This document shows, in pieces, positions 1-64,000 of a stretch of 64,000 nucleotides of DNA. Location of the stretch: NCBI GenBank assembly GCA_000002445.1, contig CP000069.1, forward strand, positions 96,001-160,000, written 5' to 3'. The stretch is from Trypanosoma brucei (Eukaryota). The position numbers were made by a program, and so were the translations under genes. A model generated the notes under the pieces. It was not told the DNA's origin. It searched no databases and saw only the letters and a list, made by a program, of their open reading frames with translations. Within the stretch, counting starts at the first letter, position 1, and each line of letters starts with the position of its first letter.

Positions 1-774
1 TACTTCCAAAACTGACCTCTAATGCCCTTTTCCACTCAGAAACGTTCGGGGGAGATGATGTATAAAACTTTCGGTATGGTTGGAGCACTCCTTTCACGGG
101 TACTTTCCTAAAAAAAGACAAAATCAACGTCGAGATTAATAAAACCCTTTCCTCTAAGGCGTTGTTCCAAATCCCACGCCTCATACAGATGCGCTTCGCC
201 CCCAGAGGAGGCGCGTATTTTTCACTTATTTCCCACGTGTAGAGGGGTGCTGTATATATGTGTGAAACGGTGAAGCGAGGCGATGGCAAAGCCTTCACAG
301 CCGACTGCTCGGTCTCCTGAAAAGTGAAAGCTATGACAAAATGCTGAGAAACTGTGTTGTTTTTTTCGTTGCCCACGTGAGCATCGGTCTACGTCCTCTA
401 CGTGACGTGAGGAAAAAAAAGGCCGTAACTTTATACGGCCGTCGTGCGTGAGGCCAGTTGGTGAAAGGAATGGCTGGTCCTCACGGGCGGTATCCTGGAC
501 TAATACTTAATTTCTTTATTGATAAAGTTTTTATGGTAACTTCTGCAGCCGCCATTCGAACGGCATGGTGGCACAGTAGCCTTTTCTCCCCCTCAAACTC
601 TGGGGGGCCTGCCATTCACACCACCCCGCGTGCATGCTGCGTATTATTGTGGATGTTCAACGATGTAAAGCACTTTCGCAGTAGCTGCAACGAGGCTCTG
701 TGAGTTACAGAACTCGGTAATACATGATTTCCTTTTCCACATTCAACAAATGTGACGGCACTTTAAGCAAGAGT

Positions 775-2639
775 TTAATCTCCCCGTTGCATTTGTACCC
801 TATTCGCCTCCAGAGCCTTGCTAACGGCGGGTTTGATGCAGGCTCCGCTCAAGGTGACAGATGATAGCCGCGACGATTCCAGCAATACCTCAAAACCTTT
901 CACGGCTCTGCAATCATAGAGGTCCAATATTGTGAGCGACGTTGCCCGGCCAAACGGTGTGATTTCCATTAGCGTACTGCAAGAAGAAAGTCTCAGCTCC
1001 TTCACTTTTCCATGTGTGCCAAGCTCCTGAAGGTCGTCGATGGAAACAGGCGTATTGTTCAAGTCCAGGATGCTCAGCTTAGGGAGTTTACAAAGGGTAT
1101 CGAACCCTCCTCTTATGTCTTGGCATCCATAAAGGTTCACTTTCTCCAGCGTATCGAGTGCTGAAAGTGGTTTTATATCCGTCAGATTCCCCCAGTATGA
1201 AAGTGATAACACAATCAGGGAGTAGCATCTGTTGAGGGCGCATATGCGCCCTCACTTCCAACACTCGTATAACTCAACTCAGCAACGTGAAGCTGTGGTA
1301 GTGCACCAAGCGCGTAAAAACTACTCTTGATGTTTCTGCAGCCGTCAAGGTTCAGCTCTTCACGCATTTTGATTTCAGGGAGTAAGGAGATATCTGTAAG
1401 GCACGTGCAGTAGGAAAGATTAAGCGCTACAAGCGAGTGCGAGGTGTTTATTTCTGTAAACGATTGTGTGTTCCCTGCTGCTCTACTCAGATTCAAAGTT
1501 TTCAGCCGCGGTAGTCTCCCAATAGAGCCGAACCCCTTGGTAATGCTAGTACAATTTCTGAGGCGCAAGTACTCAAGCGTCTCAGCACTGGAAAGCGATG
1601 CTACGTTAATACGAGTGCCACCGCAATCAACAGTGGGACTCTAAAGTGACTTGGGGCTCTAAGTTGCACTGAAGGTGCCCCCATCCATGATGAGCTGCCT
1701 CAGTTCCAAAACCCTCAACGCATTCATTGCTAATTCTCTTGCCTTGAAGCCCAAGAACTGGAAGGTGTGGCAGTGATCCGAGAACCCCTATTCCTTGTCT
1801 TATGGCTCCGCAGCGAATAAGGTTTAATTATTCGAGTGCCGCAACGCTTGAAGGGGAGCACGCACAAGTTAGATTCTCGCAACAACTGAGGTCCAACTTC
1901 TTCCGGTAGCAACACGCATGCAGTTCCCTTGTGGGGCGGTCGGTAGCAGACGAGCGGCTTAAGCCCAACATTTTGAGGTTTGGAAACCGCTGAACTCCAC
2001 TGACGCTTACAGGCTTTGTGCAATTAGAGAGTGCAAGCCTTTTCAATGCAGCGGCATCGCGGGTACAGCAACCACCAGCGTTGTCACCGTATTCGTCGTT
2101 TAGGGACGGCTTTGCGAATGGTAGAAGCCCTTCCAGGGAGGACACATTCAACGATGGGTAGGAGCAGCATCCAGCATGCAATTCTTTAAGAAGATACAGT
2201 TCAGCAAGTTGTTGTACGCCAAAATTCGTATCCTCTACAGTTAAGCATGGTCTCTTGAGTGCTTCACACTTTCTGAGCATTGGTAGCGAGTGTAAGCCAG
2301 TTGCCACCTGCCTATGTCCAGTTTGGTTGGCACTTTGTGATGCATCCGATACGATGCAATCGACACCGCAGTAAACCACACCTTTCTTTTTGTTTTTTTG
2401 TGCCGTTGAAACGGCGCGACCCACCCCCGAGTGACTGCACTGCGCTCCATTTGGCACAAGATTTCCAACAAATTCCGGCATGAATCCAGAGTTTGTTCCA
2501 CAGTTTCGTCACTACCACTGTTCCACTCGCCATCGCTAATCGGGACTTGATCGTCTCCGGCGGACCGCCGGCCCCACAAAGACACAAGGCACTTCACTGA
2601 GGCGCTGCGGTGACACCTGTTCACATCACGCCGTGTCAT
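775..2639 (-). pseudogene. Leucine-rich repeat protein gene (LRRP/ESAG8-like), fragmented
   Basis: Four overlapping or adjacent minus-strand ORFs (775-1212, 1215-1568, 1828-2481, 2241-2639) lie in different frames. All translate to tandem ~24-residue LxxLxLxxCxxIxD-type leucine-rich repeats (for example LSYCTCLTDISLLPEIKMREELNLDGCRNIKS and LDLYDCRAVKGFEVLLESSRLSSVTLSGACIKP). These are typical of trypanosome LRRP1/ESAG8-family proteins. The frame changes and in-frame stops between the pieces indicate a pseudogene, or a gene carrying frameshifts. Confidence 0.55.
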
Positions 2640-5600
2640 CTGCTTTCGGCCTTTTTTTTTCCAACGGTTACTAACTTTTTTCCTTTTTTGGGGGGAATGT
2701 GCGATTACCCAAGAATGAAAGGGGACTTAACAGCACGTAGTGTACGCCAGACGTAACGGGTACAACATGACCTTACGGCAACCGCGTCGTGTCGCCAACA
2801 ACGACGCACGTGATGTTTTCCAGCACAACCACGACGGCGGGTAATGAACATTCCTCGGCACCGCACCAGGTGTGGAAGAGCCCGTCTAGGTGCAATAAAT
2901 GGTTGCCATGCGGGCCATTCATTCCGTCGACACTATGACATCAACCGTGCACCACACCCCAGGGACAGTACACGTTTTCTCAATAAACCTCCCGCTAGTT
3001 ACTGGTTAAATTAACTTGTGCCATGATCATTCGGCTACATTTGCGATGTGTCGGGTTGGCATCCATTCATGGTCATATCGCAGCGCTGAGCCCCTCCCAA
3101 GAGAGCGCAATGGAGTGTAGCGTCATTCCCAAAGAAGAACCTCGCAAATAAATAAATGCATACTTATACATGCATATGGGACCCGAGCGTAGCGTCAACC
3201 CTGTAATGCGGTGCAGCGTAGATTTATTGCGGGCGTTTTCCCTCCCAAAAAACACACCCCAAAAGGGAGCAACTCACGCGGCCGCCTGTACGCTCCGAAG
3301 GCCACTGCCATATGCGGAACGATGGCGTCTTTCACACAGACACCCGAACTTGCGACACCCCATAACATTTTTAGTTTTTGCCGAAAATAGAGCGAAATCC
3401 AGTTAGGCGTACGGTCTCCCTTCGTTTTAACATGTGTGACCCTCGTGTTTTACATTCGGGGAAAGCGTTGCAATGGACAACCGAGTGCCCATGGGAATGT
3501 TGTCCATGGAGCGCCTTTGGCCCCAACATATCAAATAAGGCGCAGACGACAGAATGCACAACAAGTGAACAGAGTGGCAAACCTGCGAAAAAAAGCAAGC
3601 CTTGTCGACAAATGAGTTGGCGAGAGACGAGCGCGCCGTACCCCACACATTGAATCGTCGGATGAGGTGGGACGACATGCCGGTTGCAACTCATCGTCTG
3701 ATTTGCATTTGTGCATCGCAGCCACTTGTTTTAGGCCGTGACACTTGTCGTCTCTTTCTTCCCGAATGAGTAATATTTCTAGCAAAGCATGGTTACAGAA
3801 AATTCGTTTAATGTCCTTATGCTACTAGGAACATTTTATGCCTCTCCCATTACTGCGTTTCCTTCCGGGGGAAGAAATATGTGAAACGATTTTTTTGGGT
3901 TATGAGAAAGTTTGGTGAAAATTTAAAACAAACACTTGGGGCAAAGGGGTTGTAAAACACCCTATGAAAGGTTTGGGAGCTTAGTATATACAAGGTCCCG
4001 CATCAACATGCGTTGCGTGCGTCACTCACCCAAATTCTCTCCTCTTGGAGCTGCATGAGGGGATAACGGCGAGTTTAACAGACGGTAATTTCTGTCATTA
4101 GCACAAAACGCCTCGACAGAGGAGAATTTGCTCAGAGGCCAGTTAGCGAGCAGCGTACCGCCCTATATGGTTACTACATTTGTTGTGCACTGGCTACTGT
4201 TCACTGTTTCGCTCTTCAACCATCTTGGCAAATAGGGAAAACTCTGAGATGACACAGCCACCAAGGCCACTGGGACGCGACACGGGTCATTACCGCCGGC
4301 ATTGCCACCAAGTGGCCGGCTGCATTGCATATGGAAAGAAAGAAGATCCTCTAGGTGCGCTTCCCAAGCTGAGGAATGACGTGCGGGCCGATACAGAATG
4401 CTTCCATTGTATGCACTCTGCGATGCAGTGACAACGGTCGGCAACGCAGAATTTACCGAACTGTGTGGCTGCTTCTCGCCCTGTTGGTGCAGCTCGATTA
4501 TTCGCATTCCAACTCGGCCACAACCTGATTGGGGAAAAGCTAATGGGATGCCATTTTACCCAGGTTCTGCGTTATGAAATGCCCCTTTCAACAACCAAGC
4601 CGCATCACCCGTTTCACTTAAGCGCACTTTCGGAGGGAATCTAGGAAAAGATATTGCCTTGTGGGCTGCGTGGAAATTTAAGCTATAAACCATCAACGCA
4701 GGGTGCAAATTCTCTGCACATCAGCCATGCTTACAACACCTCCCTTCTAATGAACAAATTCTACCATTATTTGGCGATGAAACCAGAAACAGGTATCACA
4801 AACCCGCCCTCAGACCGTTTACACTTGGCTATGGGATGATTGACGTTGTGGAAAGAGAGGGATGGGGGGAACGTTAACATCCACTTCGAGGAAGTACATT
4901 CGTTCTTCGTATAGTGCTGCGCAGATTAGATGCATTTATTAGCGACAATTCCGTTCTTCGACTCATTTGCGTTTACATTCTCCCGCTTCCGCTCTGTCTC
5001 GGAGGACCTACCGGACACACCAGCAGTTTTCCCCCTATCAAGCGTCACACAGAGACGACCCACTTCGTAGTGGCAAAAGACATATATATTATCCTCTGGT
5101 TGAGCACATGCTTGATACTCTCTTTAGTGCCTGTTATGTTAACTTCCACGTTCGGATCCCCCTCAACGAAAACACAGATGCTCCCAGGACCTATACTGCC
5201 AGACACTTGGATATAAACGCTTTCTACCACAGTCCTCCTTGTTGATTCTTCCCGTTTTTTTTGTGCAACTGTTGTTTCAGCTTCATTGGGACCAAATGGG
5301 TGTGGGGGCACTGTTGACGTCCGCGTGCTGAAGGGGTCTGACTACATTTTGAAGGTTTCAAACAACGGGTGACACAGTCGCACAGGGCCGTTTGCATCAG
5401 TGTGGTCTGCATACCTTCAGCTGGAATGGGTTATTGGCACGTACCTTGGTGTAGCGAAGCATATAATCTATTTTCGAGATCGCATATTCGTCATTCTGTT
5501 TCTATTCATCACCACCTGTAACACTCCCTGAGTTGTAGGTTGTCCCACCCAGCATCCCAACATACACAATCATCTCCATTTTCCATCTTACTAAAACCAT

Positions 5601-8600
5601 ATGGCGGTTAACATAGTTGTGACTGCTAATTCCCGCGGCAGTTTACATTCATACTCTGGCACGCAGTGGGCCTGATTGCTGGGGTAATTGTTAGCGCGGC
5701 TCCAATATGGCTTACGACATCTTTTCTCAGCCCAAATTGAGTATTTTACCATTAAGATCCCCACTGACTTGCGTCTTGAGGCTTTAATTGCACAAGCGAG
5801 CCTCAACTCCGACAATGTAGACGTGTGGACCTACACCACGTGCAGTAAGTTTTACAGCATCACGTGTTGCATATTGACCGATGTTTGCGAAGTGCTCCAT
5901 TTGTGCGATTCACTACCCAGGTACGACGATACTGATCAAGTTCAAATTACACGAGCCGTTCAAAACCCGTTGAACAACTCAACGCTATTGCTGTTCCCTT
6001 TCACATAACCTACAAAAGTTTCTTTTTTTTTCTTATTGTAACCACAACCGATCGTGGTTCGTCCCGGTCATCCATTGCTGGGCTTGCTGGGCATTAATGT
6101 CATGTTATTAATGACATAAACAACGAATCATCGTCGCTTTAACTCGTGCTACAACACGGTTGCGCGGCTGGCGAGGCACCTCGACGGATGACACACTTGC
6201 ATTCAGACTACCAAACAGGCGTTGAAGTTATAACCTCAATACCATGTGATTTTATGGAAGCTTTCTTGCATCATTTCAACCTTAACCTCACCATCAGGGT
6301 ATTTCAATGTGTGCGTACATCATTTTCAAGCCAACGGATCGCTGGATTTCCTATTTTTCCACCTATTTATCATGACATGACATCAATCAAGACATGTAGC
6401 TATCACATATTCGATAGGGACTCACATTTTTTTTTTCACCACCGTCAAAAGGAGACGACTGGATCAAAGTCGTTTGTTGTGCGTTTAGAAACAACCCCAA
6501 ACAAAATAAAGCGTTCGTGCCTGCCATCCGCTGCCCTAATTTCAAGTGCTCATTCATGGCAGTCAGTGTATGGGCAACGCCCACCCCGCGTCGAGTGATG
6601 CGTGCCCACTAAATCTGTTCCATTTGCCGCATCTAATTATCCTTCGCATTATCTCTTATGATGACAAGTGTTCTTTTTGACTACGGGGACGCCACAATCA
6701 CTTACATCAGCGAGCGGATATTTACACTGCTTGCAATTTCCAACTCTTCGTCCTGTCATGCTGTGGAAGAATTCCGTTGATAAGCCGCCTCTCGTTTTTT
6801 TGTCCCGCCCAACTCCTTGCTGTGCCGCATATCACCAAGTCCTGAAAAGGCAACACAGTTTTGTTCGTGATTAAGGCAGCGACGGAGGCCTTAGGAAAAA
6901 CAGCGTCGACACGACGGACAATGTTAAGAGCGAGCTAGCCCCACATTTATTTCCAATAAAAAGACTACGGATCGTATTTTGAACCAAACAATGAGACGTG
7001 TCAACCGCTTAAGTGTTCTTACGAGTGCGGCGAGAAGGTACAGCACATCATAAATTTAATGCGACACTCCACAGCGGAAAGATATCGTGGAATATGAAGG
7101 GATTCCACTGTGCCAAAGAACTGAAAAAACCCGAGATTAATACATTATATACCTAGACGATAACAATATCAAATGCACTGTGCGGCCTCCACGGCATATG
7201 TACATATATATGTTAACGTAGCAACTGTAAATTCATACGATGGCGGTTCAAGAAGCGCTGGGGATGCAGGGTCTCGGTCCTGACGAGTGGACTTCGTAGC
7301 GTAGAGCGCAAATTATTTTCCGACACCCGTCCACATAGCAAAAACAAACGATAATGAACCTGGAATCGAGTCGTCACGATGACGAGTACGCTTCAAGTTT
7401 AAGCCACTAAGGACTCACCAAACGGACACTTACACTTGTGGCTCTGCATTTGTCATCCATTCTTTTTGTACGGGGGAAGATGGCTTAGGACTTCATACGA
7501 CGTTCCCGATTCGAAAGTCTCCTAGCATAATCCCTTTAGGTATTGTTCATAATTTGGCGCACGCCACTTCGACGAATCGTTGACATTCTAAAGATAGTGT
7601 TGTGCCAACAGCATACAGATAATGTGAATACTTCACCAATCCGACCACAAATAATCTTCCTCTTTTATTTTGACTCCTACTTGTTCATCACTGTTTTCTT
7701 CCAAACATAAACATCGCATGAGCAGACTAACACATTAATCGCATACATGTGAAATAACAAAACAACATTCAATATAAACCCTTCACATCTTGAAAACATC
7801 AAACAACTCCCCGCCCTTGAGAGAAGTGCTGAAGATAATATCATCCATTATTGTTGTCATGAGCTTCACAGTTAAATGTTCTCTGGTCAAATGTTGTTGG
7901 AATAGTGATGGAGTGACTGTTGATGGAATGTGTGTCCAACAGGGGCTGCATCAGGATGCACTTTGTCAGTAAATGAATAATGTTACCGCGCAGCAGATTG
8001 TTCAAGATTATTTCTCCAATAACGGCACATCTGCCCTCCCCACAGATATAAGGATGTACAAACATCCTGTCCAGGCCCACAGCACGTGGGGATGCGTTGG
8101 TTGCCCATGACATGCAAAGCGCCAAGAGCCCTCGCATCCGGAAGAAAGCACAAACAGCGAATACACGTAGTGTAAGCACTTTAAATGTAGCAATAAGAGA
8201 ACCGACCGTTGCATGTTCTCGCGTGTGGAGCGGTCAACAGCAGCAAAAAGACAGTGAATTACATATACGATCAACTTAATAAACAATTGACACCCACTTT
8301 ATGTCTGTAAAACAGCAAATGTACAGATGTTCAATCAAACGACACCATCATCCTTAAACAAACTTTGTCTCCATACCACAGTGGTACAGACTATTGAAAT
8401 TGAAAGGAGCGATGTCACTTCATCTTCGTTTTACCTGTCGTGGCGTTGACGATGGTTGAAAGTGCATCCTGCACAGACTCGGAACACACAAGCTGATTCT
8501 CAAATGTGATAGAGACGCCCGTCGCGGACTAAGAGAAGCAATTGTTTCTAGTACAGAACAACGTGTCGTTTTTAAATAGCACAAACCTTATCGGGGTTAT

Positions 8601-9271
8601 AAAAGCGTTCCAGCACACTTCAACCGCTTCACATCGACACGAAACACTATCTTGTTGGCTGCACGGCAAGTAAACGTCATCTGTGGTAGTTGGAATCACA
8701 CGGATGCGGGTTTTGATAGGGTGACCAATTTCGCTTTCATCCACTTCGCCATTCAGTATAACGACATTCATTATTCTCGAAAGCTTCGGCATGAGACAGT
8801 ACATCTATTGCTGAAGGGAGTTACGTACCTCGCAGCGGCCTATTGGTAGAGCGCACATCTTCCCCTAGGGTGCGGGAGAATGTTATATCAACGGCATGTG
8901 ACATTTCAGCAGGAAAAAAGCGCAACAGTTTCTTTCTATTTTCTCACATCAGTAAGAAAATGGTGAGAGCACCCGGTCTGTTTATCGCAAACACTATGTG
9001 TAAGGCGGCGTGGTGGTTGGCACGCAAAGTTCCATCACCAACAGCCTGGCGCTCCCGAAAGCTGTTAGGCTGCGTCTACCCTCTTCGTTCATCAGTAGAT
9101 GCTATAACTAACATGCGTTTAAAAAGTACGCGCGGGGTTCCCTTCCTTTTCGTTCACACCCCAACCGAACGCCCCGGCGCCTATTCACTTCCCGCACCGC
9201 GCGTTTGCCGCAGGAATGCCTTTCAATCGCCCGAGAGTTTGTGATTGTTAACCTCCATGCCATGGTCAATT

Positions 9272-9284
9272 CCCCCCCCCCCCC
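9272..9284. repeat. Homopolymer C13 (G13 on minus strand)
   Basis: tccccccccccccccagg, read directly from the sequence. Confidence 0.95.
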
Positions 9285-12200
9285 AGGATCACAACCAAAT
9301 GTTCAGCGGAGGACTCAAACAACGACGGCCAACCCTCCACGCAGCAGCCACCTCTTCAGTAACGGGGGTTTCCTCTTTTATTGTCGGGGCATTTGCGGAC
9401 TTCAGAGGCGAGGGGGAGTGTCGAATGAAGGGTCCCAGTTTGAGTAATCACTTCGTGGGAAACAAAAGCACCTGGCGGGCAATCGGAACCTGCCGCAAAA
9501 AAAATTGCTCCACGTCCGCGCCACCTCGAATGAAATGCTGTGGGTGGGGAGGGCACCTCGGTTCGCAAGAGGGAATGCATAGCGGCAACCAACGGTCGGG
9601 TGCTTGGTGGGCGGCTCTCGCCAGGGAGGCGGCGACTGCCATGAAAACTTGAGAGGGAATATTTAGTGCCTCCAACCGCCCCTGCGGCAGTGTGAGTAAA
9701 GGCGGCGCGCGGGTTTAAGGCAGGGGGCGGAGGCCCGGAAGGACAATGGGCACCTCAGCTAAGATGCGGCAGCGGCTGTCGGTGGGCGGTAATTTATGAC
9801 TTCTAGTTTAGCCCCTCTGGCGGGACCGTTTTCTCCGGGGTTCATGTGCGGCGCAACCTGTTGATTGGCAGTTGTATGGAGTGCGCTTTCTGCGGTATAG
9901 CTTCTGGGGGGAGGGGGTGGGTTCTCGGATCCTCGTTCCGGACTGCAGTGGCGTCGCTTGCCGATACGTTGCTGTCGTTGCGCGGTTCGGTGCTCTCAAT
10001 ATGCGGATATTCCCATGGTAACGCCTTCACCGGCTGCTCATTTTGACAGTGCAGGCCAGCAGCCCTTTCAGGAGATGCTCGCCTGCCAGACCACCGCCTT
10101 CGGTTTCGTCTCACATCCCTTGAGGTATGGGATATTTAAAATGCCTCACTTGTTTGATCTTACTGACGCTTTAAGCGAGACTGGGGGACTGTTGAGACCT
10201 TTTGAAGCGCGCAGTGCAGCTGTCAGTGTGAATGTTGCAAGTGCCTGTATGAGGAGAGTGGCTGGAGTGAGCGACGTCATAGTAAGGCCGAGTAGGCTTA
10301 GTGTATGTATCTTTTCATGCATGTATGCGTTTGCGTATCGGAAAAGAGGGGGCAAATAGGCTGTCCGCTTTTATGTTCTGCACATTTGAGTGTATGCGAG
10401 CAAGGCCGGTTTTTATTTTTTGCCCATAACGTCTTTGCTATTTTTGTTTTTGTTTTCTCGTGTGGTTTCCATCATTACTAATAGGTGTTATGCAGTCAAC
10501 TAGGCACTTTGAGAACGCAAAGCGTTTGGATGCATGCACTCGCATAAACCCATCATGGGGATAAATGGATAATGCAACGTCAGCGGATAAGTCCGGAGTC
10601 TAGATGTGTGATTGGAAATAATAACGGGAAGGTTTCTTGGGAAAGGATGAAAGAACCGCCAGTGTTTGGTTCCCGGGATAGGATCGGTGAGAGCAATAGT
10701 TAATAAATTGCATAATGTAGGTGTCAGATCAGAGATGGGGGGAGGCCAAGCTGTCAACCAAGCTTGTGGGGTAAATTGAGAAAAAGATGTGTGTGGGGAA
10801 TGTGAATGGAAAACACGTCTCTCTATGAGTGTTTGCATTTTGCAGAAAGAGTGAAAGAGGTGTAAATACAGGGCAAGGGCCGAGGTGTCTGCTACCAATG
10901 GAAGGTCCTTACCTGAGTGTATCCACCATTTCTGCTGTTGTTGCAGTTGTTGCAGTTGTTGCTTTCTGTGAAAAAAAAATACACAAAGGAATACTGTAAT
11001 GTGTTTCCACCTTGTTTTAACTCCAGAGTATGCATGCCCTCGCGGAACTCCTACACCTCATGGCGATACGTTCAACCTGAGTCCTGCAACAGTTGTCATA
11101 ATATTAATAATAATTAGTGTTCAAGTTGTCTATCTTTTTTTTCTCATGTAACGAATGAATGTTGAAGTGCAGCCACTGAACCAAAAGATGTGTCCCGGGT
11201 TTCCATTTTTTCTTTTTTTCTTTTTGTTGCAGTCTTCGCGTGTGACCATATTGGGTTTATGTGTAGTTCGTTTGCTTAAGGAGAAAATCGGAGGGAAATG
11301 AAAGATCGGATATCCATAGTCGTCTGCATCAAACTCCAACGATTTAAATATATAACTCTGTTATTTATTGAGTTTTCCTTCTAAAAAAGAAGGATACTAC
11401 TCTACCGTGATGCATCAGGTATCCGTGAAATATGAAGGACAGGATCGCTAAGATTTTTTTTTTTGAACACAACATTGCCTGTTATTTTCTGTAGGAAGAA
11501 TTAGAGGTATTCGGACGTCCTTCACGTAAAGTAGCACTGGTACGTCAACCTAATCTCGTTGTTTTGGTAATTGTTTCTACTGTTTTTATCTGTGTTGGTG
11601 TTCGCGATATCTCCCCTTTCATCTATGCAACTTTATTTGAGGTTCGTGTGATAATGTTCTTCGTACAGGAGCATTTCGTTAGTTTATTAACTTCCCTGTT
11701 ATCATTTACTTTCGCAAAATATTTGTTGATGTTTTTGATGCAGCATTTTCTGTAATTTGTTAGGACTACCCACTGAAAATTTGTCGGTTGACGGCACCCG
11801 ACCACCTCGACATATGACCGGTCAGTTACGTCACTCGTTATCAGTTGTCATCGCTTTTTCTAAAAAAAAAACCTTAAACCCCAGCACCATGAATGCCACT
11901 GTTTGTTAGTGCCGGATGCGGCGGTAGGAGTAAGAGTTCGTTTTTTAAAAATTAATGAACGCCAATAAGCAACGCTGCCATTTTCCTTGCGGTTATCACG
12001 CATAGTTTTTGTTCCTATTTATTTGATTACCTGTATACGTGTATGTATATGTGCTCATTTTGTTTTCTCTCAGTGGCTATTAGTTTTTTGTATGCACATT
12101 TAGGAAGTGTTTATAATGGGTTGTAACAGAGGCAAGCGCGTGTACATTCATGACAACATGTTGATTTGTGTGCAAGTGGAATAAAAAGAGCTGAATAGAC

Positions 12201-15200
12201 GAACGTTTAGGTGGAGCTGCAGGAACAAAGTGGCCCAGTCGTGAACGAAAAAAAGGAAGTAAATAACGTGAAGGCAACGGTCATATCATGCCACGTGCAG
12301 TTTCCTCAAGGCGTTGGTGGGGGCTTCGACGTACAATCGCTAGCGAGTTTTTGGTAGATGAAGGAAATGCTCTTGTCTTCGTTAATACTGAATTCCCTGC
12401 GGAAACCAAGACCGATTGACATAACGACTCATGGTGGCTTCTCTCTGGAGGTGAAGATAGGTAATACAGTAGCAGCTGTCGGATATCTTCAATGTGCAAT
12501 GGCTGTATTCGCTGAGGTGACTCCTTTTTTTTTTTTTGTAAAGCGTTCTAGTGCTGTCAACAATCTCGACGAGATGTCAGGGTCTATTGCCATGCTGAAG
12601 CAGAGGTGTGTATATGGGGTCAAGTGCTCACGACCCTTTCCATCAGGATTAGGTTGAGGTGTAAAGAGACACATTATCTTTCCACAATGGTGCACATACG
12701 ATAGGTTTGTAACTGGATATGTGCTGCCCTTGCAAGGGCTGTATCTTTGTGCAGGCCCAACATCATCAAATTTGTCTATATCGAATTACATTACAGTTTA
12801 AGCTTAGAGATGAGTACTGGGCGCATCGCACGTGGCTCCCGGTGGAACTTTGCTGGGACTCTTACAGTCAAGTTACTCTACACTTGGTGACATGCTGGCT
12901 TGGGAAGGAATCACCTTCTGTCTACTTTGTTGTGTCACGATTCCCCCCTCTGGAGATGGTTTGGTTCCATCTTCTTAGTTCTATTAGCACACTGGCTCTA
13001 ACCATGGCTTAAAAAATGGAGACGTATGTAGTCTCCGCTCTCGGAGACCTGCTGATGGAGGTTGGTGCCACGACGGTTTTTGCACGTAAGTTTTTTTTTT
13101 TGGCTGAAACACGTTCTACGCATTCCCTTCAACTAGTCTTCATTTCCGTTCGTTCCCCCCTGACGGGGAAGGCACTGCAGCGAAACGACCAGACAACGCA
13201 TTCAGGTCTGTCCCAAAGTAAAAGGTATGGATCGGAACTCAACTGTTTGATGTAAGATCAGTCTGCTCTTCCTTGTAGCAAGGAGGATTCGGTGACCCAA
13301 TGCCGTATGGACAATAAATGCAATACCAAGAGCATGGGGAGGTGCACCGAATATAACCGCGGGTGGGGTATTAGTTCCGTACCTCATGTAAATATCTAAA
13401 AATAAAATAAAAGAAACTTGTCGTCGTATATTGGACGCGTCAGAGTACGGTTGATGGTGTTTACGGCATCGTATTCTTTAGTGGATATGTGACCTTGAAT
13501 GAACTACTGGTGATAGCACAACACCTAACACAAGCCCTGTTTTTGTGAAAGTATGCCCGTTGGTCAGATCTAAAACCTCACCGTAAAGGTGAATGTCAAT
13601 CAGGTTGACGGATTGGGAAAATATTTAAGCCCACACAGGGGGACACTTGCAAATATTTATTCGCGATGCAGTTATTATTGCAGATAGATATGGAGAGAAA
13701 TATTGGAACCACTTTTGGAGTAAATAGTTGGCCGAAACGAAAAATAAGACAAAGCATTTCACAACCAACGTTGAACGAATCCACCTCACGATACGGAAGT
13801 GAATACACATGGTTGCGCTCGCCTCCAAAGCGGCAATGTGGCGGAAACTACGACGTGACCGTAGAAGGCTGGAGTAAATGGAATATTCTGCGGGAGGCGT
13901 CTGATTTGCACCGCCTTTTCGATCTAACCGGCAAGGGTTAACAAAATAATGACGCAACACTTGGAAGTACATCCCATGAGTGTAGCAGAGAAAAAGGTGT
14001 CATAGATATGCCAATATGTTATTCCACTTGGCAAGGAGTTTCTACATACCCCGCTGGATATGCAAACTTGCTTGTAAGGGTGGTATCCGTACGCTACTTC
14101 TGTTGGTGAGAGGTGATGTCGTACCGAACTCGGGCACAATTGTACACATCGCAGTGGGATGCTGAGGATCCCTTCCAGCTGAAAAGATTCGCGTCGGAAA
14201 AATGTCTTTACCCAAAAATTTTTAAAAAAGGTAGCCTTTGCATTTTTTCAGGCAACATGTTTGTGTGCCGAAGTAGTGTGACGTGCAACAAGACCGGGGT
14301 GCCAACACATCGGAATAGTGGAATCGTTTAAAGGCTTCACCAGTGTTGATACTTGCAGGGAATGCTGAGCGTGGAGCACAAGGGCCAGGTAAAAAAATGC
14401 GAGAGTGTGAAGGAGAGTCAGTTAGGCTGATATTCACACAACATCTATGACTTATGTGACAGCGTTATTTCTCTAAAGTTAACCACGGTATCAAGACTGA
14501 TGCTGCACGCTTTGTAGTGAGGAGGGTAGCAATTGAATATCGAAGTGAATATGAATTCGCTGCGTTTGTTGATATCACGAGGAGGCGACGAGGCAGGACA
14601 AAACAAAGCAAAAAAGACAGAAGAGGCCACCGATTTGTTATTTCCCTCGCTGTATCTATAAGACGGTATTGCGTGGATAAAGTGCGGGATCCTGAAGCTG
14701 GCACGAAGGCAGACGGTGGGGGGGGGTAAAAAAAAGGATGGAGTGAAGACTGGTATTCCAATTGACGGGGTGTCGCCCCCCCCTCCCCCTCCCCCAAGTA
14801 GCTGAGTGATTGCATTTGATTTAAATGCGGCTCTCAGTGGGCTGGTCTTTACGCCTTTGGGCTCACGTCTGGGGGAGGGGTTAATCCCCTTTCGCATTCG
14901 GTCTTGGAGCCACAGTGTGTGCATTGTAACGAATTCAGCGAACCACTCATTCATCGGTGAGGTTAGGAGGGGGGGAGGGCAGGGCGTGTGTTTACGCAGT
15001 GGTTTTGTGTTTTCCTGCTTGTATTTGCTTCAGGCTCAATTTGTCCCTTTACTATGCGAGATCTATGTGCCCAGTAAAAACTCACATGTGGCCGGAAGGT
15101 TCCCAACAATATGAGATTATGTGAAGAGTTGTCTAGAGCGGCAGGTGTCATTAGTGGCACTCATCATGGAAGGCTGCGAGTTCTGTTCTGTCCCGTTCTG

Positions 15201-15824
15201 GGAGGGGCGGGTGGCTCAACCCCTTGCGGGAAGAAGCATAAAAAAGAATGATCCACATTATTCACAATGACGGCAATGGTGCTTTTCACGGACAGTTCGT
15301 ATGACCATTCTGTCGCTCAAATCTTCCTTTCCTTTTCCTTTTCCTCCTTTTTTCTCCCTCCCCCGCCATTGTAAGTTTTCCTATGCTTGCGGGCGTCGGG
15401 AAAGGAAACGTGAGGGATTGTGGATGAAGTGAGCATTCGATGGTACGTATAACTTCCCTCGGGGCGTTCCCCATGTCCTAAGTAAGGGAGACGCATAGTC
15501 TGAGTATGTTATACGTAACTTTTTCTACTAACAGCTGCAAACTGTACCTACGAGGGTGCCATGAGGCCAAAGTTAACTGTAGCCTCGGGAACTCCCCACA
15601 TGACAACATAACGGTCCATGAATTGGTTGCCACACCGCTGGGGGACAACGGTGAACTTGATATAAACTTGAAACATCATTGGTTAAGTGGAGTTTGTACA
15701 GTCACCAAAATAACGGTTTGCCATTTTTTTTTTGTTCAAACCATCAAAGAACCGCAATCGTTGGGTTCTTTCCCTTTTCATATGCATGAGACTCTCTCTC
15801 TAGTCTTCCTTTCATATTATATTA

Positions 15825-15866
15825 TATTATTATTATTATTATTTTTTTACCCCTGCACCTTTTAGA
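15825..15866 (+). promoter_or_regulatory. Polypyrimidine tract plus AG dinucleotide, candidate spliced-leader acceptor for the ENT gene
   Basis: T-rich/pyrimidine-rich run (attatattatattattattattattatttttttacccctgcacctttt) followed by AG at 15864-15865. This is about 45 nt upstream of the first ATG at 15910. That arrangement is canonical for kinetoplastid trans-splicing signals. Confidence 0.5.
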
Positions 15867-15909
15867 AAAGTATACGGTGAAACCTCAACAAGTTGCGCAA
15901 GTAAGGTCG

Positions 15910-17301
15910 ATGCTCGGTTTTTATTCAGTACCTGAATTTGTCGTTTACGTCACCTTCATCTTTTTTGGGATGTCGGTGATGAATGTGACGAATGCCATCT
16001 ATTCGATACCATTTTTCTTTAAGGAGTACTACAAGTTTGCTCAGGGGGACGCTGATGTACAGCCGAAGGACGAAGGCTTTTGGAAGCACATGTTCACGTA
16101 CTACAATGTCGTTGTGTACACTATGCAGGTGCTTTTGGAGGCCTTCATGCTTACGCCACTGGGAAGAAGGTTTCCAATACGCTGGCGGCTCACCTTTGGT
16201 CTGGCGGTTCCTATCGTGGAGATCATTGTGATTTTAGTGATCCCTGTGGTCCGCACAAGCGAGGACGCGGCAAAGGCGGCTATGATGATGATCGCCTTCA
16301 TTGGTGGTGTTTCGAAGACATTGTGTGACTCTGGTAATGCCGCACTTGTAGGGCCGTTTCCCACCAAGTTCTACGGTGCCGTCGTTTGGGGTCTCGGTAT
16401 ATCCGGGCTTCTCACCTCATTCATGTCTATTATCATCAAGGTATCTATGGACGATAGCTTTTCCAGCTTGCTTACACAGTCGCGGATATACTTTGGACTA
16501 ATTATGCTTCTTCAGGTGATCGCGTGCATTCTTCTAGTTTTACTGAGGAAGAACCCCTACGCCATGAGGTATGCTGCAGAGTTAAGGTTTGACGCAAAGA
16601 AGAGTGGTACAAAGGACTCCAACGGTTTAGTCGACGTAGCCGATGCGAGAGGAACTGGTCCTGCAGACGAGGAATGCGAACGTGAGGCGGATGAAAGGTC
16701 TGACATAAATGTGATGAATGCCACGACAGATCCAGATACAATGAGAGATACCGACCAGTTGGAAAATATGACTAACGCAAAACAAATGTTGGACGCGAGT
16801 GTTATGGTTGTGGCAAAGCGTATTTGGCCCATGCTTGTTTCCTGTTTCTTTGTGTTCTTTGCAACACTTCTCGTCTTCCCTGGTGTGTTCTTTGCTGTCA
16901 AGACGGATGTTCCCAGTGGGTGGTATTTCACCATCGTCGCTGCGATGTACAACTTGGGTGACTTCCTATCTCGCCTTGTCCTTCAGTTCAAGCGGTTGCA
17001 CCCTTCGCCACGTGGCGTTGTGATCGGAACCTTTTCGCGTTTGTTGGTTATTCCACTGCTTGCACTTTGCGTGTACGATGTTATTAGTGGCCCGTGGGTC
17101 CCTTATGTTCTTTGCCTTATTTGGGGCCTTACGAATGGCTACTTTGGCGGCATGTCGATGATTTATGGACCGCGTACCGGATCCCTTACAACAGCGGGCC
17201 AGAGGTCCCTTGCTGCCATTTGCATTAATTTGGCCCTTCTTCTTGGCCTCTTCGGTGGTGCCATGTCTGCCATGGCGGTTATAAAAGCTCTTCCGCATTA
17301 A
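15910..17301 (+). CDS. Equilibrative nucleoside/nucleobase transporter (ENT/SLC29 family), 463 aa
   Basis: The track ORF begins at a GTG at 15877, and the first ATG is at 15910. The hydropathy layout shows an N-terminal TM (FVVYVTFIFFGMSVMNVTNAIYSIPFFF), about 6 TMs, a long charged cytoplasmic loop (KKSGTKDSNGLVDVADARGTGPADEECEREADERSD...), then about 5 more TMs. ENT signature motifs are present near the C-terminal half: MYNLGDFLSRLV (N-x-x-D-x-x-S/G-R) and GLTNGYFGGMSMIYGP (NGY...GP). Length matches trypanosome NT/AT transporters at about 460 aa. Confidence 0.8.
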   Translation: MLGFYSVPEFVVYVTFIFFGMSVMNVTNAIYSIPFFFKEYYKFAQGDADVQPKDEGFWKHMFTYYNVVVYTMQVLLEAFMLTPLGRRFPIRWRLTFGLAVPIVEIIVILVIPVVRTSEDAAKAAMMMIAFIGGVSKTLCDSGNAALVGPFPTKFYGAVVWGLGISGLLTSFMSIIIKVSMDDSFSSLLTQSRIYFGLIMLLQVIACILLVLLRKNPYAMRYAAELRFDAKKSGTKDSNGLVDVADARGTGPADEECEREADERSDINVMNATTDPDTMRDTDQLENMTNAKQMLDASVMVVAKRIWPMLVSCFFVFFATLLVFPGVFFAVKTDVPSGWYFTIVAAMYNLGDFLSRLVLQFKRLHPSPRGVVIGTFSRLLVIPLLALCVYDVISGPWVPYVLCLIWGLTNGYFGGMSMIYGPRTGSLTTAGQRSLAAICINLALLLGLFGGAMSAMAVIKALPH

Positions 17302-17354
17302 TTACAGCTGAAATAACAGTGTGACATCCACAAAATATGCCATTGATGTCGTTA

Positions 17355-17448
17355 TCACTTTATTGTTATCATTTTATTGTTATCATTTTATTGTTACCAT
17401 TTTATTTATTATTTATTATTATTATTTTTTTTTTTTTGGGGGGGGGGG
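17355..17448. repeat. Short tandem repeat (cattttattgttat, 3x) followed by T13 and G10 homopolymers
   Basis: ttattgttatcattttattgttatcattttattgttaccattttatt ... tttttttttttttggggggggggt, located just downstream of the ENT stop codon. Confidence 0.9.
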
Positions 17449-19051
17449 TACGGGGTTAGGGGCGTTGATACGGAGGAAAAAAAAGGGAGAGGATGCAAAG
17501 GGAAGTGATGAACCGAAGTTAAAGCAGAGGAGAAAAGGACAAAAGCAACAACAACAACCCACACCCACGCCCACATGAGGTAAAAGGAGAAAAGAAACGC
17601 ATCAGAAGGCGAGGAAAAGAACGGTAGGAAATAGATAGCGATTTGGTGGAGGTCCCTTTAAAATTTTTTTATCTTTTATTTTTTTAACTTTCCCGAGCAA
17701 GTAAGGTAGGTGAGGAAAGACTTAGGAAGAGAAGTGACCCAGCGGAAAGAAAAGGAAAAAGAAAGGAAAAAGAAAAGAAAAGAAGACGATGCATGAAGTA
17801 TCATTATTGTACTTTTAATATCCGAACGCATATGAGTTTTATCCAATTTATTTATTATTTTATTTCTAACGTTGCTCCGCTTTTCTTTATTCCCAGTTTT
17901 TTTTGGTTTTCTATAATCTGGTTTCATTTTTTTTTTTCAACTTTCTCTGACCCTTCTTTGCCGTTTTAATGGGAGGACAACATATATAATAATAACAGTA
18001 ATGACAATAATAACGACAATAGTGACAAATCGGAGAAAAGAGATTCAATATAATGATGTTTTGGGTAAATTGCAGAATATGTTTTATAACTTGTGCAATT
18101 TACTTCCCCCATTTTAATATTTAACCTCTTTTACGGTTATTAATCTCATGAAGTGACAAAACATCAATATATAAAGAAATAAATCTAAATAAATGTGTTT
18201 GCTAATTAATTTAATTATTATTGTTATTTTTTACTTTGTGATAAGGAAATAAGGGGTATGAAAAGGACAAAAAAGTTTCGTGATTGTGAGTGTCTTGAAG
18301 GTGATGATAACAGTGGTGTGTGCCAAATGATGAATACACAAATCAGGTCTTGACATATTTAAAAATATAAAATGTCACAAAGTAAAGCTTTTTCGTTTCC
18401 TATTCTTTTATTCCTTTTACTTTATTTTATTTCATTCCCTTACTTTCTTTCTTTCAACTCATATAAGTAAATAAAAATATATTTATTTAATAGTTTGATT
18501 TATTGTATCCTCTTTATTATTATTATTTTATTTTAAAATAATGTCTTTTTTTTTCTTTTTTTTCTTTTGTTTCCATTTTTGTTTCATCCAATCATTTATT
18601 TTTTTCTTCCTCATTTTTACTGACGCATGCGGGTTGGTGATGTGTGGGGAGTGCTGCAAATAAAACAAACGAAACCTAAAACTCATCGAGGACTCTGTTG
18701 TTTCAAATGCACTTTTGTTGGTGTTTTCAAAATAATCTTATGATGCTGTTAGCTTTACTCTTCATTTCATTTCATTCCATCTCTCTTTACTTCACGTTGC
18801 ATTTATTCATTGATTTAGTTTGATACTTCTACATTTTTTCTTTTCCTTCCAAGTGTGGAATATTCGAGTTCAATGGAAAATAAAAGCTGGGATAAATGAG
18901 GGGCAAATGATGAGCAAGAAATGCCATGTGAAGTCACTAGTAATCGAAATGTGGATGTACGTCGGTTCAGCTTCCCTTAAAACGCTCTTTAACAAATAAT
19001 CCGCTGGCGATATAGACAGAAGTAATTTCTCCATGAGGAGGGAGACGTGCA

Positions 19052-19195
19052 CACACAAACGACAACAACAACAACAACAACAATAAAATTGCGACTTGTA
19101 CACTTGATTTTGTATGGGAGGAAAAAGAGATGAAAATGTTAAATAATTGAGTGTTGTTAGTCTCGTGATAGAAAGGGTGTGTGTGTGTGTGTGTG
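19052..19195. repeat. Microsatellites: (CAA)n about 10 units and (GT)n about 9 units
   Basis: gacaacaacaacaacaacaacaacaa at about 19052-19083 and gtgtgtgtgtgtgtgtgtg at about 19177-19195, within the AT-rich gene-free gap. Confidence 0.9.
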
Positions 19196-22100
19196 GGCAA
19201 AATGAGGAAACTGGAATAACTTAATATCTTATGGAAATGAAATGGGAGACCTTGTAGCTGAGGTAGGTGGATTATTAATTGAAGTTAATGAAGGTGAAAG
19301 GAATGTGAGGGAAGTACTACCAACTACCCTTGTGGAAACAAATAAATGTAATGCAGCTATCACAGGGATTCGCAGAACTGTGTGCAATGACATTAGGGCA
19401 GTAAAGAATGCAAATGACTGCAAACGCGGCCGCCGAAGATTTGGCACAACCTGTACACGATCTTAGTGGAAAAGGATGTACAACCCGATGCTTTTTACCA
19501 ACCGTATTTGAGAGAGAAAAAAAATCCATTCTCCTGGTTAGTAGAGTTTGACGCTATAGCTGTGGAAAGTTAAATTATTATGGTTCTACATTTTATGCCA
19601 AGGAAAGGAAAATACTTTAGCAGCCGAAAGGTGGGATTTGGCCACGGAAAAAATGGAACTTGAGTGCCGAGAGAGTATTGGAATCCATACCCATGAATAA
19701 AAAAATCCGAAACCCTCAAGTGCGTGGGTTACGGAATAGAAAGAGGGCAATTGGATGTGGTTTTAGATCCCATGAAAACAATAAATAAAGGAACGTACTC
19801 TAAATCTCTCCAGCCAACAAAGACACTGGTAAACGTCATGATCATTATAGTAAAACCTCTGAGTCATGATCCGGTTACTGTGCTGTGGGCTTCAGAGACA
19901 AATCACATCGCAAAATGCATTTGGACGCAGCCAACATGAGAACATGTGGCTCCGATACCGAGAAGGTCCTGCGATTTCTCGAGAAAGCCCAATTTAGAGT
20001 TAGAATAGGTTAGGCCCTGTCTTCTCTTTATTGTGAGTATGCAATTCGCAAAAAACATTACAACGCAGCATACAGGAACTTTATTGTAAATGATGGCGGC
20101 CAGAGCAACGCCAGTTCATATGCATCTTTCAGTTCTACAGAGAAAAGCCGCGGAATCTCCAGTAAAACAAACCCAGCCAATGCAGAAATGGGAAATCCAT
20201 CCAAAATGCGATTCACTGGACAACGTAAGAAATCGAGTGGTCATGCATTTGGTTTGGATTACTACCAGTTGGTGGAAAGGGATATAGCTTTACTGCGGAA
20301 GGAAAATCTTATCGCACATCTTCATGACAAGGATGCCATCATTGTGGATTAGGGAGCTCTCACAATAACTTTCAATACTGATCCGTACAGGGCAGTGTGA
20401 GGCACGCGGTTATCGCAGTTGGGGGATATCAAAAAGTTTTTGAGTCTGTGGGAAGGAATAACGGCACTCAGCAGTCAATTTGTCAAAAAGACACTAAAAC
20501 CTTACGGAATGACGGCGCCTTCAACAAAAAGGGGAGAACTTTCACCTTCACGCAACAGCAGTAGTCGCAATAGAGAACGATTTGGAATCCCGCATTTTAG
20601 CAGAAATGTGAAAGCATGTAAACACCAAGGAATTTCCTCGCAACACCGCTCGCCATCTCGAGTTGCGGGCTGACGTATGAAACGGTTCAGGAAGTTTAAC
20701 AGCACTAATGTAAAGATGTTTGATGAATGGGCAGCTTTCTCGTAGTTGATTTCACAGCCCACGAGGAAAGTAGCGGGACACGTCTTCATTCCAGAGGCTC
20801 AGCATTTTGTTATTTGCTCATCAAATTAAAGTGACTTCGGAGACTCAGCAGCAGCAGAACTTTCCGGTACAACAGATAGATGCGACTAGGTTATCACTGC
20901 ATTGGGTTAGAGAGAGAGACCTAACATCCAGTCTCGACGGCGATATGATGAAATGTAGCAAATTACGCGTAAAGCCCCGAAGCGTAGGAAGATTGGGAAC
21001 AATAACCGAAATTGACTGTTTCCAAAGTAGATGCATTTATTTTGGAGACTCATCATGGGATGGGTAGTGCCAGCTTTACAGTGATGAAGGGGAAGCCAAG
21101 TCACGAGTAGATGTTTTATCACACGGCCAAAGCTGATAAATAACCATGATAATTATGAAACCATGGCTTCATTAGAGCACGTGTCCCGTTATTTGGGCGC
21201 AGTTTGCAATAAAGCTGCAGCATTCATCTTTGACTCAAAGGCTCCGTTTCTTTCTTTCAGGTGGAACTTGTAGCGTATATTTGCGCATGTCTCCGGTTGC
21301 CAAACGAAGAATGGAAAACTTGTGGAACCAATCCATCTTTCAATGGGTCATGAATATGGTTCAGGATATCCTACACACGATTATACTCAGGCCCCGGAAA
21401 GAGACACAGAAGTGGCTTAACGAAAATGTGCCGCACCGCATCGCTAAAAACATGTGCGAACTTATAACATTCGCATAAAGTGTATTACAGAAAGTCATCA
21501 AGGAGTTGGAGTGTAATGATAAGGGAGCATATGGTACAATACAGTGCCATGGTGGGGAAGAGAAAACTCTTCGCAGAATACAATTTCATATGGGTTCACA
21601 TTTATCACAAGAGAAAAATATGTTGCCACTTGGTCTTCCATAGAAAAATGAGAGTAGGAAAACTCATGAAGGCCTCTTCGATGGAAAAAACAAAAACGAG
21701 AAAACAGTTGAAGAACATAATATCCCGCATGATGTACACGGCAGACGTACGAGGAAATTCTCTATTCCAACAACATTATCTCTTTTTGAAGGTGGTGCGC
21801 CGACGACCTTTAAAGCTCAATACATGATTATTGGAGGAAACTGATTCGACTCACCTTTCATCGCATTCCATGAAGAGAAAACAACAGTGGCTTAATATAT
21901 TTCTTAACAGCGAGTATGTCAATTCACCGAGTTATTTACCAACACCATCCAAATTATTCGCAGGCACCTCAATGAAAGATTGGGAAGCAATACCGTTTAG
22001 GGTTAGTGGGAAGTTATGAGCCCCAGGAGGACCAGTGGGCGCAACCACATTTTTGTGTTTCGCAGGTGGAGGCGAGAGCAGTAGACTTGAAATTACAAAC

Positions 22101-25100
22101 CCTTGAAGGAAACCCGCTCCCAAATGCTTTACGTATGCGTTGGTAACACGCCACGGCCAAGCACGTCATGAAAAGAATGAAATACACATTTCGATGTTTC
22201 GGCAAGTGGAACGCGCCTCGTGAACAAAACATTGCTGGAGGGAAATATCGTGGTCAGCTGGGGCGACGTTGCATCGACAGACAACCCCGCAGACGGCATT
22301 TCTTCGGGTGGGCCGGTTATGCCCAGAAGTTGCGAAAGGGTGTGGGGCAGGTGAAGCACACGCTTTCAGCAATTCCTTGCCGTAACTAAAATCCTTAACA
22401 TAACATATTGATTTACCATTTCTTTTTCAGCAAACGGGTCCACTGTTGTTCAATTTACGAGAGCAGTCTGCTTATCGTTTCCTCACCATTTTTTTTTTCG
22501 GCATGGGGTATGTAAGAAAATGAGTATTATTTTATCACCTTAACTCGGGCAGGCTGTTGGTGAGTTATAAATATCCGTGCAACCCCGCAAGTTGCTGCTA
22601 ACTTATCCCACTCACAAGGAAGCTCACCGCAACCGCTCTCGTCATTCCCCAATGAAAGAAAGAACAGGATCAATGGCACATTAGCACACACACACAAACA
22701 AACAAACACGTATATGTATTTCATGTGCGTTGCTGCTTCTTTCCTGCAAGGAAGTATTTAAGTGTGATGTGGGGCAAGAGTTTGGATTGTTTCTTATTTC
22801 AGTGCCGCAGTCGCTTGTTTGTTGTTTTGTTTCCGCCAGCGTTTACCTCGGCTAATGCGTCTCGGCTCTTAATAATTTCTGTTGTGCCCTTCGCCTTTTG
22901 TGTGGCTGCCTGGCTGGCTGTTCCTCTCATATACTTCTTAAAGGCGCTTTCCAGACAGGAAAAGTTTCCCCTTGGGCACGAATGTCGCATAGCACATGCA
23001 GTGGAAGAAGGGCGTAAGAACATGCGCGACGGAAGAACCGAATCTCATCCAGTTCCGCTTTCTCTTTTTTTTTCTCCTTTGTACCCTACTTTACTTGCAA
23101 ACGCCGCAATCATGTGGAAACACTTGGTCCCCTCTTATGACATCAATCATCTGCCTTTTGGGATGCATTGTCACTCCTCCCTTTTCCTTCATTCATCTTC
23201 GTGTTGTTGCGTCGTCACTCACTCATCCGGTTAGACACACCCTCCACATCCATTCGCACCATTTTCCTCATATTCCGAGTCTCATGCAGCAGAGAGCATG
23301 TATTTATCCATTTTATTTCTTTCCTTGGGTCCACCCAACAGGTTTCGTGTTTGGACCGTAACACAAATTTCATTTCCTGGTCGCAACCCAAACGCCGTTC
23401 GCGATCAGACGAGTTTCAATTCCGGGTAATGGGCCCCTTTCCACTTTGAAATGATTGAACCCTCTTTTTCGCACTTCCAATGGTTGCTGCCACCGTCACC
23501 ACACCTTCTCCACGTAGCGTTGGAAAGAAGTAAGGAATAATAAAAACGCATCTGAGCAACGCAGCAGCGATCAGCCAGTGGACCTCATCAGAGTTTGTGC
23601 CTCCAATCTCATTCCCAAACCAAAAAATTAATCGGGCCCGCATGCGGCACGAGGCGTCCGGCGACTACGGGGGTTTACAAAAGAAGGAAAGTGATGTAAC
23701 AAAAGGAGTTACATAAACATCGCGACCGCACGCACTCCGGCCATACAGGGCTGGAAAATTAATAAAACAACCCGCTCAGGGATAACAATTGTCCTTGAGG
23801 GAAAAAGGTTGGATGCCTGCAGCCGCACGAGTTCCGCTGCGATTCAGGTGAGTTTATCCTTTCCCCCTGAAGGTCGACAGTGTTTCCCTCCATTTGTTCC
23901 CTTCCCAAATAATATCTTCAGCACGTAGCAGTATTTTTGATATTCCAAAGCGGCTGCCAGTGCGTACACTCCTGCATGGGGGGAAAAGCCCCAAGTGAGG
24001 GCGGCAGATATGCGCAAGTAACAATCAGAGCCCATGCACGCAAACACACATGATGTAAAGGGAAACATGTAACAGGTATGCCAAATGCTCAGTTGAGGTT
24101 ACACACTGCAGCGACGTAGACGCTCCCTCCCGCCACAACTCGCCGTAGCTCCTCATCGCACAGTTAAAATGTCAAGGGTTCAGTCTTGAATTACCACAAA
24201 ATACGGATAAATGAGGTTTGCCCCTATAAAGGAGCGGCATTTCTGCACTCCCCTCGAGTGTCCAAACAGTGTTGTAAATAACAGAAGGATATTATAGGCT
24301 CAGCAATATTAACAGAGTGAACGTGTTACAAAACTCCCTCACAATAAAATAATTAGTATAAGCTGCAATAACTGCGACGGTGAGGGAACTTTGTTATACT
24401 GCGAGGCAACGCGGGTTTCAGTACATAACTAAGCTCATGCATCGACATCACACTCTGGAGGGAATGGAGGCAATCACATACCTTAAATCCTTACGGCAAC
24501 ACAAATGAGTGAAGGGAAAGAAAGCATGCAACTGGTGAAACAACATGTAACATCAGCAATGCAGAGGGTGATAAGGGTTGTATATCCGAAGAGAGAGATA
24601 CAACAGCCCACATAACACCCAACACATACAAACACACATGCAACATAACACTCATTATGAAAAAATATTTAAAGACACCGCTAGCATTAAGTGGATTCAA
24701 AAAGAAAAACGTGACGCAGACACACACGGAAACACAGTTTTGTACCCAAAAGGTTGCGGGATTGGGCGTGAGAGGTGGAATTTAAAAAAATAAAATAAAA
24801 TAGTCATGCACTCGCACGCTTAAGGACAGACGTGTTGAAAAAGAAATGTTTCACCTTATTTTTCTTAAAGCCTCAAATGGCAAGGACACAAATAAAAAAG
24901 AGAGCCCTTAGGGAAAGTACATAGCTAATCCCGTTTTGTGATTACTCACAGAACAAAAACGTTTTGGTTAAATTAGAAGAAATGTTGAGCCGTCCTGTCT
25001 TCCATAAGTGTCGGATTTGGAACAGTAAGAAACCAACCGGCGCTGACACGGCAAAACACATGCATGTGTTAATTCAGTGTCTTGAAAGACAACGCACGTG

Positions 25101-25350
25101 TAATCTAACAGAGGGCATGTTCCCTCTTAAGATTAGTATGTGCTTTAATGCAGAGGCAGCAGCCACCAAAAATAGAATGTAAAAAATGTAATAATAAATA
25201 GATGGCAAAAGATAAAAATAGATACAAAAGACAAACCCTACCGAGACTACGTTAAAATTCACTAACAACTACTACAATCGGTATGCTAATTAACTTTTCC
25301 GCCGAGTAAAACTAAGAGATTTGTACGCTTTATGACGTGCAACAGTACCA

Positions 25351-28300
25351 CTAATGTAACGACGGAAGCGGACACCCAAAGTGGCCTTCTCTGAAATGTG
25401 AACCAACGAATGGAACAATTATGATTGAGCCCTCTTCAGTACTCACAGAAGCTTCACTGCTTCCACTTTGAGCGCTACGGTCAGCGACACGCCCAACCTT
25501 AACTGCAATGCGACGCACCACTTCCTCACAGTAGGCGTCATCCCACTCGAATGCGGCTTCACGGGGAAGAGGCACACGCCAACGCTCACAAAGCGACGCC
25601 AGAAGATTCCCCCGTTGCGCTGCTTTAAAAGTTCGGAAAACAGACTGCAGTGAGTTCAATATCGATTGTGCTGATTCACTCAGCTCGGCACGTGAAGAAC
25701 TGTGGTCGCTTGTGGAGGTTGTCGTGCCATCCTCGTCTTCATCAAAGAATTCGCGATCCAGCCGTAATGCAGCAAAGTTGCGGCCAGGCACGGCATTCAA
25801 CTGGTACATTTCCACAGGATCATTCACGCCACGAAGTGCAACATCACCAAGTGCAGTGACATCAATTTGCTCACGCTCCTCAGCTGACAGTGACATGTAA
25901 ACCTCATGCGTCATCAGCACCTGACCACCATTTGCTACACTCTCTGTCCTTTCTGCCATGTTTGGAGTCCGCCCATAGTAGTCATATCCCTTCGTCACTT
26001 CATCGTGTCGGATGTCGCACAACCCGGTGTGGATTCCAACACGTACACGCAGGCCATTCCACAAACGACTGTACACTTTGAGGTCCAACCGCGCAGTTGG
26101 CGGTGTGTACTTCTCGTCCTCCTCCGCACGCTGCTGCTCCAACTGCTGGTAAGAATCATCAATCGCATTTGTTCCCCAGTCATGATGCAAGAAACACAGC
26201 TGTAGTTCCTGTGCGAGTTGGACGGCAGCGAAAGGACTCTTACTCGCTATCATGAACGAATCCCCAACAGTTTTGACTTCGTAGCACTTATACCTCCCAA
26301 TCAGTGAACGAATCAAATAGTGATGTGTCGCAACGGCATCAGGCATCAGCTCAGGGTGTGCAGCCCACAACGCAGTGCTGCTCTCAATGTCAGTAAATAT
26401 TAGTGTCACGGGGTCAGTTTGTTCCTTGGGTGCAAGATTGTTATCACGGGCATTCCGGTGTGTTGCTAATATAACAACCACAAGAACCGTAACAAGCGGC
26501 ACCAACATTACGACGAAGCCAACTGCAATAGCGGCAATTTGCTCAGTCATCTGTTGGATCCATCTCGGTTCATCATAGGTCACTCACAGTGTGGCAGACG
26601 ACAGCGCAGAGGACACAAAAGGGTTTAGAACATGTGACATCGACCATACAAAAATATGCATCCCACCACCGTTGACAACAGTGCTTCGCCTCAAGTCAAG
26701 TTTCGTTCGTACACTTGTCTCCAAACGACCCATACATTGCAGGACACTTCCCATTGCGTATGCGATGGCAGACCCAAGTAGTGACAATGGCTTCCACTTC
26801 GACTCATTCTGCACGATCTTGCGGAACTCACGTACTGTTTTGGACTCCGTGATCTTATCCCTCCGATGTGACAGATTCGTTGCGAATAGCAAGGGGTTAG
26901 AAAATGGCTTTTCATGGAAGGCACTCACGAGTTCGCCGTGGATTGGTGCATCATCGAAGAATAGGACAAAGACGTGCACATTACGGTGTTTGTTAGGGTG
27001 AAAGAGGATTATGGGGATATTATATGGGATAAGACCTACAACCAATACCTGACATGCAGTTGACAGCTTGTCTCTCAAATTAGGACCTTCACCACTCGCA
27101 ACAAAGAAGCTTAGTGATGTGTTAAAGTTGTCAAGTGTTTTTGCAACATATTCCTAATTCCTCTCGTATCACCACCACGACACACAATGACATGCATTCT
27201 TCCTGCACCATTTTGTATAATATGCTCAACTATCATAAATAACTGCTGCTCATTTGTTGGTAACAGGTGGATCACATTCCTTCTGGGGTTACTCGGTTGT
27301 GATGTGAGTATTATAGGATCGATGAATGCCATACCCTTCGTCCGCAGTAACGAATTATCCACGACACCAAACACAGCAGTTACAACTCGTTTCTCAACAT
27401 CATTATACAGAGTTGCAGAAGCTTCGTAAGATTTCGAGGATAGTCAGTGTAAAAAGAAACCATCAGAGTGACCCAGTTGACCTTTGCCAACAACATGAGG
27501 GACACCATCGTATACCATCTATGCAGCACGCAGTGCCTTTGGGTCATCGGTTATATTAAACATGACCCCACTCAATGGGCCATACAACTGTGGCAGGTCT
27601 CGATAACAGCGAGATGAACCAAGGGTTAATATAGCTTCCTTCATAGGGTGTAGATGGAGATCCTTTTCCACCTTCTTCATGCACATCACACTCCCACCTT
27701 GGTTACGTAAACACGATACACCCCGCTCTCCCGCCATATTACGGCACTCACCACCAAAGTCACCAACCACAATATTATCAATTGGATAACGACGTTTATT
27801 GTACAGTGATTTCATAAATACACCCCTGCTAGTTAGCTATTCGTGACAACTCAGTGCCTGTTTCAATACCTCTCCAGCAACCCATCTGTTCAATGTCAGC
27901 TCAGCTTCAGCGTCTTGCTCGGTGAAGTTATTTTCGTTAATATCCCACCTTGTGCGCTTATAGTTATTACCATTAACCTTTAACAACATAGTCATATCAT
28001 CCCTGAAACGCCTGACAGCTTTGTATGTGTCACCCTTCGTAATTAGGTCAGCCCCAGTTATTATTATTTTATCAGCCACAAACTCGTCTCTGCCCAATTT
28101 ATATGCCCACTTGTTCTTGACGGCGTGTTGGAGTGCAGAGGGTGTATGAATAAATATTCGCCTCTCGTCCTGTGGTCATATAATCATTTCATGGGGAATC
28201 TCTTCATATCAGGGATTGGAGAACCAAATACAATCACTCCCTGAGGTCCAGTATCGGCAACCTTATTCCACTCCGCACTGAAGCTACTGTTATCCGATTC

Positions 28301-28930
28301 CTTACCAATTTGACTCTTCAATGCAAAAAAATAACAACTAAACAACTTGCGATTCATCCGTGTTGCCAACTACGCAGCAAGCTTATACTCATCATCACCA
28401 TAAGAAACATCTTTCAAATACATGAAATCCAGTCGGTGTGACCGTAACTGAGTGATAGCATAACGGAAAAGAGCAAGCATCTCAACGGCGAGTGATGCTT
28501 CCAGGAGTCATAAATTGGGATTCCAACTGTGTACCCTACTGAATCCTGTGAAGGGCAAAAAATCAACTACACATTCTTTTCATTGAAATATTTGGTTAAG
28601 TTGAGAGTATTTTTGTCACCCACAGGTTCCAGTATAATGGCAAGCTCATCACCGTAATTGGTTGTACAGATGGCGTATCCAAAGTCATCCATAGACGAAA
28701 CATGTGCAACTGCCACACTGACACACGGAAGCGACTTTCCGTTGGTAATAGATGCGTTGAAGCCTGCAGTAATAGGATCAAATACCTTTGCTGAAATCTT
28801 GTCACTGTATAACATGTTGTATACCCTTACCCATATTAATCCATTTGCAAGCTATACTTCAGCCAGCAGCTGTAGTAATATAGAAAAACACCACGTAAGT
28901 GACTACGCCATCTCTAGCATGTAATTCACG
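25351..28930 (-). pseudogene. GRESAG4: Divergent receptor-type adenylate cyclase paralogue, disrupted (pseudogene copy A)
   Basis: The C-terminal 410-aa ORF (25351-26583) carries a TM helix (IAAIAVGFVVMLVPLVTVLVVVILA) plus a complete class III cyclase catalytic domain (VTLIFTDIESST, VKTVGDSFM, GIHTG, YDYYGRTPNMAERTES). It is separated by a TGA (SSATL*VTYDE) from the upstream in-frame piece 26584-27078. Further upstream pieces lie in other frames (27111-27374, 27519-27815, 27837-28097, 28184-28369, 28567-28815). They are collinear with successive segments of the full-length extracellular domain but share only about 30-45% aa identity with it. Confidence 0.8.
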
Positions 28931-30012
28931 CATGGAGGTAACCGTGATACTAGTAACTCAACGTAATTCAACTTTCAAACTACAGGACAAAAACGGCATA
29001 ATAACAAAGTATTGGTACAAGATTAATAGACTGCATGTGTATATGTAAGAGCGTGGGAAAGGGAACTACTGTAGTGGATAACATTACACAAACCATAACA
29101 GCGAGAAAGTAGTTCAACACACATTCCCCCATACACCCACATATCATTCATGTATCCGATACAAAAACATAAAACATCACTAGGCATAAGGGTAAATGTG
29201 TAGATAGAACATTACAGTATCATAAACTGGATTGCCATTAACAAAAACACAGCACACTAACAGTCACAGTTAACACTCAAACTGTAAATTTTAACTCACA
29301 ACATCACGGCAGACATTGCTCAGTTTCATATTCCTTGACTGTCTAGGAGTAAAAGAGAGTGTGCGAGAGAATATGAGGAAAGCTTCAGCAACCATAGAGA
29401 AATATAAAGGAAGTTATACACATGTATCAGATATTGCAAATAGTTACATGCAGCAAGGTGATTAAGAGATACCTTACAAGCCAGCATCTCCGAATGAAAA
29501 AAAAAAATTAGGGTAGACGCGAGGGATAAGCACAGGAGGTCACTTTTACTTCGCTATAGCCTCCGCTTCATGGGCATCACCTTATTATCAAACACATTTT
29601 TAAATGCAAGGACACAGCTCCTAACAACACATTAGAGGTGGAGCGCCTCACATGACAACGGACCACACGGACGGCAATATAAATTTAAATAAGATATTAT
29701 TTAGAAGAAGTTAAGCATTAATAGTGGCGTGGATGCACACATCCCTCACTACGTTAAACAGAAAATTAACGACTTTCATATATTGTAATCAAAAGATAGT
29801 ATGCCCATTTCAAAAATAAAATGCATCCCTGTGCATAAAAATATTTAAACACCCAACATATGAGGAAAATATTGCATGCACAAAAAGTTGGGGAGCAAAG
29901 TATTAGAAGAACACTATATGAAGTGAATCTAAAAAAAGTTTGCACATATTATATAAACATTATTATCCATTTACAACAACAAAACATACATACATCAATG
30001 TCATGAGAAATA

Positions 30013-33000
30013 TTAACAGGTACTACCAACACTTTCCAGGTCAATCAAATCAGTGGTGCAGCGTCGTCCCTCAACATAGGAAAAGTTTGAAGATGAAGCA
30101 ACCGTTGCAACAGTAGCTCCTCCAGGTGAAAATAGACTTCCACCCCTTTCCAATGATGTCACACTGCTGGAGGAGCTCCTCGTTCCAAAATCCATAACAC
30201 AACCCACCTTTGCAGCAATCCGACGGGTAACACAGCGACAACTGGCTTCATTCCAAGCATCCACCCCTGGGGGCTTCTTAACATGCCAACGCTCACAAAA
30301 TGTTGCAAGCATCTTCTGTCGCTGGATAACTGGAAATGCGCCAATGAGGGCATCAATGCAACCAGCAACCTGTTGAGCGGTGGCAGTTAAACCACACTCA
30401 TTAAAGCTCGACTCACTAGCGCTACTACCTGTTCCAACATCTTCTTCATCCTCGATTTCACGTTCCAGCCGTAATGCAGCAAAGTTGCGGCCAGGCACGG
30501 CATTCAACTGGTACATTTCCACAGGATCGGGCACACCACGTAGCGGCACATCACCAAGTGCAGTGACATCAATTTGCTCACGCTCCTCAGCTGACAGTGA
30601 CATGTAAACCTCATGCGTCATCAGCACCTGACCACCATTTGCTACACTCTCTGTCCTTGCTGCCATGTTTGGAGTCCGCCCATAGTAGTCATATCCCTTC
30701 GTCACTTCATCGTGTCGGATGTCGCACAACCCGGTGTGGATTCCAACACGTACACGCAGGCCATTCCACAAACGACTGTACACTTTAAGGTCCAACCGCG
30801 CAGTTGGCGGTGTGTACTTCTCGTCCTCCTCCGCACGCTGCTGCTCAAACTGCTGGTAAGAATCATCAACTGCATTTGTTCCCCAGTCATGTTGCAAGAA
30901 ACACAGCTGTAATTCCTGTGCGAGTTGGACGGCAGCGAAAGGACTCTTACTCGCTATCATGAACGAATCCCCAACAGTTTTGACTTCGTAGCACTTATAC
31001 CTCCCAATCAGTGAACGAATCAAATAGTGATGTGCCGCAACGGCATCGGGCATCAGCTCAGGGTGTGCAGCCCACAACGCAGTGCTGCTCTCAATGTCAG
31101 TAAATATTAGTGTCACAGGGTCCGTTGGCTCCTTGGGTGCAAGATTGTTATCACGAGCATTCCGCAGGGTGATGCGTAGGAGCACACCAAGGGCAATAAA
31201 AGGTATCAAGCCGGCTATACACCCGATACCTATGCCGGCTATCTGTGACCCTGTGAGACGACTCCCTCCTGAAATGATATACCCCATAGACGGTGTCATG
31301 CCGCGTTGCAATATGGGCACACTTGAATTCAGCACACGCGCCATCGACCATACAGAAATGTTTGTGGCTCCAAAGTTTGAGGCACACTCATTTGCCGAAA
31401 CACTCGTACCAGAAACACATTCCACATCACTGAAGGGTCCAAATCGCATGTCATCCACTTTGATGTTGGACTCCGTGTAAATGCGGTCTGCCAGCAGCTC
31501 TGCATTCACTTTCTTCATATTCGGGAGAATCACTTGAAGCAGCCGAGTGGTAACAAAACCTAAGAACGTTAGTGGATCCCAATGCGATTCATTCACAATG
31601 CGATGGAAACTCGCAACCACATCTGATTTCGTGTCCTTCTCCGCCCAGTGTGGGAAACTCGTCGCGAATAGGAGCCGCTCTGAGCTAGCAATAGACTCTT
31701 TACTCGCATTAAACGCAGCTACAAACTCATCGTAGTACATTGCAAGGTCATTGAATGGAATGAATACACGTGCCCTGCGGTGGGTCTGAAGGTGCCGCGC
31801 AACTGCAGCAACGTCAGTGAGAGTGAGTCCAATAGTAAACACATCTCTATTACCCGAGAGATATGACGATATCGGGTCACCATCACCAAGTGTCTTGCTG
31901 GAATCAAGCGGCACACCAAACGTGTCCAATGACTTGTACAGCAGGCTACTGATCTCCACTACTTGCTCACTACGTATGAGTGCATTTACTCCTCTGGAAG
32001 AAGTGTTGGAGAGATACACAGCAAGCACATAAAGTTGCTGCGCAAGGACAGGCAGTAAGTGTATTACGTTTCTCCTAAACAATTTCATGCGGGGTCGAAG
32101 TGTCATAGGACTGATGAACACTAAATCTTTTCGGTCCAGAAGCCCTCCAGGCATGATACCAAATACTGCAGATACATCCCTGTTATCCTGTACTTGCTCA
32201 AGGGATTGCGTCACATTCTCTGAAGATACTGTTAGGGGATGGAAAAATATTCTATTGTCAATATTCTCCGCTTCCTTGCCATGAACCTCGGCACCAAGGA
32301 ACCACTTCCTGCTCGCACGTAATGCAATTTTATTATCTGCGAGAAGCAAAAAGAGGCCACTCAATGGCGCACCCACATGTACATTGGCACTCGAGCACTC
32401 TGATACACCCCACGTTAGATGTCCTTCCCACAAAGGCGCTGGTCGGAAGCCATCCATTATACTCTTCATATATACCATACTGCCACCTTGATTGCATTCA
32501 CACATGGCACCCTGTAATGCAACGGCCTCATTGCACTCACCACCAAAGTCACCAACCACAAGGTCATCAATCACGTAGCGACGCTGCTTGTACAGAGATT
32601 CCCTGAATGATGTACGGTTCGTCAGCTGTGGGGCGTTATTCAGAGCTTCGAAGAGAACTTCTCCCGCAAGCCACCCATACACCATCATCTCACCTGCGTT
32701 GTCGTCCTCAAGGTAGTGATCGGGTTTCTTAAAAAAGTTCCAGTCATTGTTTGTCCTGAGGTAGTTGTCCATGTCATGCTGGAAGCGCTGAATCAGTGAG
32801 AACCGAGTATCGTTAGCGAGCGGCACTGTTCCAGTTGTGATTAGCTGTCCAGGAGTGAATGTACGATTAGCTAACGCCAATGCCTCACGCCACATCTTGA
32901 TCAAAAAATTTTGCTGTAGTGAAGTAGAAAGAAGATACGCATTGGCAGTGCGGTTGTCCTGTGCTACCTTCTTGATGAACCACTTTGCTGTATTACCCAG

Positions 33001-33819
33001 GGATGAAAACAGCAATATAGCCTGTGGGCGCGTAGCAACAAATTGTCTCCACCTGGTGTTCAAATCATCCTCAGAGATATTTTGATTCTCACTCTCCTTC
33101 ACAACGAACATTCCACACAGCTCGCGACCCATCATTTCCAATATCTGCACAGTAAACTCATACGGTCCCATACTGGCGGTGCTGCTCTTCACGTGCATCA
33201 TACCTATTCGTGGGACACGGAGGTAAACAACAGCATAACGAATGAGGGCGAGGAGTTCAGCATTGGGTTCGACACTTATGAAATAAAGGTGAGGGTTCCA
33301 ACCACGGACCTCACTGGAGTACGCAACGGGAGCGAGGGCAACAAGATCATGTTCCTTCAGTTTATCACTGACCCACGAGACGTGATTAGTACCCAGCGGC
33401 CCGAATACAACTAATAACTTGTCTTCACTTTGATTCATTCCCTGCTGAAATATGTCCTCGATTGTCGCATTGGGTGATGGGGGACGGATGACAGATATTG
33501 TCGCATTAGAGCCCGTCTTCCAGCTGTGGGCACTCAGTGATGCGTCAAAACCGGCATTAAGATCGTTAACTTCATCGTCAGAATATTCCGGATTATACAT
33601 CATGGATAGCACTTTTACCGTCACATTACTCGCTTCCGCGCACACAGGTGGCATCCACATGAGTAGCAAAGGCAACAAGTGTAGCAGTGACATAGCAGTA
33701 ATGACAGGTGAGTGCTTGTACTTGCTGTAACGCCTTGCAGGGCTCCTTGCGGTAAGGTTCCGCCTGCAGTTTCCATGAGGGTACACACATCCTCTTCCAC
33801 CACCTTCCTGCCAGCACAT
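30013..33819 (-). CDS. GRESAG4: Receptor-type adenylate cyclase, full length (copy 1, 1268 aa from first ATG)
   Basis: Single 3.8 kb ORF. First ATG is at 33819 (MCWQEGGG...), and a further in-frame ATG lies directly before the hydrophobic leader (MSLLHLLPLLLMWMPPVCAEA). The protein has a large extracellular domain of about 820 aa with many N-glycosylation sequons. One TM follows (IAGIGIGCIAGLIPFIALGVLL), then the class III cyclase domain (PTDPVTLIFTDIESSTALW, YEVKTVGDSFMIAS, RVGIHTGLCDI, GYDYYGRTPNMAARTESVANGGQVL), and a C-terminal tail of about 150 aa. This architecture and length are those of trypanosome ESAG4/GRESAG4 cyclases. Confidence 0.9.
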   Translation of the reverse strand: MCWQEGGGRGCVYPHGNCRRNLTARSPARRYSKYKHSPVITAMSLLHLLPLLLMWMPPVCAEASNVTVKVLSMMYNPEYSDDEVNDLNAGFDASLSAHSWKTGSNATISVIRPPSPNATIEDIFQQGMNQSEDKLLVVFGPLGTNHVSWVSDKLKEHDLVALAPVAYSSEVRGWNPHLYFISVEPNAELLALIRYAVVYLRVPRIGMMHVKSSTASMGPYEFTVQILEMMGRELCGMFVVKESENQNISEDDLNTRWRQFVATRPQAILLFSSLGNTAKWFIKKVAQDNRTANAYLLSTSLQQNFLIKMWREALALANRTFTPGQLITTGTVPLANDTRFSLIQRFQHDMDNYLRTNNDWNFFKKPDHYLEDDNAGEMMVYGWLAGEVLFEALNNAPQLTNRTSFRESLYKQRRYVIDDLVVGDFGGECNEAVALQGAMCECNQGGSMVYMKSIMDGFRPAPLWEGHLTWGVSECSSANVHVGAPLSGLFLLLADNKIALRASRKWFLGAEVHGKEAENIDNRIFFHPLTVSSENVTQSLEQVQDNRDVSAVFGIMPGGLLDRKDLVFISPMTLRPRMKLFRRNVIHLLPVLAQQLYVLAVYLSNTSSRGVNALIRSEQVVEISSLLYKSLDTFGVPLDSSKTLGDGDPISSYLSGNRDVFTIGLTLTDVAAVARHLQTHRRARVFIPFNDLAMYYDEFVAAFNASKESIASSERLLFATSFPHWAEKDTKSDVVASFHRIVNESHWDPLTFLGFVTTRLLQVILPNMKKVNAELLADRIYTESNIKVDDMRFGPFSDVECVSGTSVSANECASNFGATNISVWSMARVLNSSVPILQRGMTPSMGYIISGGSRLTGSQIAGIGIGCIAGLIPFIALGVLLRITLRNARDNNLAPKEPTDPVTLIFTDIESSTALWAAHPELMPDAVAAHHYLIRSLIGRYKCYEVKTVGDSFMIASKSPFAAVQLAQELQLCFLQHDWGTNAVDDSYQQFEQQRAEEDEKYTPPTARLDLKVYSRLWNGLRVRVGIHTGLCDIRHDEVTKGYDYYGRTPNMAARTESVANGGQVLMTHEVYMSLSAEEREQIDVTALGDVPLRGVPDPVEMYQLNAVPGRNFAALRLEREIEDEEDVGTGSSASESSFNECGLTATAQQVAGCIDALIGAFPVIQRQKMLATFCERWHVKKPPGVDAWNEASCRCVTRRIAAKVGCVMDFGTRSSSSSVTSLERGGSLFSPGGATVATVASSSNFSYVEGRRCTTDLIDLESVGSTC

Positions 33820-33861
33820 ATTTTCGGGAATGTGTGACACTTTTCGTGTGTGAAATCTTAT

Positions 33862-33910
33862 GTCCTAAGGAAGAATATCAAAAGAGGGAAAATAGAAATC
33901 AGTAAGATTA
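33862..33910 (-). promoter_or_regulatory. Polypyrimidine tract plus AG (minus strand), candidate SL acceptor for copy 1
   Basis: The reverse complement reads cttactgatttctattttccctcttttgatattcttccttAGgacataag, about 45 nt upstream of the ATG at 33819. The same motif precedes copies 2 and 3. Confidence 0.5.
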
Positions 33911-36735
33911 CACTTCCAGACAGTTGGATGCTATAACAAGTTCCCGACAAAACCAAAACAATGCTTAAAAAGCAATGAAGGCACGTCAAGGTAGCGAGAG
34001 GCGACTCGTTTATGATGTCACTGTAAATTGCGAGCAAATGATAGAAAGGGACAACCGACACGCTGGTAGGTAATGGTGTCACACAAACAAACACGTATAT
34101 GTATTTCATGTGCGTTGCTGCTTCTTTCCCGCAAGGAAGTATTTAAGTGTGATGTGGGGCAAGAGTTTGGATTGTTTCTTATTTCGGTGCCGCAGTCACT
34201 TGTTTGTTGTTTTGTTTCCGCCAGCGTCTACCTCGGCTAATGCGTCTCGGCTCTTAATAATTTCTGTTGTGCCCTTCGCCTTTTGTGTGGCTGCCTGGCT
34301 GGCTGTTCCTCTCATATACTTCTTAAAGGCGCTTTCCAGACAGGAAAAGTTTCCCCTTGGGCACGAATGTCGCGTAGCACATGCAGTGGAAGAAGGGCGT
34401 AAGAACATGCGCGACGGAAGAACCGAATCTCATCCAGTTCCGCTTTCTCTTTTTTTTCTCCTTTGTACCCTACTTTACTTGCAAACGCCGCAATCATGTG
34501 GAAACACTTGGTCCCCTCTTATGACATCAATCATCTGCCTTTTGGGATGCATTGTCACTCCTCCCTTTTCCTTCATTCATCTTCGTGTTGTTGCGTCGTC
34601 ACTCACTCATCCGGTTAGACACACCCTCCACATCCATTCGCACCATTTTCCTCATATTCCGAGTCTCATGCAGCAGAGAGCATGTATTTATCCATTTTAT
34701 TTCTTTCCTTGGGTCCACCCAACAAGTTTCGTATTTGGACCGTAACACAAATTTCATTTCCTGGTCGCAACCCAAACGCCGTTCGCGATCAGACGAGTTT
34801 CAATTCCGGGTAATGGGCCCCTTTCCACTTTGAAATGATTGAACCCTCTTTTTCGCACTTCCAATGGTTGCTGCCACCGTCACCACACCTTCTCCACGTA
34901 GCGTTGGAAAGAAGTAAGAAATAATAAAAACGCATCTGAGCAACGCAGCAGCGATCAGCCAGTGGACCTCATCAGAGTTTGTGCCTCCAATCTCATTCCC
35001 AAACCAAAAAATTAATCGGGCCCGCATGCGGCACGAGGCGTCCGGCGACTACGGGGGTTTACAAAAGAAGGAAAGTGATGTAACAAAAGGAGTTACATAA
35101 ACATCGCGACCGCACGCACTCCGGCCATACAGGGCTGGAAAATTAATAAAACAACCCGCTCAGGGATAACAATTGCCCTTGAGGGAAAAAGGTTGGATGC
35201 CTGCAGCCGCACGAGTTCCGCTGCGATTCAGGTGAGTTTATCCTTTCCCCCTGAGGGTCGACAGTGTTTCCCTCCATTTGTTCCCTTCCCAAATAATATC
35301 TTCAGCACGTAGCAGTATTTTTGATATTCCAAAGCGGCTGCCAGTGCGTACACTCCTGCATGGGGGGAAAAGCCCCAAGTGAGGGCGGCAGATATGCGCA
35401 AGTAACAATCAGAGCCCATGCACGCAAACACACATGATGTAAAGGGAAGCATGTAACAGGTATGCCAAATGCTCAGTTGAGGTTACACACTGCAGCGACG
35501 TAGCCGCTCCCTCCCGCCACAACTCGCCGTAGCTCCTCATCGCACAGTTAAAACGTCAAGGGTTCAGTCTAGAATTACCACAAAATACGGATAAATGAGG
35601 TTTGTCCCTATAAAGGAGCGGCATTTCTGCACTCCCCTCGAGTGTCCAAACAGTGTTGTAAATAACGGAAGGATATTATAGGCTCAGCAATATTAACAGA
35701 GTGAACGTGTTACAAAACTCCCTCACAATACAATAATTAGTATAAGCTGCAATAACTGCGACGGTGAGGGAACTTTGTTATACTGCGAGGCAACGCGGGT
35801 TTCAGTACATAACTAAGCTCATGCATCGACATCACACTCTGGAGGGAATGGAGGCAATCACATACCTTAAATCCTTACGGCAACACAAATGAGTGAAGGG
35901 AAAGAAAGCATGCAACTGGTGAAACAACATGTAACATCAGCAATGCAGAGGGTGATAAGGGTTGTATATCCGAAGAGAGAGATACAACAGCCCACATAAC
36001 ACCCAACACATACAAACACACATGCAACATAACACTCATTATGAAAAAATATTTAAAGACACCGCTAGCATTAAGTGGATTCAAAAAGAAAAACGTGACG
36101 CAGACACACACGGAAACACAGTTTTGTACCCAAAAGGTTGCGGGATTGGGCGTGAGAGGTGGAATTAAAAAAAAATAAAATAAAATAGTCATGCACTCGC
36201 ACGCTTAAGGACAGACGTGTTGAAAAAGAAATGTTTCACCTTATTTTTCTTAAAGCCTCAAATGGCAAGGACACAAATAAAAAAGAGAGCCCTTAGGGAA
36301 AGTACATAGCTAATCCCGTTTTGTGATTACTCACAGAACAAAAACGTTTTGGTTAAATTAGAAGAAATGTTGAGCCGTCCTGTCTTCCATAAGTGTCGGA
36401 TTTGGAACAGTAAGAAACCAACCGGCGCTGACACGGCAAAACACATGCATGTGTTAATTCAGTGTCTTGAAAGACAACGCATGTGTAATCTAACAGAGGG
36501 CATGTTCCCTCTTAAGATTAGTATGTGCTTTAATGCAGAGGCAGCAGCCACCAAAAATAGAATGTAAAAAATGTAATAATAAATAGATGGCAAAAGATAA
36601 AAATAGATACAAAAGACAAACCCTACCGAGACTACGTTAAAATTCACTAACAACTACTACAATCGGTATGCTAATTAACTTTTCCGCCGAGTAAAACTAA
36701 GAGATTTGTACGCTTTATGACGTGCAACACTACCA

Positions 36736-39700
36736 CTAATGTAACGACGGAAGCGGACACCCAAAGTGGCCTTCTCTGAAATGTGAACCAACGAATGGAA
36801 CAATTATGATTGAGCCCTCTTCAGTACTCACAGAAGCTTCACTGCTCCCACTTTGAGCGCTACGGTTAGCGACACGCCCAACCTTAACTGCAATGCGACG
36901 CACCACTTCCTCACAGTAGGCGTCATCCCACTCGAATGCAGCTTCACGGGGAAGAGGCACACGCCAATGCTCACAAAGCGACGCCAGAAGATTCCCCCGT
37001 TGCGCTGCTTTAAAAGTTCGGAAAACAGACTGCAGTGAGTTCAATATCGATTGTGCTGATTCACTCAGCTCAGCACGTGAAGAACTGTGGTCGCTTGTGG
37101 AGGTTGTCGTGCCATCCTCGTCTTCAAAGAATTCGCGATCCAGCCGTAATGCAGCAAAGTTGCGGCCAGGCACGGCATTCAACTGGTACATTTCCACAGG
37201 ATCATTCACGCCGCGAAGTGCAACATCACCAAGTGCAGTGACATCAATTTGCTCACGCTCCTCAGCTGACAGTGACATGTAAACCTCATGCGTCATCAGC
37301 ACCTGACCACCATTTGCTACACTCTCTGTCCTTTCTGCCATGTTTGGAGTCCGCCCATAGTAGTCATATCCCTTCGTCACTTCATCGTGTCGGATGTCGC
37401 ACAACCCGGTGTGGATTCCAACACGTACACGCAGGCCATTCCACAAACGACTGTACACTTTAAGGTCCAACCGCGCAGTTGGCGGTGTGTACTTCTCGTC
37501 CTCCTCCGCACGCTGCTGCTCCAACTGCTGGTAAGAATCATCAACTGCATTTGTTCCCCAGTCATGATGCAAGAAACACAGCTGTAATTCCTGTGCGAGT
37601 TGGACGGCAGCGAAAGGACTCTTACTCGCTATCATGAACGAATCCCCAACAGTTTTGACTTCGTAGCACTTATACCTCGCAATCAGTGAACGAATCAAAT
37701 AGTGATGTGCCGCAACGGCATCGGGCATCAGTTCAGGGTGTGCAGCCCACAACGCAGTGCTGCTCTCAATGTCAGTAAATATTAGTGTCACGGGGTCAGT
37801 TTGTTCCTTGGGTGCAAGATTGTTATCACGGGCATTCCGGTGTGTTGCTAATATAACAACCACAAGAACCGTAACAAGCGGCACCAACATTACGACGAAG
37901 CCAACTGCAATAGCGGCAATTTGCTCAGTCATCTGTTGGATCCATCTCGGTTCATCATAGGTCACTGACGGTGTTGCAGACGACAGCGCAGAGGACACAA
38001 AAGGGTTTAGAACATGTGACATCGACCATACAAAAATATGCATCGCACCACAGTTGACAACAGTGCTTCGCCTCAAGTCAAGTTTCGTTCGTACACTTGT
38101 CTCCAAACGACCCATACATTGCAGGACACTTCCCATTGCGTATGCGATGGCAGACCCAAGTAGTGACAACGGTTTCCACTTCGACTCATTCTGCACGATC
38201 TTGCGGAACTCACGTACTGTTTTGGACTCCGTGATCTTATCCCTCCGATGTGACAGATTCGTTGCGAATAGCAAGGGGTTAGAAAATGGCTTTTCATGGA
38301 AGGCATTCACGAGTTCGCCGTGGATTGGTGCATCATCGAAGAATAGGACAAAGACGTGCGCATTACGGTGTTTGTTAGGGTGAAAGAGGATTATGGGGAT
38401 ATTATATGGGATAAGACCTACAACCAATACCTGACATGCAGTTGACAGCTTGTCTCTCAAATTAGGACCTTCACCACTCGCAACAAAGAAGCTTAGTGAT
38501 GTGTTAAAGTTGTCAAGTGTTTTTGCAACATATTCCTAATTCCTCTCGTATCACCACCACGACACACAATGACATGCATTCTTCCTGCACCATTTTGTAT
38601 AATATGCTCAACTATCATAAATAACTGCTGCTCATTTGTTGGTAACAGGTGGATCACATTCCTTCTGGGGTTACTCGGTTGTGATGTGAGTATTATAGGA
38701 TCGATGAATGCCATACCCTTCGTCCGCAGTAACGAATTATCCACGACACCAAGCACAGCAGTTACAACTCGTTTCTCAACATCATTATACAGAGTTGCAC
38801 AAGTTTCGTAAGATTTCGAGGATAGTCAGTGTAAAAAGAAACCATCAGAGTGACCCAGTTGACCTTTGCCAACAACATGAGGGACACCATCGTATACCAT
38901 CTATGCAGCACGCAGTGCCTTTGGGTCATCGGTTATATTAAACATGACCCCACTCAATGGGCCATACAACTGTGGCAGGTCTCGATAACAGCGAGATGAA
39001 CCAAGGGTTAATATAGCTTCCTTCATAGGGTGTAGATGGAGATCCTTTTCCACCTTCTTCATGCACATCACACTCCCACCTTGGTTACGTAAACACGATA
39101 CACCCCGCTCTCCCGCCATATTACGGCACTCACCACCAAAGTCACCAACCACAATATTATCAATTGGATAACGACGTTTATTGTACAGTGATTTCATAAA
39201 TACACCCCTGCTAGTTAGCTATTCGTGACAACTCAGTGCCTGTTTCAATACCTCTTCAGCAACCCATCTGTTCAATGTCAGCTCAGCTTCAGCGTCTTGC
39301 TCGGTGAAGTTATTTTCGTTAATATCCCACCTTGTGCGCTTATAGTTATTACCATTAACCTTTAACAACATAGTCATATCATCCCTGAAACGCCTGACAG
39401 CTTTGTATGTGTCACCCTTCGTAATTAGGTCAGCCCCAGTTATTATTATTTTATCAGCCACAAACTCGTCTCTACCCAATTTATATGCCCACTTGTTCTT
39501 GATGGCGTGTTGGAGTGCAGAGGGTGTATGAATAAATATTCGCCTCTTGTCCTGTGGTCATATAATCATTTCATGGGGAATCTCTTCATATCAGGGATTG
39601 GAGAACCAAATACAATCATTCCCTGAGGTCCAGTATCGGCAACCTTATTCCACTCCGCACTGAAGCTACTGTTATCCGATTCCTTACCAATTTGACTCTT

Positions 39701-40310
39701 CAATGCAAAAAAATAACAACTAAACAACTTGCGATTCATCCGTGTTGCCAACTACGCAGCAAGCTTATACTCATCATCACCATAAGAAACATCTTTCAAA
39801 TACATGAAATCCAGTCGGTGTGACCGTAACTGAGTGATAGCATAACGGAAAAGAGCAAGCATCTCAACGGCGAGTGATGCTTCCAGGAGTCATAAATTGG
39901 GATTCCAACTGTGTACCCTACTGAATCCTGTGAAGGGTAAGAAATCAACTACACATTCTTTTCATTGAAATATTTGGTTAAGTTGAGAGTATTTTTGTCA
40001 CCCACAGGTTCCAGTATAATGGCAAGCTCATCACCGTAATTGGTTGTACAGATGGCGTATCCAAAGTCATCCATAGACGGAACATGTGCAACTGCCACAG
40101 ACACACGGAAGCGACTTCCCGTTGGTAATAGATGCGTTGAAACCTGCAATAATAGGATCACATACCTTTGCTGAAATCTTGTCACTGTATAACATGTTGT
40201 ATACCCTTACCCATATTAATCCATTTGCAAGCTATACTTCAGCCAGCAGCTGTAGTAACATAGAAAAACACCACGTAAGTGACTACGCCATCTCTAGCAT
40301 GTAATTCACG
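36736..40310 (-). pseudogene. GRESAG4: Divergent receptor-type adenylate cyclase paralogue, disrupted in the extracellular part (pseudogene copy C); retains a 574-codon open frame over the TM and catalytic domain
   Basis: 36736-38460 is open for 574 codons (TTG at 38460; first ATG about 38136 giving about 466 aa). It encodes the distal extracellular region, the TM and a complete catalytic domain with no internal stop. Upstream collinear pieces are in other frames or interrupted (38493-38756, 38901-39197, 39219-39479, 39566-39751, 39949-40185). The same disruption pattern is seen in copies A and E. Confidence 0.8.
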
Positions 40311-41384
40311 CATGGAGGTAACCGTGATACTAGTAACTCAACGTAATTCAACTTTCAAACTACAGGACAAAAACGGCATAATAACAAAGTATTGGTACAA
40401 GATTAATAGACTGCATATGTATGTGTATATGTAAAAGCGTGGGAAAGGGAACTACTGTAGTGGATAACATTACACAAACCATAACAGCGAGAAAGTAGTT
40501 CAACACACATTCCCCCATACACCCACATATCATTCATGTATCCGATACAAAAACATAAAACATCACTAGGCATAAGGGTAAATGTGTAGATAGAACATTA
40601 CAGTATCATAAACTGGATTGCCATTAACAAAAACACAGCACACTAACAGTCACAGTTAACACTCAAACTGTAAATTTTAACTCACAACATCACGGCAGAC
40701 ATTGCTCAGTTTCATATTCCTTGACTGTCTAGGAGTAAAAGAGAGTGTGCGAGAGAATATGAGGAAAGTTTCAGCGACCATAGAGAAATATAAAGGAAGT
40801 TATACACATGTATCAGATATTGCAAATAGTTAGATGCAGCAAGGTGATTAAGAGATACCTTACAAGCCAGCATCTCCGAATGAAAAAAAAAGATTAGGGT
40901 AGACGCGAGGGATAAGCACAGGAGGTCACTTTTACTTCGCTATAGCCTCCGCTTCATGGGCATCACCTTATTATCAAACATATTTTTAAATGCAAGGACA
41001 CAGCTCCTAACAACACATTAGAGGTGGAGCGCCTCACATGACTACCGCCCACACGGACGGCAATATAAATTCAAATAAGATATTATTTAGAAGAAGTTGA
41101 GCATCAATGGCGGCGTGGGTGAACACATCCCTCACTACGTTAAACAGAAAGTTAACGACCCCCGAATATTGTAATCAAAAAATGGTGTGCCCATTTCAGA
41201 AGTAAAATGCATCCCGTACACAAGGATATTTAAAGCATCCAGCATATGAAGAAAATATTGCATGCGCAAAAAGTTGGGACGCAAAATGATAAAAATCGTT
41301 TATACAAGCCTGCTATGAAAACACAAAATGAATTATGTAAACATTATTATCCATTTACAACAACAAAACATACATACATCAATG

Positions 41385-44300
41385 TCATGAAGGATATTGG
41401 CTGGCACTCTCAACACTTTCCAGGTCAATCAAGTGCAGAGTGCAGCGTCGTCCCTCAACATAGGAAAAGTTTGAAGATGAAGCAACCGTTGCAACAGTAG
41501 CTCCTCCAGGTGAAAAGAGACTTCCACCCCTTTCCAATGATGTCACACTGCTGGAAGTATTCCTCGTTCCAAAATCCATAACACAACCCACCTTTGCAGC
41601 AATCCGACGGGTAACACAGCGACAACTGGCTTCATTCCAAGCATCCACCCCTGGGGGCTTCTTAACATGCCAACGCTCACAAAATGTTGCAAGCATCTTC
41701 TGTCGCTGGATAACTGGAAATGCGCCAATGAGAGCATCAATGCAACCAGCAACCTGTTGAGCGGTGGCAGTTAAACCACACTCATTAAAGCTCGACTCAC
41801 TAGCGCTACTACCTGTTCCAACATCTTCTTCATCCTCGATTTCACGTTCCAGCCGTAATGCAGCAAAGTTGCGGCCAGGCACGGCATTCAACTGGTACAT
41901 TTCCACAGGATCGGGCACACCACGTAGCGGCACATCACCAAGTGCAGTGACATCAATTTGCTCACGCTCCTCAGCTGAAAGTGACAGGTATGTTGAGCCT
42001 GTCATCAGCACCTGACCACCATTTGCTACACTCTCTGTCCTTGCTGCCATGTTTGGGGTCCGCCCATAGTAGTCATATCCCTTCGTCACTTCATCGTGTC
42101 GGATGTCGCACAACCCGGTGTGGATTCCAACACGTACACGCAGGCCATTCCACAAACGACTGTACACTTTAAGGTCCAACCGCGCAGTTGGCGGTGTGTA
42201 CTTCTCGTCCTCCTCCGCACGCTGCTGCTCAAACTGCTGGTAAGAATCATCAACTGCATTTGTTCCCCAGTCATGTTGCAAGAAACACAGCTGTAATTCC
42301 TGTGCGAGTTGGACGGCAGCGAAAGGACTCTTACTCGCTATCATGAACGAATCCCCAACAGTTTTGACTTCGTAGCACTTATACCTCCCAATCAGTGAAC
42401 GAATCAAATAGTGATGTGTCGCAACGGCATCGGGCATCAGCTCAGGGTGTGCAGCCCACAACGCAGTGCTGCTCTCAATGTCAGTAAATATTAGTGTCAC
42501 AGGGTCCGTTGGCTCCTTGGGCGCAAGATTGTTATCACGAGCATTCCGCAGGGTGATGCGTAGGAGCACACCAAGGGCAATAAAAGGTATCAAGCCGGCT
42601 ATACACCCGATACCTATGCCGGCTATCTGTGACCCTGTGAGACGACTCCCTCCTGAAATGATATACCCCATAGACGGTGTCATGCCGCGTTGCAATATGG
42701 GCACACTTGAATTCAGCACACGCGCCATCGACCATACAGAAATGTTTGTGGCTCCAAAGTTTGAGGCACACTCATTTGCCGAAACACTCGTACCAGAAAC
42801 ACATTCCACATCATTGAAGGGTCCAAATCGCATGTCATCCACTTTGATGTTGGACTCCGTGTAAATGCGGTCTGCCAGCAGCTCTGCATTCACTTTCTTC
42901 ATATTCGGGAGAATCACTTGAAGCAGCCGAGTGGTAACAAAACCTAAGAACGTTAGTGGATCCCAATGCGATTCATTCACAATGCGATGGAAACTCGCAA
43001 CCACATCTGATTTCGTGTCCTTCTCCGCCCAGTGTGGAAAACTCGTCGCGAATAGGAGCCGCTCTGAGCTAGCAATAGACTCTTTACTCGCATTAAACGC
43101 AGCTACAAACTCATCGTAGTACATTGCAAGGTCATTGAATGGAATGAATACACGTGCCCTGCGGTGTGCCTGAAGGTGCCGCGCAACTGCAGCAACGTCA
43201 GTGAGAGTGAGTCCAATAGTAAACACATCTCCATCACCCGAGAGATATGACGCTATCGGGTCACCATCACCAAGTGTCTTGCTGGAATCAAGCGGCACAC
43301 CAAACGTGTCCAATGACTTGTGCAGCAGGCTACTGATCTCCCCTGCTTGCTCACTACGTATGAGTGCATTTACTCCTCTGGAAGAAGTGTTGGAGAGATA
43401 CACAGCAAGCACATAAAGTTGCTGCGCAAGGACAGGCAGTAAGTGTATTACGTTTCTCCTAAACAATTTCATGCGGGGCCGAAGTGTCATAGGACTGATG
43501 AACACTAAATCTTTTCGATCCAGAAGCCCTCCAGGCATGATACCAAATACTGCAGATACATCCCTGTTATCCTGTACTTGCTCAAGGGATTGCGTCACAT
43601 TCTCTGAAGATACTGTTAGGGGATGGAAAAATATTCTATTGTCAATATTCTCCGCTTCCTTGCCATGAACCTCGGCACCAAGGAACCACTTCCTGCTCGC
43701 ACGTAATGCAATTTTATTATCTGCGAGAAGCAAAAAGAGGCCACTCAATGGCGCACCCACATGTACATTGGCACTCGAGCACTCTGATACACCCCACGTT
43801 AGATGTCCTTCCCACAAAGGCGCTGGTCGGAAGCCATCCATTATACTCTTCATATATACCATACTGCCACCTTGATTGCAATTACACATGGCACCCTGTA
43901 ATGCAACGGCCTCATTGCACTCACCACCAAAGTCACCAACCACAAGGTCATCAATCACGTAGCGACGCTGCTCGTACAGAGATTCCATGAATGACGTACG
44001 GTTCGTCAGCTGTGGAGCGTTATTCAGAGCCTGGAAGAGAACTTCTCCTGCAAGCCACCCATACACCATCATCTCACCTGCGTTGTCGTCCTCAAGGTAG
44101 TGATCGGGTTTCGCAAAGCCCTTCCAGTCACTTTTTGTATCCAGGTAGTTGTCCATGTCATGCTGGAAGTGCTGAATCAGTGAGAACCGAATGTCGCTGG
44201 CGAGCGGCACTGTTCCAGTTGTGATCAGCTGTCCAGGAGTAAATGTACGATTAGCTAACGCCAATGCCTCACGCCACATGTTGATAAGAGGACCCTGCTG

Positions 44301-45206
44301 TAGTGAAGTAGAAAGAAGATACGCATTGGCAGTGCGGTTGTCCTGTGCTACCTTCTTGATGAACCACGTGATGCTGCCATCCACCAGGGATGAAAACAGC
44401 AATATAGCCTGTGGGCGCGTAGCAACAAATTGTCTCCACCTGGTGTTCAAATCATCCTCAGAGATATTTTGATTCTCACTATCCTTCACAACGAACATTC
44501 CACACAACTCGCGACCCATCATTTCCAATATCTGCAGAGTAAACTCATACGGTCCCATACTGGCGGTGCTGCTCTTCACGTGCATCATACCTATTCGTGG
44601 GACACGGAGGTAAACAACAGCATAACGAATGAGGGCGAGGAGTTCAGCATTGGGTTCGACACTTATGAAATAAAGGTGAGGGTTCCAACCACGGACCTCA
44701 CTGGAGTGCGCAACGGGAGCGAGGGCAACAAGATCATTTTCCCTTAGTTTATTTCGGACATTTGCGACACGGTCACTACCCAGGGGCCCGAACACAACTA
44801 ATAACTTGTCTTTGCTTTGATCCATTCCCTCCTGAATCATGCCATCAACTGTCGCATTGGGTGATGAGGGACGGATGACAGATATTGTCGCATTAGAGCC
44901 CGTCTTCCAGCTGTGGGCACTCAGTGATGCGTCAAAGCCGGCATTCAGGGCGTTAATTTCACCTTCGGTATAAGCTGGATTATGCATCATGGATAGCACT
45001 TTTACCGTCACATTACCGTTTTCTGCGCACACAGGTGGCATCCACATGAGTAGCAAAGGCAACAAGTGTAGCAGTGATACAGCAGTAATGACAGGTGAGT
45101 GCTTGTACTTGCTGTAACGCCTTGCAGGGCTCCTTGCGGTAAGGTTCCGCCTGCAGTTTCCATGAGGGTACACACATCCTCTTCCACCACCTTCCTGCCA
45201 GCACAT
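41385..45206 (-). CDS. GRESAG4: Receptor-type adenylate cyclase, full length (copy 2, 1273 aa from first ATG)
   Basis: Same architecture as copy 1, with about 93-95% aa identity. Differences are clustered in the N-terminal part of the extracellular domain and in short patches of the catalytic domain (MTGSTYLS versus MTHEVYMS). The C-terminal tail is ...LHLIDLESVESASQYPS. The codon before the hydrophobic leader is GTG (Val), not ATG. Confidence 0.9.
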   Translation of the reverse strand: MCWQEGGGRGCVYPHGNCRRNLTARSPARRYSKYKHSPVITAVSLLHLLPLLLMWMPPVCAENGNVTVKVLSMMHNPAYTEGEINALNAGFDASLSAHSWKTGSNATISVIRPSSPNATVDGMIQEGMDQSKDKLLVVFGPLGSDRVANVRNKLRENDLVALAPVAHSSEVRGWNPHLYFISVEPNAELLALIRYAVVYLRVPRIGMMHVKSSTASMGPYEFTLQILEMMGRELCGMFVVKDSENQNISEDDLNTRWRQFVATRPQAILLFSSLVDGSITWFIKKVAQDNRTANAYLLSTSLQQGPLINMWREALALANRTFTPGQLITTGTVPLASDIRFSLIQHFQHDMDNYLDTKSDWKGFAKPDHYLEDDNAGEMMVYGWLAGEVLFQALNNAPQLTNRTSFMESLYEQRRYVIDDLVVGDFGGECNEAVALQGAMCNCNQGGSMVYMKSIMDGFRPAPLWEGHLTWGVSECSSANVHVGAPLSGLFLLLADNKIALRASRKWFLGAEVHGKEAENIDNRIFFHPLTVSSENVTQSLEQVQDNRDVSAVFGIMPGGLLDRKDLVFISPMTLRPRMKLFRRNVIHLLPVLAQQLYVLAVYLSNTSSRGVNALIRSEQAGEISSLLHKSLDTFGVPLDSSKTLGDGDPIASYLSGDGDVFTIGLTLTDVAAVARHLQAHRRARVFIPFNDLAMYYDEFVAAFNASKESIASSERLLFATSFPHWAEKDTKSDVVASFHRIVNESHWDPLTFLGFVTTRLLQVILPNMKKVNAELLADRIYTESNIKVDDMRFGPFNDVECVSGTSVSANECASNFGATNISVWSMARVLNSSVPILQRGMTPSMGYIISGGSRLTGSQIAGIGIGCIAGLIPFIALGVLLRITLRNARDNNLAPKEPTDPVTLIFTDIESSTALWAAHPELMPDAVATHHYLIRSLIGRYKCYEVKTVGDSFMIASKSPFAAVQLAQELQLCFLQHDWGTNAVDDSYQQFEQQRAEEDEKYTPPTARLDLKVYSRLWNGLRVRVGIHTGLCDIRHDEVTKGYDYYGRTPNMAARTESVANGGQVLMTGSTYLSLSAEEREQIDVTALGDVPLRGVPDPVEMYQLNAVPGRNFAALRLEREIEDEEDVGTGSSASESSFNECGLTATAQQVAGCIDALIGAFPVIQRQKMLATFCERWHVKKPPGVDAWNEASCRCVTRRIAAKVGCVMDFGTRNTSSSVTSLERGGSLFSPGGATVATVASSSNFSYVEGRRCTLHLIDLESVESASQYPS

Positions 45207-45249
45207 ATTTTCGGGAATGTGTGACACTTTTCGTGTGTGAAATCTTATG

Positions 45250-45300
45250 TCCTAAGGAAGAATATCAAAAGAGGGAAAATAGAAATCAGTAAGATTACAC
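45250..45300 (-). promoter_or_regulatory. Polypyrimidine tract plus AG (minus strand), candidate SL acceptor for copy 2
   Basis: Same sequence as the element upstream of copy 1 (reverse complement of aagaatatcaaaagagggaaaatagaaatcagtaag), about 45-90 nt upstream of the ATG at 45206. Confidence 0.5.
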
Positions 45301-46440
45301 TTCCAGACAGTTGGATACTATAACAAGTTCCCGACAAAACCAAAACAATGCTTAAAAAGCAATGAAGGCACGTCAAGGTAGCGAGAGGCGACTCGTTTAT
45401 GATGTCACTGTAAATTGCGAGCAAATGATAGAAAGGGACAACCGACACGCTGGTAGCTAATGGTGTCACACAAACAAACACGTATACGTATTTCATGTGT
45501 GTCGTTGTTTTCCTTGCTACTGACATTTCATTACGAAATATGGATCTGTCTTCGATGTGGCTTTCGTTTGAGTTGAGGGCAGAACGATAGTCGTAAGTGC
45601 CCTGGTGGTGTATTCACTACATTCATGCATTCAGATACCTATTATCCCCTTTGTACCTACCATGGTGATGGGGTTTGAGACTCTCCGTTGCAAGCACATA
45701 TTTCATGGGAGTAAAGAATTTCTTGCTTACCTAATGGACATCTCTGTCACATTGCTAAAAACATAAGGCGCAACTCGTCATATCGTGGCGGCAGAGCCAT
45801 GGAATGATCAGGCGTTTGCAGGGTAGATGAGTCATAACTGTCTGTGGCGGAGGCATCCTACAGCGATCTGCAGGTACGAAATGTGTTGGATCGTACCCGA
45901 TTCCGTGGGTCTAACAGTGCCGCAGCTGTTTGTGTGAGATGGAGCCTGGTTCCATTCTTTGGGTGCCATTTTACGTTAGCAGTGTAAAGCAGCAGAATAT
46001 CTGTACTGGCATACGGCATCCCCACAACTCATACGTCGGTCAACTAACTTCACGAAACATCCTGACCAATGCGGCAAAACCGTATAAGTAACCGTCGCCG
46101 TCTCCCAAACCCACTTCTGCAGAGCAGGCTAACTTACAGTCTGAGACGACGGGATCCGTCCATTATATCCTCGCTGACTACCACGGTGTTGGCACCCAGA
46201 GAGCGCAACCGTAACACTTATTTTCGCTACACGCAATCTCCTTACGTCTCTCTTCACCTGCAACAACTGATCCATCGTTGCGAAAGCGCAGCAGAACGAG
46301 GCGCATGCGGTGGTCGCAGCGTATGTTCATCGGTGCAGATTACCGGAAAAGGGAAAGCGCTGCCTTCACATGCATAACGTACCTCACTGGATGCTGATCA
46401 GCTGTGTCGTCTGTTCGCACATGCCTGTGACACACAAGCA

Positions 46441-46456
46441 AAAAAAAAAAAAAAAC
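46441..46456. repeat. Homopolymer A15/16
   Basis: caagcaaaaaaaaaaaaaaaacacagc in the unique spacer between the inverted array arms. Confidence 0.9.
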
Positions 46457-49400
46457 ACAGCAACAACGCACATACGCATAGGTTGTGGTTCTCTGCATGT
46501 TTCGCATATAATTCTCAACAGCAGATGAATACAACGTTGTCACCAAGAACCGTCTTTTTTTCGTTTTTTCTGTCGCGAGAAGGGAAGCTCATCATCACGT
46601 GTCCGCTATCCATTACACATAGCATGGTTTAAATCGCCACTGGAGTGCTGTGACGAGTCCCGTTCTTGTGCGGCAAAAGTGTGATAACAATGCTGTACAC
46701 TGTGACTCTTGGCATGGCTAGTGAATTGGCCAATATCGTATCCCTAGTGCAACATCAACCCTCCCACATCGCCAAATATAAAATCGGTCGTCGTGTGCAG
46801 CGACATACACGCTGTTGAATTCGTAAACATGTGTCAGACTACCAAGGCTGACACAAAACATTTTACAGGAAACCTGTGGGAAGCAAAGTCTCCAACCTAG
46901 AAGCATCCCGCAGAGTATATGAGCCTTGCTGTGGCTTCAAACAGAAGAAACCCAACAATTGTGAAGGAGCTGCAACGCTACACTCGCGAGGTATCACTCA
47001 ATATGGCAACTCCGTCACATCACTCATCTCATTCTTTTTCAGCTCATTTCTTTGCTGCTGTCACTCTCAGCGCTTTGGAATATCAGCAGTAGATCTCTGA
47101 AACCCCTAAGGCGCTTGTGGCGAAACACTAACCTCGCTATCCAGTAATGGTTAAAAGGGGGGTTTGTAAGCAAGATCACAAGTCCATATAACCCCAGAAA
47201 GAAAAAAAATGATACCATAAAGATATTTCCACGAAAAAAAAAATTTGGTAATATTGGTAGCGTTGAATGGCATGAAGAACACTGGAAGTAGAAACGTGTC
47301 ATTCCCTCCTGGGGTAAATACAAAACCGGTAAGTCTCTTCCTTTCATCAGTAAGGAATAAGGAGCACTGTTCTAGCTGTGGCAACGGGAAGAAACAAAAA
47401 TGTCAGGTAAATAGACTCATGTATCGATGCAGCATGGGCTATCAAAAATCGAAGCGTGGAACTGCTCTATCCGAGAAAACATAGTGATACAAATCATCAG
47501 ATACAACACCAGAAAATAGAGAGGACAAAAAACGGTATGATGTAAGACTCAACATTAGCGTGTACAATGCGGTGACGGTGTACAAGCAACAACCATTAAT
47601 CTGAGACTAACCCGGGCTTCCCTCCGAAAAGGAAAAAGAACCGAAACCTAAAGTAACGAAAAATGCTCTATTTGACAGTTAAAAGCAGTATCCACGCAGT
47701 GTATGGCATCAAAAAAAAAACAATAAAACTTTAGAACAATCCAAATGAAATATCAGGGGGGGAAACGGGAACACCATCATATCGACCAAGCACATATCCT
47801 ACTGTGGTTCAGTATCAAAAGGAGGTTAATTTCCCAACCGGATATAAGAGTAAACGGAAACAATATGAGGGGCAAGAAAGTGCCTTCAGACCTGTCAGCC
47901 CAATACCACAGTTCAATCGATAGGCGACCGCAAATATCACAAAATTCAAAGCGCACCACGACACACAGGCACCTTAAACAATTATAACTAAGAAGTGATA
48001 CCTGATACCCCCTTTATTTCCATCGTCAGAGAGAGTGAATGAGCATAGGAAGGTCGTGTGATGTAAACGTATGCATGATGTAACGCCATGTTTGAAATAC
48101 TATCAATACTCCAGAGGGATCATTACGGAATGGAGTTACGGGACAAGCAGCCAAACGATGGTACTGCACGCAAGAGCAGTTATCACACACACGGAGAGAG
48201 ATGTAGGCGCTCATGCATAAGCACACTATACAGAAGCCAAAGGCCGAAACACACACAAATCCTATTTGACCATTGTGTTTTACTGTACCTTTTAAAAAGT
48301 TTATCGACCTTGTGGTGGTGAGCTGAGGGTATCGGAATAAGGTGCTCCTTTACCTTTTAGTGGAAAAACAAATTTCGTATCAATAGTGGCCGCATACACG
48401 TTTGGGGACAATATCTCTTTACAGTAACTGCTTCCACAATGTTAGCCTTTATTGTCGGCAACAAAACATTCAATGTATAAGCGCAACAACAAAATAATGT
48501 GTCCCTATGACACTATTAGTTCCTTCTTAAGATATCCCTTGTTCGGTATAAGTCATTTAAAATAGTGCCTACACATTGAGACAAACTGCAGCTACGGTCA
48601 CCAGCCCCCGAGTCACATCTGAAACCATCGGTTGCAAATATTTGTGCTCAGCGAGGAAAGGCCAGTGCCACAGAACCTACAGCACAGTCGTACCTTGTCT
48701 CAAACGCACACACTCAGCATATTCACTTTTCAATTGGTTTCTTCTCTTTATCCTCATATTTTAAGAGCAACAATAACAACAAAGAAGCACACTTGCGTTA
48801 AAACCATAGAGGAATTTGGCAGTGCAGAAAGCATTGTTTCACTAAGTGTAGAAACCACAGGAACTCGAAGTATCGGAATTAAACATTACCACACAGTCCT
48901 GTTAACCACATAGCATCTCCAACAATAGTCCTCTCACTGTTAGTTAGCCGGCATGTCCTGCATTAGTTCCTATCCGCTTTTTCCTTTCTTTTTCCATTTT
49001 TGGTCTCTCTCCCAGTGGTGCATCATACATTAAAATTATGTGCGCTGTTGAGTGTATGGTACTTACCTTCAGTCAAAGAAAAAAAAAAAGCGATATGACT
49101 TCCTAAGTCAGTAAGTGAGATGCGTATCTGTTTTGTGCTTCTTCCTTTCTTCACTTTTATACATGCCGGTAGCTGCTTGTCGCGAAGAAAAAGAGAGGCA
49201 GTAATTTATTGGGATGTCTCTCGGAGTAAAAAAATAATTATAGGCATATGAAGGAGGTAATTAAATTGGGAATATTGCCAACGAGGTAGCAAAGAAAAAC
49301 GAGCCTCCAACAACAAAACGGCAGGTGCCATCGAGCGACACAAATGGCATCTCAGTAACATCCCGTGAGTGACATTGGGTATTGCCCATCTGTTACCTAT

Positions 49401-52400
49401 CCAATCCACGAAAGGTGATTACTCACTAACTCTCCGTAACTTGTACTCAATTCCCTTACGAGGAGAGAGCAGTGGAGTATCACCTCATGTTACAGGTAGT
49501 GTCACGGGAAATTTTTTATGGGCATCGCAAGGCATCGCAATTCGTAGCCTCACCAACATTCTGGTACGGATACCTATATTTGATGAGATTATCTTGAGTA
49601 GTTACTTTCCTCAAAATGGGTGTACAACACGCTGCCTCCATGAGTAACACAATTACTAGCGCTAGATCTGCCGCCAGTAAATCACTGCCAAGTTCTAAAT
49701 TAATATCATTCTTGCTTCATTCACAATCATGGCAGGGACTGGATGTAAATTTTACCATGATGTTTTGTAGCGCTTAGTGCCTCGTAGCGAAAATATGGCT
49801 CCAATTGCACACACAGACAGTACCTTTATACCAGCACTAAACGTCTTTACGTACATCGTCCGTCCCTAACCAAATGCTCAAAAAATAATTTGAACCAAGG
49901 CTGGCCGATCAGAAGTTTTTAGACAAACTGGGTCATTCACTTTCTAATCATTATTTACAACCTTATTACATTGTCCGTTGGTTTTTGCACCCTTCGGCAG
50001 CACCCCCAAAGTGAGTTAGAGCGTATCGATGGCGCAAGCAGATAGTTGTTACCGTCATTGTCATATTTTCTCTCTTTTGTCTTGATCGAGACAAACGAGT
50101 ATTGTTTACGTTCCGCAAATACCCTGCAGCACACGACACGAATAGCCGATCCGCTACCGCACCAAAGGTGATGAGCAATGTTTTATAGTTACGATGGGAA
50201 GCCATCTTTTTGACATACTGGGAAAATAATAGACTGGCATCTTATGAGCCGGATAAAAATGGCTCGCTAGCTAAGACAGCACTCCACGTTGAACGCATAC
50301 ATCCCTCACGCGGGTGTGTGTGCCGATGGCGAGCTCCACATTGCTACGAAAATAACGGTATGGTCACGAATATTCCTTTATCATGTCCAGAGCAGAGGAA
50401 AGTTGACACTCAGAGCTATTCGAGGCGGGCACCAAACAAAATCCAGCGTCCATGCCTAACCTCCCCTAAAACAGCGCAAATCAACCACAGTAACCGCACA
50501 CAGTACCACCGGTACATTCAATGGAAGGAGCGCTCTTTGATATTACCTCCGCGCACTCGCCCCAGCCGACGCTGCCAGTGAGCGGCCGTACCATCGATGC
50601 CGTGGCGTTCCGCCTTCACATGGACACTCAACGAAGGGGAAATTTTGCACACTCTTCGGTGCTCACACCCGCACGCCGGAGGCGGACAAGCCGGAAAGAA
50701 AAACACTTGAGAAAGCCGAGGCCGACGGAACATTCCAGTTGGTAAGGCCGATTCTGAGGGGGCACCAACTCGCGCGCCTCCCGACAAAATGCATGGAGCG
50801 ACCTTCCCTTACCAAACAGAAGCAGCGCGATCACGAAGACAAAATGAAAAAGCAATTCCGCAACCCAGGCATAAGGTCCAAAGAAACTTCCCCGCATTTA
50901 CTACAATGACAGACCCAAAAGGCACTACGCAAAGAATGTGGGGCGGAAAATACCGTGAGGGGCAGATCATCGCTTCACGGGCTGTGGGCGCATTTTTCAC
51001 GTAGGTTCTTGAAACTGGAAGACTTAGATCTGATCGCGGAACTGTGAAACCTTTTCCCGACCGAACGGACGACTCCAAACAGAGAGAGAGAGAGCAAAGG
51101 ACAACTTTTAACTGAAGCTGCAATGTCTAAAGTTGCAATCGGACTAAGTCGAGGCACCGGAGATAGAGCTGAGAGAGGTTCGAATAATTGTGGCAGGATG
51201 GTGACCGTGGCGCCGAGGCACAAGAGCCAAATGCTGGTAAAAGGGTGTTAAGCGAGGGAAACTTTGGTGAGGCTGTGCTACACGTGCCGCAGGGTCGCAT
51301 CGCCGTTCATACGAGATGGTGTCACTTAACTCTGTGGCTGCGTGAATTGTGAAACAGCAATGTTACATGCACATGCGCCTATCAAGAATACGCAGCAGTG
51401 GTTTACATGTGGTGGGTCGATGCGTTAAACTCCCTGAGTATTCTCCTCATTTTATACAAGCGAAACTGAATGAACCCGCGTAGGGGATACCATGCCGACC
51501 TCTGATGAAGGGGCGCCTGAGTTTGATGGTAAATCGTCTGATCGGGGCCACGCTACGGGGAAACGAACTGAGCGCACTTGTTACAACCCCAAAGGTTGAA
51601 TATAAATCCTGATATTGAGTATAGATGACCCTTTCTTTAAACGGTCGTAACATCCAATGAAAGGATTACCCACGCTCGTAGTCGATTTTGTCTTTCAAAA
51701 AATGAAATGTAAACTTCAAAGGGAAGTTCGCCCTCATTGTCAGGCTCTGCCAGGGATCAGCCTGTGGTTCAAAACATTTGACCATGACCTTCTGGTGTGT
51801 GACAATTCGTGCTCCGTCTACTGAAACTTTGTGAACTGAGGGGGTGGAATTTTTTCTTGGTGCGTTTCAGGAACAATATGTATTGCATTGACTTTGGTTA
51901 GTGCATGCTTATTCTTCGGAACATGAATTAGTATTATTGTTATGTTTTGTTGAAAGATGACAAATGGATGAAGATATTCTAGTGCCGTAATTGCTTGTTA
52001 AATTTCAGTGTGAGTATGATGTAAATGAAATATGGGCACAATTTCCCCTCTGAGACATTGTAGAATACCACAGGGATGGTAGTCACATCGAAGTCATTGC
52101 TGTTCGCCTTAAGTGCATGTACAGCATTAGGTACCGCCAGCTTACTAGTCTGTGTAACAGGGGGCTCTCATTGTCGTCCTTGAACTTATGCATGCTAGTG
52201 TTGAAGGAACTTTGTGACATAACGTCTTTGTATGTGTGCGATAACATTAATTGAAGATAGCACGGATACCCGAGATGTCAATGTCGATACGAAACAAGAA
52301 ATGCGAGATCAACTTTCTTTACTGTGAATGACAGGTTGCCACTATGGGGAACACAGCGCAAGTGGTAAGCGAACCATTGAGTCTGTGTATGTGAAATGAT

Positions 52401-54895
52401 AGACACTTTAACAGCAGTCGCAGTTTTCTTATATTGGAGTGAGTGAACGACATAGTGTGATAAGGAAGTAATCGACATGAAAAATATAAGAAGGAAACAG
52501 TCCTGACCTGTTTGCAGCAGTACTTGCTTCTGTTAACGCAGCTGTAGGTTTTTGATGGGAATGGTTTGTGTAAAAAACCTTTCTGTTTCTATGTTCATTG
52601 TCTATCCTCTACAATGTTGAATATTGCTATCTTCTTTTAGTTATTAGGTTCTAAGGTGGTAGTGAGTGGTAATATATGGATACACTGAATTGCTGGTACC
52701 TACTGGTTCGGTGCAGTATATACAGTCATACGTTTGTCACTAGTCCACCATCACGGTTGATACATTTTGCACAATAAAACAAAGAAACACATTGGCGTTG
52801 ATATGTTTGCTTGTTTATTCAAACTTTGCGAATATATTTAAGGCTTTGTATGTGCTTATCCCTTCCATATTTATCAGCTGCTATTGTTTTCCCCATCTGA
52901 CCATGAGTCCGTCGGATATATCACTAATTACTGTGAGTTGGCGCAATCAGTATTTCTCAGGGTTAGTTCCCTCACATCTGGCACCGTCTGTATGACACAT
53001 ATTTGTTTATCCGTGCGTTCACCCTCTTGACCATAATTTACACATGAAAAGAGTCCATTGAAGTACTCTTCGTGAGCCCTGTATTGATTTCTGTGCTGTC
53101 AGTGTATTTATGAAGTGTGATGACTTCATTGACAGTTCATTTTCTCTGCACTGTAATGAATGTGTGAGTCTTCTCTGATGTAACTCCGTTATAAGAAGCA
53201 ATTGCTCTCAAGAACATTACCTGACAATCTCACTCCATGCAGTGACTATTGTGTATCATTGCTGAATTTGGTTTAATTTCGTTCTCTCGTTAGAAATAAA
53301 CTCACAGGGAGGGAGAAGATAAATTAAAAGGTAAATTACACAGCTAAAATGGCGTTTCACTGGAACGATATGATTCACTAGCATTGAATATTATGTTTGG
53401 AAATAGGAAGGCAATCCATACGATAAGGGAGTATCCCTACACAAACACATTTCGCTGCAGCACACGGGGCTTCAAGCTATATCTTTTTCTTCTTGTGGTC
53501 AATCCACGCAATTGTGTGCAGCAGATGTGATCTTTCACCTCCAACACCGGAAGCGAATGCACATGATCTGTATGATTATGCGGTATCTAACTCATTTAAG
53601 GTTGGAGAAAATGGGAGACACTGCTACCTGTGTCGAACAGAATAGCAGGTGCCAGCACTATGGACAGCTCATGAAACTTTAAAGATAAAGAGACTTCAAT
53701 AGCCTACAATATATTGTGGTATACAAGATGCCAACGCTAATGCTTCACATTGTGTGCATGCCTGTACTCCACTGCAAGTGTGCGATGTGTCCAAGTGTTC
53801 TTGTCCCTCTGCTCAAGGGAACTGACGTTAAACATGTGAATAACCACTGATTATGTTTATTTCTTAGCGGTCATTGAGCCGATATTGTTATCTGTAGTTG
53901 TGTTCCATCCCTTCTTTGCCATTGTTGTTACCTTCTAAACAATAGCGCTATTTGTGTCACGGTAATGATAACAGCAATTTCGTAATTGCTGATTTAGTTT
54001 GTTTCTACTCATATACTATTCGATGTTAAGATAACATTGCGAGTAATGTGTTAGTGTCAAACACAGAAGCTACCAACCTATTCAAATATTCAAACGCAGA
54101 TACGTGTGTCCATCTGAAATAGTGTTTGTTCGTCATCTAAATGGAGCGCACACTCATTTGTTTTCGTTTATTTTTATTATTTCTTCGTTCATATCGTGTA
54201 CTATAGCGTAAGAGTGTGCACAAATGTGTCACCATTAGTTTGCTGACATTTCGCCCGTAATCCCTTCTTATGGCATAGGTGTCACATGTTTTATTCGCGT
54301 CTTTCACATTGTGAGCCCTTTTTAATTCACAAACGATGAATTGCACATCGGTGGAAAAGGCTGGTAAAGCGTGGTATATGTACAAATATTGTCCCATATT
54401 ACACGTAATAACAAATGATAAGTGAGCGCATGTCTTGTGACAATCATGTGGTGGCTGCTGCAGATGGGGAGCCAACAGCAGAGAATCAAATGAAAGCAAG
54501 TGTCCTCTACAAAATGGAGGACAGATGAAAAGGGTTATGTGGTTAAGGGGATTCAACAAAATAAACTAAAAGGGTCAACTATACATGAGCAAATGCAGCC
54601 ACACAAACACACATGGAGCAAGCGATAACTACATCAATGCCGGATCCATATTTCGTAATGAAATGTCAGTAGCAAAGAAAACAACGACACACATGAAATA
54701 CATATACGTGTTTGTGTGACACCATTACCTACCAGCGTGTCGGTTGTCCCTTTCTATCATTTGCTCGCAATTTACAGTGACATCATAAACGAGTCGCCTC
54801 TTGCTACCTTGACGTGCCTTCATTGCTTTTTAAGCATTGTTTTGGTTTTGTCGGGAACTTGTTATAGTATCCAACTGTCTGGAAGTGTAATCTTA

Positions 54896-54934
54896 CTGAT
54901 TTCTATTTTACCTCTTTTGATATTCTTCCTTAGG
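54896..54934 (+). promoter_or_regulatory. Polypyrimidine tract plus AG, candidate SL acceptor for copy 3
   Basis: ttctattttacctcttttgatattcttccttAGgacataag, about 45 nt upstream of the first ATG at 54979. Confidence 0.5.
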
Positions 54935-54978
54935 ACATAAGATTTCACACACGAAAAGTGTCACACATTACCGAAAAT

Positions 54979-57900
54979 ATGAGCTGGCAGGAAGGTGGTG
55001 GAAGAGGATGTGTGTACCCTCATGGAAACTGCAGGCGGAACCTTACCGCAAGGAGCCCTGCAAGGCGTTACAGCAAGTACAAGCACTCACCTGTCATTAC
55101 TGCTGTATCACTGCTACACTTGTTGCCTTTGCTACTCATGTGGATGCCACCTGTGTGCGCGGAAGCGAGTACTGTGACGGTAAATGTGCTATCCATGATG
55201 CATAATCCAGCTTATACCGAAGGTGAAATTAACGCCATTAATGCCGGCTTTGACGCATCACTGAGTGCCCACAGCCGGAAGACGGGCTCTAATGCGACAA
55301 TATCTGTCATCCGTCACCCATCACCCAATGCGACAGTTGAGGAGATATTTCAGCATGGAATGAAACAAAGTGAAGGGAAGTTATTAGTTGTATTCGGGCC
55401 CCTGGGTAGTGACCGTGTCGCAAATGTCCGTGATAAACTGAAGGAACATGATCTTGTTGCCCTCGCTCCCGTTGCGCACTCCAGTGAGGTCCGTGGTTGG
55501 AACCCTCACCTCTATTTCATAAGTGTCGAACCCAATGCTGAACTCCTCGCCCTCATTCGTTATGCTGTTGTTTACCTCCGTGTCCCACGAATAGGTATGA
55601 TGCACGTGAAGAGCAGCACCGCCAGTATGGGACCGTATGAGTTTACTGTGCAGATATTGGAAATGATGGGTCGCGAGCTGTGTGGAATGTTCGTTGTGAA
55701 GGATAGTGAGAATCAAAATATCTCTGAGGATGATTTGAACGTCAGGTGGAGACAATTTGTTGCTACGCGCCCACAGGCTATATTGCTGTTTTCATCCCTG
55801 GGTAATACAGCAAAGTGGTTCATCAAGAAGGTAGCACAGGACAACCGCACTGCCAATGCGTATCTTCTTTCTACTTCACTACAGCAAAATTTTTTGATCA
55901 AGATGTGGCGTGAGGCATTGGCGTTAGCTAATCGTACATTCACTCCTGGACAGCTAATCACAACTGGAACAGTGCCGCTCGCCAGCGACATTCGGTTCTC
56001 ACTGATTCAGCACTTCCAGCATGACATGGACATCTACCTCAGGACAAACAATGACTGGAAGGGCTTTGCGAAACCCGATCACTACCTTGAGGACGACGGT
56101 TTAGGTGAGATGATGGTGTATGGGTGGCTTGCGGGAGAAGTTCTCTTCGAAGCTCTGAATAACGCTCCACAGCTGACGAACCGTAAATCATTCAGGGAAT
56201 CTCTGTACAAGCAGCGTCGCTACGTGATTGATGACCTTGTGGTTGGTGACTTTGGTGGTGAGTGCAATGAGGCCGTTGCATTACAGGGTGCCATGTGTGA
56301 ATGCAATCAAGGTGGCAGTATGGTATATATGAAGAGTATAATGGATGGCTTCCGACCAGCGCCTTTGTGGGAAGGACATCTAACGTGGGGTGTATCAGAG
56401 TGCTCGAGTGCCAATGTACATGTGGGTGCGCCATTGAGTGGCCTCTTTTTGCTTCTCGCAGATAATGAAATTGCATTACGTGCGAGCAGGAAGTGGTTTC
56501 TTGGTGCCGAGGTTCATGGCAAGGAAGCGGAGAATATTGACAATAGAATATTTTTCCATCCCCTAACAGTATCTTCAGAGAATGTGACGCAATCCCTTGA
56601 GCAAGTACAGGACAACAGGGATGTATCTGCAGTATTTGGTATCATGCCTGGAGGGCTTCTGGATCGAAAAGATTTAGTGTTCATCAGTCCTATGACACTT
56701 CGACCCCGCATGAAATTGTTTAGGAGAAACGTAATACACTTACTGCCTGTCCTTGCGCAGCAACTTTATGTGCTTGCTGTGTATCTCTCCAACACTTCTT
56801 CCAGAGGAGTAAATGCACTCATACGTAGTGAGCAAGCAGGGGAGATCAGTAGCCTGCTGTACAAGTCATTGGACACGTTTGGTGTGCCGCTTGATTCCAG
56901 CAAGACACTTGGTGATGGTGACCCGATATCGTCATATCTCTCGGGTGATGGAGATGTGTTTACTATTGGACTCACTCTCACTGACGTTGCTGCAGTTGCG
57001 CGGCACCTTCAGGCACACCGCAGGGCACGTGTATTCATTCCATTCAATGACCTTGCAATGTACTACGATGAGTTTGTAGCTGCGTTTAATGCGAGTAAAG
57101 AGTCTATTGCTAGCTCAGAGCGGCTCCTATTCGCGACGAGTTTTCCACACTGGGCGGAGAAGGACACGAAATCAGATGTGGTTGCGAGTTTCCATCGCAT
57201 TGTGAATGAATCGCATTGGGATCCACTAACGTTCTTAGGTTTTGTTACCACTCGGCTGCTTCAAGTGATTCTCCCGAATATGAAGAAAGTGAATGCAGAG
57301 CTGCTGGCAGACCGCATTTACACGGAGTCCAACATCAAAGTGGATGACATGCGATTTGGACCCTTCAATGATGTGGAATGTGTTTCTGGTACGAGTGTTT
57401 CGGCAAATGAGTGTGCCTCAAACTTTGGAGCCACAAACATTTCTGTATGGTCGATGGCGCGTGTGCTGAATTCAAGTGTGCCCATATTGCAACGCGGCAT
57501 GACACCGTCTATGGGGTTTTCCATTGCAGGAGGGAGTCGTCTCACAGGGTCACAGATAGCCGGCATAGGTATCGGGTGTATAGCCGGCTTGATACCTTTT
57601 ATTGCCCTTGGTGTGCTCCTACGCATCACCCTGCGGAATGCTCGTGATAACAATCTTGCGCCCAAGGAGCCAACGGACCCTGTGACACTAATATTTACTG
57701 ACATTGAGAGCAGCACTGCGTTGTGGGCTGCACACCCTGAGCTGATGCCCGATGCCGTTGCGACACATCACTATTTGATTCGTTCACTGATTGCGAGGTA
57801 TAAGTGCTACGAAGTCAAAACTGTAGGGGATTCGTTCATGATAGCGAGTAAGAGTCCTTTCGCTGCCGTCCAACTCGCACAGGAATTACAGCTGTGTTTC

Positions 57901-58797
57901 TTGCAACATGACTGGGGAACAAATGCAGTTGATGATTCTTACCAGCAGTTTGAGCAGCAGCGTGCGGAGGAGGACGAGAAGTACACACCGCCAACTGCGC
58001 GGTTGGACCTTAAAGTGTACAGTCGTTTGTGGAATGGCCTGCGTGTACGTGTTGGAATCCACACCGGGTTGTGCGATATCCGACACGATGAAGTGACGAA
58101 GGGATATGACTACTATGGGCGGACTCCAAACATGGCAGCAAGGACAGAGAGTGTAGCAAATGGTGGTCAGGTGCTGATAACAGGCTCAACATACCTGTCA
58201 CTGTCAGCTGAGGAGCGTGAGCAAATTGATGTCACTGCACTTGGTGGTGTGCCGCTACGTGGTGTGCCCGATCCTGTGGAAATGTACCAGTTGAATGCCG
58301 TGCCTGGCCGCAACTTTGCTGCATTACGGCTGGAACGTGAAATCGAGGATGAAGAAGATGTTGGAACAGGTAGTAGCGCTAGTGAGTCGAGCTTTAATGA
58401 GTGTGGTTTAACTGCCACCGCCCAACAGGTTGCTGGTTGCATTGATGCTCTCATTGGCGCATTTCCAGTTATCCAGCGACAGAAGATGCTTGCAACATTT
58501 TGTGAGCGTTGGCATGTTAAGAAGCCCCCAGGGGTGGATGCTTGGAATGAAGCCAGTTGTCGCTGTGTTACCCGTCGGATTGCTGCAAAGGTGGGCCGTG
58601 TTATGGATTTTGGAACGAGGAGCTCCTCCAGCAGTGTGACATCATTGGAAAGGGGTGGAAGTCTCTTTTCACCTGGAGGAGCTACTGTTGCAACGGTTGC
58701 TTCATCTTCAAACTTTTCCTATGTTGAGGGGCGACGCTGCACTCTGCACTTGATTGACCTGGAAAGTGTTGAGAGTGCCAGCCAATATCCTTCATGA
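54979..58797 (+). CDS. GRESAG4: Receptor-type adenylate cyclase, full length (copy 3, 1272 aa from first ATG)
   Basis: The track ORF starts at a GTG at 54958, and the first ATG is at 54979 (MSWQEGGG...). Same domain layout as copies 1 and 2. It is a mosaic: some segments match copy 1 (LGNTAKWFIKKV) and others match copy 2 (MMHNPAYTEGEIN, ITGSTYLS, C-terminal SASQYPS). The catalytic motifs are intact. Confidence 0.9.
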   Translation: MSWQEGGGRGCVYPHGNCRRNLTARSPARRYSKYKHSPVITAVSLLHLLPLLLMWMPPVCAEASTVTVNVLSMMHNPAYTEGEINAINAGFDASLSAHSRKTGSNATISVIRHPSPNATVEEIFQHGMKQSEGKLLVVFGPLGSDRVANVRDKLKEHDLVALAPVAHSSEVRGWNPHLYFISVEPNAELLALIRYAVVYLRVPRIGMMHVKSSTASMGPYEFTVQILEMMGRELCGMFVVKDSENQNISEDDLNVRWRQFVATRPQAILLFSSLGNTAKWFIKKVAQDNRTANAYLLSTSLQQNFLIKMWREALALANRTFTPGQLITTGTVPLASDIRFSLIQHFQHDMDIYLRTNNDWKGFAKPDHYLEDDGLGEMMVYGWLAGEVLFEALNNAPQLTNRKSFRESLYKQRRYVIDDLVVGDFGGECNEAVALQGAMCECNQGGSMVYMKSIMDGFRPAPLWEGHLTWGVSECSSANVHVGAPLSGLFLLLADNEIALRASRKWFLGAEVHGKEAENIDNRIFFHPLTVSSENVTQSLEQVQDNRDVSAVFGIMPGGLLDRKDLVFISPMTLRPRMKLFRRNVIHLLPVLAQQLYVLAVYLSNTSSRGVNALIRSEQAGEISSLLYKSLDTFGVPLDSSKTLGDGDPISSYLSGDGDVFTIGLTLTDVAAVARHLQAHRRARVFIPFNDLAMYYDEFVAAFNASKESIASSERLLFATSFPHWAEKDTKSDVVASFHRIVNESHWDPLTFLGFVTTRLLQVILPNMKKVNAELLADRIYTESNIKVDDMRFGPFNDVECVSGTSVSANECASNFGATNISVWSMARVLNSSVPILQRGMTPSMGFSIAGGSRLTGSQIAGIGIGCIAGLIPFIALGVLLRITLRNARDNNLAPKEPTDPVTLIFTDIESSTALWAAHPELMPDAVATHHYLIRSLIARYKCYEVKTVGDSFMIASKSPFAAVQLAQELQLCFLQHDWGTNAVDDSYQQFEQQRAEEDEKYTPPTARLDLKVYSRLWNGLRVRVGIHTGLCDIRHDEVTKGYDYYGRTPNMAARTESVANGGQVLITGSTYLSLSAEEREQIDVTALGGVPLRGVPDPVEMYQLNAVPGRNFAALRLEREIEDEEDVGTGSSASESSFNECGLTATAQQVAGCIDALIGAFPVIQRQKMLATFCERWHVKKPPGVDAWNEASCRCVTRRIAAKVGRVMDFGTRSSSSSVTSLERGGSLFSPGGATVATVASSSNFSYVEGRRCTLHLIDLESVESASQYPS

Positions 58798-59859
58798 CAT
58801 TGATGTATGTTTTGTTGTTGTAAATGGATAATAATGTTTATATAATTTAAATTATTTTTAGATTAGTCTTGTATAAGGCATTTTTAACTCTTTGCTCCCC
58901 AACTTTTTGCGCATGCAATATTTCCCTCATATGTTGGGTGTTTAAATATTTTTATGCACAGGGATGCATTTTATTTCTGAAATGGGCACACCATTTTTTG
59001 ATTGTAATATATGAAAGTCGTTAATTTTCTGTTTAACGTAGTGAGGGATGTGTGCATCCACGCCACCATTAATGCTTAAATTTTCGTAAATAATATCTTA
59101 TTTAAATTTAAATTGCCGTCCGTGTGGGCCGTTGTCAAGTGAGGCGCTCCACCTCTAATGTGTTGTTAGGAGCTGTGTCCCTGCATTTAAAAATGTGTTT
59201 GATAATAAGGTGATGCCCATGAAGCGGAGGCTATAGCGAAGTAAAAGTGACCTCCTGTGCTTATCCCTCGCGTCTACCCTAATCTTTTTTTTTCATTCGG
59301 AGATGCTGGCTTGTAAGAGGTATCTCTTAATCACCTTGCTGCATGTAACTATTTGCAATATCTGATACATGTGTATAACTTCCTTTATATTTCTCTATGG
59401 TTGCTGAAACTTTCCTCATATTCTCTCGCACACTCTCTTTTACTCCTAGACAGTCAAGGAATATGAAACTGAGCAATGTCTGCCGTGATGTTGTGAGTTA
59501 AAATTTACAGTTTGAGTGTTAACTGTGACTGTTAGTGTGCTGTGTTTTTGTTAATGGCAATCCAGTTTATGATACTGTAATGTTCTATCTACACATTTAC
59601 CCTTATGCCTAGTGATGTTATATTTTTTTGTATCGGATACATGAATGATATGTGGGTGTATGGGGGAATGTGTGTTGAACTACTTTCTCGCTGTTATGGT
59701 TTGTGTAATGTTATCCACTACAGTAGTTCCCTTTCCCACGCTCTTACATATACATATGCAGTCTATTAATCTTGTACCAATACTTTGTTATTATGCCCTT
59801 TTTGTCCTGTAGTTTGAAAGTTGAATTACGTTGAGTTACTAGTATCACGGTTACCTCCA

Positions 59860-62800
59860 TGCGTGAATTACATGCTAGAGATGGCGTAGTCACTTACGTA
59901 GTGTTTTTCTATGTTACTACAGCTGCTGGCTGAAGTATAGCTTGCAAATGGATTATTATGGGTAAGGGTATACAACATGTTATACAGTGACAAGATTTCA
60001 GCAAAGGTATTTGATCCTATTACTGCAGGCTTCAACGCATCTATTACCAACGGGAAGTCGCTTCCGTGTGTCAGTGTGGCAGTTGCATATGTTCCGTCTC
60101 TGGATGACTTTGGATACGCCATCTGTACAACCAATTACGGTGATGAGCTTGCTATTATACTGGAATCTGTGGGTGACAAAAATACTCTCAACTTAACCAA
60201 ATATTTCAATGAAAAGAATGTGTAGTTGATTTCTTACCTTTCACAGGATTCAGTAGGGTACACAGTTGGAATCCCAATTTATACCTCCTGGAAGCACCAC
60301 TCGCCGTTGAGATGCTTGCTCTTTTCCGTTATGCTATCACTCAGTTACGGTCACACCGACTGGATTTCATGTATTTGAAAGATGTTTCTTATGGTGATGA
60401 TGAGTATAAGCTTGCTGCGTAGTTGGCAACACGGATGAATCGCAAGTTGTTTAGTTGTTATTTTTTTTTTTTTTGCATTGAAGAGTCAACTTGATAAGGA
60501 ATCGGATAACAGGAGCTTCAGTGCGGAGTGTAATAAGGTTGCCGATACTGGACCTCAGGGAATGATTGTATTTGGTTCTCCAATCCCTGATATGAAGAGA
60601 TTCCCCATGAAATGATTATATGACCACAGGACAAGAGGCGAATATTTATTCATACACCCTCTGCACTCCAACACGCCATCAAGAACAAGTGGGCATATAA
60701 ATTGGGTAGAGACGAGTTTGTGGCTGCTAAGATAATAATAACTGGGGCTGACCTAATTACGAAGGGTGACACATACAAAGCTGTCAGGCGTTTCAGAGAT
60801 GATATGACTATGTTGTTAAAGGTTAATGGTAATAACTATAAGCGCACAAGGTGGGATATTAACGAAAATAACTTCACCGAGCAAGACGCTGAAGCTGAGC
60901 TGACATTGAACAGATGGGTTGCTGGAGAGGTATTGAAACAGGCACTGAGTTGTCACGAATAGCTAACTAGCAGGGGTGTATTTATGAAATCACTGTACAA
61001 TAAACGTCGTTATCCAATTGATAATATTGTGGTTGGTGACTTTGGTGGTGAGTGCCGTAATAAGGCGGGAGAGCGGGGTGTATCGTGTTTACGTAACCAA
61101 GGTGGGAGTGTGATGTGCATGAAGAAGGTGGAAAAGGATCTCCATCTACACCCTATGAAGGAAGCTATATTAACCCTTGGTTCATCTCGCTGTTATCGAG
61201 ACCTGCCACAGTTGTATGGCCCATTGAGTGGGGTCATGTTTAATATAACCGATGACCCAAAGGCACTGCGTACTGCATAGATGGTATACGATGGTGTCCC
61301 TCATGTTGTTGGCAAAGGTCAACTGGGTCTCTGATAGTTTCTTTTTACACTGACTATCCTCGAAATTTTACGAAGCTTCTGCAACTCTGTATAATGATGT
61401 TGAGAAACGAGTTGTAACTGCTGTGCTTGGTGTCGTGGATAATTCGTTACTACGGACGAAGGGTATGGCATTCATCGATCCTATAATACTCACATCACAA
61501 CCGAGTAACCCCAGAAGGAATGTGATCCACCTGTTACCAACAAATGAGCAGCAGTTATTTATGATAGTTGAGCATATTATACAAAATGGTGCAGGAAGGA
61601 TGCATTTCATTGTGTGTCGTGGTGGTGATACGAGAGGAATTAGGAATATGTTGCAAAAACACTTGACAACTTTAACACATCACTAAGCTTCTTTGTTGCG
61701 AGTGGTGAAGGTCCTATTTTGAGAGACAAGCTGTCAACTGCATGTGAGGTATTGGTTGTAGGTCTTATCCCATATAATATCCCCATAATCCTCTCTCACC
61801 CTAACAAACACCGTAATGCGCACGTCTTCGTCCTGTTCTTCGATGATGCACCAATCCACGGCGAACTCATGAATGCCTTCCATGAAGAGCCATTTTCTAG
61901 CCGCTTGCTATTCGCAACGAATCTGTCACATCGGAGGGATAAGATCACGGAGTCCAAAACAGTACGTGAGTTCCGCAAGATCGTGCAGAATGAGTCGAAG
62001 TGGAAGCCGTTGTCACTACTTGGGTCTGCCATCGCATACGCAATGGGAAGTGTCCTGCAATGTATGGGTCGTTTGGAGACAAGTGTACGAACGAAACTTG
62101 ACTTGAGGCGAAGCACTGTTGTCAACTGTGGTGCGATGCATATTTTTGTATGGTCGATGTCACATGTTCTAAACCCTTTTGTGTCCTCTGCGCTGTCGTC
62201 TGCCACACTGTCAGTGACCTATGATGAACCGAGATGGATCCAACAGATAACTGAGCAAATTGCCGCTATTGCAGTTATCTTCGTCGTAATCTTGGTGCCG
62301 CTTGTTACGGTTCTTGTGGTTGTTATATTAGCAACACACCGGAATGCTCGTGATAACAATCTTGCGCCCAAGGAACCAACTGACCCCGTGACACTAATAT
62401 TTACTGACATTGAGAGCAGCACTGCGTTGTGGGCTGCACACCCTGAACTGACGCCCGATGCCGTTGCAACACATCACTATTTGATTCGTTTACTGATTGG
62501 GAGGTATAAGTGCTACGAAGTCAAAACTGTAGGGGATTCGTTCATGATAGCGAGTAAGAGTCCTTTCGCTGCCGTCCAACTCGCACAGGAACTGCAGCTG
62601 CGTTTCTTGCATCATGACTGGGGAACAAATGCACTTGATGAGTCCTACCAGCAGTTTGAGCAGCAGCGTGCGGAGGAGGACGAGAAGTACACACCGCCAA
62701 CTGCGCGGTTGGACCCTAAAGTGTACAGTCGTTTGTGGAATGGCCTGCGTGTACGTGTTGGAATCCACACCGGGTTATGCGACATCCGACACGATGAAGT

Positions 62801-63443
62801 GACGAAGGGATATGACTACTATGGGCGGACCCCAAACATGGCAGCAAGGACGGAGAGTGTAGCAAATGGTGGTCAGGTGCTGATAACAGGCTCAACATAC
62901 CTGTCACTGTCGGCTGAGGAGCGTGAGCAAATTGATGTCACTGCACTTGGTGATGTTGCACTTCGTGGCGTGAATGATCATGTGGAAATGTACCAGTTGA
63001 ATGCCGTGCCTGGCCGCAACTTTGCTGCATTACGGCTGGATCGCGAACTCTTTGATGAAGACGAGGATGGCACGACAACCTCCACCAGCGACCACAGTTC
63101 TTCACGTGCCGAGCTGAGTGAATCAGCTTAGATATTGAACTCACTGCAGTCTGTTTTCCGAACTTTTAAAGCAGCGCAACGGGGGAATCTTCTGGCGTCG
63201 CTTTGTGAGCGTTGGCGTGTGCCTCTTCCCCGTGAAGCCGCATTCGAGTGGGATGACGCCTACTGTGAGGAAGTGGTGCGTCGCATTGCAGTTAAGGTTG
63301 GGCGTGTCGCTAACCGTAGCGCTCAAAGTGGAAGCAGTGAAGCTTCTGTGAGTACTGAAGAGGGCTCAATCATAATTGTTCCATTCGTTGGTTCACATTT
63401 CAGAGAAGGCCACTTTGGGTGTCCGCTTCCGTCGTTACACTAG
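59860..63443 (+). pseudogene. GRESAG4: Divergent receptor-type adenylate cyclase paralogue, disrupted (pseudogene copy E, inverted orientation)
   Basis: Collinear fragments lie in different frames (59977-60225, 60702-60962, 60984-61280, 61423-61686). A 470-codon open frame 61719-63131 covers the TM and catalytic domain and ends at a TAG after ...AELSESA. The C-terminal tail then continues in frame at 63135-63443. The catalytic motifs are intact (FTDIESST, TVGDSFM, GIHTG, NMAARTES). Confidence 0.8.
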
Positions 63444-64000
63444 TGGTACTGTTGCACGTCATAAAGCGTACAAATCTCTTAGTTTTACTCGGCGGAAAAG
63501 TTAATTAGCATACCGATTGTAGTAGTTGTTAGTGAATTTTAACGTAGTCTCGGTAGGGTTTGTCTTTTGTATCTATTTTTATCTTTTGCCATCTATTTAT
63601 TATTACATTTTTTACATTCTATTTTTGGTGGCTGCTGCCTCTGCATTAAAGCACATACTAATCTTAAGAGGGAACATGCCCTCTGTTAGATTACACGTGC
63701 GTTGTCTTTCAAGACACTGAATTAACACATGCATGTGTTTTGCCGTGTCAGCGCCGGTTGGTTTCTTACTGTTCCAAATCCGACCCTTATGGAAGACAGG
63801 ACGGCTCAACATTTCTTCTAATTTAACCAAAACGTTTTTGTTCTGTGAGTAATCACAAAACGGGATTAGCTATGTACTTTCCCTAAGGGCTCTCTTTTTT
63901 ATTTGTGTCCTTGCCATTTGAGGCTTTAAGAAAAGTAAGGTGAAACATTTCTTTTTCAACACGTCTGTCCTTAAGCGTGCGAGTGCATGACTATTTTTTT

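What the first reader, a model, noticed from the sequence alone, without database searches (positions are those of the whole stretch)
22690..64000. Palindromic adenylate-cyclase array: two direct ~11.4 kb units (minus strand) mirrored by an inverted unit (plus strand) across a 9.1 kb unique spacer
Units at 22.7-34.1 kb and 34.1-45.5 kb are direct repeats, each carrying one functional-looking GRESAG4-type cyclase gene plus one degenerate paralogue. The segment 54.64 kb to the window end is their reverse complement. Identity breaks sharply at about 45540 on the left and about 54640 on the right, roughly 335 bp upstream of the first ATG of the inner genes on both sides. The inner genes therefore diverge from the spacer. 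This is the layout expected at a divergent strand-switch region between two polycistronic units. It could equally be the footprint of an inverted segmental duplication. The two direct units are nearly identical, so long arrays like this are also classic assembly-collapse or assembly-expansion sites.
Basis: seen in the sequence. Interest (0 to 1): 0.6.

Follow-up and report, generated by a model that had tools for sequence, protein, structure and literature searches.

The report
Trypanosome adenylate-cyclase gene palindrome
This is a real, already annotated stretch of Trypanosoma brucei chromosome 6 where surface-receptor adenylate cyclase (GRESAG4) genes were copied in tandem and in mirror image around a 9-kb non-coding gap; it is an ordinary kind of locus for this parasite.

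Summary
Two direct 11.4-kb units (22695-34079 and 34080-45570, minus strand, 97.5% identical) face a reverse-complement copy (54619-64000, about 97%) across a unique, non-coding 9,048-bp spacer.

The window is T. brucei brucei TREU927 DNA, inferred to be chromosome 6. The three intact genes are the annotated GRESAG4 proteins XP_845156, XP_845157 and XP_845158.

Misassembly is unlikely. A separately assembled T. b. equiperdum contig spans the left-arm end, the whole spacer and the right arm at 98% identity without gaps.

New detail: each unit is a pair of reciprocal chimeras. A GRESAG4.1-type gene is interrupted at a ~730-bp catalytic-domain block by one period of a chromosome-4-type cyclase array. 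This leaves one intact hybrid gene and one hybrid pseudogene, which was already frameshifted before the units were copied.

In T. b. equiperdum the right arm is bracketed by a 223-bp direct repeat, which suggests it is the derived, inserted inverted copy. Gene conversion has since scrambled the intact genes across the arms.

The spacer has the layout, size and strand-composition flip of a divergent strand-switch region, but transcription initiation there is inferred and was not tested.

The locus is ordinary and already annotated, so interest is low to moderate.

The parts
22695..34079 (-). Outer left tandem unit, holding the intact cyclase XP_845156 and pseudogene psiA. Its last 44 bp (22695-22738) are a stub of the next cassette's 5' edge.
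   Evidence: Direct repeat with 34080-45499 at 97.5%. Stub found.
34080..45570 (-). Inner left tandem unit, holding the intact cyclase XP_845157 and pseudogene psiB. Its inner end at 45570 is the left arm/spacer junction.
45571..54618 (.). Unique non-coding spacer of 9,048 bp, the putative divergent strand-switch region. Strand composition flips at about 51.0 kb.
   Evidence: No similarity elsewhere in the window. No tRNA or Rfam hit. 131-145 stops per ~3,016 codons in the two frames reported. No credible Pfam domain in 10 of the 20 spacer ORFs of 70 aa or more, including all of 89 aa or more; the only hit was far below cut-off, UNC80_N at E=0.037. GT fraction of the + strand is below 0.5 left of 51 kb and above 0.5 to the right. 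98.8% identical to T. b. equiperdum.
54619..64000 (+). Right (inverted) arm: one unit holding the intact cyclase XP_845158 and pseudogene psiD. It is truncated by the window end.
   Evidence: Reverse-complement match to 36178-45570 (96.8%) and to 24793-34127 (97.0%).
30013..33819 (-). Intact receptor-type adenylate cyclase, 1268 aa from the first ATG. An in-frame ATG at 33693 sits directly before the signal-like hydrophobic segment.
   Evidence: Pfam PF25495 + PF25493 + PF00211. Exact match to XP_845156. ATG positions.
41385..45206 (-). Intact receptor-type adenylate cyclase, 1273 aa, with a transmembrane helix at aa 864-882.
   Evidence: Pfam. Catalytic domain matches PDB 1FX2 (GRESAG 4.1) at E=1.4e-135. 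Exact match to XP_845157. Hydropathy.
54979..58797 (+). Intact receptor-type adenylate cyclase, 1272 aa.
   Evidence: Pfam. Exact match to XP_845158.
25351..28942 (-). Pseudogene psiA, a full-length relic of a chromosome-4-type GRESAG4 lying in 3 reading frames with 4 frame changes. Its C-terminal tail is 4.1-type.
   Evidence: tblastn with P0046, aa 2-1207, frames 3/1/3/2/1. Tail typing.
36736..40267 (-). Pseudogene psiB, with frame changes at about aa 267 and 608. It is 98.9% identical to psiA.
59905..63443 (+). Pseudogene psiD, with frame changes at about aa 130, 497 and 608 plus an extra stop at 63129-63131.
41815..42548 (-). Catalytic-domain block of ~730 bp, the crossover and gene-conversion tract shared by the intact gene and the pseudogene. 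Equivalent copies lie at 30431-31164, 57634-58367, 25724-26457, 37129-37839 and 62340-63073.
   Evidence: 93.1-96.9% overall by BLAST. 87-100% per 100-bp bin inside the block against 36-59% in the flanks, with sharp edges.
38506..42558 (-). Segment derived from one period of a chromosome-4-type GRESAG4 tandem array: catalytic block, then C-tail, then intergenic DNA, then the N-terminal half of the next gene.
   Evidence: Colinear with the DAL972 chromosome-4 array L004:12525-16649, 76.6% over 4,178 bp.
45252..45287 (-). Predicted polypyrimidine tract and AG trans-splice acceptor, with the AG 45 nt upstream of the ATG. It is conserved in all copies; the mirror copy lies at about 54900-54933(+).
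   Evidence: Read from the sequence. Use as an acceptor is not tested.
54404..54626 (+). 223-bp segment (the last 215 bp of the spacer plus the first 8 bp of the arm) that recurs after the right-arm unit in T. b. equiperdum, so that it brackets the unit.
   Evidence: L002:21032-21254 is 98.7% identical to 54404-54626. Base-level alignment.

Best explanation
This is a genuine palindromic GRESAG4 (receptor-type adenylate cyclase) locus of Trypanosoma brucei. The chromosome-6 assignment is an inference. The locus was built by recombination in four steps.

1. A GRESAG4.1-type gene acquired one ~4.7-kb period of a chromosome-4-type cyclase tandem array by homologous recombination inside the conserved catalytic-domain block. 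The result was an 11.4-kb unit of two reciprocal hybrids. One stayed intact: a 4.1-type ectodomain with a chromosome-4-type tail. The other decayed into a pseudogene.
2. One unit was copied in inverted orientation onto the far side of about 9 kb of non-coding DNA, giving head-to-head genes.
3. Units were duplicated in tandem on the arms.
4. Gene conversion keeps exchanging patches among the intact genes of both arms, and between the catalytic blocks of gene and pseudogene. Copy number varies between strains.

Trypanosome genes lack individual promoters and are transcribed as one-directional polycistrons. The spacer must therefore act as a divergent strand-switch region that starts RNA polymerase II leftwards and rightwards, if these genes are expressed.

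Shown here: the structure, the chimerism, the shared lesion, the reproducibility in other assemblies and the conversion mosaic. Inferred: the order of events and transcription initiation in the spacer.
For: Structure: repeat coordinates and identities; unique spacer.

Gene identity:
- Pfam PF25495, PF25493 and PF00211.
- PDB GRESAG 4.1 and 4.3 catalytic domains at E=1e-135 and 1e-127.
- Exact matches to XP_845156, XP_845157 and XP_845158 of TREU927, with a fourth family member, XP_845159, next in accession order.
- Transmembrane helix at aa 864-882.
- dN/dS of 0.15-0.47 in the catalytic block and tail, and 0.45-0.82 in the ectodomain.

Chimerism:
- The intact gene's N-terminal part is 67-70% identical to P0038 and GRESAG4.1, against 38% to P0046-type proteins.
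- Its tail is 73-75% identical to the P0046 type, against about 40% to the 4.1 type.
- The pseudogene shows the reverse pattern.
- The ~730-bp block is sharply bounded.
- Window 42558-38506 is colinear with a chromosome-4 array including its intergenic DNA.

Pseudogenisation before duplication: all three copies share a frameshift at about aa 608.

Real, not an artefact:
- L002 (T. b. equiperdum IVM-t1, de novo contigs per PMC6395869, with no N runs) is colinear with window 44971-62503 at 98.0%.
- L003 covers the left junction at 99.0-99.6% in the spacer.

Derived right arm: the 223-bp direct repeat bracketing the unit in L002. No such bracket exists on the left arm.

Gene conversion:
- Informative sites are heterogeneous along the unit (chi-square 108.6, p=6e-15; 0 of 5000 permutations reach it).
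- The pseudogene half gives 79:20:22, which favours the two left units as sisters.
- The intact-gene half gives 52:100:110.

Copy-number variation: L003 and DAL972 each carry a single non-chimeric gene with the same cassette edges.

Strand-switch reading:
- Head-to-head orientation.
- 9,048 bp falls within the 5-10 kb stated for T. brucei divergent strand-switch regions (PMC11796357).
- No coding signal in the spacer.
- Strand composition flips at about 51 kb.
- A conserved polypyrimidine tract and AG lie upstream of each ATG.
Against: - No transcription, chromatin or long-read data could be examined, so initiation in the spacer rests only on gene orientation and base composition.
- The 223-bp bracket was seen in T. 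b. equiperdum only. In the window the distal end of the right arm lies beyond 64000.
- The gene distal to the unit in T. b. equiperdum has no TREU927 homologue in the protein database. The flanking context therefore may differ between strains.
- IVM-t1 chromosomes were scaffolded on TREU927, and PacBio coverage was low. The contig is de novo, but it is largely a short-read assembly.
- The single-gene haplotypes could be either the ancestral state or secondary pop-outs. The direction of step 1 is a model.
- The chromosome-4 array match is only 77-80%, so the true donor array was not identified.
Confidence: 0.8

Rival explanations
1. Assembly artefact: the inverted arm or the second tandem unit was created by a mis-join or by expansion of a collapsed repeat in the reference assembly.
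For: Near-identical 11-kb repeats are typical trouble spots for assemblers. An independent contig (L003/L005) shows a different unit count and a different join at 19472.
Against: - The copies differ by 2.5-3%, about 25 differences per kb. They also carry private indels and lesions, so they are distinct sequences and not duplicated reads.
- Both junctions and the whole spacer are reproduced in a T. b. equiperdum contig without N runs.
- The left junction is reproduced in L003.
- The annotated proteins of all three genes are distinct database entries.
Confidence: 0.03
2. An ancient divergent strand-switch region with independently resident cyclase genes on each side. Under this reading the arm similarity comes from concerted evolution (gene conversion) and not from an inverted duplication event.
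For: - Gene conversion is active here and is documented for GRESAG4 arrays (PMC1855330).
- The 5' homology edge is shared with a DAL972 gene that sits in a different context, so it behaves as a cassette edge.
- Strand composition already flips inside the spacer.
Against: - Homology covers the whole 9.4 kb visible in the right arm. That includes the non-coding tails, the intra-unit intergenic DNA and a pseudogene with the same frameshift, none of which conversion between functional genes alone would be expected to homogenise.
- The pseudogene and tail half gives a clean tree-like signal, 79:20:22.
- A 223-bp direct repeat brackets the right unit in T. b. equiperdum.
Confidence: 0.1
3. The arrangement is real, but the spacer is not an active bidirectional promoter. 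Under this reading the cyclase arrays are silent, are transcribed only by read-through from neighbouring units, or are expressed on one arm only.
For: - No transcription data were available.
- No consensus RNA polymerase II promoter motif exists to test (PMC9566855).
- The locus lies in a region with pseudogene fragments.
- Whole polycistronic units nearby can be silenced epigenetically (PMC11796357).
Against: - The intact genes on both arms are under purifying selection in the catalytic block and tail, with dN/dS of 0.15-0.47.
- They keep conserved splice-acceptor signals.
- In both arms the sense strand shows the composition of transcribed DNA, continuing into the adjacent part of the spacer.
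- Read-through from the neighbours would be antisense. The transporter gene is on the + strand and converges on the left arm.
Confidence: 0.12

Closest known systems
GRESAG4 / ESAG4 receptor-type adenylate cyclase family of African trypanosomes, including its chromosome-internal tandem arrays (Jackson 2007, PMC1855330; T. b. gambiense genome paper, PMC2854126)
   Same: - Same domain architecture: two periplasmic-binding-protein-like domains, a transmembrane helix and a class III cyclase domain.
- Very strong match to the solved GRESAG 4.1 and 4.3 catalytic domains.
- Head-to-tail copies with gene-conversion mosaics and a fast-evolving ectodomain.
- The three genes are the annotated TREU927 proteins XP_845156, XP_845157 and XP_845158.
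   Different: - The repeat unit is two genes long, one intact and one dead. Both are reciprocal hybrids of two subfamilies.
- The array is mirrored across a spacer instead of being purely head-to-tail.
- This array is not among those catalogued in the two papers read; for chromosome 6 the gambiense genome paper lists only Tb927.6.760.
Divergent strand-switch regions (RNA polymerase II transcription start regions) of T. brucei, such as the HpHbR bidirectional promoter region on chromosome 6 (Kieft et al. 2024, PMC11796357)
   Same: - Head-to-head gene clusters separated by 5-10 kb of non-coding DNA.
- Strand composition flips inside the gap.
- It lies on the same chromosome arm, and is inferred to be the next divergent switch to the left of the HpHbR one.
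   Different: - Here both diverging clusters consist only of copies of one duplicated unit.
- The head-to-head layout appears to have been created by an inverted duplication.
- No chromatin or polymerase data were examined for this spacer.
Large palindromes and inverted segmental duplications with a unique spacer, maintained by arm-to-arm gene conversion (for example human Y-chromosome ampliconic palindromes; from general knowledge, not tested here)
   Same: - Arms of 9.4 kb or more at about 97% identity around a unique spacer.
- Patchy exchange of variants between the arms.
- Inverted repeats that could mediate inversion of the intervening DNA.
   Different: - Arm identity is much lower (97% against more than 99.9%), and conversion is patchy, mostly in the intact genes.
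- The arms are themselves tandem arrays.
- The organism transcribes polycistronically, so the spacer must double as a promoter region.

Membership tests
Trypanosomatid receptor-type adenylate cyclase (GRESAG4/ESAG4) | Extracellular region made of two periplasmic-binding-protein-like domains | tested here: met
   PF25495 (E=1e-49 to 1e-52) and PF25493 (E=1e-131 to 1e-132) in all three intact ORFs.
Trypanosomatid receptor-type adenylate cyclase (GRESAG4/ESAG4) | Class III cyclase catalytic domain close to the solved GRESAG4 structures | tested here: met
   PF00211 at E=1e-44 to 6e-45. PDB 1FX2 at E=1.4e-135 and 1FX4 at E=8.3e-127.
Trypanosomatid receptor-type adenylate cyclase (GRESAG4/ESAG4) | Single transmembrane helix between the ectodomain and the catalytic domain | tested here: met
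   The strongest hydrophobic 19-mer is aa 864-882 (Kyte-Doolittle 2.51), lying between PF25493 (ends at 855) and PF00211 (starts at 904).
Trypanosomatid receptor-type adenylate cyclase (GRESAG4/ESAG4) | N-terminal signal peptide | tested here: inconclusive
   A signal-like hydrophobic stretch lies at aa 39-57 from the first ATG and not at the N-terminus. Only the outer-left gene has an ATG (33693) directly before it; the other two genes have GTG there. No signal-peptide predictor was available.
Trypanosomatid receptor-type adenylate cyclase (GRESAG4/ESAG4) | 'GRESAG' status, meaning a chromosome-internal location and not a telomeric VSG expression site | tested here: met
   The locus is flanked by a nucleoside transporter gene. 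Related loci sit next to M20 peptidase, LRR protein, HpHbR and procyclin genes. No expression-site features were seen in the window.
Divergent strand-switch region / RNA polymerase II transcription start region of T. brucei | Flanking protein-coding genes on opposite strands pointing away from each other | tested here: met
   41385-45206(-) and 54979-58797(+).
Divergent strand-switch region / RNA polymerase II transcription start region of T. brucei | Non-coding gap of about 5-10 kb | tested here: met
   The gap is 9,048 bp. It has no credible Pfam domain in the 10 ORFs scanned (only a far-below-cut-off hit at E=0.037), no tRNA and no Rfam hit. The size range comes from PMC11796357.
Divergent strand-switch region / RNA polymerase II transcription start region of T. 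brucei | Enrichment of H2A.Z/H2B.V, H4K10ac, SPARC and RNA polymerase II, with diverging nascent transcripts | not testable with these tools
   No ChIP-seq or RNA-seq data were accessible. The only related observation is a strand-composition flip at about 51 kb.
Divergent strand-switch region / RNA polymerase II transcription start region of T. brucei | Sequence-specific core promoter elements | not tested
   The Cordon-Obras 2022 paper is not in the library. Staneva et al. report that they could not find such motifs under their peaks (PMC9566855), so no usable consensus exists.
Inverted segmental duplication (palindrome with spacer) | Reverse-complement arms with high identity and sharp inner boundaries | tested here: met
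   96.8-97.0% identity over 9.35-9.41 kb. The boundaries are at 45570 and 54619, the same distance from the ATGs within 4 bp.
Inverted segmental duplication (palindrome with spacer) | Non-functional sequence and shared lesions present in both arms, showing common descent and not convergence or conversion of genes only | tested here: met
   A shared pseudogene frameshift at about aa 608, and shared non-coding tails and intra-unit intergenic DNA.
Inverted segmental duplication (palindrome with spacer) | Reproducible in an independent assembly or in long reads | tested here: met
   L002 (T. b. equiperdum) spans both junctions at 98% with no N runs. L003 spans the left junction. TREU927 long reads were not available.
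Inverted segmental duplication (palindrome with spacer) | Insertion footprint at the derived copy | tested here: inconclusive
   A 223-bp direct repeat brackets the right unit in T. b. equiperdum. The corresponding end in the window's genome lies beyond position 64000.
Tandem gene array under concerted evolution (Jackson 2007) | Head-to-tail copies with mosaic phylogenetic signal from gene conversion | tested here: met
   Period of 11,385 bp. Informative-site patterns are heterogeneous along the unit, with chi-square 108.6, p=6e-15 and 0 of 5000 permutations reaching it. A sharp ~730-bp conversion block lies between gene and pseudogene.

The most novel reading that the evidence does not exclude
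The head-to-head layout is evolutionarily young. An inverted insertion of a cyclase unit split what had been a single minus-strand polycistron and turned about 9 kb of former intra-polycistron DNA into a new bidirectional RNA polymerase II start region. That region drives two short polycistrons made only of GRESAG4 copies.

The same inverted repeats would also make the locus structurally unstable. Signs of this are unit-number variation and a possible ~20-kb inversion of the neighbouring transporter segment between strains.

If this is right, the locus is a natural experiment on how trypanosome transcription start regions arise, given that their promoters are poorly defined.
Probability: 0.15. 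Interest if true: 0.6.

Novelty: already known. Interest (0 to 1): 0.28.

Why it matters
GRESAG4 cyclases are abundant flagellar surface receptors of African trypanosomes. The literature implicates them in dampening host innate immunity and in parasite social behaviour. Their copy number and ectodomain diversity are thought to be adaptive in an organism that cannot regulate genes through individual promoters.

This locus shows compactly how the family grows and diversifies:
- recombination at the conserved catalytic-domain block shuffles ectodomains and tails between subfamilies;
- tandem and inverted duplications multiply the result;
- gene conversion and unit loss keep remodelling it between strains.

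For genome users, the practical point is that short reads map ambiguously across 22.7-64 kb. Expression or SNP calls for these genes, such as the selection scans that list Tb927.6.280 and Tb927.6.300, should be treated with care.

None of this changes current understanding, and the genes and their orientation are in the public reference annotation.

Tried and rejected
- tRNA scan and Rfam scan of the whole window found nothing. The spacer is therefore not a tRNA or snRNA cluster of the kind sometimes found at strand switches.
- A sensitive blastn of the spacer against the window found no internal palindrome and no other copy.
Ten of the twenty spacer ORFs of 70 aa or more, including all of 89 aa or more, were scanned instead and gave no credible domain; the only hit was UNC80_N at E=0.037, 14 bits against a 27-bit cut-off. 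No retroelement library was available, so degenerate ingi, RIME or DIRE remnants cannot be excluded.
- Exact-protein look-ups for TREU927 proteins failed because that genome is not indexed. As a result I could not read the chromosome to the left of position 1 or to the right of 64000.
- A literature search by gene ID mostly returned word-start false positives (Tb927.6.2800.3000.3300.2200). Only PMC4224348 lists Tb927.6.280 and Tb927.6.300 as cyclases.
- The 2026 T. brucei pangenome preprint does not mention cyclases, chromosome 6 or palindromes. Siegel et al. 2009 is not held.
- I first suspected the spacer might be the HpHbR bidirectional promoter of Kieft et al. 2024. I rejected this. That strand-switch region separates a five-gene HpHbR cluster from an opposing five-gene cluster that includes 6.360, whereas both clusters here are cyclase arrays.
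- I tried to anchor the T. b. equiperdum distal gene to the TREU927 gene order. No TREU927 homologue was found.
- The reading of the pseudogene as a decayed recent copy of the intact gene was rejected. Outside the ~730-bp block the two are only 36-59% identical at DNA level, and the pseudogene belongs to another subfamily.

Full report
**Observation.**
- Positions 22695-34112 and 34080-45499 are direct repeats: 97.5% identity over 11,439 columns, with a period of 11,385 bp.
- Positions 54619-64000 are the reverse complement of 36178-45570 (96.8%) and of 24793-34127 (97.0%).
- The right arm is cut off by the end of the window.
- A more sensitive blastn shows that the spacer, 45571-54618 (9,048 bp), matches nothing else in the window on either strand and has no internal palindrome.
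- The junctions lie 364 and 360 bp upstream of the first ATGs of the inner genes.

**Source and gene identity.**
- The three long ORFs carry two periplasmic-binding-protein-like domains and a class III cyclase domain.
- They match the solved GRESAG 4.1 and 4.3 catalytic domains at E=1e-135 and 1e-127.
- They have a transmembrane helix at aa 864-882.
- From their first ATGs they are exact matches to XP_845156, XP_845157 and XP_845158 of T. brucei brucei TREU927, on a 1,618,915-bp record.
- A fourth member of the same cluster, XP_845159, is next in accession order and must lie to the right of the window. The right arm therefore probably also has two units.
- Two more cyclases, XP_845148 and XP_845149, lie to the left of the window. 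XP_845149 (P0035) scored 91% identity to the inner-left gene.
- The gene at 15910-17301(+) is 100% identical to a TREU927 'adenosine transporter 1, putative' and only 56% identical to TbAT1.
- Related loci place this on chromosome 6. The T. b. gambiense record FN554969.1 carries a related cyclase next to HpHbR and procyclin genes, and HpHbR is Tb927.6.440 / Tbg972.6.120 (PMC2854126).
- PMC4224348 lists Tb927.6.280 and Tb927.6.300 as cyclases. Assigning those IDs to the genes in this window is my inference.

**Anatomy of a unit.**
- The 'degenerate paralogue' is a full-length relic (aa 2-1207) of a different GRESAG4 subfamily. Its best match is the chromosome-4-type protein P0046, at 58-74% in the N-terminal pieces.
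- The intact gene and the pseudogene share a sharply bounded ~730-bp block over the catalytic domain. Identity is 87-100% per 100-bp bin inside it (93-97% overall by BLAST) and 36-59% in the flanks.
- Typing the parts against other family members shows that the two genes are reciprocal chimeras.
 - The intact gene has a GRESAG4.1/P0038-type ectodomain (67-70% against 38%) and a P0046-type C-terminal tail (73-75% against about 40%).
 - The pseudogene has a P0046-type front and a 4.1-type tail (67-69% against 36%).
- Window 42558-38506 is colinear (76.6% over 4,178 bp) with a T. b. gambiense chromosome-4 cyclase array. The aligned stretch runs from one gene's catalytic domain, through its 3' end and the intergenic DNA, into the next gene.
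- The simplest model is that one ~4.7-kb period of such an array recombined into the catalytic block of a 4.1-type gene.
- Single, non-chimeric genes with the same cassette edges exist in T. b. gambiense (L001) and in a stray T. brucei contig (L003). They are either the ancestral state or pop-out products.

**Pseudogene history and selection.**
- All three pseudogene copies share a frame change at about aa 608. The two left copies share another at about aa 260-269. Each copy also has private lesions. The gene was therefore dead before the unit was multiplied.
- The intact copies show dN/dS of 0.15-0.47 in the catalytic block and tail and 0.45-0.82 in the ectodomain. This is consistent with functional genes that have a fast-evolving receptor domain.

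**The spacer.**
- It has no tRNA gene and no Rfam family.
- It has 131-145 stops per ~3,016 codons in the two frames reported.
- The 10 ORFs scanned, out of 20 of at least 70 aa, contain no credible Pfam domain; the only hit was far below cut-off.
- GC skew and the G+T fraction of the plus strand change sign at about 51.0 kb. DNA to the left resembles minus-strand-transcribed sequence, and DNA to the right resembles plus-strand-transcribed sequence.
- A conserved polypyrimidine tract and AG lie 45 nt upstream of each first ATG, inside the arms.

**Is it an assembly artefact?** This is unlikely.
- The copies differ by about 25 positions per kb and carry private indels.
- The T. b. equiperdum IVM-t1 record CM010677.1 (L002) aligns colinearly with window 44971-62503 at 98.0%. 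That stretch covers the inner end of the left arm, the entire spacer and the right arm. L002 contains no N runs.
- The IVM-t1 contigs were assembled de novo, and only the chromosome scaffolding used TREU927 (PMC6395869).
- The spacer is 98.8% identical between the strains and the arms 97.7%.
- A T. brucei contig that contaminates the Schistosoma mansoni assembly (L003/L005) spans the left junction, with 99.0-99.6% identity in the spacer.

**Origin.**
- The C, D and T. b. gambiense copies begin to share sequence at essentially the same point, although the gambiense gene has a different upstream neighbour. The sharp boundary is therefore the 5' edge of a recurrent cyclase cassette.
- Informative sites among the three units are strongly heterogeneous (chi-square 108.6, p=6e-15; 0 of 5000 permutations reach it). 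The pseudogene and tail half supports the two left units as sisters (79:20:22). The intact-gene half is a mosaic (52:100:110). This indicates an inversion followed by tandem duplication, with later gene conversion among intact genes across the arms.
- In T. b. equiperdum the right-arm unit is followed by about 25 bp of filler and then a 223-bp copy of window 54404-54626, which ends within 8 bp of the arm's start. The unit is therefore bracketed by a direct repeat, which is an insertion footprint.
- The left arm has no such bracket. It ends in a 44-bp stub of the cassette edge.
- I infer that the left arm is the original and the right arm the derived inverted copy. This cannot be checked in the window, because the right arm's distal end lies beyond 64000.

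**Transcription context.**
- Kieft et al. 2024 (PMC11796357) describe the HpHbR cluster as five genes that share a 5-10 kb bidirectional RNA polymerase II promoter region with an opposing five-gene cluster including 6.360. Convergent units flank this pair.
- The five plus-strand genes in L001 match that HpHbR cluster.
- The spacer studied here is therefore not the HpHbR promoter. It is inferred to be the next divergent switch to the left.
- The palindrome would then consist of two short polycistrons made only of cyclase copies. The left one converges on the transporter cluster at about 17-22.7 kb.
- Trypanosome polycistrons are unidirectional, so expression of both arms requires initiation inside the spacer. 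This follows from established biology, but it was not tested here.
- No consensus promoter motif is available for a sequence test (PMC9566855).

**Comparison and novelty.**
- The genes are members of the GRESAG4 family by every feature I could test. The N-terminal signal peptide is the one exception and remains inconclusive.
- Tandem GRESAG4 arrays, gene conversion within them and subspecies-specific segmental duplications are established (PMC1855330 and PMC2854126).
- The genes and their orientations are in the 2005 reference annotation. I therefore rate the finding as already known in kind and in fact.
- I found no paper that describes the mirror arrangement, the reciprocal-chimera unit or the 223-bp bracket. 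These are modest new details.

**Limits.**
- TREU927 itself is not indexed in the contig look-up, so the chromosome beyond the window could not be read.
- The gene distal to the right unit in T. b. equiperdum has no TREU927 homologue in the protein database.
- The contaminant contig joins window 4858->1 through 656 unmatched bp to 19472->. This implies either an inversion of the ~20-kb transporter segment in another strain or a chimeric contig. It remains unresolved.

Noticed in passing
L003/L005 (NW_017386323.1, 'Schistosoma mansoni' unplaced scaffold); also proteins P0036, P0061 and P0076: This scaffold and several 'S. mansoni' proteins (Smp_112590, XP_018644084.1) are T. brucei DNA. They are 99-99.8% identical to this window outside the cyclase gene, so they are contamination in the S. 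mansoni reference assembly and annotation.
   Followed up: partly
window 1-4858 and 19472; L003:11938-12594: The contaminant contig joins window 4858->1 (99.5%), then 656 bp absent from the window, then window 19472->26457 (about 99%). That order implies either an inversion of the ~20-kb segment carrying the nucleoside transporter relative to TREU927, or a chimeric contig. Cyclase units in opposite orientation on both sides could mediate such a flip, given that XP_845148 and XP_845149 lie to the left of the window.
   Followed up: partly
window 15910-17301 (+): An intact 463-aa equilibrative nucleoside transporter, 100% identical to TREU927 'adenosine transporter 1, putative'. It is only 56% identical to TbAT1 and 68-71% to the AT2-type genes. 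Its 90% cluster has a single member, so no close orthologue from other sequenced Trypanozoon genomes is in the database.
   Followed up: partly
window 33693, 45080 and 55105 (codon 50 of the long ORFs): The first ATG places 38-50 residues ahead of the only signal-peptide-like hydrophobic stretch (aa 39-57). The outer-left gene has an in-frame ATG directly before that stretch, while the other two genes have GTG (Val) there. The annotated N-termini may therefore be too long, or the copies may differ in targeting.
   Followed up: no
L001 (T. b. gambiense FN554969.1:14217-37954): The single cyclase upstream of HpHbR in DAL972 (P0037) shares three things with the window's units: the 5' cassette edge, a 4.1-type tail, and 448 bp of unit tail at 98% identity. 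Cassettes of this family therefore sit in at least two contexts on chromosome 6.
   Followed up: partly
window 775-1568 (-): Two adjacent short ORFs carry leucine-rich-repeat matches (LRR_4 and LRR_Zer-1). They look like fragments of a broken LRR-protein gene. Most of 1-15 kb has only short ORFs without Pfam matches.
   Followed up: no
window 17350-19100: A very AT-rich stretch (GC 0.29-0.40) with several short tandem repeats lies just downstream of the transporter gene. It sits in the zone where the plus-strand transporter cluster and the minus-strand cyclase array converge, and may be a termination region.
   Followed up: no
L002:21255-23819 (T. b. equiperdum): The DNA distal to the right-arm unit encodes a 285-aa zinc-finger-like ORF on the minus strand. 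Its only database match is in unnamed read-archive assemblies, with no TREU927 protein, so the flank of the right arm may differ between strains.
   Followed up: partly

What the first reader, a model, noticed from the sequence alone, without database searches (positions are those of the whole stretch)
25757..26455. Domain-restricted homogenisation: degenerate cyclase pseudogenes carry a ~700 bp block about 97% identical to the functional genes, with razor-sharp boundaries
Pseudogene copies A, C and E are only about 30-45% identical in protein to the full-length genes across the extracellular domain, and they are riddled with frameshifts there. Yet in A, 25757-26455 is almost base-for-base identical to 30460-31160 in copy 1. 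The equivalent blocks are about 37140-37840 in C and about 41850-42550 in copy 2. The 5' boundary (protein sense) falls exactly at the cytoplasmic face of the TM helix. Here cattccgGTGTGttgc in the pseudogene faces cattccgCAGGGtgatg in the gene, at the R of RNARDNNLAPKE. The 3' boundary is at ccagccgtaatgcagcaaagttgcggcc, after which the tails are again only loosely similar. A divergent micro-patch inside the block (VALRGVNDP versus VPLRGVPDP) shows the tract is itself a mosaic. The simplest reading is recurrent gene conversion confined to the catalytic-domain exon-like module. This may keep a reservoir of catalytic-domain sequence in otherwise dead copies. Alternatively the pseudogenes may act as donors that diversify the functional genes.
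Basis: seen in the sequence. Interest (0 to 1): 0.7.

Follow-up and report, generated by a model that had tools for sequence, protein, structure and literature searches.

The report
Chimeric cyclase genes sharing one domain
In a Trypanosoma brucei adenylate-cyclase gene array, each decayed pseudogene shares a near-identical 701-bp catalytic-domain block with the intact gene beside it. The two are reciprocal hybrids of two older cyclase subfamilies, and short gene conversions still shuffle patches inside that block, which is a known style of evolution in this parasite.

Summary
Pseudogene A at 25757-26457 and gene G1 at 30464-31164 differ at 22 of 701 nt (96.9%). Flanks are only 35-55% identical and both edges are sharp. 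The same block occurs in all six copies.

The window is T. b. brucei TREU927 chromosome 6 (G1-G3 = XP_845156-8). Synonymous divergence in the block is 0.07-0.14, against 1.5-2.2 between the two parental subfamilies, so purifying selection cannot explain it.

The sharp edges are mainly recombination junctions, not the ends of repeated conversion tracts.
- The pseudogene has a Y-type ecto/TM region. At block column 1 it switches to X-type (GRESAG4.1-like) sequence, which continues through the tail and about 6 kb of 3' flank (99% identical to an intact X-type locus).
- The intact gene is X-type from 2.3 kb upstream to the block's end.
- Its tail, the intergenic spacer and the pseudogene's ecto domain are collinear with a tail-spacer-ecto junction of a Y-type tandem array.
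- The block is the X-type catalytic sequence on both sides of a Y-derived insert.

Recurrent short conversions inside the block are also real and run both ways. Patch patterns conflict with copy type, and the T. equiperdum orthologue carries different patches.

The pseudogene catalytic domains show decay, so a selected "reservoir" is not supported. The finding is an instructive example of a known process.

The parts
25757..26457 (-). Block in pseudogene A (701 nt, 233 codons = catalytic domain). X-type sequence throughout.
30464..31164 (-). Block in functional gene G1 (XP_845156).
37139..37839 (-). Block in pseudogene C.
41848..42548 (-). Block in functional gene G2 (XP_845157).
57634..58334 (+). 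Block in functional gene G3 (XP_845158, 100% identical to P0001).
62340..63040 (+). Block in pseudogene E. It is the most mosaic copy and has 9 private changes.
26458..30463 (-). Y-derived insert of unit 1: G1 tail (30013-30463), the G1-A intergenic spacer, and pseudogene A's decayed ecto domain plus TM helix. It is collinear with the cat-tail-spacer-next-ecto path of a Y-type tandem array (L003 12525-16649 matches 31174-27124 at 76.6%).
37840..41847 (-). Y-derived insert of unit 2 (G2 tail, spacer, pseudogene C ecto+TM).
58335..62339 (+). Y-derived insert of unit 3 (G3 tail, spacer, pseudogene E ecto+TM).
30529..30547 (-). Y-type island inside G1's block (cols 618-636, protein VPLRGVP). It is identical to Y-type genes at every X/Y-informative site from col 618 to 635. 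Equivalents are 41913-41931 in G2 and 58251-58269 in G3.
30603..30616 (-). Converted patch in G1 (cols 549-562, THEVYM). It is identical to pseudogenes A and C and differs from G2 and G3 (TGSTYL). Tract is at least 14 nt and at most about 111 nt (cols 507-617).
62885..62901 (+). Converted patch in pseudogene E (cols 546-562), G3-type. The T. equiperdum orthologue still has the pseudogene/X type here.
19472..25756 (-). X-type tail of pseudogene A (25351-25756) plus about 6 kb of 3' flank. 98.8-99.3% identical to the tail and flank of the intact X-type gene on L001.
42549..47514 (-). X-type TM, ecto domain and 2.3 kb upstream flank of G2. Collinear with L001 1-4957 (upstream 97.8-99.5%, ecto about 94%).
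22695..34123 (-). Repeat unit 1 (pseudogene A + G1). Unit 2 is 34080-45510 (97.5% identical). Unit 3 is inverted, 54619-64000, and is cut by the window end (96.8%).

Best explanation
Each 11.4-kb unit is an X-type (GRESAG4.1-like) receptor adenylate-cyclase locus interrupted inside its catalytic-domain coding region. The interrupting piece is about 4 kb derived from a tandem array of a different GRESAG4 subfamily (Y-type, related to the chromosome 4 array). It consists of a Y tail, a Y intergenic spacer, and a Y ecto domain with its TM helix.

The result is two reciprocal hybrids:
- The upstream gene G has X ecto/TM/catalytic sequence plus a Y tail and Y 3' spacer. It is intact.
- The downstream copy has Y ecto/TM sequence (decayed by frameshifts and stops) plus X catalytic domain, tail and flank.

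The 701-bp block is the only segment where both carry X-type sequence. That is why identity jumps from about 45% to about 97% at the TM/catalytic boundary and falls again at the end of the catalytic domain. Both junctions sit at the edges of the conserved cyclase fold, where X and Y share only short identical runs. The same 3' breakpoint separates swapped tails in the T. b. gambiense chromosome 4 array.

Shown:
- collinearity with X and Y relatives
- junction positions
- low dS in the block
- patch patterns that conflict with copy type, and differences between strains

Inferred:
- The hybrid pair arose by homology- or microhomology-guided ectopic repair or template switching, or by two unequal exchanges. 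T. brucei is known to use HR at one end and microhomology at the other.
- The unit was then duplicated in tandem at a 33-nt CA-rich motif and copied in inverted orientation.
- Since then, short-tract gene conversions (about 14 to 300 nt) have moved patches between G and pseudogene blocks in both directions and from other family members. These are restricted to the block because nothing outside it is similar enough to pair.
- The X-type stretch at cols 637-701 in G, lying between a Y island and the Y tail, is probably one such overwrite.
For: Identity of the locus:
- G3 is 100% identical to XP_845158 of TREU927 chromosome 6.
- Pfam finds PBP-like ecto domains plus PF00211.

Domain-wise identities:
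- The G ecto domain resembles P0003-P0006 (69-90%), but the G tail resembles P0012 and P0014 (72-74%).
- The pseudogene ecto domain resembles P0012, P0014 and P0018 (55-74%), but its tail is 100% identical to P0003's tail.

Nucleotide collinearity:
- L001 1-5691 matches 47514-41815 (95.5%), and L001 4958-11938 matches 26457-19472 (98.7%).
- An independent X-type locus in T. b. gambiense (L002) shows the same two breakpoints.
- L003 12525-16649 matches 31174-27124, running through tail, spacer and the next ecto domain.

Sliding comparison with X and Y references:
- G2 is X-like up to about col 580-700 and Y-like afterwards.
- Pseudogene C is Y-like up to about col 0 and X-like afterwards.

Selection and mosaicism:
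- dS is 0.07-0.14 for G vs pseudogene, against 1.5-2.2 for X vs Y.
- The 3' end of G reads X, Y, X, Y in turn.
- In the Tbg chr4 array, two genes are 97-100% identical in ecto and catalytic domains, but their tails are unrelated and the break is at the same position.

Literature:
- One-sided MMEJ/HR gene conversion in T. brucei: PMC3045614.
- Gene conversion and mosaics in GRESAG4 tandem arrays: PMC1855330 and PMC2854126.
Against: - No near-identical Y donor was found. The closest Y relatives are only 77-81% identical in nucleotides and at most 66-74% in protein, while the X parts are 94-99% identical to X relatives. Either the donor lineage is lost or unsampled, or the event is old and the X parts have been refreshed by later conversion.
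- L001 comes from a T. brucei contig misfiled in a Schistosoma mansoni assembly. Its strain and map position are unknown, and misassembly cannot be fully excluded. Against misassembly, its ecto domain matches no reference copy, and L002 supports the same architecture independently.
- A single-crossover model predicts one shared junction position. The two junctions seen here are about 617-700 nt apart, so extra steps (template switch or later conversion) must be assumed.
- With multi-nucleotide patches counted once, the pseudogene block is about equally distant from G and from L001. Its immediate ancestry inside the block is therefore blurred.
Confidence: 0.75

Rival explanations
1. Pseudogene and gene are anciently diverged paralogues over their whole length. 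Recurrent gene conversion restricted to the catalytic-domain module alone created and maintains the block, and the block edges are conversion-tract ends.
For: - Conversion inside the block is demonstrably recurrent and bidirectional.
- In G, cols 637-701 are X-type and lie between a Y island and the Y tail, as expected for a tract that stops where homology stops.
- The block is more diverged between pseudogene A and L001 (2.6%) than their tails and flanks are (0.7-1.2%), which marks it as an exchange hot zone.
Against: - The pseudogene's near-identity to X-type sequence does not stop at the block. It continues for 406 nt of tail and about 6 kb of non-coding flank at 99%.
- G's tail, the spacer and the pseudogene's ecto domain form one continuous Y-array-like piece.
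- The tail types are exchanged relative to every older family member.
Confidence: 0.12
2. The polarity is reversed. G and the pseudogene are the older architectures, and intact X-type genes such as the one on L001 arose from them by deletion (unequal crossover or single-strand annealing between the two blocks of a unit).
For: L001 looks exactly like the array collapsed to one gene. Its upstream flank matches G2's upstream flank at 99.5%, and its downstream flank matches pseudogene A's at 99%. Such pop-outs are expected between 701-nt direct repeats.
Against: - The X ecto + this-tail architecture is shared by diverged genes: P0004, P0005 and GRESAG4.1 (P0006), with ecto identity 69-86% and tail identity about 70%. 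It therefore predates the young G cluster, whose members are all at least 91% alike.
- L001 is pseudogene-like at the type-specific sites from col 36 onward. A crossover would have had to fall within the first 36 nt of the block.
- L001's ecto domain is 6% diverged from every G copy.
Confidence: 0.08
3. The block is simply the most strongly constrained part of the protein, so purifying selection alone keeps it similar.
For: The catalytic domain is the conserved part of the family. The review PMC6027212 gives 83-87% protein identity.
Against: - Synonymous divergence in the block is 0.07-0.14 between G and pseudogene, but 1.5-2.2 between X and Y subfamily catalytic domains.
- Family members with ecto identity below 50% to G1 have catalytic identity of 71-83%, not 96%.
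- The copies in question are pseudogenes.
Confidence: 0.01
4. The block is an assembly artefact, produced by collapse or mis-joining of repeats in the reference sequence.
For: The region is highly repetitive, with three 11-kb units.
Against: - Six copies each have their own private substitutions.
- An independent T. equiperdum assembly has the same structure with the same edges but different patches.
Confidence: 0.01

Closest known systems
Gene conversion and sequence mosaics in T. brucei tandem gene arrays, including GRESAG4 arrays (Jackson 2007, PMC1855330; Jackson et al. 2010, PMC2854126)
   Same: Same organism and gene family. Short conversion tracts between neighbouring copies, recombinant isoforms specific to strain or subspecies, and concerted evolution within arrays.
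   Different: Those surveys compared like with like, namely full-length copies of one array. The events I could find listed for GRESAG4 arrays lie in ecto-domain CDS positions. The chromosome 6 array they analysed (Tb927.6.760, five copies) appears to be a different array, XP_845199-203. I found no description there of a reciprocal hybrid pair from two subfamilies, or of pseudogene/gene exchange limited to the catalytic domain. I searched only open-access text.
One-sided homologous recombination / microhomology-mediated gene conversion in T. brucei (Glover, Jun and Horn 2011, PMC3045614)
   Same: An experimentally shown repair route that copies ectopic sequence, with long homology at one end and 5-20 bp of imperfect microhomology at the other. 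This is the kind of event that could create X/Y junctions at the edges of the conserved domain.
   Different: That work used induced breaks in the laboratory. Here the mechanism is only inferred from junction sequences, and no break site or intermediate is known.
VSG mosaic gene formation by segmental gene conversion from pseudogene archives in T. brucei (from the text of PMC2854126 and general knowledge)
   Same: Pseudogenes act as sequence donors to expressed genes. The proteins are modular, and a conserved C-terminal part provides the homology.
   Different: VSG mosaics form somatically during infection and are selected by antibody. Here the events are germline-scale, few in number, and affect an intracellular enzyme domain. 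No evidence of selection for diversity was found.
Pseudogene-templated microconversion in tandem gene/pseudogene modules, e.g. human CYP21A2/CYP21A1P in the RCCX module (own knowledge, not tested here)
   Same: A tandem unit contains a functional gene and a decayed paralogue. Short conversion tracts run in both directions, and unequal crossover produces hybrid genes and copy-number variation.
   Different: In RCCX the gene and pseudogene are similar along their whole length. Here similarity is limited to one domain because the two partners are reciprocal inter-subfamily hybrids.

Membership tests
Trypanosomatid receptor-type adenylate cyclase (ESAG4/GRESAG4 family) | Extracellular periplasmic-binding-protein-like domains, one TM helix, an intracellular class III cyclase domain and a variable C-terminal tail | tested here: met
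   - G1 matches PF25495, PF25493 and PF00211.
- G3 is 100% identical to a TREU927 GRESAG4 protein.
- The block aligns to PDB 1FX2 (GRESAG4.1 catalytic domain) at E=4e-138.
Pseudogene (copies A, C, E) | Reading frame disrupted relative to intact homologues | tested here: met
   tblastn with P0018 needs 4-5 HSPs in different frames, and the HSPs contain several in-frame stops in every copy. The last roughly 600 codons are in one frame with 0-1 stops.
Interlocus (non-allelic) gene conversion / concerted evolution | Paralogue identity elevated at synonymous sites relative to the background between the lineages | tested here: met
   dS is 0.07-0.14 in the block, against 1.5-2.2 between X and Y catalytic domains.
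Interlocus (non-allelic) gene conversion / concerted evolution | Site patterns incompatible with any single tree and clustered along the sequence | tested here: met
   - 270 of 595 site pairs fail the four-gamete test, and the PHI-like test gives p=0.0008.
- There are 12 sites with the G1+A+C vs G2+G3+E pattern and 12 type-specific sites.
- Run tests give p of 0.001 or less. Caveat: the 10-nt patch may be one mutational unit, so the sites are not independent.
Interlocus (non-allelic) gene conversion / concerted evolution | Orthologous copies in another lineage carry different tracts, i.e. lineage-specific homogenisation | tested here: met
   Compared with TREU927 E, the T. equiperdum copy (Eeq) differs at cols 546-562 and 618-635. 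G3eq and Eeq share their own patch at cols 294-313.
Chimeric (hybrid) genes from non-allelic recombination between subfamilies | Each hybrid is collinear with one parental type on one side of a junction and with the other type beyond it, including non-coding flanks | tested here: met
Chimeric (hybrid) genes from non-allelic recombination between subfamilies | Identifiable donor sequences of similar age for both parental parts | tested here: not met
   X relatives are 94-99% identical. The best Y relatives are only 77-81% (nt) or 66-74% (aa). The searches could reach only part of the family's DNA.
Selectively maintained catalytic-domain 'reservoir' or truncated functional cyclase | The catalytic module of the pseudogenes is kept intact by selection | tested here: not met
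   - A and C have Ala->Glu in the NMAARTES motif (col 506).
- E has a premature stop in the tail.
- The T. equiperdum orthologue lacks 17 codons, including KTVGDSFM.
- The open frame in A and C is explained by recent origin or refreshment.

The most novel reading that the evidence does not exclude
The hybridisation may be functional rewiring rather than an accident. The intact G genes combine a GRESAG4.1-type (chromosome 6) sensor and catalytic domain with the C-terminal tail and 3' UTR/spacer of a different subfamily. Tails have been reported to carry flagellar sub-domain targeting signals, and 3' UTRs control stage-specific expression in trypanosomes. The swap could therefore have moved a sensor to a new place or life-cycle stage. 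The adjacent pseudogenes would then act as a local donor archive that changes surface loops of the working enzyme (for example TGSTYL to THEVYM in G1), a small-scale analogue of VSG mosaic formation applied to signalling receptors.
Probability: 0.15. Interest if true: 0.55.

Novelty: new member of a known kind. Interest (0 to 1): 0.33.

Why it matters
The finding gives a worked, base-level example of how the large trypanosome cyclase family evolves. Ecto domain, catalytic domain and tail with its 3' spacer behave as exchangeable modules. The conserved catalytic domain serves as the recombination substrate, and its two edges are recurrent breakpoints.

Three practical consequences follow:
- Sharply bounded identity blocks in multigene families can be hybrid junctions rather than conversion-tract ends.
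- Family trees built on whole genes or on the catalytic domain alone will mislead.
- Pseudogenes can write into functional cyclases.

The finding does not change the general picture. Gene conversion and mosaicism in T. brucei arrays are already established.

Tried and rejected
- Exact-protein look-ups for the TREU927 genes P0001 and P0002 found nothing on record. TREU927 DNA outside the window could not be fetched, so I could not see what lies immediately left or right of the window.
- A protein search with the stitched pseudogene ecto translation returned only 3 hits, the best at 66%. No close intact Y relative or donor was found.
- I first assumed this was Jackson's array 'Tb42' (Tb927.6.760). 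Cluster members show that array is XP_845199-203, a different five-gene GRESAG4.1-like array. The single Tb42 conversion event in his Table S2 therefore does not concern this locus.
- Supplementary files of Durante et al. 2020 are not held. Locus tags and pseudogene flags could not be checked.
- The idea that L001 is an assembly chimera of reference copies was rejected. Its ecto domain is 6% diverged in nucleotides from G2, and in protein it drops to 72-90% identity to every reference G copy in many 60-residue stretches.
- The idea of a truncated 'headless' functional cyclase from the TM+catalytic ORF was considered and judged unlikely because of the lesions listed above.
- tRNA and Rfam scans of the window found nothing.
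- One MAFFT run timed out and was repeated.
Full report
**What the window is**

The three long ORFs are G1 (30013-33819, minus strand), G2 (41385-45206, minus) and G3 (54979-58797, plus). All three are receptor-type adenylate cyclases with PBP-like ecto domains and a class III cyclase domain.
- G3 is 100% identical to XP_845158 of Trypanosoma brucei brucei TREU927 chromosome 6. G1 is XP_845156 and G2 is XP_845157.
- Self-comparison shows an 11.4-kb unit, each holding one intact gene followed by one decayed copy. It is present twice in tandem (22695-34123 and 34080-45510, 97.5%) and once inverted (54619-64000, 96.8%, cut by the window end).
- The decayed copies are A (about 25351-28945), C (about 36736-40330) and E (about 59850-63443). 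Relative to their closest intact relative, P0018, they need 4-5 frame changes and contain several in-frame stops in the ecto domain.

**Checking the observation**

The only similarity between gene-type and pseudogene-type copies that BLAST finds is a block of about 734 nt.
- A sliding-window plot of A against G1 gives 29-67% identity outside the block and 96-100% across most of it.
- In a six-way alignment the block is exactly 701 nt: A 25757-26457, G1 30464-31164, C 37139-37839, G2 41848-42548, G3 57634-58334 and E 62340-63040.
- Differences are 22 for A/G1 (96.9%), 19 for C/G1 and 34-35 for C or A against G2.
- The block corresponds to the crystallised catalytic domain: block residues 5-233 align to residues 1-229 of PDB 1FX2.
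- An independent T. equiperdum assembly has the same block with the same edges.

**Not purifying selection**

- Nei-Gojobori dS inside the block is 0.07-0.14 for gene/pseudogene pairs. For catalytic domains of the two subfamilies involved it is 1.5-2.2.
- Family members whose ecto domains are less than 50% identical to G1 have catalytic domains 71-83% identical to it, not 96%.

**What sets the edges**

Domain-wise comparison with 26 family members gave an exchanged pattern.
- G has an ecto domain like P0003-P0006 (69-90%; this group includes GRESAG4.1). I call this 'X-type'. Its tail, however, resembles P0012 and P0014 (72-74%), which I call 'Y-type'.
- The pseudogene has an ecto domain and TM helix like P0012, P0014 and P0018 (55-74%). 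Its tail is 100% identical to P0003's tail.

Nucleotide data confirm the pattern.
- L001 is a T. brucei contig misfiled in the Schistosoma mansoni RefSeq assembly. It carries the intact X-type gene P0003. It is collinear with G2 from 2.3 kb upstream through the ecto domain to the end of the block (L001 1-5691 matches 47514-41815).
- L001 is also collinear with pseudogene A from the first base of the block through the tail and about 6 kb of 3' flank (L001 4958-11938 matches 26457-19472).
- By segment, L001 vs G2 is 99.5% and 97.8% upstream, about 94% in the ecto domain and 94.6% in the block. L001 vs A is 97.4% in the block, 99.3% in the tail and 99.2% and 98.8% in the flank.
- A second, independent X-type locus shows the same two breakpoints. 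This is P0004 of T. b. gambiense, next to the HpHbR and procyclin genes (L002).
- L003 is a Y-type tandem array on T. b. gambiense chromosome 4. It is collinear in one 4.2-kb alignment with G1's catalytic end, G1's tail, the G1-A spacer and pseudogene A's ecto domain (L003 12525-16649 matches 31174-27124, 76.6%).
- A sliding comparison with X and Y references shows G switching from X-like to Y-like at about cols 580-700. The pseudogene switches from Y-like to X-like at about col 0.

The unit is therefore an X-type locus split inside its catalytic-domain coding sequence by a piece of a Y-Y array. The block is the X-type catalytic sequence on both sides of that insert.

The polarity (X and Y parental, G and pseudogene derived) follows from the ages of the architectures. 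The X ecto + this-tail architecture occurs in genes as diverged as 69-86%. The G architecture occurs only in one young cluster, whose members are at least 91% alike.

**Fine structure of the 3' junction in G**

- G is X-type up to col 609-617.
- It matches Y at every X/Y-informative site from col 618 to 635.
- It is X-type again at cols 637-701, and Y-type from about col 705 onward.
- Older G-type paralogues left of the window (P0002, P0035) keep a longer Y-like stretch (VPKP).
- This pattern fits an original junction near col 610-618, followed by an overwrite of cols 637-701 from an X-type block.

**Conversion is real and continuing**

- Among the six copies there are 35 informative sites. 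Twelve are type-specific, and twelve group G1+A+C against G2+G3+E.
- 270 of 595 site pairs fail the four-gamete test, and a PHI-like permutation gives p=0.0008.
- The complex haplotype at cols 549-562 (THEVYM vs TGSTYL) is shared by G1 with the flanking pseudogenes A and C, including col 562 where L001 differs. This is best read as a pseudogene-to-gene transfer of 14 to 111 nt.
- E carries the G3 haplotype there, together with the sites at cols 192 and 546 that only G3 and E share.
- In the T. equiperdum orthologue, E keeps the pseudogene-type haplotype. The transfer from G3 to E is therefore specific to the TREU927 lineage.
- In T. equiperdum, G3 and E share a different patch (cols 294-313). 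E also has a foreign patch at cols 322-346 and a partly G-type stretch at cols 618-635.
- The block is more diverged between A and L001 (2.6%) than the adjacent tail and flank are (0.7-1.2%). This is expected if the block is the zone of exchange.

**No sign of a selected reservoir**

- A and C have Ala->Glu in NMAARTES.
- E has a stop in the tail.
- The T. equiperdum copy has lost 17 codons, including KTVGDSFM.
- The otherwise clean 3' part is explained by recent X-type origin or refreshment that includes non-coding flank.

**Generality**

In the T. b. gambiense chromosome 4 array, two genes are 97-100% identical through the ecto and catalytic domains. Their tails are unrelated, the break falls at the same catalytic-domain edge, and identity resumes in the spacer. 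Tail cassettes with breakpoints at the catalytic-domain border therefore seem to be a family property.

**Mechanism (inferred)**

- The junctions lie where X and Y share only short identical runs. The longest is a 26-nt run at cols 638-663, and the first roughly 50 nt of the block are about 82% identical.
- T. brucei repairs breaks by homologous recombination and microhomology-mediated joining, including ectopic conversion with HR at one end and microhomology at the other (PMC3045614).
- A template-switching repair event, or two unequal exchanges, could produce the pair.
- The two junctions are 617-700 nt apart, so a single simple crossover is not enough.
- The unit then duplicated at a 33-nt CA-rich motif that marks the unit borders.

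**Relation to the literature**

- Gene conversion, mosaics and strain-specific recombinants in T. brucei tandem arrays, including GRESAG4 arrays, are documented (PMC1855330 and PMC2854126).
- The conserved catalytic domain, variable ecto domain and variable tail are textbook features of the family (PMC6027212).
- The review also reports a flagellar targeting signal in the tail.
- Durante et al. note many truncated cyclase genes and 'rapid evolution and rearrangement' (PMC7719234).
- I found no description of this reciprocal X/Y hybrid pair, or of pseudogene/gene exchange in this array. I could search only open-access text.

**Verdict**

The finding is a clear but unsurprising instance of known recombination-driven evolution in a trypanosome multigene family.

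Noticed in passing
L001 (NW_017386323.1 of GCF_000237925.1); also proteins XP_018644553.1, XP_018644084.1 and XP_018644083.1: The Schistosoma mansoni RefSeq assembly contains T. brucei contigs annotated as S. mansoni genes (e.g. Smp_112590). L001 is 99.8% identical to window 1-3471. Another fragment (P0033) is nearly identical to TREU927 XP_845148.
   Followed up: partly
window 19472-26457 and L001 4958-11938: A 7-kb segment (pseudogene A block, tail and 3' flank) is repeated in inverted orientation on L001 at 98.7%. L001 then runs into window position 1. This suggests a large inverted repeat flanking about 20 kb just left of, and inside, the window, or else an inversion between strains. The position of L001 in TREU927 could not be verified.
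   Followed up: partly
window 34080-34112 and 45467-45499, plus a variant with one extra CAAA at about 22690-22730: A 33-nt CA-rich motif (CACACAAACAAACACGTATAYGTATTTCATGTG) sits exactly at the borders of the tandem 11.4-kb units. It is probably the short homology used for the unit duplication.
   Followed up: partly
window 24320-24767 and 35704-36151; L001 6643-7088; L002 14324-14771; L004 18981-19427: A 448-nt non-coding element lies about 580 nt downstream of the X-type stop codon. It is 98% conserved even at the T. b. gambiense P0004 locus, where the neighbouring coding sequence is only 89-92% identical. It has no ORF and no Rfam match. Its function is unknown; it may be a 3' UTR or RNA-processing element.
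   Followed up: partly
window 45510-54619: The cyclase units are arranged head-to-head around a 9-kb region: G2 is on the minus strand and G3 on the plus strand. GC skew changes sign near 44-50 kb. This is a palindrome-like array around a divergent strand-switch region. A fourth intact copy (XP_845159) must lie beyond the right end of the window.
   Followed up: no
L003 (T. b. gambiense chr 4) 10001-13684 vs 18381-22250: Two neighbouring Y-type cyclase genes are 97-100% identical through the ecto and catalytic domains, but their C-terminal tails are unrelated. The break is at the same catalytic-domain edge as in the window, and identity resumes in the spacer. This is a tail-cassette swap.
   Followed up: partly
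L004 17349-18031 (T. equiperdum orthologue of pseudogene E): This copy has a 51-nt in-frame deletion (block cols 160-210) that removes KTVGDSFM. It also has a 13-difference patch at cols 322-346 that appears to come from another family member.
   Followed up: partly
window 15877-17301 (+): An intact 474-aa ORF with a nucleoside transporter domain (PF01733, E=6e-32). It lies between the cyclase array and the left end of the window.
   Followed up: no
window 18001-20000: The lowest G+C in the window (0.35, against 0.42-0.51 elsewhere). It lies next to the end of the segment shared with L001 (19472).
   Followed up: no

What the first reader, a model, noticed from the sequence alone, without database searches (positions are those of the whole stretch)
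30590..30625. Patchwork polymorphism among catalytic domains consistent with short-tract gene conversion in all directions
At the motif after GGQVL, copy 1 and pseudogenes A and C read MTHEVYMSLSAEERE (catgtaaacctcatgcgtcatc on the minus-strand template). Copies 2 and 3 and pseudogene E read (M/I)TGSTYLSLSAEERE (caggtatgttgagcctgtcatc). A few codons away, all pseudogenes read VALRGVNDP and all full-length genes read VPLRGVPDP. Copy 3 additionally shows mosaicism across the extracellular domain. It is copy-2-like at MMHNPAYTEGEIN and in the C-terminal SASQYPS tail, but copy-1-like at LGNTAKWFIKKV. Alleles are shuffled in blocks of tens to hundreds of bp. This is the pattern expected for a multigene family evolving by conversion. 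It also means the three 'functional' copies encode distinct extracellular (putative ligand-binding) surfaces.
Basis: seen in the sequence. Interest (0 to 1): 0.5.

Follow-up and report, generated by a model that had tools for sequence, protein, structure and literature searches.

The report
Trypanosome adenylate cyclase genes swapping patches
Three neighbouring Trypanosoma brucei receptor adenylate cyclase genes and the three broken cyclase genes beside them have copied short DNA patches into one another in both directions; the pattern is real and clear, but it is a process already documented for this gene family.

Summary
The window is T. brucei TREU927 chromosome 6. It holds three intact GRESAG4 receptor adenylate cyclases (XP_845156, XP_845157, XP_845158), each next to a frameshifted cyclase pseudogene, within an 11.4-kb unit present three times.

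The quoted motifs lie where stated. Lineage-specific differences are strongly clustered (146 runs against 256 expected, z = -12). In the catalytic block, 270 of 595 site pairs fail the four-gamete test (at least 9 recombination events in 701 bp).

The pseudogenes belong to a different cyclase lineage, about 30% identical outside the cell. Only a 233-codon catalytic block is homogenised. Silent-site difference there is 0.08-0.11, against about 0.75 in both flanks.

A T. equiperdum orthologue sets the direction. All 13 derived bases of copy 1 match pseudogene C. Eleven contiguous derived bases of pseudogene E match copy 3.

A second haplotype or strain carries one intact gene joined at the catalytic block where the window has four cyclase sequences.

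Short-tract conversion in both directions is well supported. Mosaic conversion in GRESAG4 arrays was already published (Jackson 2007; Jackson et al. 2010), so this is a new instance of a known process.

The parts
30013..33819 (-). Copy 1: intact GRESAG4 receptor adenylate cyclase, identical to XP_845156 (1268 aa)
   Evidence: Translation; Pfam PF25495, PF25493 and PF00211; exact identity to P0034
41385..45206 (-). Copy 2: intact GRESAG4 cyclase, identical to XP_845157 (1273 aa)
54979..58797 (+). Copy 3: intact GRESAG4 cyclase, identical to XP_845158 (1272 aa), in the inverted third unit
25351..28933 (-). Pseudogene A: frameshifted cyclase of another lineage. Its extracellular part is about 64% identical to P0012 and about 30% to copy 1. 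It has one in-frame stop in the otherwise open 3' half.
   Evidence: tblastn frames; six-frame reading; identities
36736..40267 (-). Pseudogene C: the same lineage. The extracellular part is riddled with stops, and the last 574 codons are open.
59890..63383 (+). Pseudogene E: the same lineage in the inverted unit, with private indels (+7 bp, -2 bp) and a premature stop in the tail
30431..31164 (-). Catalytic-domain homology block of copy 1. It is 92-96% identical to the pseudogene blocks, with abrupt borders.
   Evidence: blastn; alignment; silent-site divergence
41815..42548 (-). Catalytic homology block of copy 2
57634..58367 (+). Catalytic homology block of copy 3
25724..26457 (-). Catalytic homology block of pseudogene A
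37113..37839 (-). Catalytic homology block of pseudogene C, the best donor candidate for the derived bases of copy 1
62340..63073 (+). Catalytic homology block of pseudogene E, recipient of a tract from copy 3
30601..30622 (-). The flagged patch in copy 1 (MTHEVYM). It carries 11 substitutions in 14 bp relative to copies 2 and 3 and is identical to pseudogenes A and C.
30523..30549 (-). VPLRGVPDP patch of copy 1. It has 8 fixed differences in 19 bp from the VALRGVNDP of the window's pseudogenes, an island that has resisted homogenisation.
22695..34123 (-). Repeat unit 1 (pseudogene A plus copy 1)
   Evidence: Self-blastn, 97.5% identical to unit 2
34080..45510 (-). Repeat unit 2 (pseudogene C plus copy 2), in tandem with unit 1
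54619..64000 (+). Repeat unit 3 (copy 3 plus pseudogene E), inverted and running off the window. A fourth gene, XP_845159, lies beyond the window.

Best explanation
The window holds a segmentally duplicated cluster of Trypanosoma brucei receptor-type adenylate cyclase (GRESAG4) genes. Each 11.4-kb unit carries one intact gene and one dead gene of a different cyclase lineage.

The sequences evolve by repeated, short, non-reciprocal copying between paralogues, that is, ectopic gene conversion by homologous recombination. Pairing is seeded in stretches of high identity, above all the ~700-bp catalytic-domain block. Heteroduplex repair then leaves short, often discontinuous tracts of about 10 to a few hundred bp.

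Transfers run in several directions: between genes, from pseudogene to gene, from gene to pseudogene, and with family members outside the window. Two results follow. The catalytic block is homogenised among neighbours. The intact genes each become a unique mosaic drawn from a shared pool of segment alleles, most densely in the N-terminal extracellular lobe.

The same catalytic block also serves as a crossover site for larger rearrangements.

Shown here: the mosaic pattern, the silent-site homogenisation with sharp borders, the donors and polarity of specific tracts, and the timing after the unit duplication and after the split of the two lineages compared. Inferred from general trypanosome biology: the recombination and mismatch-repair machinery, and any selective benefit.
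For: - **Identity of the genes.** The three ORFs equal XP_845156, XP_845157 and XP_845158 of T. b. brucei TREU927 chromosome 6. They carry PBP-like and class III cyclase domains and match the 1FX2 catalytic domain at E = 1e-137.
- **Locus layout.** An 11.4-kb unit occurs twice in tandem plus once inverted. Each unit holds a frameshifted cyclase.
- **Clustering and incongruence.** Runs test z = -12. 270/595 four-gamete failures, Rm >= 9 and PHI-type p = 0.0008 in 701 bp. Rm >= 29 and p < 0.0005 for five genes. All three quartet topologies are interleaved.
- **DNA-level homogenisation.** Between gene and pseudogene, the proportion of silent sites that differ is 0.75-0.79 in both flanks and 0.08-0.11 within the 233-codon block.
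- **Conversion after duplication.** Pseudogene A versus E has dS 0.12 in the block against 0.02 in the flanks.
- **Uneven silent divergence among the genes.** dS is 0.07-0.15 in the N-terminal extracellular region and 0.01-0.016 in the membrane-proximal domain.
- **Shared polymorphism.** At 52/89 amino-acid differences among copies 1-3, both states occur in other TREU927 chromosome 6 paralogues. This rises to 74/89 when other genomes are added.
- **Polarised tracts.** 13/13 derived bases of copy 1 match pseudogene C. Eleven contiguous derived bases of pseudogene E match copy 3. Ten of 12 derived bases of the T. equiperdum copy-3 orthologue match pseudogene states, mostly its own neighbour.
- **Donor and recipient now share the allele**, so the transfer was non-reciprocal.
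- **Orthologue divergence.** It is 0.9-1.9% at baseline, 5.3% in the N-terminal extracellular region of copy 3, and 7.5% in the pseudogene E block.
Against: - Nucleotide sequence for most family members outside the window was not available. Donors of the extracellular patches are therefore identified only at protein level.
- With four genes alone, the PHI-type test is only marginal (p = 0.07), although 68% of site pairs are incompatible.
- Conversion cannot be told apart from closely spaced double crossovers for most tracts.
- The reference assembly of near-identical repeats could contain some consensus chimerism. Independent assemblies (L001, L002) show the same alleles, but not the same combinations.
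- No experiment here shows the machinery or the rate.
Confidence: 0.88

Rival explanations
1. The mosaic comes from reciprocal recombination (unequal crossing-over and double crossovers between repeat units and between homologous chromosomes) sorting old segment alleles, and not from non-reciprocal conversion.
For: The locus clearly undergoes unit-scale rearrangement: tandem and inverted 11.4-kb units, and a haplotype with a single gene joined at the catalytic block where the window has four cyclase sequences. The genes and the pseudogenes carry reciprocally swapped C-terminal tails relative to their extracellular relatives.
Against: Tracts as short as 13-14 bp, flanked on both sides by recipient-type sites, would each need two crossovers within about 100 bp. 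For the copy 1 patch, both candidate donors still carry the donated allele, so the exchange was not reciprocal. Crossing-over probably contributes to the large rearrangements but does not explain the fine patches.
Confidence: 0.07
2. The patches are independent clustered mutations (mutational hotspots or multinucleotide events) kept by diversifying selection on a surface receptor, with no exchange between copies.
For: Positive selection on the extracellular domain of T. brucei cyclases has been reported (PMC2386149). Amino-acid differences are densest in the N-terminal lobe, and dN/dS there is fairly high at 0.55-0.78.
Against: - The same multi-base patch is base-for-base identical in different copies.
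- Most polymorphisms are shared with other paralogues.
- Synonymous divergence itself varies 5-15-fold along the gene.
- The label-permutation runs test is insensitive to rate heterogeneity and still gives z = -12.
- Pseudogenes, which are not under protein selection, show the same patches.
Confidence: 0.02
3. The patchwork is an artefact of assembling 93-97% identical repeats, giving a consensus chimerism in the TREU927 reference.
For: The units are 11.4 kb long and 97% identical, and the catalytic blocks are 92-96% identical. The reference is an older clone-based Sanger assembly (my own recollection, not checked here).
Against: - Two independent assemblies carry the same segment alleles in further combinations: T. 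b. equiperdum CM010677.1 and a T. brucei contaminant scaffold in the S. mansoni assembly.
- All three genes keep open 1268-1273-codon frames, and the only indel among them is in frame.
- The contrast in silent divergence between block and flanks cannot be an assembly effect.
Confidence: 0.03

Closest known systems
Mosaic and concerted evolution of T. brucei tandem gene arrays, including GRESAG4 adenylate cyclase arrays (Jackson 2007, PMC1855330; Jackson et al. 2010, PMC2854126, Table 2)
   Same: Same organism, same gene family and same process. Those papers report short conversion tracts detected by GENECONV, SISCAN and compatibility tests, PHI p < 0.001, and multiple GARD breakpoints in GRESAG4 arrays on chromosomes 4, 6 (Tb927.6.760), 7 and 8, with subspecies-specific recombinant copies.
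   Different: The only chromosome 6 cyclase array in Jackson's supplementary list lies at 316-339 kb and has 3732-bp genes. That corresponds to XP_845199-203, not this locus, which has 3807-3822-bp genes interleaved with pseudogenes and an inverted unit. Two features are not described in the passages I read: exchange with a pseudogene of another cyclase lineage, and confinement of homogenisation to the catalytic block.
Segmental gene conversion that builds mosaic VSG genes from a pseudogene archive in T. brucei (background in PMC2854126 and PMC7015903)
   Same: Same organism. Pseudogenes act as sequence donors to intact genes of a surface-protein family, with short tracts and mosaics that differ between strains.
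   Different: VSG conversion is coupled to a single telomeric expression site and to antibody selection during infection. Here the genes are chromosome-internal, nothing indicates a programmed or expression-linked process, and the pseudogene-derived patches seen lie in the cytosolic catalytic domain.
Gene plus pseudogene tandem modules with microconversion and chimeric genes, such as the human CYP21A2/CYP21A1P RCCX module (my own knowledge, not checked here)
   Same: A live gene and a dead paralogue sit in a tandemly duplicated module. Short patches move from pseudogene to gene, and unequal recombination in the shared homology produces fused chimeric genes and copy-number haplotypes. The short haplotype in L001 is comparable.
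   Different: The organism and the consequences differ: disease alleles in humans, and possibly receptor diversification here. In this locus the two partners are diverged lineages sharing only one ~700-bp block.
Gene conversion shaping receptor adenylate cyclases in Leishmania donovani (Rogozin et al. 2020, PMC7400496, as cited in PMC7719234)
   Same: The homologous gene family in a related parasite, with the same proposed process.
   Different: A different genus with a much smaller family. I did not read the details.

Membership tests
Trypanosomatid receptor-type adenylate cyclase (ESAG4/GRESAG4 family) | Large extracellular region with periplasmic-binding-protein-like domains | tested here: met
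   PF25495 (E = 1e-52) and PF25493 (E = 4.5e-131) in copy 1
Trypanosomatid receptor-type adenylate cyclase (ESAG4/GRESAG4 family) | Single transmembrane helix between the extracellular region and the cyclase domain | tested here: met
   One hydrophobic stretch, IAGIGIGCIAGLIPFIALGVLL, lies directly before RNARDNN in all three genes. This was read from the translations; no predictor was run.
Trypanosomatid receptor-type adenylate cyclase (ESAG4/GRESAG4 family) | Class III cyclase homology domain closely related to the solved GRESAG4.1 and GRESAG4.3 domains | tested here: met
   PF00211 E = 1e-44; 1FX2 E = 1e-137 and 1FX4 E = 1e-127
Trypanosomatid receptor-type adenylate cyclase (ESAG4/GRESAG4 family) | Identity to annotated family members | tested here: met
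Trypanosomatid receptor-type adenylate cyclase (ESAG4/GRESAG4 family) | Adenylate cyclase activity and flagellar membrane location | not testable with these tools
   Requires biochemistry and imaging
Interlocus (ectopic) gene conversion in a multigene family | Incompatible phylogenetic signals at sites along one alignment | tested here: met
   270/595 incompatible pairs and Rm >= 9; Rm >= 12 and >= 29; three quartet topologies interleaved
Interlocus (ectopic) gene conversion in a multigene family | Copy-specific differences clustered into tracts, not scattered | tested here: met
   146 runs against 256 expected, z = -12; longest runs of 15-17 against about 5
Interlocus (ectopic) gene conversion in a multigene family | Homogenisation of silent sites with abrupt borders | tested here: met
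   Proportion of silent sites differing is 0.08-0.11 inside the block and 0.75-0.79 in both flanks; borders are visible in the alignment
Interlocus (ectopic) gene conversion in a multigene family | Identifiable donor carrying the identical tract, with polarity set by an outgroup or orthologue | tested here: met
   Copy 1 from pseudogene C (13/13 derived bases); pseudogene E from copy 3 (11 contiguous bases). Donors of the extracellular patches were seen only at protein level.
Interlocus (ectopic) gene conversion in a multigene family | Non-reciprocity: the donor keeps its allele | tested here: met
   Pseudogenes A and C still carry the HEVYM patch that copy 1 acquired. Copy 3 still carries the ITGSTYL patch that pseudogene E acquired.
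Interlocus (ectopic) gene conversion in a multigene family | Dependence on homologous recombination and mismatch repair proteins | not testable with these tools
   Requires genetics
Pseudogene status of A, C and E | Frameshifts and in-frame stops relative to intact relatives | tested here: met
   Three reading frames are needed to follow the homology. There are at least 9 stops in the first ~250 codons and 3 in the next ~350, plus private indels of 2, 2 and 7 bp.
VSG-type programmed segmental conversion | Pseudogene donors contribute to intact genes | tested here: met
VSG-type programmed segmental conversion | Conversion targeted to an active telomeric expression site and selected by host antibody | not tested
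   Nothing in the window indicates a telomeric expression site. The locus lies in the chromosome core next to a nucleoside transporter gene. I do not file this locus under VSG-type conversion.

The most novel reading that the evidence does not exclude
The dead cyclase genes beside each live gene may not be mere debris. Together with the ~700-bp catalytic block they could form a working diversification module. In this reading the block acts as a recombination hinge in three ways:
- It lets pseudogenes donate patches to live genes.
- It lets live genes refresh the pseudogene 3' halves, so those halves stay open.
- It lets whole extracellular domains be re-paired with alternative C-terminal tails.

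The last point fits two observations: the reciprocally swapped tails, and the haplotype in which a c-type extracellular domain is joined to the pseudogene-type catalytic domain and tail as one intact gene. Since C-terminal regions are reported to influence sub-flagellar targeting (PMC6027212), such swaps could re-route receptors. That would be a VSG-like combinatorial strategy applied to a signalling receptor family.
Probability: 0.2. Interest if true: 0.6.

Novelty: new member of a known kind. Interest (0 to 1): 0.3.

Why it matters
T. brucei carries about 80 receptor adenylate cyclases with unknown ligands. They matter for host immune modulation and for behaviour in the tsetse fly (PMC6027212, PMC7719234).

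This locus shows how the repertoire changes. Neighbouring paralogues, including dead ones of another lineage, exchange short tracts. Positional orthologues in two Trypanozoon genomes already differ by 5-7% in the affected segments, against about 1-2% in the rest of the repeat unit.

Three practical consequences follow:
- Trees and dN/dS scans of this family will mislead unless recombination is modelled.
- 'Orthologues' between strains need not be equivalent.
- The high conservation of the catalytic domain between these neighbouring genes is largely homogenisation at the DNA level, beyond protein constraint alone.

The general principle is already published for this family, so the value lies in a clean, polarised example and in the gene-pseudogene aspect.

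Tried and rejected
- **Paralogue DNA look-ups.** The exact-protein look-up failed for the TREU927 proteins P0001 and P0002. It succeeded only for P0003 and the T. equiperdum orthologue. Donors of the extracellular patches could therefore be traced only at protein level.
- **Locus tags.** I looked for locus tags of this array in Durante et al. 2020. None is in the text and no supplements are held.
- **Catalytic-domain structure paper.** Bieger and Essen 2001 (PMC133460) is not held. I could not place the HEV/GST patch on 1FX2.
- **Structure prediction.** I considered predicting the extracellular structure to map the patches. I did not run it because the tools return no coordinates, so surface mapping is not possible. 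I give domain-level densities instead.
- **Inversion or microindel origin of the 14-bp patch.** Rejected. The two versions are not reverse complements of each other, and both recur in other family members.
- **L001 as a trivial assembly chimera of window-like reads.** Rejected. Its transmembrane segment matches neither partner, and its flanks differ by about 0.5-1%.
- **One failed call.** A Pfam scan was rejected because one coordinate range contained stop codons. It was repeated with corrected ranges.
Full report
**What the window is.** The three long ORFs (30013-33840 minus strand, 41385-45227 minus strand, 54958-58797 plus strand) encode receptor-type adenylate cyclases. Each has two periplasmic-binding-protein-like extracellular domains and a class III cyclase domain. 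The catalytic domain matches the solved T. brucei GRESAG4.1 domain 1FX2 at E = 1e-137. Read from the first ATG, the three products are identical to XP_845156, XP_845157 and XP_845158 of Trypanosoma brucei brucei TREU927 chromosome 6. A fourth close copy, XP_845159, lies just beyond the window.

**Layout of the locus.** Self-comparison shows an 11.4-kb unit twice in tandem (22695-34123 and 34080-45510, 97.5% identical) and once inverted (54619 to the window end). Each unit holds one intact gene and a second cyclase-like sequence: pseudogene A (about 25351-28933), pseudogene C (about 36736-40267) and pseudogene E (about 59890-63383). Copies 2 and 3 point away from each other across 45.2-55.0 kb.

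**Check of the observation.**
- The MTHEVYM 22-mer occurs exactly at 30601-30622, 25894-25915 and 37276-37297.
- The MTGSTYL 22-mer occurs at 41985-42006, and with one mismatch (ITGSTYL) at 58176-58197 and 62882-62903.
- The two versions differ at 11 of 14 consecutive bases.
- The VPLRGVPDP versus VALRGVNDP patch (8 differences in 19 bp) separates the genes from the pseudogenes in the window. Pseudogene E reads ...NDH.
- The statements about copy 3 are all correct: like copy 2 at MMHNPAYTEGEIN and in the SASQYPS tail, like copy 1 at LGNTAKWFIKKV.

**Is it more than chance?**
- In a three-way alignment of the units, 383 variable sites were labelled by which unit is the odd one out. They form 146 runs, where label permutation gives 256 +/- 9 (z = -12). 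The longest runs are 15-17 sites, against about 5 expected. Because only labels are permuted, uneven mutation rate along the sequence cannot explain this.
- Many runs are very dense: 11 sites in 14 bp, 12 in 29 bp, 15 in 49 bp.
- In the 701-bp catalytic block of the six sequences there are 35 informative sites. Of 595 site pairs, 270 fail the four-gamete test. The minimum number of recombination events is 9, and neighbouring sites are more compatible than distant ones (p = 0.0008).
- Four c-type genes give Rm >= 12, with 68% of pairs incompatible. Five give Rm >= 29 with p < 0.0005.
- With XP_845166 as outgroup, interleaved amino-acid sites support all three groupings of copies 1-3 (15, 8 and 6).

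**What the 'pseudogenes' really are.** They are not decayed copies of the adjacent gene.
- Their extracellular parts are about 30% identical to copies 1-3 and about 64% identical to a different TREU927 cyclase, P0012.
- They need three reading frames and carry many stops: at least 9 in the first ~250 codons and 3 in the next ~350. Each copy also has private 2-bp or 7-bp indels.
- Only a block of 233 codons is 92-96% identical to the neighbouring gene. It runs from just after the membrane helix (RNARDNN) to FAALRL and has abrupt borders.
- Between gene and pseudogene, the proportion of silent sites that differ is 0.75-0.79 on both sides of the block and 0.08-0.11 inside it. Protein-level constraint cannot do that. 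The DNA itself has been homogenised.
- Inside the block, pseudogenes A and E differ more at silent sites (dS 0.12) than in their flanks (0.02). The block has therefore been overwritten separately since the units duplicated.

**Variation among the intact genes.**
- Silent divergence among copies 1-3 is 0.07-0.15 in the N-terminal extracellular region and only 0.01-0.016 in the membrane-proximal binding-protein-like domain. Different segments have different histories.
- Amino-acid differences are densest at residues 62-186 (27 per 100). They are sparse in the PF25493 domain (2.7 per 100) and the catalytic domain (3.8 per 100).
- Of 89 two-state amino-acid differences among copies 1-3, both states recur in other TREU927 chromosome 6 paralogues at 52. 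This rises to 74 when the T. equiperdum, T. b. gambiense and contaminant sequences are added.
- Each gene is a distinct combination of a limited set of segment alleles (table).

**Direction of transfer.** Nucleotide sequence around the T. b. equiperdum protein P0035 (locus L002) is collinear with window 44971-64000. It supplies positional orthologues of copy 3 and pseudogene E. Polarised with these:
- **Copy 1** has 13 derived bases in the catalytic block relative to copy 2 = copy 3 = the T. equiperdum orthologue. All 13 equal pseudogene C, and 12 equal pseudogene A. They fall in at least three separate positions with recipient-type sites between them, so the tracts are short and discontinuous. 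This is pseudogene to gene.
- **Pseudogene E of TREU927** has 23 derived bases relative to A = C = the T. equiperdum E orthologue. Eleven contiguous ones equal copy 3, including the ATA codon private to the copy 3 lineage. Most of the others (9) match no gene copy and look like ordinary point changes. This is gene to pseudogene.
- **The T. equiperdum copy-3 orthologue** has 12 derived bases, and 10 match pseudogene states, mostly its own neighbouring pseudogene.

In every case the donor still carries the allele, so the events were non-reciprocal.

Positional orthologues differ by 0.9-1.9% at baseline. They differ by 5.3% in the N-terminal extracellular region of copy 3 and by 7.5% in the pseudogene E block. 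In some patches each orthologue matches a different paralogue. Exchange has therefore continued since these two genomes separated.

**Larger rearrangements at the same block.**
- Copies 1-4 combine a chromosome 6-type extracellular region (85% identical to XP_845166) with a tail 72% identical to that of P0012.
- The pseudogenes combine a P0012-type extracellular region with a tail 74% identical to those of XP_845166 and XP_845201.
- The neighbours thus carry reciprocally swapped tails, with the catalytic block as the junction.
- The scaffold carrying P0003 (L001) is labelled Schistosoma mansoni but is evidently T. brucei contamination. Its 5' side is collinear with the unique flank and extracellular region of copy 2. 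From the catalytic block onward it is collinear with pseudogene A's block, its tail (100% identical protein) and its 3' flank (98.7%).
- That haplotype or strain has one intact gene where the window has copy 2, pseudogene C, copy 1 and pseudogene A, a difference of 16.1 kb.
- Its membrane segment matches neither window partner, so it is not a simple assembly chimera.
- Whether it is a deletion product or the ancestral state cannot be decided here.

**Mechanism.** The best explanation is repeated ectopic gene conversion by homologous recombination between nearby paralogues. It would be seeded in high-identity stretches, with patchy heteroduplex repair giving tracts of about 10 to a few hundred bp, plus occasional crossovers in the catalytic block. 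The pattern, the donors, the polarity and the timing are shown. The enzymes involved and any adaptive value are inferred.

Three rivals fit the data poorly; the reasons are given under each in the Rival explanations section:
- purely reciprocal exchange;
- clustered independent mutation under selection;
- assembly chimerism.

**Comparison with what is known.**
- Jackson (2007, PMC1855330) catalogued conversion tracts in T. brucei tandem arrays, including GRESAG4 arrays.
- Jackson et al. (2010, PMC2854126) reported PHI p < 0.001 and multiple breakpoints for GRESAG4 arrays on chromosomes 4, 6, 7 and 8, and called the products subspecies-specific sequence mosaics.
- Emes and Yang (2008, PMC2386149) reported positive selection in the extracellular, leucine-binding-protein-like region.
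- Durante et al. (2020, PMC7719234) suggested that cyclase pseudogenes may feed functional diversity.
- Jackson's array list for chromosome 6 includes only the array at 316-339 kb with 3732-bp genes, which is not this locus.

This is therefore a new instance of a known process. The added details are cross-lineage homogenisation confined to the catalytic block, polarised pseudogene-to-gene and gene-to-pseudogene tracts, and a structural variant joined at that block.

**Verdict.** Interest 0.3.

Noticed in passing
window 25351-27141, 36736-38523, 61656-63383: The pseudogenes decay unevenly. There are at least 9 stops in the first ~250 codons and 3 in the next ~350. From KTLDNFNTSL to the natural stop, pseudogene C has none in 574 codons, and A and E have one each. 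The open 3' half extends beyond the converted catalytic block on both sides, so conversion from the neighbouring gene does not fully explain it.
   Followed up: partly
window 30013-30430 versus 25351-25723, with proteins P0012, P0040 and P0005: The C-terminal tails look reciprocally swapped. The intact genes pair a chromosome 6-type extracellular region with a P0012-type tail (72% identical). The pseudogenes pair a P0012-type extracellular region with a chromosome 6-type tail (74% identical to XP_845166 and XP_845201).
   Followed up: partly
L001 1-11938 versus window 47514-41815 and 26457-19472: This scaffold carries a single intact gene (P0003). It is joined at the catalytic block, with the 5' flank of copy 2 on one side and the tail and 3' flank of pseudogene A on the other. 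The 16.1 kb between these points in the window is absent. This is either a deletion product or the ancestral state.
   Followed up: partly
L001 11938-16064 versus window 19472 and 1-3471: Beyond window position 19472, L001 continues into window 1-3471 (99.8% identical) in the opposite orientation. This implies either an inversion of about 20 kb, including the nucleoside transporter gene, relative to the window, or a scaffold error.
   Followed up: no
proteins P0003, P0037 and P0044 (XP_018644553.1, XP_018644084.1, XP_018644083.1): RefSeq proteins labelled Schistosoma mansoni are T. brucei adenylate cyclase sequences. Their unique flanks are about 99% or more identical to this window. They represent contamination in that assembly.
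   Followed up: partly
L002 about 17500-17550 (T. b. equiperdum orthologue of pseudogene E): This orthologue has a 51-bp deletion inside the catalytic block, a GRESAG4.1-like patch in the QQFEQQRAEEDEKY region, and reads VPLRGEPDP. Its block is only 86-87% identical to copies 1-3, whereas the TREU927 pseudogene blocks are 92-96% identical to them.
   Followed up: partly
window 29632-30130: The last codons and the first ~400 bp of the 3' untranslated region hold 85 variable sites in 500 bp among the three units, again in copy-specific runs. The three genes therefore also carry mosaic 3' UTRs, which could affect stage-specific expression.
   Followed up: no
window 15877-17301 (+): An intact 474-codon ORF matches the nucleoside transporter family (PF01733, E = 6e-32). 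It lies upstream of the cyclase units and is followed by a 14-bp tandem repeat at 17351-17428.
   Followed up: no
window 33690-33700, 45077-45087, 55098-55108: The methionine that directly precedes the signal-peptide-like LLHLLPLLLMWMPPVCA in copy 1 is valine in copies 2 and 3. Those genes must start at the conserved upstream ATG (MCWQEGGG or MSWQEGGG), which gives a ~45-residue leader shared across the family.
   Followed up: no
window 8843-10359 (+): Three consecutive ORFs of about 133 codons lie in a locally G+C-rich stretch (0.51). Two were scanned and have no Pfam match. This may be another degenerate gene.
   Followed up: no

What the first reader, a model, noticed from the sequence alone, without database searches (positions are those of the whole stretch)
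36736..38460. One 'pseudogene' copy retains an uninterrupted 574-codon frame encoding TM helix plus complete catalytic domain but no extracellular sensor domain
In copy C the frame 36736-38460 is open throughout (first ATG about 38136, giving a protein of about 466 aa). It contains the TM segment and every class III catalytic motif, including the metal-binding Asp residues in FTDIESST and TVGDSF and the N...R pair in NMAERTES. The sister copies are each broken by a single stop at different places. Copy A has a TGA just before the TM (SSATL*VTYDE, about 26584). Copy E has a TAG after the catalytic domain (63132). So the upstream frameshifts are shared and ancestral, while the distal stops are independent and recent. 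Trypanosome cyclases act as dimers. An N-terminally truncated, sensor-less catalytic subunit could therefore be a regulatory or dominant-negative partner if it is translated at all. It lacks an obvious cleavable signal peptide, so the TM would have to act as a signal anchor.
Basis: partly seen in the sequence, partly recalled or inferred. Interest (0 to 1): 0.6.

Follow-up and report, generated by a model that had tools for sequence, protein, structure and literature searches.

The report
Decaying cyclase gene relic, conversion-patched
The long open frame is real, but it is most likely the tail end of a dead adenylate cyclase gene in the Trypanosoma brucei reference genome, whose catalytic part stays intact-looking because neighbouring working copies keep overwriting it by gene conversion.

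Summary
36736-38460 (-) is an open 574-codon frame (599 codons stop to stop), with its first ATG at 38136 (466 aa). It contains one TM helix and a class III cyclase domain. Sister copy A has a TGA at 26584-26586 and copy E a TAG at 63129-63131.

The window is T. b. brucei TREU927 chromosome 6. An 11.4-kb unit (relic plus intact GRESAG4) occurs three times.

Only the catalytic 727 bp (37113-37839) is 94-97% DNA-identical to the intact neighbours. The flanking parts are 26-35% identical at protein level, so the catalytic part is a gene-conversion graft.

Among the copies, the pre-TM and TM parts of the open frame evolve neutrally, like the dead upstream segments. Nonsense mutations have arisen at about the neutral rate. 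Copies A and C carry Glu at a position that is Ala, Ser or Thr in 87 of 87 homologues (NMAERTES).

A T. b. equiperdum copy has a 51-bp deletion removing the KTVGD metal-binding site, apparent frameshifts before the TM helix, and clustered conversion tracts, one of them in the tail.

No relic product is annotated as a protein, and there is no convincing internal splice-acceptor signal. A functional sensor-less subunit is not excluded, but nothing here supports it. Truncated cyclase genes of this kind are already described in this species.

The parts
36736..38460 (-). The 574-codon open frame of relic copy C, stop codon included. The stop-to-stop open stretch extends up to 38535.
38134..38136 (-). 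First in-frame ATG (codon 109), which would start the hypothetical 466-aa product. One out-of-frame ATG at 38189 lies between it and the only candidate internal AG.
37933..38535 (-). Remnant of the membrane-proximal PBP-like ectodomain (Pfam PF25493 positions 174-300). It has a roughly 33-residue deletion relative to intact homologues and evolves neutrally among the copies (5 syn : 12 non).
37846..37920 (-). Single transmembrane helix IAAIAVGFVVMLVPLVTVLVVVILA (ORF codons 181-205). An ATG (codon 177) lies at 37930-37932 just upstream.
   Evidence: copy E has M177I, G187I and M191I
37113..37839 (-). Catalytic-domain patch, 94-97% DNA-identical to the intact neighbours B, D and F with sharp boundaries. 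This is a gene-conversion graft.
37333..37335 (-). Codon 376 GAA (Glu) inside the N-M-A-x-R transition-state motif. The position is Ala, Ser or Thr in 87 of 87 homologues and Ala in copy E and all intact copies.
36739..37140 (-). C-terminal tail (codons 441-574). It is only about 30% identical to the neighbours' tails. The copies show 6 syn : 3 non differences, and the equiperdum copy has a conversion tract at codons 470-476.
38508..39557 (-). Dead middle segment of the relic (homologous to residues 295-642 of the intact cyclase), in a different frame. It has 3 in-frame stops (39219-39221, 38901-38903, 38826-38828) shared by A, C, E and the T. b. equiperdum copy.
39533..40282 (-). Dead 5' segment of the relic (residues about 51-310), in a third frame, with about 10 in-frame stops, 8 of them shared by all copies.
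40729..40893 (-). Two polypyrimidine tracts each followed closely by AG (40893-40878 with AG at 40874; 40745-40731 with AG at 40729). This is the likely ancestral trans-splice acceptor region upstream of the relic.
   Evidence: consensus scan only; usage is inferred
38377..38390 (-). The only internal polypyrimidine tract (14 nt, TCCTCTTTCACCCT). The next AG is 86 nt downstream at 38290, so this is a weak candidate for an internal acceptor.
25351..27078 (-). Sister relic copy A, homologous frame, broken by TGA at 26584-26586. A 399-aa ORF from the codon-177 ATG (26550) remains.
61719..63131 (+). Sister relic copy E, homologous frame, ended by TAG at 63129-63131 (codon 470). It also carries M245T at a family-invariant Met.
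41385..45206 (-). Intact GRESAG4 cyclase D (XP_845157, 1273 aa). Its catalytic segment 41822-42548 lies 4.7 kb from the relic's, in direct orientation, making it a conversion partner.
30013..33819 (-). Intact GRESAG4 cyclase B (XP_845156, 1268 aa). It shares the codon 389-395 tract (MTHEV.M) with relics A and C.
54979..58797 (+). Intact GRESAG4 cyclase F (XP_845158, 1272 aa) in the inverted third unit. It shares the ITGST.L tract with relic E.

Best explanation
Copy C is the least-decayed of three recent duplicates of an old, dead receptor-type adenylate cyclase (GRESAG4-family) gene on T. b. brucei TREU927 chromosome 6. The ectodomain-coding two-thirds was destroyed by two frame changes and about 13 stops before the 11.4-kb unit (relic plus intact cyclase) was triplicated. 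The 3' third still reads open for three reasons. (a) Its central 727 bp, the catalytic domain, has been repeatedly overwritten by gene conversion from intact paralogues, mainly the neighbours 4.7-6.7 kb away and occasionally family members elsewhere. This resets decay and imports already-selected sequence. (b) The remaining 366 flanking codons are few enough to be stop-free by modest luck (P about 0.04-0.06 at the stop density of the adjacent dead segment). (c) Copy C has simply not yet been hit, whereas A, E and the T. b. equiperdum copy have. Shown here: the mosaic structure, the shared and private lesions, the neutral substitution pattern in the pre-TM and TM parts, and the conversion tracts. 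Inferred: the relic is transcribed within its polycistronic unit and trans-spliced at the polyY/AG sites near 40.7-40.9 kb, giving an RNA whose roughly 2.6-2.7-kb leader with about 80 upstream ATGs would prevent meaningful translation of the 466-aa frame.
For: The three relics are 96.5-97.8% identical over 5.2-5.9 kb and sit in an 11.4-kb unit present twice in tandem and once inverted. Against intact D, the relic aligns in three frames with about 9, 3 and 0 stops. The upstream stops are shared by A, C, E and the T. b. equiperdum copy. DNA identity to B, D and F is 95-100% from codon ~208 to ~440 and 60-72% just outside. At protein level the catalytic part is 94-97% identical to the neighbours, against 26-35% for the pre-TM, TM and tail parts. 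The family norm for the catalytic domain is 83-87% (PMC6027212). At codons 389-395, A and C match B, while E matches D and F, so at least two exchanges have occurred since the triplication. Syn:non events among the copies are 6:17 and 5:12 in the dead segments, 5:12 in ORF codons 1-176 and 0:4 in the TM region, all neutral. About 30 substitutions lie outside the patch, and 3.1-3.9% of random substitutions create a stop, so about 1 stop is expected and 2 are observed. A376E, M245T and P419N fall at positions where 0 of 87 homologues carry those residues. The T. b. equiperdum relic (L001) has a 51-bp microhomology-flanked deletion of codons 261-277 (ARYKCYEVKTVGDSFMI) and 1-bp deletions before the TM helix. 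Its 38 private substitutions all fall in the catalytic and tail regions, mostly in clusters at codons 311-323 (GRESAG4.1-like), 413-419 and 470-476, with none in the first 696 bp (P=8e-9). Its dead upstream part is 99.3% identical to C. The GenBank protein accessions AAZ11597, 11598, 11599 and 11600 are the consecutive intact cyclases, leaving no protein between them. No relic product is in a 15-billion-protein collection, and no gene is called at the relic in T. b. equiperdum. Recombination in GRESAG4 arrays is documented (PHI p<0.001; PMC2854126). Truncated receptor cyclases make up 21% of the T. b. brucei repertoire (PMC7719234).
Against: The catalytic patch (21 syn: 21 non, P about 0.0003) and the tail (6:3, P about 0.01) show fewer non-synonymous differences than neutrality predicts. 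I attribute this to imported, pre-selected sequence, but for the tail the only direct evidence of conversion is the single equiperdum tract. All three indels downstream of the TM helix in the four copies are multiples of three (3, 3 and 51 bp), whereas the upstream ones are 1, 2 or 7 bp. All four copies keep the TM-to-catalytic stretch free of stops. The stop-free flanks are marginally unlikely (P about 0.05) given the decay of the adjacent segment. No expression data could be consulted.
Confidence: 0.77

Rival explanations
1. One reading: the frame, from ATG 38136 or from the ATG at codon 177 just before the TM helix, is translated into a signal-anchored, sensor-less cyclase subunit. This subunit pairs with full-length cyclases as a constitutive, regulatory or dominant-negative partner and is under weak or redundant selection.
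For: There is an excess of synonymous differences in the catalytic and tail regions. Only in-frame indels occur downstream of the TM helix in four copies. The TM-to-catalytic stretch is stop-free in A, C, E and the equiperdum copy. TM flank charges of -2 and +1 favour N-out/C-in, so the catalytic domain would face the cytosol. The catalytic domains must dimerise to be active, and an engineered catalytically dead ESAG4 is dominant-negative (PMC6027212). Receptor cyclases lacking an ectodomain are listed among annotated family members (PMC7719234).
Against: The N-terminal and TM parts evolve neutrally, and copy E has lost Met177. The copies would need different start codons. Glu376 sits in the N..R motif, and M245T and P419N fall at invariant positions. 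The equiperdum copy deletes the metal-binding Asp and Lys strand. Two of three copies are truncated, at the neutral rate. The only internal polyY is weak, with AG 86 nt away and an out-of-frame ATG before 38136, and the natural leader has about 80 upstream ATGs. No protein is annotated or on record. Isolated catalytic domains dimerise poorly without the N-terminal part (PMC6027212). The synonymous excess is explained by demonstrable conversion.
Confidence: 0.12
2. The relics persist because they serve as a sequence reservoir. They donate tracts to the intact cyclases by gene conversion and so diversify the catalytic or juxtamembrane regions of the functional genes, as with mosaic formation from VSG pseudogenes.
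For: Intact B is 100% identical to relics A and C across codons ~380-400 (MTHEV.M), whereas intact D and F differ. This allows a relic-to-intact transfer. Durante et al. suggest that receptor-cyclase pseudogenes may contribute to functional diversity (PMC7719234).
Against: The direction of transfer is unresolved, because MTH..YM is also the state in GRESAG4.1 and 4.3, so B may simply retain the ancestral state. Exchange is confined to the already highly conserved catalytic domain, where diversification has no obvious benefit. The divergent flanks (26-35% identity) cannot recombine with the neighbours. Persistence needs no selection, since the relic is carried along inside a recently triplicated unit.
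Confidence: 0.07
3. Assembly artefact: the intact-looking catalytic patch, or the open frame itself, results from mis-assembly or collapse of near-identical repeats in the reference.
For: The region is a triplicated 11.4-kb repeat with about 97% identity, which is the kind of sequence that gets mis-assembled.
Against: All three relic copies show the same mosaic, each with its own private differences. An independently sequenced and assembled T. b. equiperdum genome shows the same relic architecture, the same 12 upstream stops and the same patch.
Confidence: 0.03

Closest known systems
T. brucei receptor-type adenylate cyclases (ESAG4/GRESAG4 family; catalytic domain structures GRESAG4.1 1FX2 and GRESAG4.3 1FX4)
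   Same: The relic has a PF00211 catalytic domain about 90% identical to 1FX2 (E=4e-139). It has the same layout of single TM helix, catalytic domain and roughly 130-aa C-terminal tail, and the same PBP-like ectodomain homology in its dead upstream segments.
   Different: There is no intact signal peptide or ectodomain: two frame changes and about 13 stops. The membrane-proximal ectodomain has a roughly 33-residue deletion. Glu replaces the invariant small residue in the N-x-x-A-R motif. The tail is only about 30% identical to the neighbours' tails, against 55-78% reported within the family.
Truncated or pseudogenised receptor cyclases catalogued in T. b. brucei (Durante et al. 2020, PMC7719234)
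   Same: That study reports that 21% of T. b. brucei receptor cyclases are truncated, that the ectodomain and signal peptide 'are not always present', and that pseudogenes lacking the PBP or the cyclase domain are prevalent. This relic fits that description.
   Different: That work did not, in the text I could read, describe conversion grafting of the catalytic domain from adjacent intact genes as the reason such fragments look catalytically complete. I could not check whether this specific locus is in their tables, because no supplements are held.
Engineered dominant-negative ESAG4 (Salmon et al. 2012, as summarised in PMC6027212)
   Same: It is a cyclase subunit with a compromised catalytic site that poisons dimers.
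   Different: The engineered protein is full length, with the ectodomain thought to drive dimerisation, and it is overexpressed. The relic product would lack the ectodomain, and there is no evidence that it is made.
Recombining tandem arrays and pseudogene mosaics in T. brucei (GRESAG4 arrays in Jackson et al. 2010, PMC2854126; VSG pseudogene mosaics, from my own knowledge)
   Same: There is segmental gene conversion between paralogues in arrays, with sharp tract boundaries and exchange between dead and live copies.
   Different: Here the clearest flow is from live genes into the dead copy. This cosmetically repairs the relic rather than creating new expressed variants.
Oxygen-sensing cyclase pseudogenes of Leishmania (Viannia) (PMC7719234)
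   Same: They are described as pseudogenes that 'invariably retain the AC domains' while the sensor (globin) domain is degraded. The sensor-dead, cyclase-retained pattern is the same.
   Different: It is a different cyclase class and genus, and no conversion mechanism is proposed there.

Membership tests
Class III adenylyl cyclase catalytic domain (trypanosomal GRESAG4 type) | Significant match to the PF00211 profile, above the gathering score | tested here: met
   153.9 bits against a cut-off of 21.9, ORF residues 218-428. E=4e-139 to 1FX2.
Class III adenylyl cyclase catalytic domain (trypanosomal GRESAG4 type) | Two metal-binding Asp residues (FTDIESST, KTVGDSF) and the substrate Lys | tested here: met
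   Present in copies A, C and E. Absent from the T. b. equiperdum copy, where codons 261-277 are deleted.
Class III adenylyl cyclase catalytic domain (trypanosomal GRESAG4 type) | Transition-state Asn...Arg motif in its conserved N-x-x-(A/S/T)-R context | tested here: inconclusive
   Asn and Arg are present, but the residue before Arg is Glu in copies A and C. It is Ala 78, Ser 6, Thr 3 and Glu 0 among 87 aligned homologues. The effect on catalysis is unknown.
Class III adenylyl cyclase catalytic domain (trypanosomal GRESAG4 type) | Cyclase activity | not testable with these tools
   Requires expression of the 466-aa product and an enzyme assay.
Full-length receptor-type adenylate cyclase | Signal peptide, two PBP/VFT-like ectodomains, TM helix and catalytic domain in one reading frame | tested here: not met
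   The ectodomain homology is spread over two other frames with about 13 stops. Only Pfam PF25493 positions 174-300 remain in frame, and there is no N-terminal hydrophobic segment.
Pseudogene (unitary relic of a duplicated gene) | Disabling lesions relative to intact homologues, shared by descent among copies | tested here: met
Pseudogene (unitary relic of a duplicated gene) | Neutral substitution pattern (dN/dS about 1) in the remaining frame | tested here: inconclusive
   Neutral in ORF codons 1-207 (5:12 and 0:4). Not neutral in the catalytic (21:21) or tail (6:3) regions, where conversion confounds the test.
Pseudogene (unitary relic of a duplicated gene) | Not annotated or recorded as a protein | tested here: met
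   Consecutive accessions AAZ11597-11600 are the intact genes. None of five relic ORF variants is in the collection, and no gene is called at the relic in T. b. equiperdum.
Functional truncated or dominant-negative cyclase subunit | Reading frame conserved in paralogous copies and in sister subspecies | tested here: not met
   Copy A is broken at codon 165 and copy E at codon 470. The equiperdum copy has 1-bp deletions (possibly long-read assembly errors) and a 17-codon catalytic deletion.
Functional truncated or dominant-negative cyclase subunit | A trans-splice acceptor (polyY followed by AG) shortly upstream of the start codon | tested here: inconclusive
   There is only a 14-nt polyY with AG 86 nt downstream and an intervening out-of-frame ATG. 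The strong sites lie 2.6-2.7 kb upstream. This was a consensus scan, not mapping data.
Functional truncated or dominant-negative cyclase subunit | Evidence of translation (ribosome footprints or peptides) | not testable with these tools
   The ribosome-profiling supplements are held only in truncated form and contained no rows for this region.

The most novel reading that the evidence does not exclude
The TM-catalytic-tail frame, from the codon-177 or codon-109 ATG, is translated from an internally trans-spliced mRNA. It would yield a family of membrane-anchored, sensor-less cyclase subunits with impaired active sites (Glu376 in A and C, Thr245 in E, loss of the metal site in T. b. equiperdum). 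These would act as natural dominant-negative or scaffolding partners that damp signalling by the adjacent full-length cyclases. In-frame-only indels and the synonymous excess downstream of the TM helix would then be the footprint of selection for a folded but inactive partner.
Probability: 0.07. Interest if true: 0.65.

Novelty: already known. Interest (0 to 1): 0.2.

Why it matters
For genome scanning, this is a caution. In recombining multigene families, a pseudogene can display a long open frame and a 'complete' catalytic domain simply because live neighbours keep overwriting that segment. Motif completeness and low dN/dS in such a segment are therefore not evidence of function.

For trypanosome biology, it gives a concrete, well-resolved example of exchange between intact and dead adenylate cyclase copies in the chromosome 6 array. 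That matters for interpreting the roughly 20% of 'truncated' cyclases in the repertoire, and for read and peptide mapping, because the catalytic patch is nearly identical to expressed genes.

If the unlikely functional reading were true, it would reveal natural dominant-negative regulation of a virulence-linked signalling family.

Tried and rejected
1. Exact-sequence look-ups of the relic products (574 aa with L or M start, 466 aa, A-399 aa, E-362 aa) and of intact genes in the gene-position index found nothing for TREU927. Only the T. b. equiperdum orthologue gave a locus.

2. I first guessed the locus was the TbAT1 region of chromosome 5, next to Tb927.5.285b/.320/.330. I rejected this because the published TbAT1 neighbours are an epimerase, a VSG-related gene and others, Tb927.5.310 is ISG-like, and the transporter is an exact match to XP_845152 on the 1,618,915-bp chromosome.

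3. I guessed from the numbering that relic C is Tb927.6.290. The literature search found no text on it. Tb927.6.270 is listed once as an 'adenylate cyclase gene', so the gene IDs remain unconfirmed.

4. The ribosome-profiling supplements of PMC4210626 are truncated and held no rows for these genes. The Durante supplements are not held. Bieger & Essen 2001 is not held.

5. I looked for a close intact paralogue of the relic's non-catalytic flanks. Nothing better than about 50% overall turned up among 5.8e9 clustered proteins (a listing that showed nothing longer than about 1,000 aa) or among 1.8e9 representatives clustered at 50% identity. The donors of the non-local tracts therefore could not be identified.

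6. The whole-ORF dN/dS of 0.25-0.43 looked like selection at first. Region-by-region counts with the dead segments as an internal control showed that the signal is confined to the conversion-affected parts.

7. The Rfam scan of the window found nothing.
Full report
**What is there.**
The frame 36736-38460 on the minus strand is open for 574 codons. From stop to stop it runs 38535-36739, which is 599 codons. The first ATG is codon 109 at 38136, giving 466 aa. Pfam finds the cyclase catalytic domain (PF00211, 153.9 bits) and only the last third of the membrane-proximal PBP-like ectodomain. The catalytic part matches the T. brucei GRESAG4.1 crystal chain 1FX2 at E=4e-139. There is one strong TM helix (466-aa residues 73-97) and no N-terminal hydrophobic signal. 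The flank charges are -2 on the N side and +1 on the C side, which is compatible with an N-out/C-in signal anchor. Copy A carries TGA at 26584-26586 (C-codon 165). Copy E carries TAG at 63129-63131 (C-codon 470), made by a C>T change plus a 3-bp deletion.

**Where it is.**
The transporter ORF at 15910-17298 is 100% identical to XP_845152 of T. b. brucei TREU927, on a 1,618,915-bp chromosome. The three intact cyclases in the window are XP_845156, XP_845157 and XP_845158, so this is the reference genome, chromosome 6. Their GenBank protein accessions, AAZ11597, 11598, 11599 and 11600, are consecutive. No protein is therefore annotated between them, which is where relics C and E lie. None of five possible relic products is in a 15-billion-protein collection.

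**Architecture.**
An 11.4-kb unit consisting of a relic plus an intact GRESAG4 gene occurs twice in tandem (22695-34112 and 34080-45499, 97.5% identical). It occurs a third time inverted, from 54619 to the end of the window. The relic aligns to a full-length cyclase in three different frames:
- residues ~51-310, with about 10 stops;
- residues 295-642, with 3 stops;
- residues 637-1240, with none.

Nearly all the upstream stops are shared by A, C and E, and all 12 are also present in a T. b. equiperdum copy. Copies C and E have also acquired private frameshifts upstream.

**The key finding: the catalytic domain is a graft.**
Only 37113-37839 matches the intact neighbours at the DNA level, at 94-97% identity. 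In 60-nt windows, identity is 95-100% from codon ~208 to ~440 and falls abruptly to 60-72% outside that range. At protein level the catalytic part is 94-97% identical to B, D and F. The pre-TM, TM and tail parts are only 26-35% identical to them, no closer than to T. congolense or T. cruzi cyclases. The family-wide norm for the catalytic domain is 83-87% (PMC6027212).

Alleles are shared in a mosaic pattern. At codons 389-395, relics A and C and intact B read MTHEV.M, while relic E and intact D and F read ITGST.L. This requires at least two exchanges between relic and intact genes since the triplication. Recombination within GRESAG4 arrays is documented (PMC2854126).

**Is the frame under selection?**
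The whole-ORF dN/dS of 0.25-0.43 looks like constraint, so I counted events by region and used the dead segments as an internal control.

| Region | syn : non | Reading |
|---|---|---|
| Dead 5' segment | 6 : 17 | neutral |
| Dead middle segment | 5 : 12 | neutral |
| ORF codons 1-176 | 5 : 12 | neutral |
| TM region (codons 177-207) | 0 : 4 | neutral |
| Catalytic patch | 21 : 21 | fewer non-synonymous than neutral, P ~0.0003 |
| Tail | 6 : 3 | fewer non-synonymous than neutral, P ~0.01 |

Only the catalytic patch and the tail depart from neutrality. In the patch, many differences are alleles that also occur in the intact genes, and copy E's private changes cluster (6 within codons 292-309), which points to imported tracts.

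**The sister-subspecies copy settles the point.**
The T. b. equiperdum relic lies in locus L001, and no gene is called there. Its dead upstream part is 99.3% identical to C, but the ORF region is only 96.9% identical. All 38 of its private substitutions fall in the catalytic and tail regions. Most are clustered at codons 311-323 (a GRESAG4.1-like YREFEEQ..GECEY tract not found in the local genes), 413-419 and 470-476. None falls in the first 696 bp (P=8e-9). Conversion from paralogues outside the array therefore also reaches the tail. Imported, pre-selected sequence explains the synonymous excess.

**Signs of decay.**
- Outside the patch, about 30 substitutions separate the copies. Between 3.1% and 3.9% of random substitutions in this frame create a stop, so about 1 stop is expected and 2 are observed.
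- Copies A and C have Glu at the position before the catalytic Arg (NMAERTES). Among 87 aligned homologues this position is Ala 78, Ser 6, Thr 3 and never Glu.
- Copy E has Thr at a Met that is invariant in 87 of 87 homologues.
- All three copies have Asn where none of the 87 homologues does.
- The equiperdum copy has lost codons 261-277 (ARYKCYEVKTVGDSFMI), which include the second metal-binding Asp and the substrate Lys. The deletion is 51 bp and flanked by microhomology.
- The equiperdum copy also shows 1-bp deletions before the TM helix. Its neighbouring 3.8-kb intact gene has no frameshift, so these are probably real, although long-read error cannot be excluded.

**Could it be translated?**
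On the gene strand, good polypyrimidine/AG signals lie at 40893-40874 and 40745-40729, upstream of the relic's ancestral start. From there to the ATG at 38136 there are 80-83 upstream ATGs. Inside the relic, the only polyY is 14 nt long (38390-38377). Its next AG is 86 nt downstream, and an out-of-frame ATG at 38189 precedes 38136. These are consensus scans, not mapping data. I could not access usable spliced-leader or ribosome-profiling tables.

**What remains unexplained.**
- The flanks of the graft (366 codons) are stop-free, although the adjacent dead segment has 3 stops in 350 codons (P about 0.04-0.06).
- All three indels downstream of the TM helix are multiples of three (3, 3 and 51 bp), whereas the upstream ones are 1, 2 or 7 bp.
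- The tail's 6:3 ratio rests on only 9 events.

These observations keep the functional hypothesis alive at low probability. If anything were selected, it would be a TM-catalytic-tail product with a crippled active site.

**Comparison with what is known.**
The element is a member of the GRESAG4 family by descent, but it fails the full-length receptor architecture test. It fits the class already described by Durante et al. 2020. They report that 21% of T. b. brucei receptor cyclases are truncated, that the ectodomain and signal peptide are not always present, and that pseudogenes lacking the PBP or cyclase domains are prevalent. They also note Leishmania cyclase pseudogenes that retain the cyclase domain while the sensor decays. 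The dominant-negative precedent, engineered ESAG4, is a full-length protein. Isolated catalytic domains dimerise poorly without the N-terminal part.

**Verdict.**
This is an ordinary relic in a recombining gene array, already covered in kind by the literature and lying in the reference genome. The most useful result is the demonstration that conversion from live neighbours makes the dead copy look catalytically complete. Interest 0.2.

Noticed in passing
window 22695-34112, 34080-45499 and 54619-64000: An 11.4-kb unit (relic plus intact cyclase) is present twice in tandem and once inverted, at about 97% identity. The two arms face away from each other across 45.5-54.6 kb, which looks like a divergent strand-switch region. 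GC skew changes sign there and again near 22 kb.
   Followed up: partly
window 30438-31164 (intact gene B, catalytic segment; relic codon numbering ~380-400): Intact gene B is 100% identical to relics A and C over codons ~380-400 (MTHEV.M), while intact D and F carry ITGST.L. Sequence may therefore have moved from a dead copy into a live gene, or B may retain the ancestral state. The direction is unresolved.
   Followed up: partly
L001 (T. b. equiperdum CM010677.1:79047-102865), about 16.7-18.6 kb: The sister-subspecies relic carries a 51-bp microhomology-flanked deletion that removes the KTVGD metal-binding strand. It also has a GRESAG4.1-like tract (YREFEEQCTEGECEY) absent from the local genes, and six 1-bp deletions that may be real or may be long-read assembly errors.
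   Followed up: partly
protein cluster of intact gene F: A 'Schistosoma mansoni' protein (XP_018644084.1, 894 aa, on a 5.3-kb contig) clusters at 90% identity or more with these T. brucei cyclases. This is almost certainly trypanosome DNA contaminating that flatworm assembly.
   Followed up: no
window 775-1568 (-): Two adjacent short ORFs match leucine-rich-repeat profiles (LRR_4, E=1e-9 and 4e-6). They look like fragments of a broken LRR protein gene, as is common near T. brucei chromosome ends.
   Followed up: no
window 15910-17298 (+) and 17351-17428: There is an intact equilibrative nucleoside transporter (XP_845152, 'adenosine transporter 1, putative'). It is only 56% identical to a T. 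brucei protein named 'adenosine transporter 1r', so it is a paralogue. A 14-bp tandem repeat (5.8 copies) follows directly after its stop codon.
   Followed up: partly
window 22725-23234 (+) and 34110-34745 (+): ORFs of 169 and 211 aa lie on the opposite strand in the spacer downstream of relics A and C, and recur with the repeat unit. They have no Pfam match and are probably chance frames.
   Followed up: no
window 8843-10359 (+): Three consecutive 133-135-aa ORFs lie in a locally GC-rich stretch (0.51) with no Pfam match. They could be another broken gene.
   Followed up: no
window 63053-63131 and C 37049-37053: Copy E's stop-creating lesion (a C>T change plus a 3-bp deletion at codons 470-471) sits exactly where the T. 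b. equiperdum copy begins a conversion tract (codons 470-476). It may be a scar from a recombination junction rather than two independent mutations.
   Followed up: no

What the first reader, a model, noticed from the sequence alone, without database searches (positions are those of the whole stretch)
45540..54640. 9.1 kb unique, ORF-poor spacer at the centre of the palindrome: candidate divergent strand-switch / transcription start region
No ORF longer than 140 codons lies between the inverted arms, and none has recognisable similarity. Base composition is mixed, with an A15 run at 46441 and several short low-complexity patches. The first gene on either side is a cyclase transcribed away from the spacer. 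In trypanosomatids RNA polymerase II initiates in exactly such divergent strand-switch regions without a defined promoter motif. This spacer is therefore the most likely transcription start zone for both arrays. It could also hide a small RNA gene. I could not find a convincing tRNA A/B-box pair.
Basis: inference. Interest (0 to 1): 0.5.

Follow-up and report, generated by a model that had tools for sequence, protein, structure and literature searches.

The report
Known trypanosome divergent transcription start region
The 9 kb gene-free gap between two mirror-image adenylate-cyclase gene arrays is the strand-switch region between Trypanosoma brucei genes Tb927.6.300 and Tb927.6.310, which a 2010 transcriptome study already listed as a two-way RNA polymerase II start zone, so it is real but ordinary.

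Summary
A unique 9.05 kb segment (45571-54618) lies between inverted arms that are 96-98% identical. Its longest ORF (140 aa) is what random sequence of the same composition gives. It has no tRNA, no Rfam family and no Pfam domain in any of the six frames.

The window is T. brucei brucei TREU927 chromosome 6, positions 96,001-160,000. The flanking cyclases are 100% identical to AAZ11598 and AAZ11599, which I assign to Tb927.6.300 and Tb927.6.310. Kolev et al. 2010 (Table S14) list Tb927.6.300->.270 (-) and Tb927.6.310->.340 (+) as 'Divergent' Pol II units.

Their Table S7 places five low-abundance novel transcripts inside the spacer. Two run leftward (45374-48752) and three run rightward (52641-54791). 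They leave a 3.9 kb transcript-free core (48753-52640). The GT/AC strand asymmetry flips inside that core at about 51.0 kb, next to a GC-richer island.

An independent T. equiperdum assembly is collinear across the spacer at 98%, so the arrangement is not an assembly artefact.

The spacer is not silent; its outer 60% is transcribed into short RNAs that look non-coding. Interest is low.

The parts
45571..54618 (.). Unique, ORF-free spacer: the divergent strand-switch region between Tb927.6.300 and Tb927.6.310
   Evidence: arm ends, uniqueness; ORFs match random expectation; no tRNA, Rfam or Pfam; Kolev Table S14 'Divergent'.
48753..52640 (.). Transcript-free core: the inferred two-way Pol II initiation zone
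   Evidence: This is the gap between the 5' ends of Tb6.NT.20 (minus) and Tb6.NT.21 (plus) after mapping with an offset of 96,000. It contains the keto-skew change point at 50,937 and the cumulative minimum at 51,158. That it is the initiation zone is an inference.
50301..51600 (.). GC-richer island (GC 0.52, CpG observed/expected 1.0) at the strand-asymmetry switch
   Evidence: It ranks in the 98th percentile of 1-kb GC windows in the window. It has no function-specific evidence.
45374..47163 (-). Tb6.NT.19, a 1789-nt novel transcript at 2.06 RNAs per cell (Kolev 2010 Table S7)
   Evidence: The longest sense-strand ATG ORF is 62 aa. Its 5' end is not preceded by AG in this sequence.
47298..48752 (-). 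Tb6.NT.20, a 1454-nt novel transcript at 1.37 RNAs per cell
   Evidence: a pyrimidine-rich tract and AG lie directly before the 5' end. The longest sense ORF is 62 aa.
52641..53199 (+). Tb6.NT.21, a 558-nt novel transcript at 1.03 RNAs per cell
   Evidence: a pyrimidine-rich tract and AG lie directly before the 5' end. The longest sense ORF is 33 aa.
53310..54083 (+). Tb6.NT.22, a 773-nt novel transcript at 0.78 RNAs per cell
   Evidence: The longest sense ORF is 45 aa.
54202..54791 (+). Tb6.NT.23, a 589-nt novel transcript at 1.19 RNAs per cell; its 3' end lies 188 nt before the cyclase ATG
   Evidence: The longest sense ORF is 44 aa.
45207..45570 (-). Conserved upstream cassette of cyclase Tb927.6.300, holding a polypyrimidine tract at 45267-45285 and forming the inner end of the left arm
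   Evidence: The same ~340 nt lie upstream of the T. b. gambiense cyclase next to the HpHbR gene (the Tb927.6.430 orthologue by inference) at 91%.
54619..54978 (+). Conserved upstream cassette of cyclase Tb927.6.310, holding a polypyrimidine tract at 54900-54918 and forming the inner end of the right arm
41388..45206 (-). GRESAG4 receptor adenylate cyclase AAZ11598/XP_845157 (assigned to Tb927.6.300), first gene of the leftward unit
   Evidence: 100% identity over 1273 aa. The catalytic domain matches PDB 1FX2 at 1.4e-135.
54979..58794 (+). GRESAG4 receptor adenylate cyclase AAZ11599/XP_845158 (assigned to Tb927.6.310), first gene of the rightward unit
   Evidence: 100% identity over 1272 aa.
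46440..46455 (+). A16 run (T16 on the minus, sense strand) inside Tb6.NT.19

Best explanation
The spacer is the divergent strand-switch region between two very short, mirror-image Pol II polycistronic units of T. brucei chromosome 6: Tb927.6.300->.270 running leftward and Tb927.6.310->.340 running rightward. Each unit holds two full-length GRESAG4 cyclases and two truncated copies. RNA polymerase II starts in both directions within the central part of the spacer, at most 48.75-52.64 kb, with the switch near 51.0 kb. Each primary transcript first crosses 2-3.4 kb of unique non-coding DNA. That DNA is processed into low-abundance, polyadenylated and mostly trans-spliced short RNAs (Tb6.NT.20 and .19 leftward; Tb6.NT.21, .22 and .23 rightward). 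The transcript then reaches the conserved ~340-nt upstream cassette and splice-acceptor tract of the first cyclase. Shown here: the geometry, the uniqueness, the lack of coding or structured-RNA genes, the locus identity, the strand-asymmetry flip, and conservation in a second assembly. Taken from the literature: the 'Divergent' classification, the 5'-triphosphate read enrichment and the five transcripts. Inferred: the exact position of initiation within the core, and that initiation depends on GT-rich sense-strand sequence and H2A.Z/H4K10ac chromatin as at other T. brucei start regions.
For: Locus identity: the three cyclases in the window are 100% identical to the consecutively numbered TREU927 proteins AAZ11597, AAZ11598 and AAZ11599 on a 1,618,915-bp contig. 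No protein is therefore annotated between the two genes that flank the spacer. Pfam confirms the truncated cyclase copies that complete the four-gene units. Kolev 2010 Table S6 groups Tb927.6.170.280.300.310 and .330 as one near-identical GRESAG4 set. Table S14 lists .300->.270 (-) and .310->.340 (+) as 'Divergent'. The paper says 5'-triphosphate reads were enriched at every divergent unit in that table.

Coordinate mapping: an offset of exactly 96,000 puts AG directly before 6 of 9 novel-transcript 5' ends. It also places the 3' ends of NT.18, NT.19 and NT.23 in the same repeated sequence 170-200 nt before three cyclase ATGs. With that offset NT.19 and NT.20 (minus) and NT.21-23 (plus) diverge from a 3.9 kb gap.

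Strand asymmetry: the GT fraction of the plus strand is 0.455 left and 0.530 right of a change point at 50,937, which 0 of 500 block permutations reach. GT-rich 10-mers switch strand at about 51.0 kb. This matches the sense-strand GT bias reported for T. brucei start regions.

Non-coding status and independent support: there is no coding or structured-RNA signal. T. equiperdum is collinear at 98% over 17.5 kb, includes the start of the left arm, and has no gene called in the 10 kb upstream.
Against: I could not see any chromatin or nascent-RNA track for this exact locus; the support is a table entry plus a general statement in the paper. The assignment of gene IDs to accessions is inferred from pattern, not read from an annotation file. 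Three of the nine mapped transcript 5' ends (NT.19, NT.22, NT.23) are not preceded by AG at the listed coordinate. Table S7 boundaries may therefore be approximate, or the sequence version may differ slightly. GT-rich 10-mers are no denser in the spacer than in the flanking genes, so they show direction but do not mark a promoter. Divergence from T. equiperdum is a flat 1.2% and says nothing about constraint.
Confidence: 0.9

Rival explanations
1. The spacer hides a protein-coding gene, or a decayed pseudogene or retroelement (ingi, RIME or DIRE relic), so it belongs to one of the polycistrons rather than being a promoter region.
For: [quoted passage not shown] Short ORFs of up to 62 aa exist on the sense strands.
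Against: The longest ORF equals the random expectation. No Pfam family, including reverse transcriptase or endonuclease, hits at E<=1 in six X-masked frames. The accession numbers of the flanking genes are consecutive. No gene is called in the T. equiperdum orthologous 10 kb. The five transcripts are absent from Tables S8-S10, which cover homology to T. cruzi or L. major and mass-spectrometry peptides. The spacer has no similarity to the rest of the window.
Confidence: 0.04
2. The spacer carries a small structured RNA gene (tRNA, snRNA or snoRNA) whose Pol III or Pol II promoter organises the boundary, as at the 'next to tRNA' units in T. brucei.
For: Some T. brucei units start next to tRNA, snRNA or rRNA genes. 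There is a weak snoU83D-like match at 49885-49957 (21.6 bits, E 2.6).
Against: ARAGORN finds no tRNA in the whole window. No Rfam family reaches its gathering score, and the two weak matches are far below theirs (21.6 against 55, and 18.4 against 56). Kolev lists the units as 'Divergent', not 'next to tRNA'.
Confidence: 0.03
3. The palindrome and its spacer are an assembly artefact caused by near-identical cyclase repeats.
For: The arms are 96-98% identical over more than 4 kb, which is the kind of repeat that can mislead assemblers.
Against: An independent T. brucei equiperdum assembly (GCA_003543875.1, CM010677.1) is collinear with window 44971-62503 at 98%. Its first 600 nt also match the right arm in inverted orientation, which means the left arm is present there. 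The spacer is unique sequence joined to both arms. Published transcripts cross both junctions: the NT.19 and NT.23 3' ends lie inside the arms.
Confidence: 0.02
4. Besides, or instead of, starting transcription, the spacer acts as an ORC1/CDC6 binding site and possibly an early replication origin. This is not exclusive of the best explanation.
For: Tiengwe 2012 reports that 62 of 88 divergent strand-switch regions bind ORC1/CDC6, and that 19 of 42 early origins centre on such regions.
Against: I found no locus-specific data. About 80% of ORC1/CDC6 sites are not active origins. The spacer contains no AT-rich tandem array or other origin-like or centromere-like repeat.
Confidence: 0.3

Closest known systems
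T. brucei divergent strand-switch regions / Pol II transcription start regions (Siegel 2009; Kolev 2010, PMC2936537; Wedel 2017, PMC5579346)
   Same: It has head-to-head polycistronic units, a multi-kb gene-free gap, low-abundance processed transcripts near the start zone and GT-rich bias on each sense strand. This very locus appears in Kolev's Table S14.
   Different: Nothing essential differs. The two units are unusually short (four genes each) and are mirror images of each other, so one start region serves two near-identical cyclase arrays.
Neighbouring divergent region Tb927.6.390/.400 (HpHbR unit) on the same chromosome (PMC11796357)
   Same: It is also a two-way Pol II promoter region driving two short (about five-gene) units, lies one convergent junction away, and includes a GRESAG4 gene (L002).
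   Different: Mono-allelic, reversible epigenetic silencing of initiation was shown there by run-on and Pol II ChIP. Nothing of the kind is known or tested for the .300/.310 region.
Leishmania major chromosome 1 strand-switch region (Martinez-Calvillo 2003, as cited)
   Same: Pol II initiates in both directions between divergent gene clusters, with no canonical promoter.
   Different: From my own knowledge, the Leishmania region is under 1 kb with initiation in a ~100-bp C-tract area. This spacer is 9 kb with a 3.9 kb candidate core and no long homopolymer G or C tract.
Mammalian dispersed / CpG-island bidirectional promoters
   Same: Initiation is broad and two-way with a sense bias, an analogy drawn by Kolev 2010. 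The core holds a GC-richer island with CpG observed/expected of 1.0.
   Different: Trypanosomes have no known CpG methylation logic. Here the island is only a compositional observation.

Membership tests
T. brucei divergent strand-switch region / Pol II transcription start region | Flanked by two gene clusters on opposite strands that read away from each other | tested here: met
   The cyclase at 41388-45206 is on the minus strand and the cyclase at 54979-58794 is on the plus strand. Further truncated and full copies lie on the same strands.
T. brucei divergent strand-switch region / Pol II transcription start region | No protein-coding gene between the diverging clusters | tested here: met
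   The longest ORF (140 aa) equals the random expectation. There is no Pfam hit in six frames. The flanking accessions are consecutive. No gene is called in T. equiperdum.
T. brucei divergent strand-switch region / Pol II transcription start region | Primary (5'-triphosphate) transcripts arising in both directions | tested here: met
   This was checked by literature look-up only. Kolev 2010 Table S14 lists Tb927.6.300->.270 (-) and Tb927.6.310->.340 (+) as 'Divergent'. The text states enrichment at every divergent unit in that table. I did not see the raw track.
T. brucei divergent strand-switch region / Pol II transcription start region | Enrichment of H2A.Z, H2B.V, H4K10ac and BDF3 over roughly 10 kb (twin peaks) | not testable with these tools
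   No ChIP-seq coordinates for this locus were found in the supplements I searched. Siegel 2009 is not held in the library.
T. brucei divergent strand-switch region / Pol II transcription start region | G/T excess on the sense strand of each half, flipping between the two start regions | tested here: met
   The change point is at 50,937 and 0 of 500 block permutations reach it. GT-rich 10-mers switch strand at about 51.0 kb. The criterion comes from Wedel 2017.
T. brucei divergent strand-switch region / Pol II transcription start region | Outward-pointing processed transcripts on each side of a central gap | tested here: met
   Tb6.NT.19 and .20 (minus) and Tb6.NT.21-23 (plus) were mapped with an offset of 96,000.
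Unit boundary 'next to tRNA/snRNA/rRNA' | A Pol III or Pol I gene at the boundary | tested here: not met
   No tRNA was found, and no Rfam family reached its gathering score.
T. brucei centromeric strand-switch region | AT-rich tandem repeat array flanked by retroelements | tested here: not met
   TRF finds only runs of at most 30 nt. There are no direct-repeat families and no reverse-transcriptase or endonuclease Pfam hit.

The most novel reading that the evidence does not exclude
The 1.3 kb GC-richer island at 50.3-51.6 kb, which sits exactly where the strand asymmetry flips, could be a discrete two-way core promoter or chromatin-nucleating element. Because it serves only two tiny mirror-image cyclase units, it could be switched on or off epigenetically as a block, as shown for the neighbouring HpHbR region. 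That would give the parasite transcription-level control over a set of surface adenylate cyclases. The five spacer RNAs could take part as promoter-associated non-coding RNAs.
Probability: 0.1. Interest if true: 0.4.

Novelty: already known. Interest (0 to 1): 0.1.

Why it matters
It matters little beyond confirming the annotation. This is one of roughly 70-90 divergent start regions in a well-studied genome, and it was catalogued in 2010. Two points are mildly useful. First, a single start region feeds two near-identical four-gene GRESAG4 units, which makes a compact natural test case for how one region drives both directions. Second, its neighbour on the same chromosome is the only T. brucei Pol II promoter region shown to be silenced allele by allele. 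Asking whether the cyclase region behaves the same way is therefore a reasonable experiment.

Tried and rejected
- Exact-sequence look-ups of the TREU927 cyclases in the contig index failed. The locus was identified through the protein search and cluster listing instead.
- I first guessed a chromosome offset of about 30 kb from transcript lengths (note 2). A scan of all offsets for AG before the transcript 5' ends rejected it. The same scan, together with the round value and the sequence context, gave 96,000.
- The T. b. gambiense hit P0004 turned out to be the cyclase next to the HpHbR gene (the Tb927.6.430 orthologue by inference), not this locus. It shares only the cyclase and its ~340-nt upstream cassette with the window.
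- I looked for a motif shared between the spacer core and the other GC-rich skew minimum at 8-11 kb. The best match was 13 nt at 26.3 bits, within the range of shuffled controls, whose maximum was 28.2.
- Divergence from T. equiperdum is a flat 1.2% across the spacer, against 2.7% in the cyclase coding sequence. It gives no information about constraint.
- I searched for start-region coordinates in the supplements of Wedel 2017 and Staneva 2021 and found nothing. Siegel 2009 and Cordon-Obras 2022 are not held in the library, so I could not scan for the published sequence-specific promoter motif.
- I did not run homology searches on the spacer ORFs. Their lengths match random expectation, and none of the longest lies on the sense strand of a mapped transcript.
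Full report
**Observation**

The window holds a large inverted duplication. Its innermost arms are 41372-45476 and 54709-58810, 96-98% complementary. After a 4-nt offset the pairing continues at 89% to 45570/54619. The strictly unique spacer is therefore 45571-54618 (9048 nt, GC 0.435).

- blastn at word size 9 finds no further similarity of the spacer to itself on either strand, or to the other 55 kb of the window.
- The longest ORF is 140 aa (54137-54559, minus strand, TTG start).
- Order-2 Markov simulations of the spacer give a longest ORF of 143 +/- 25 aa, and 51% of them reach 140. The ORF content is exactly that of non-coding DNA.
- The homopolymer is A16 at 46440-46455, not A15 at 46441.
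- ARAGORN finds no tRNA anywhere in the window.
- Rfam gives nothing at gathering scores. In E-value mode it gives only two chance-level matches, E 2.6 and 4.2.
- All six frames, with stops masked, give no Pfam family at E<=1. This also argues against decayed retroelements.

**Where this is**

The plus-strand cyclase (54979-58794) is 100% identical to AAZ11599/XP_845158 of T. brucei brucei TREU927, on a contig of 1,618,915 bp. The two minus-strand cyclases (41388-45206 and 30016-33819) are 100% identical to AAZ11598 and AAZ11597. The accession numbers are consecutive, so the GenBank record annotates no protein between the two genes that flank the spacer. The shorter ORFs between the full-length genes are truncated cyclase copies.

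Kolev et al. 2010 (PMC2936537) Table S6 groups Tb927.6.170.280.300.310 and .330 as one near-identical GRESAG4 set. Their Table S14 lists two 'Divergent' units on chromosome 6: Tb927.6.300->.270 (-) and Tb927.6.310->.340 (+). This matches the window exactly:

| Strand | Window positions | Gene (inferred ID) |
|---|---|---|
| minus | 41-45 kb | .300 |
| minus | 36.7-38.5 kb | .290 |
| minus | 30-33.8 kb | .280 |
| minus | 25.4-27.1 kb | .270 |
| plus | 55-58.8 kb | .310 |
| plus | 61.7-63.1 kb | .320 |

The gene-ID assignment is my inference from this pattern. I did not read it from an annotation file.

**Exact coordinates and what is transcribed**

I scanned every possible offset between window and chromosome coordinates for AG dinucleotides directly before the 5' ends of Kolev's novel transcripts (Table S7). 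The best round value was exactly 96,000, with 6 of 9 sites matching.

On its own that count is not decisive across a million offsets. Three further facts make it secure.

- The value is a round number.
- The six sites have pyrimidine-rich tracts before the AG.
- The 3' ends of Tb6.NT.18.19 and .23 all fall within about 35 nt of each other in the same repeated sequence, 170-200 nt before the ATG of three different cyclases.

The window is therefore Tb927_06:96,001-160,000. Five catalogued transcripts lie in the spacer:

| Transcript | Strand | Window coordinates (5'->3') | Length (nt) | RNAs per cell |
|---|---|---|---|---|
| Tb6.NT.19 | minus | 47163->45374 | 1789 | 2.06 |
| Tb6.NT.20 | minus | 48752->47298 | 1454 | 1.37 |
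| Tb6.NT.21 | plus | 52641->53199 | 558 | 1.03 |
| Tb6.NT.22 | plus | 53310->54083 | 773 | 0.78 |
| Tb6.NT.23 | plus | 54202->54791 | 589 | 1.19 |

Their longest sense-strand ATG ORFs are 33-62 aa. None of them appears in the paper's tables of conserved or peptide-supported novel transcripts.

The transcripts point outward and leave a 3.9 kb gap, 48753-52640. Three of the nine mapped 5' ends (NT.19, NT.22, NT.23) are not preceded by AG at the listed base. The table boundaries may therefore be approximate.

**Sequence signals of direction**

The cumulative GC skew of the window has a minimum at about 50-51 kb. Inside the spacer the G+T fraction of the plus strand changes from 0.455 to 0.530 at a change point of 50,937. 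The cumulative minimum is at 51,158, and 0 of 500 block permutations reach the statistic. GT-rich 10-mers are mostly on the minus strand to the left of about 51.0 kb and mostly on the plus strand to the right.

Wedel et al. 2017 (PMC5579346) report just such a G/T excess on the coding strand of T. brucei start regions. They also show that synthetic GT-rich elements drive directional transcription and H2A.Z deposition. The density of GT-rich 10-mers here is no higher than in the flanking genes. The signal therefore gives direction, not a promoter call.

The switch coincides with a GC-richer island at 50.3-51.6 kb (GC 0.52, CpG observed/expected 1.0). It ranks in the 98th percentile of 1-kb GC windows in the window.

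**Is it an artefact?**

An independent assembly of T. brucei equiperdum (CM010677.1) is collinear with window 44971-62503 at 98% over 17.5 kb. Its first 600 nt also match the right arm in inverted orientation, so the start of the left arm is present there too. No gene is called in the 10 kb upstream of its cyclase.

Substitution divergence is a flat 1.2% across the spacer, against 2.7% in the cyclase coding sequence. That is too little to reveal constraint.

The inner ends of the arms coincide with the end of a ~340-nt upstream cassette. The same cassette precedes the T. b. gambiense cyclase that lies next to the HpHbR gene, which I infer to be the Tb927.6.430 orthologue (91%). Each arm's cassette carries the polypyrimidine tract about 60 nt before the ATG.

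**Mechanism**

Pol II most likely initiates in both directions within the 3.9 kb core, with the divide near 51.0 kb. Each primary transcript then crosses unique non-coding DNA that is cut into short polyadenylated, mostly trans-spliced RNAs. It then reaches the first cyclase.

- Shown here: geometry, uniqueness, non-coding status, locus identity, asymmetry flip, and conservation in a second assembly.
- From the literature: the 'Divergent' classification, and the statement that 5'-triphosphate reads were enriched at every divergent unit of Table S14.
- Inferred: the position of initiation inside the core and its dependence on H2A.Z/H4K10ac chromatin. I could not check the chromatin marks, because the supplements I searched hold no coordinates for this locus and Siegel 2009 is not held.
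- Possible and untested: a second role as an ORC1/CDC6 site. Tiengwe 2012 found that 62 of 88 divergent regions bind ORC1/CDC6.

**Comparison and verdict**

This is a member of the known class of T. brucei divergent strand-switch start regions, and this exact locus is already in a published list. It meets every defining feature that could be tested here. The chromatin marks remain unchecked.

It is not a tRNA-adjacent boundary and not a centromeric switch region. The only unusual aspects are that the two units are very short and are mirror images. Also, the next divergent region on the chromosome (Tb927.6.390/.400, the HpHbR unit) is the one for which mono-allelic epigenetic silencing of initiation has been shown (PMC11796357).

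- The start zone is at most the central 3.9 kb, not the whole 9.1 kb.
- The rest of the spacer is transcribed.
- There is no small RNA gene.

Novelty is 'already known', and interest is low.

Noticed in passing
window 8700-10600: This is the GC-richest 1-kb stretch of the whole window (GC up to 0.58). It lies at the first cumulative GC-skew minimum, just upstream of Kolev transcripts Tb6.NT.15-17 (plus strand, 10485-15745) and a nucleoside-transporter ORF (15877-17298, PF01733). It has no Pfam hit in six frames and no motif shared with the spacer core above shuffled controls. It may be a second divergent switch that is absent from Kolev's Table S14, which starts at Tb927.6.270.
   Followed up: partly
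window 50301-51600: A GC-richer island (GC 0.52, CpG observed/expected 1.0, against 0.40-0.44 and 0.68-0.84 in the rest of the spacer) sits exactly at the strand-asymmetry change point. Together with the 8.7-10.6 kb island, the two GC-richest non-coding stretches of the window both sit at skew minima.
   Followed up: partly
window 24794-45570 and 54619-64000: Each arm is a tandem of a full-length cyclase and a truncated cyclase copy (the 574/470-aa and 410+164-aa ORFs carry the Guanylate_cyc domain and part of the periplasmic-binding-like domain). Identity between arms is 96-99% and falls to 89% over the last 100 nt before the unique spacer, which looks like the edge of a gene-conversion tract.
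   Followed up: partly
L001 21032-21254 (T. equiperdum CM010677.1): A 223-nt copy of spacer 54404-54626 (98.7%) lies at the far end of the right-hand array in T. equiperdum. The equivalent position in the TREU927 window lacks it.
   Followed up: no
window 34020-35873, minus strand: Kolev transcript Tb6.NT.18 (1853 nt) lies directly upstream of the internal cyclase assigned to Tb927.6.280. It ends in the same repeated sequence as NT.19 and NT.23, so every full-length cyclase here is preceded by a non-coding transcript of its own, even though the upstream sequences are unrelated.
   Followed up: no
protein hits P0003, P0028, P0034: Schistosoma mansoni database entries (Smp_112590, XP_018644084, Smp_186530) cluster with T. 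brucei GRESAG4. P0003 is 84% identical to the query, and P0028 and P0034 sit in the 90%-identity clusters, all on short contigs. This is almost certainly trypanosome contamination in that assembly.
   Followed up: no
L002 (T. b. gambiense FN554969.1:14217-37954): The gambiense chromosome 6 record seems to begin only about 14 kb before the HpHbR unit (peptidase M20, LRR protein, cyclase, HpHbR, procyclin). The palindromic cyclase region studied here may be missing from, or placed elsewhere in, that assembly.
   Followed up: no
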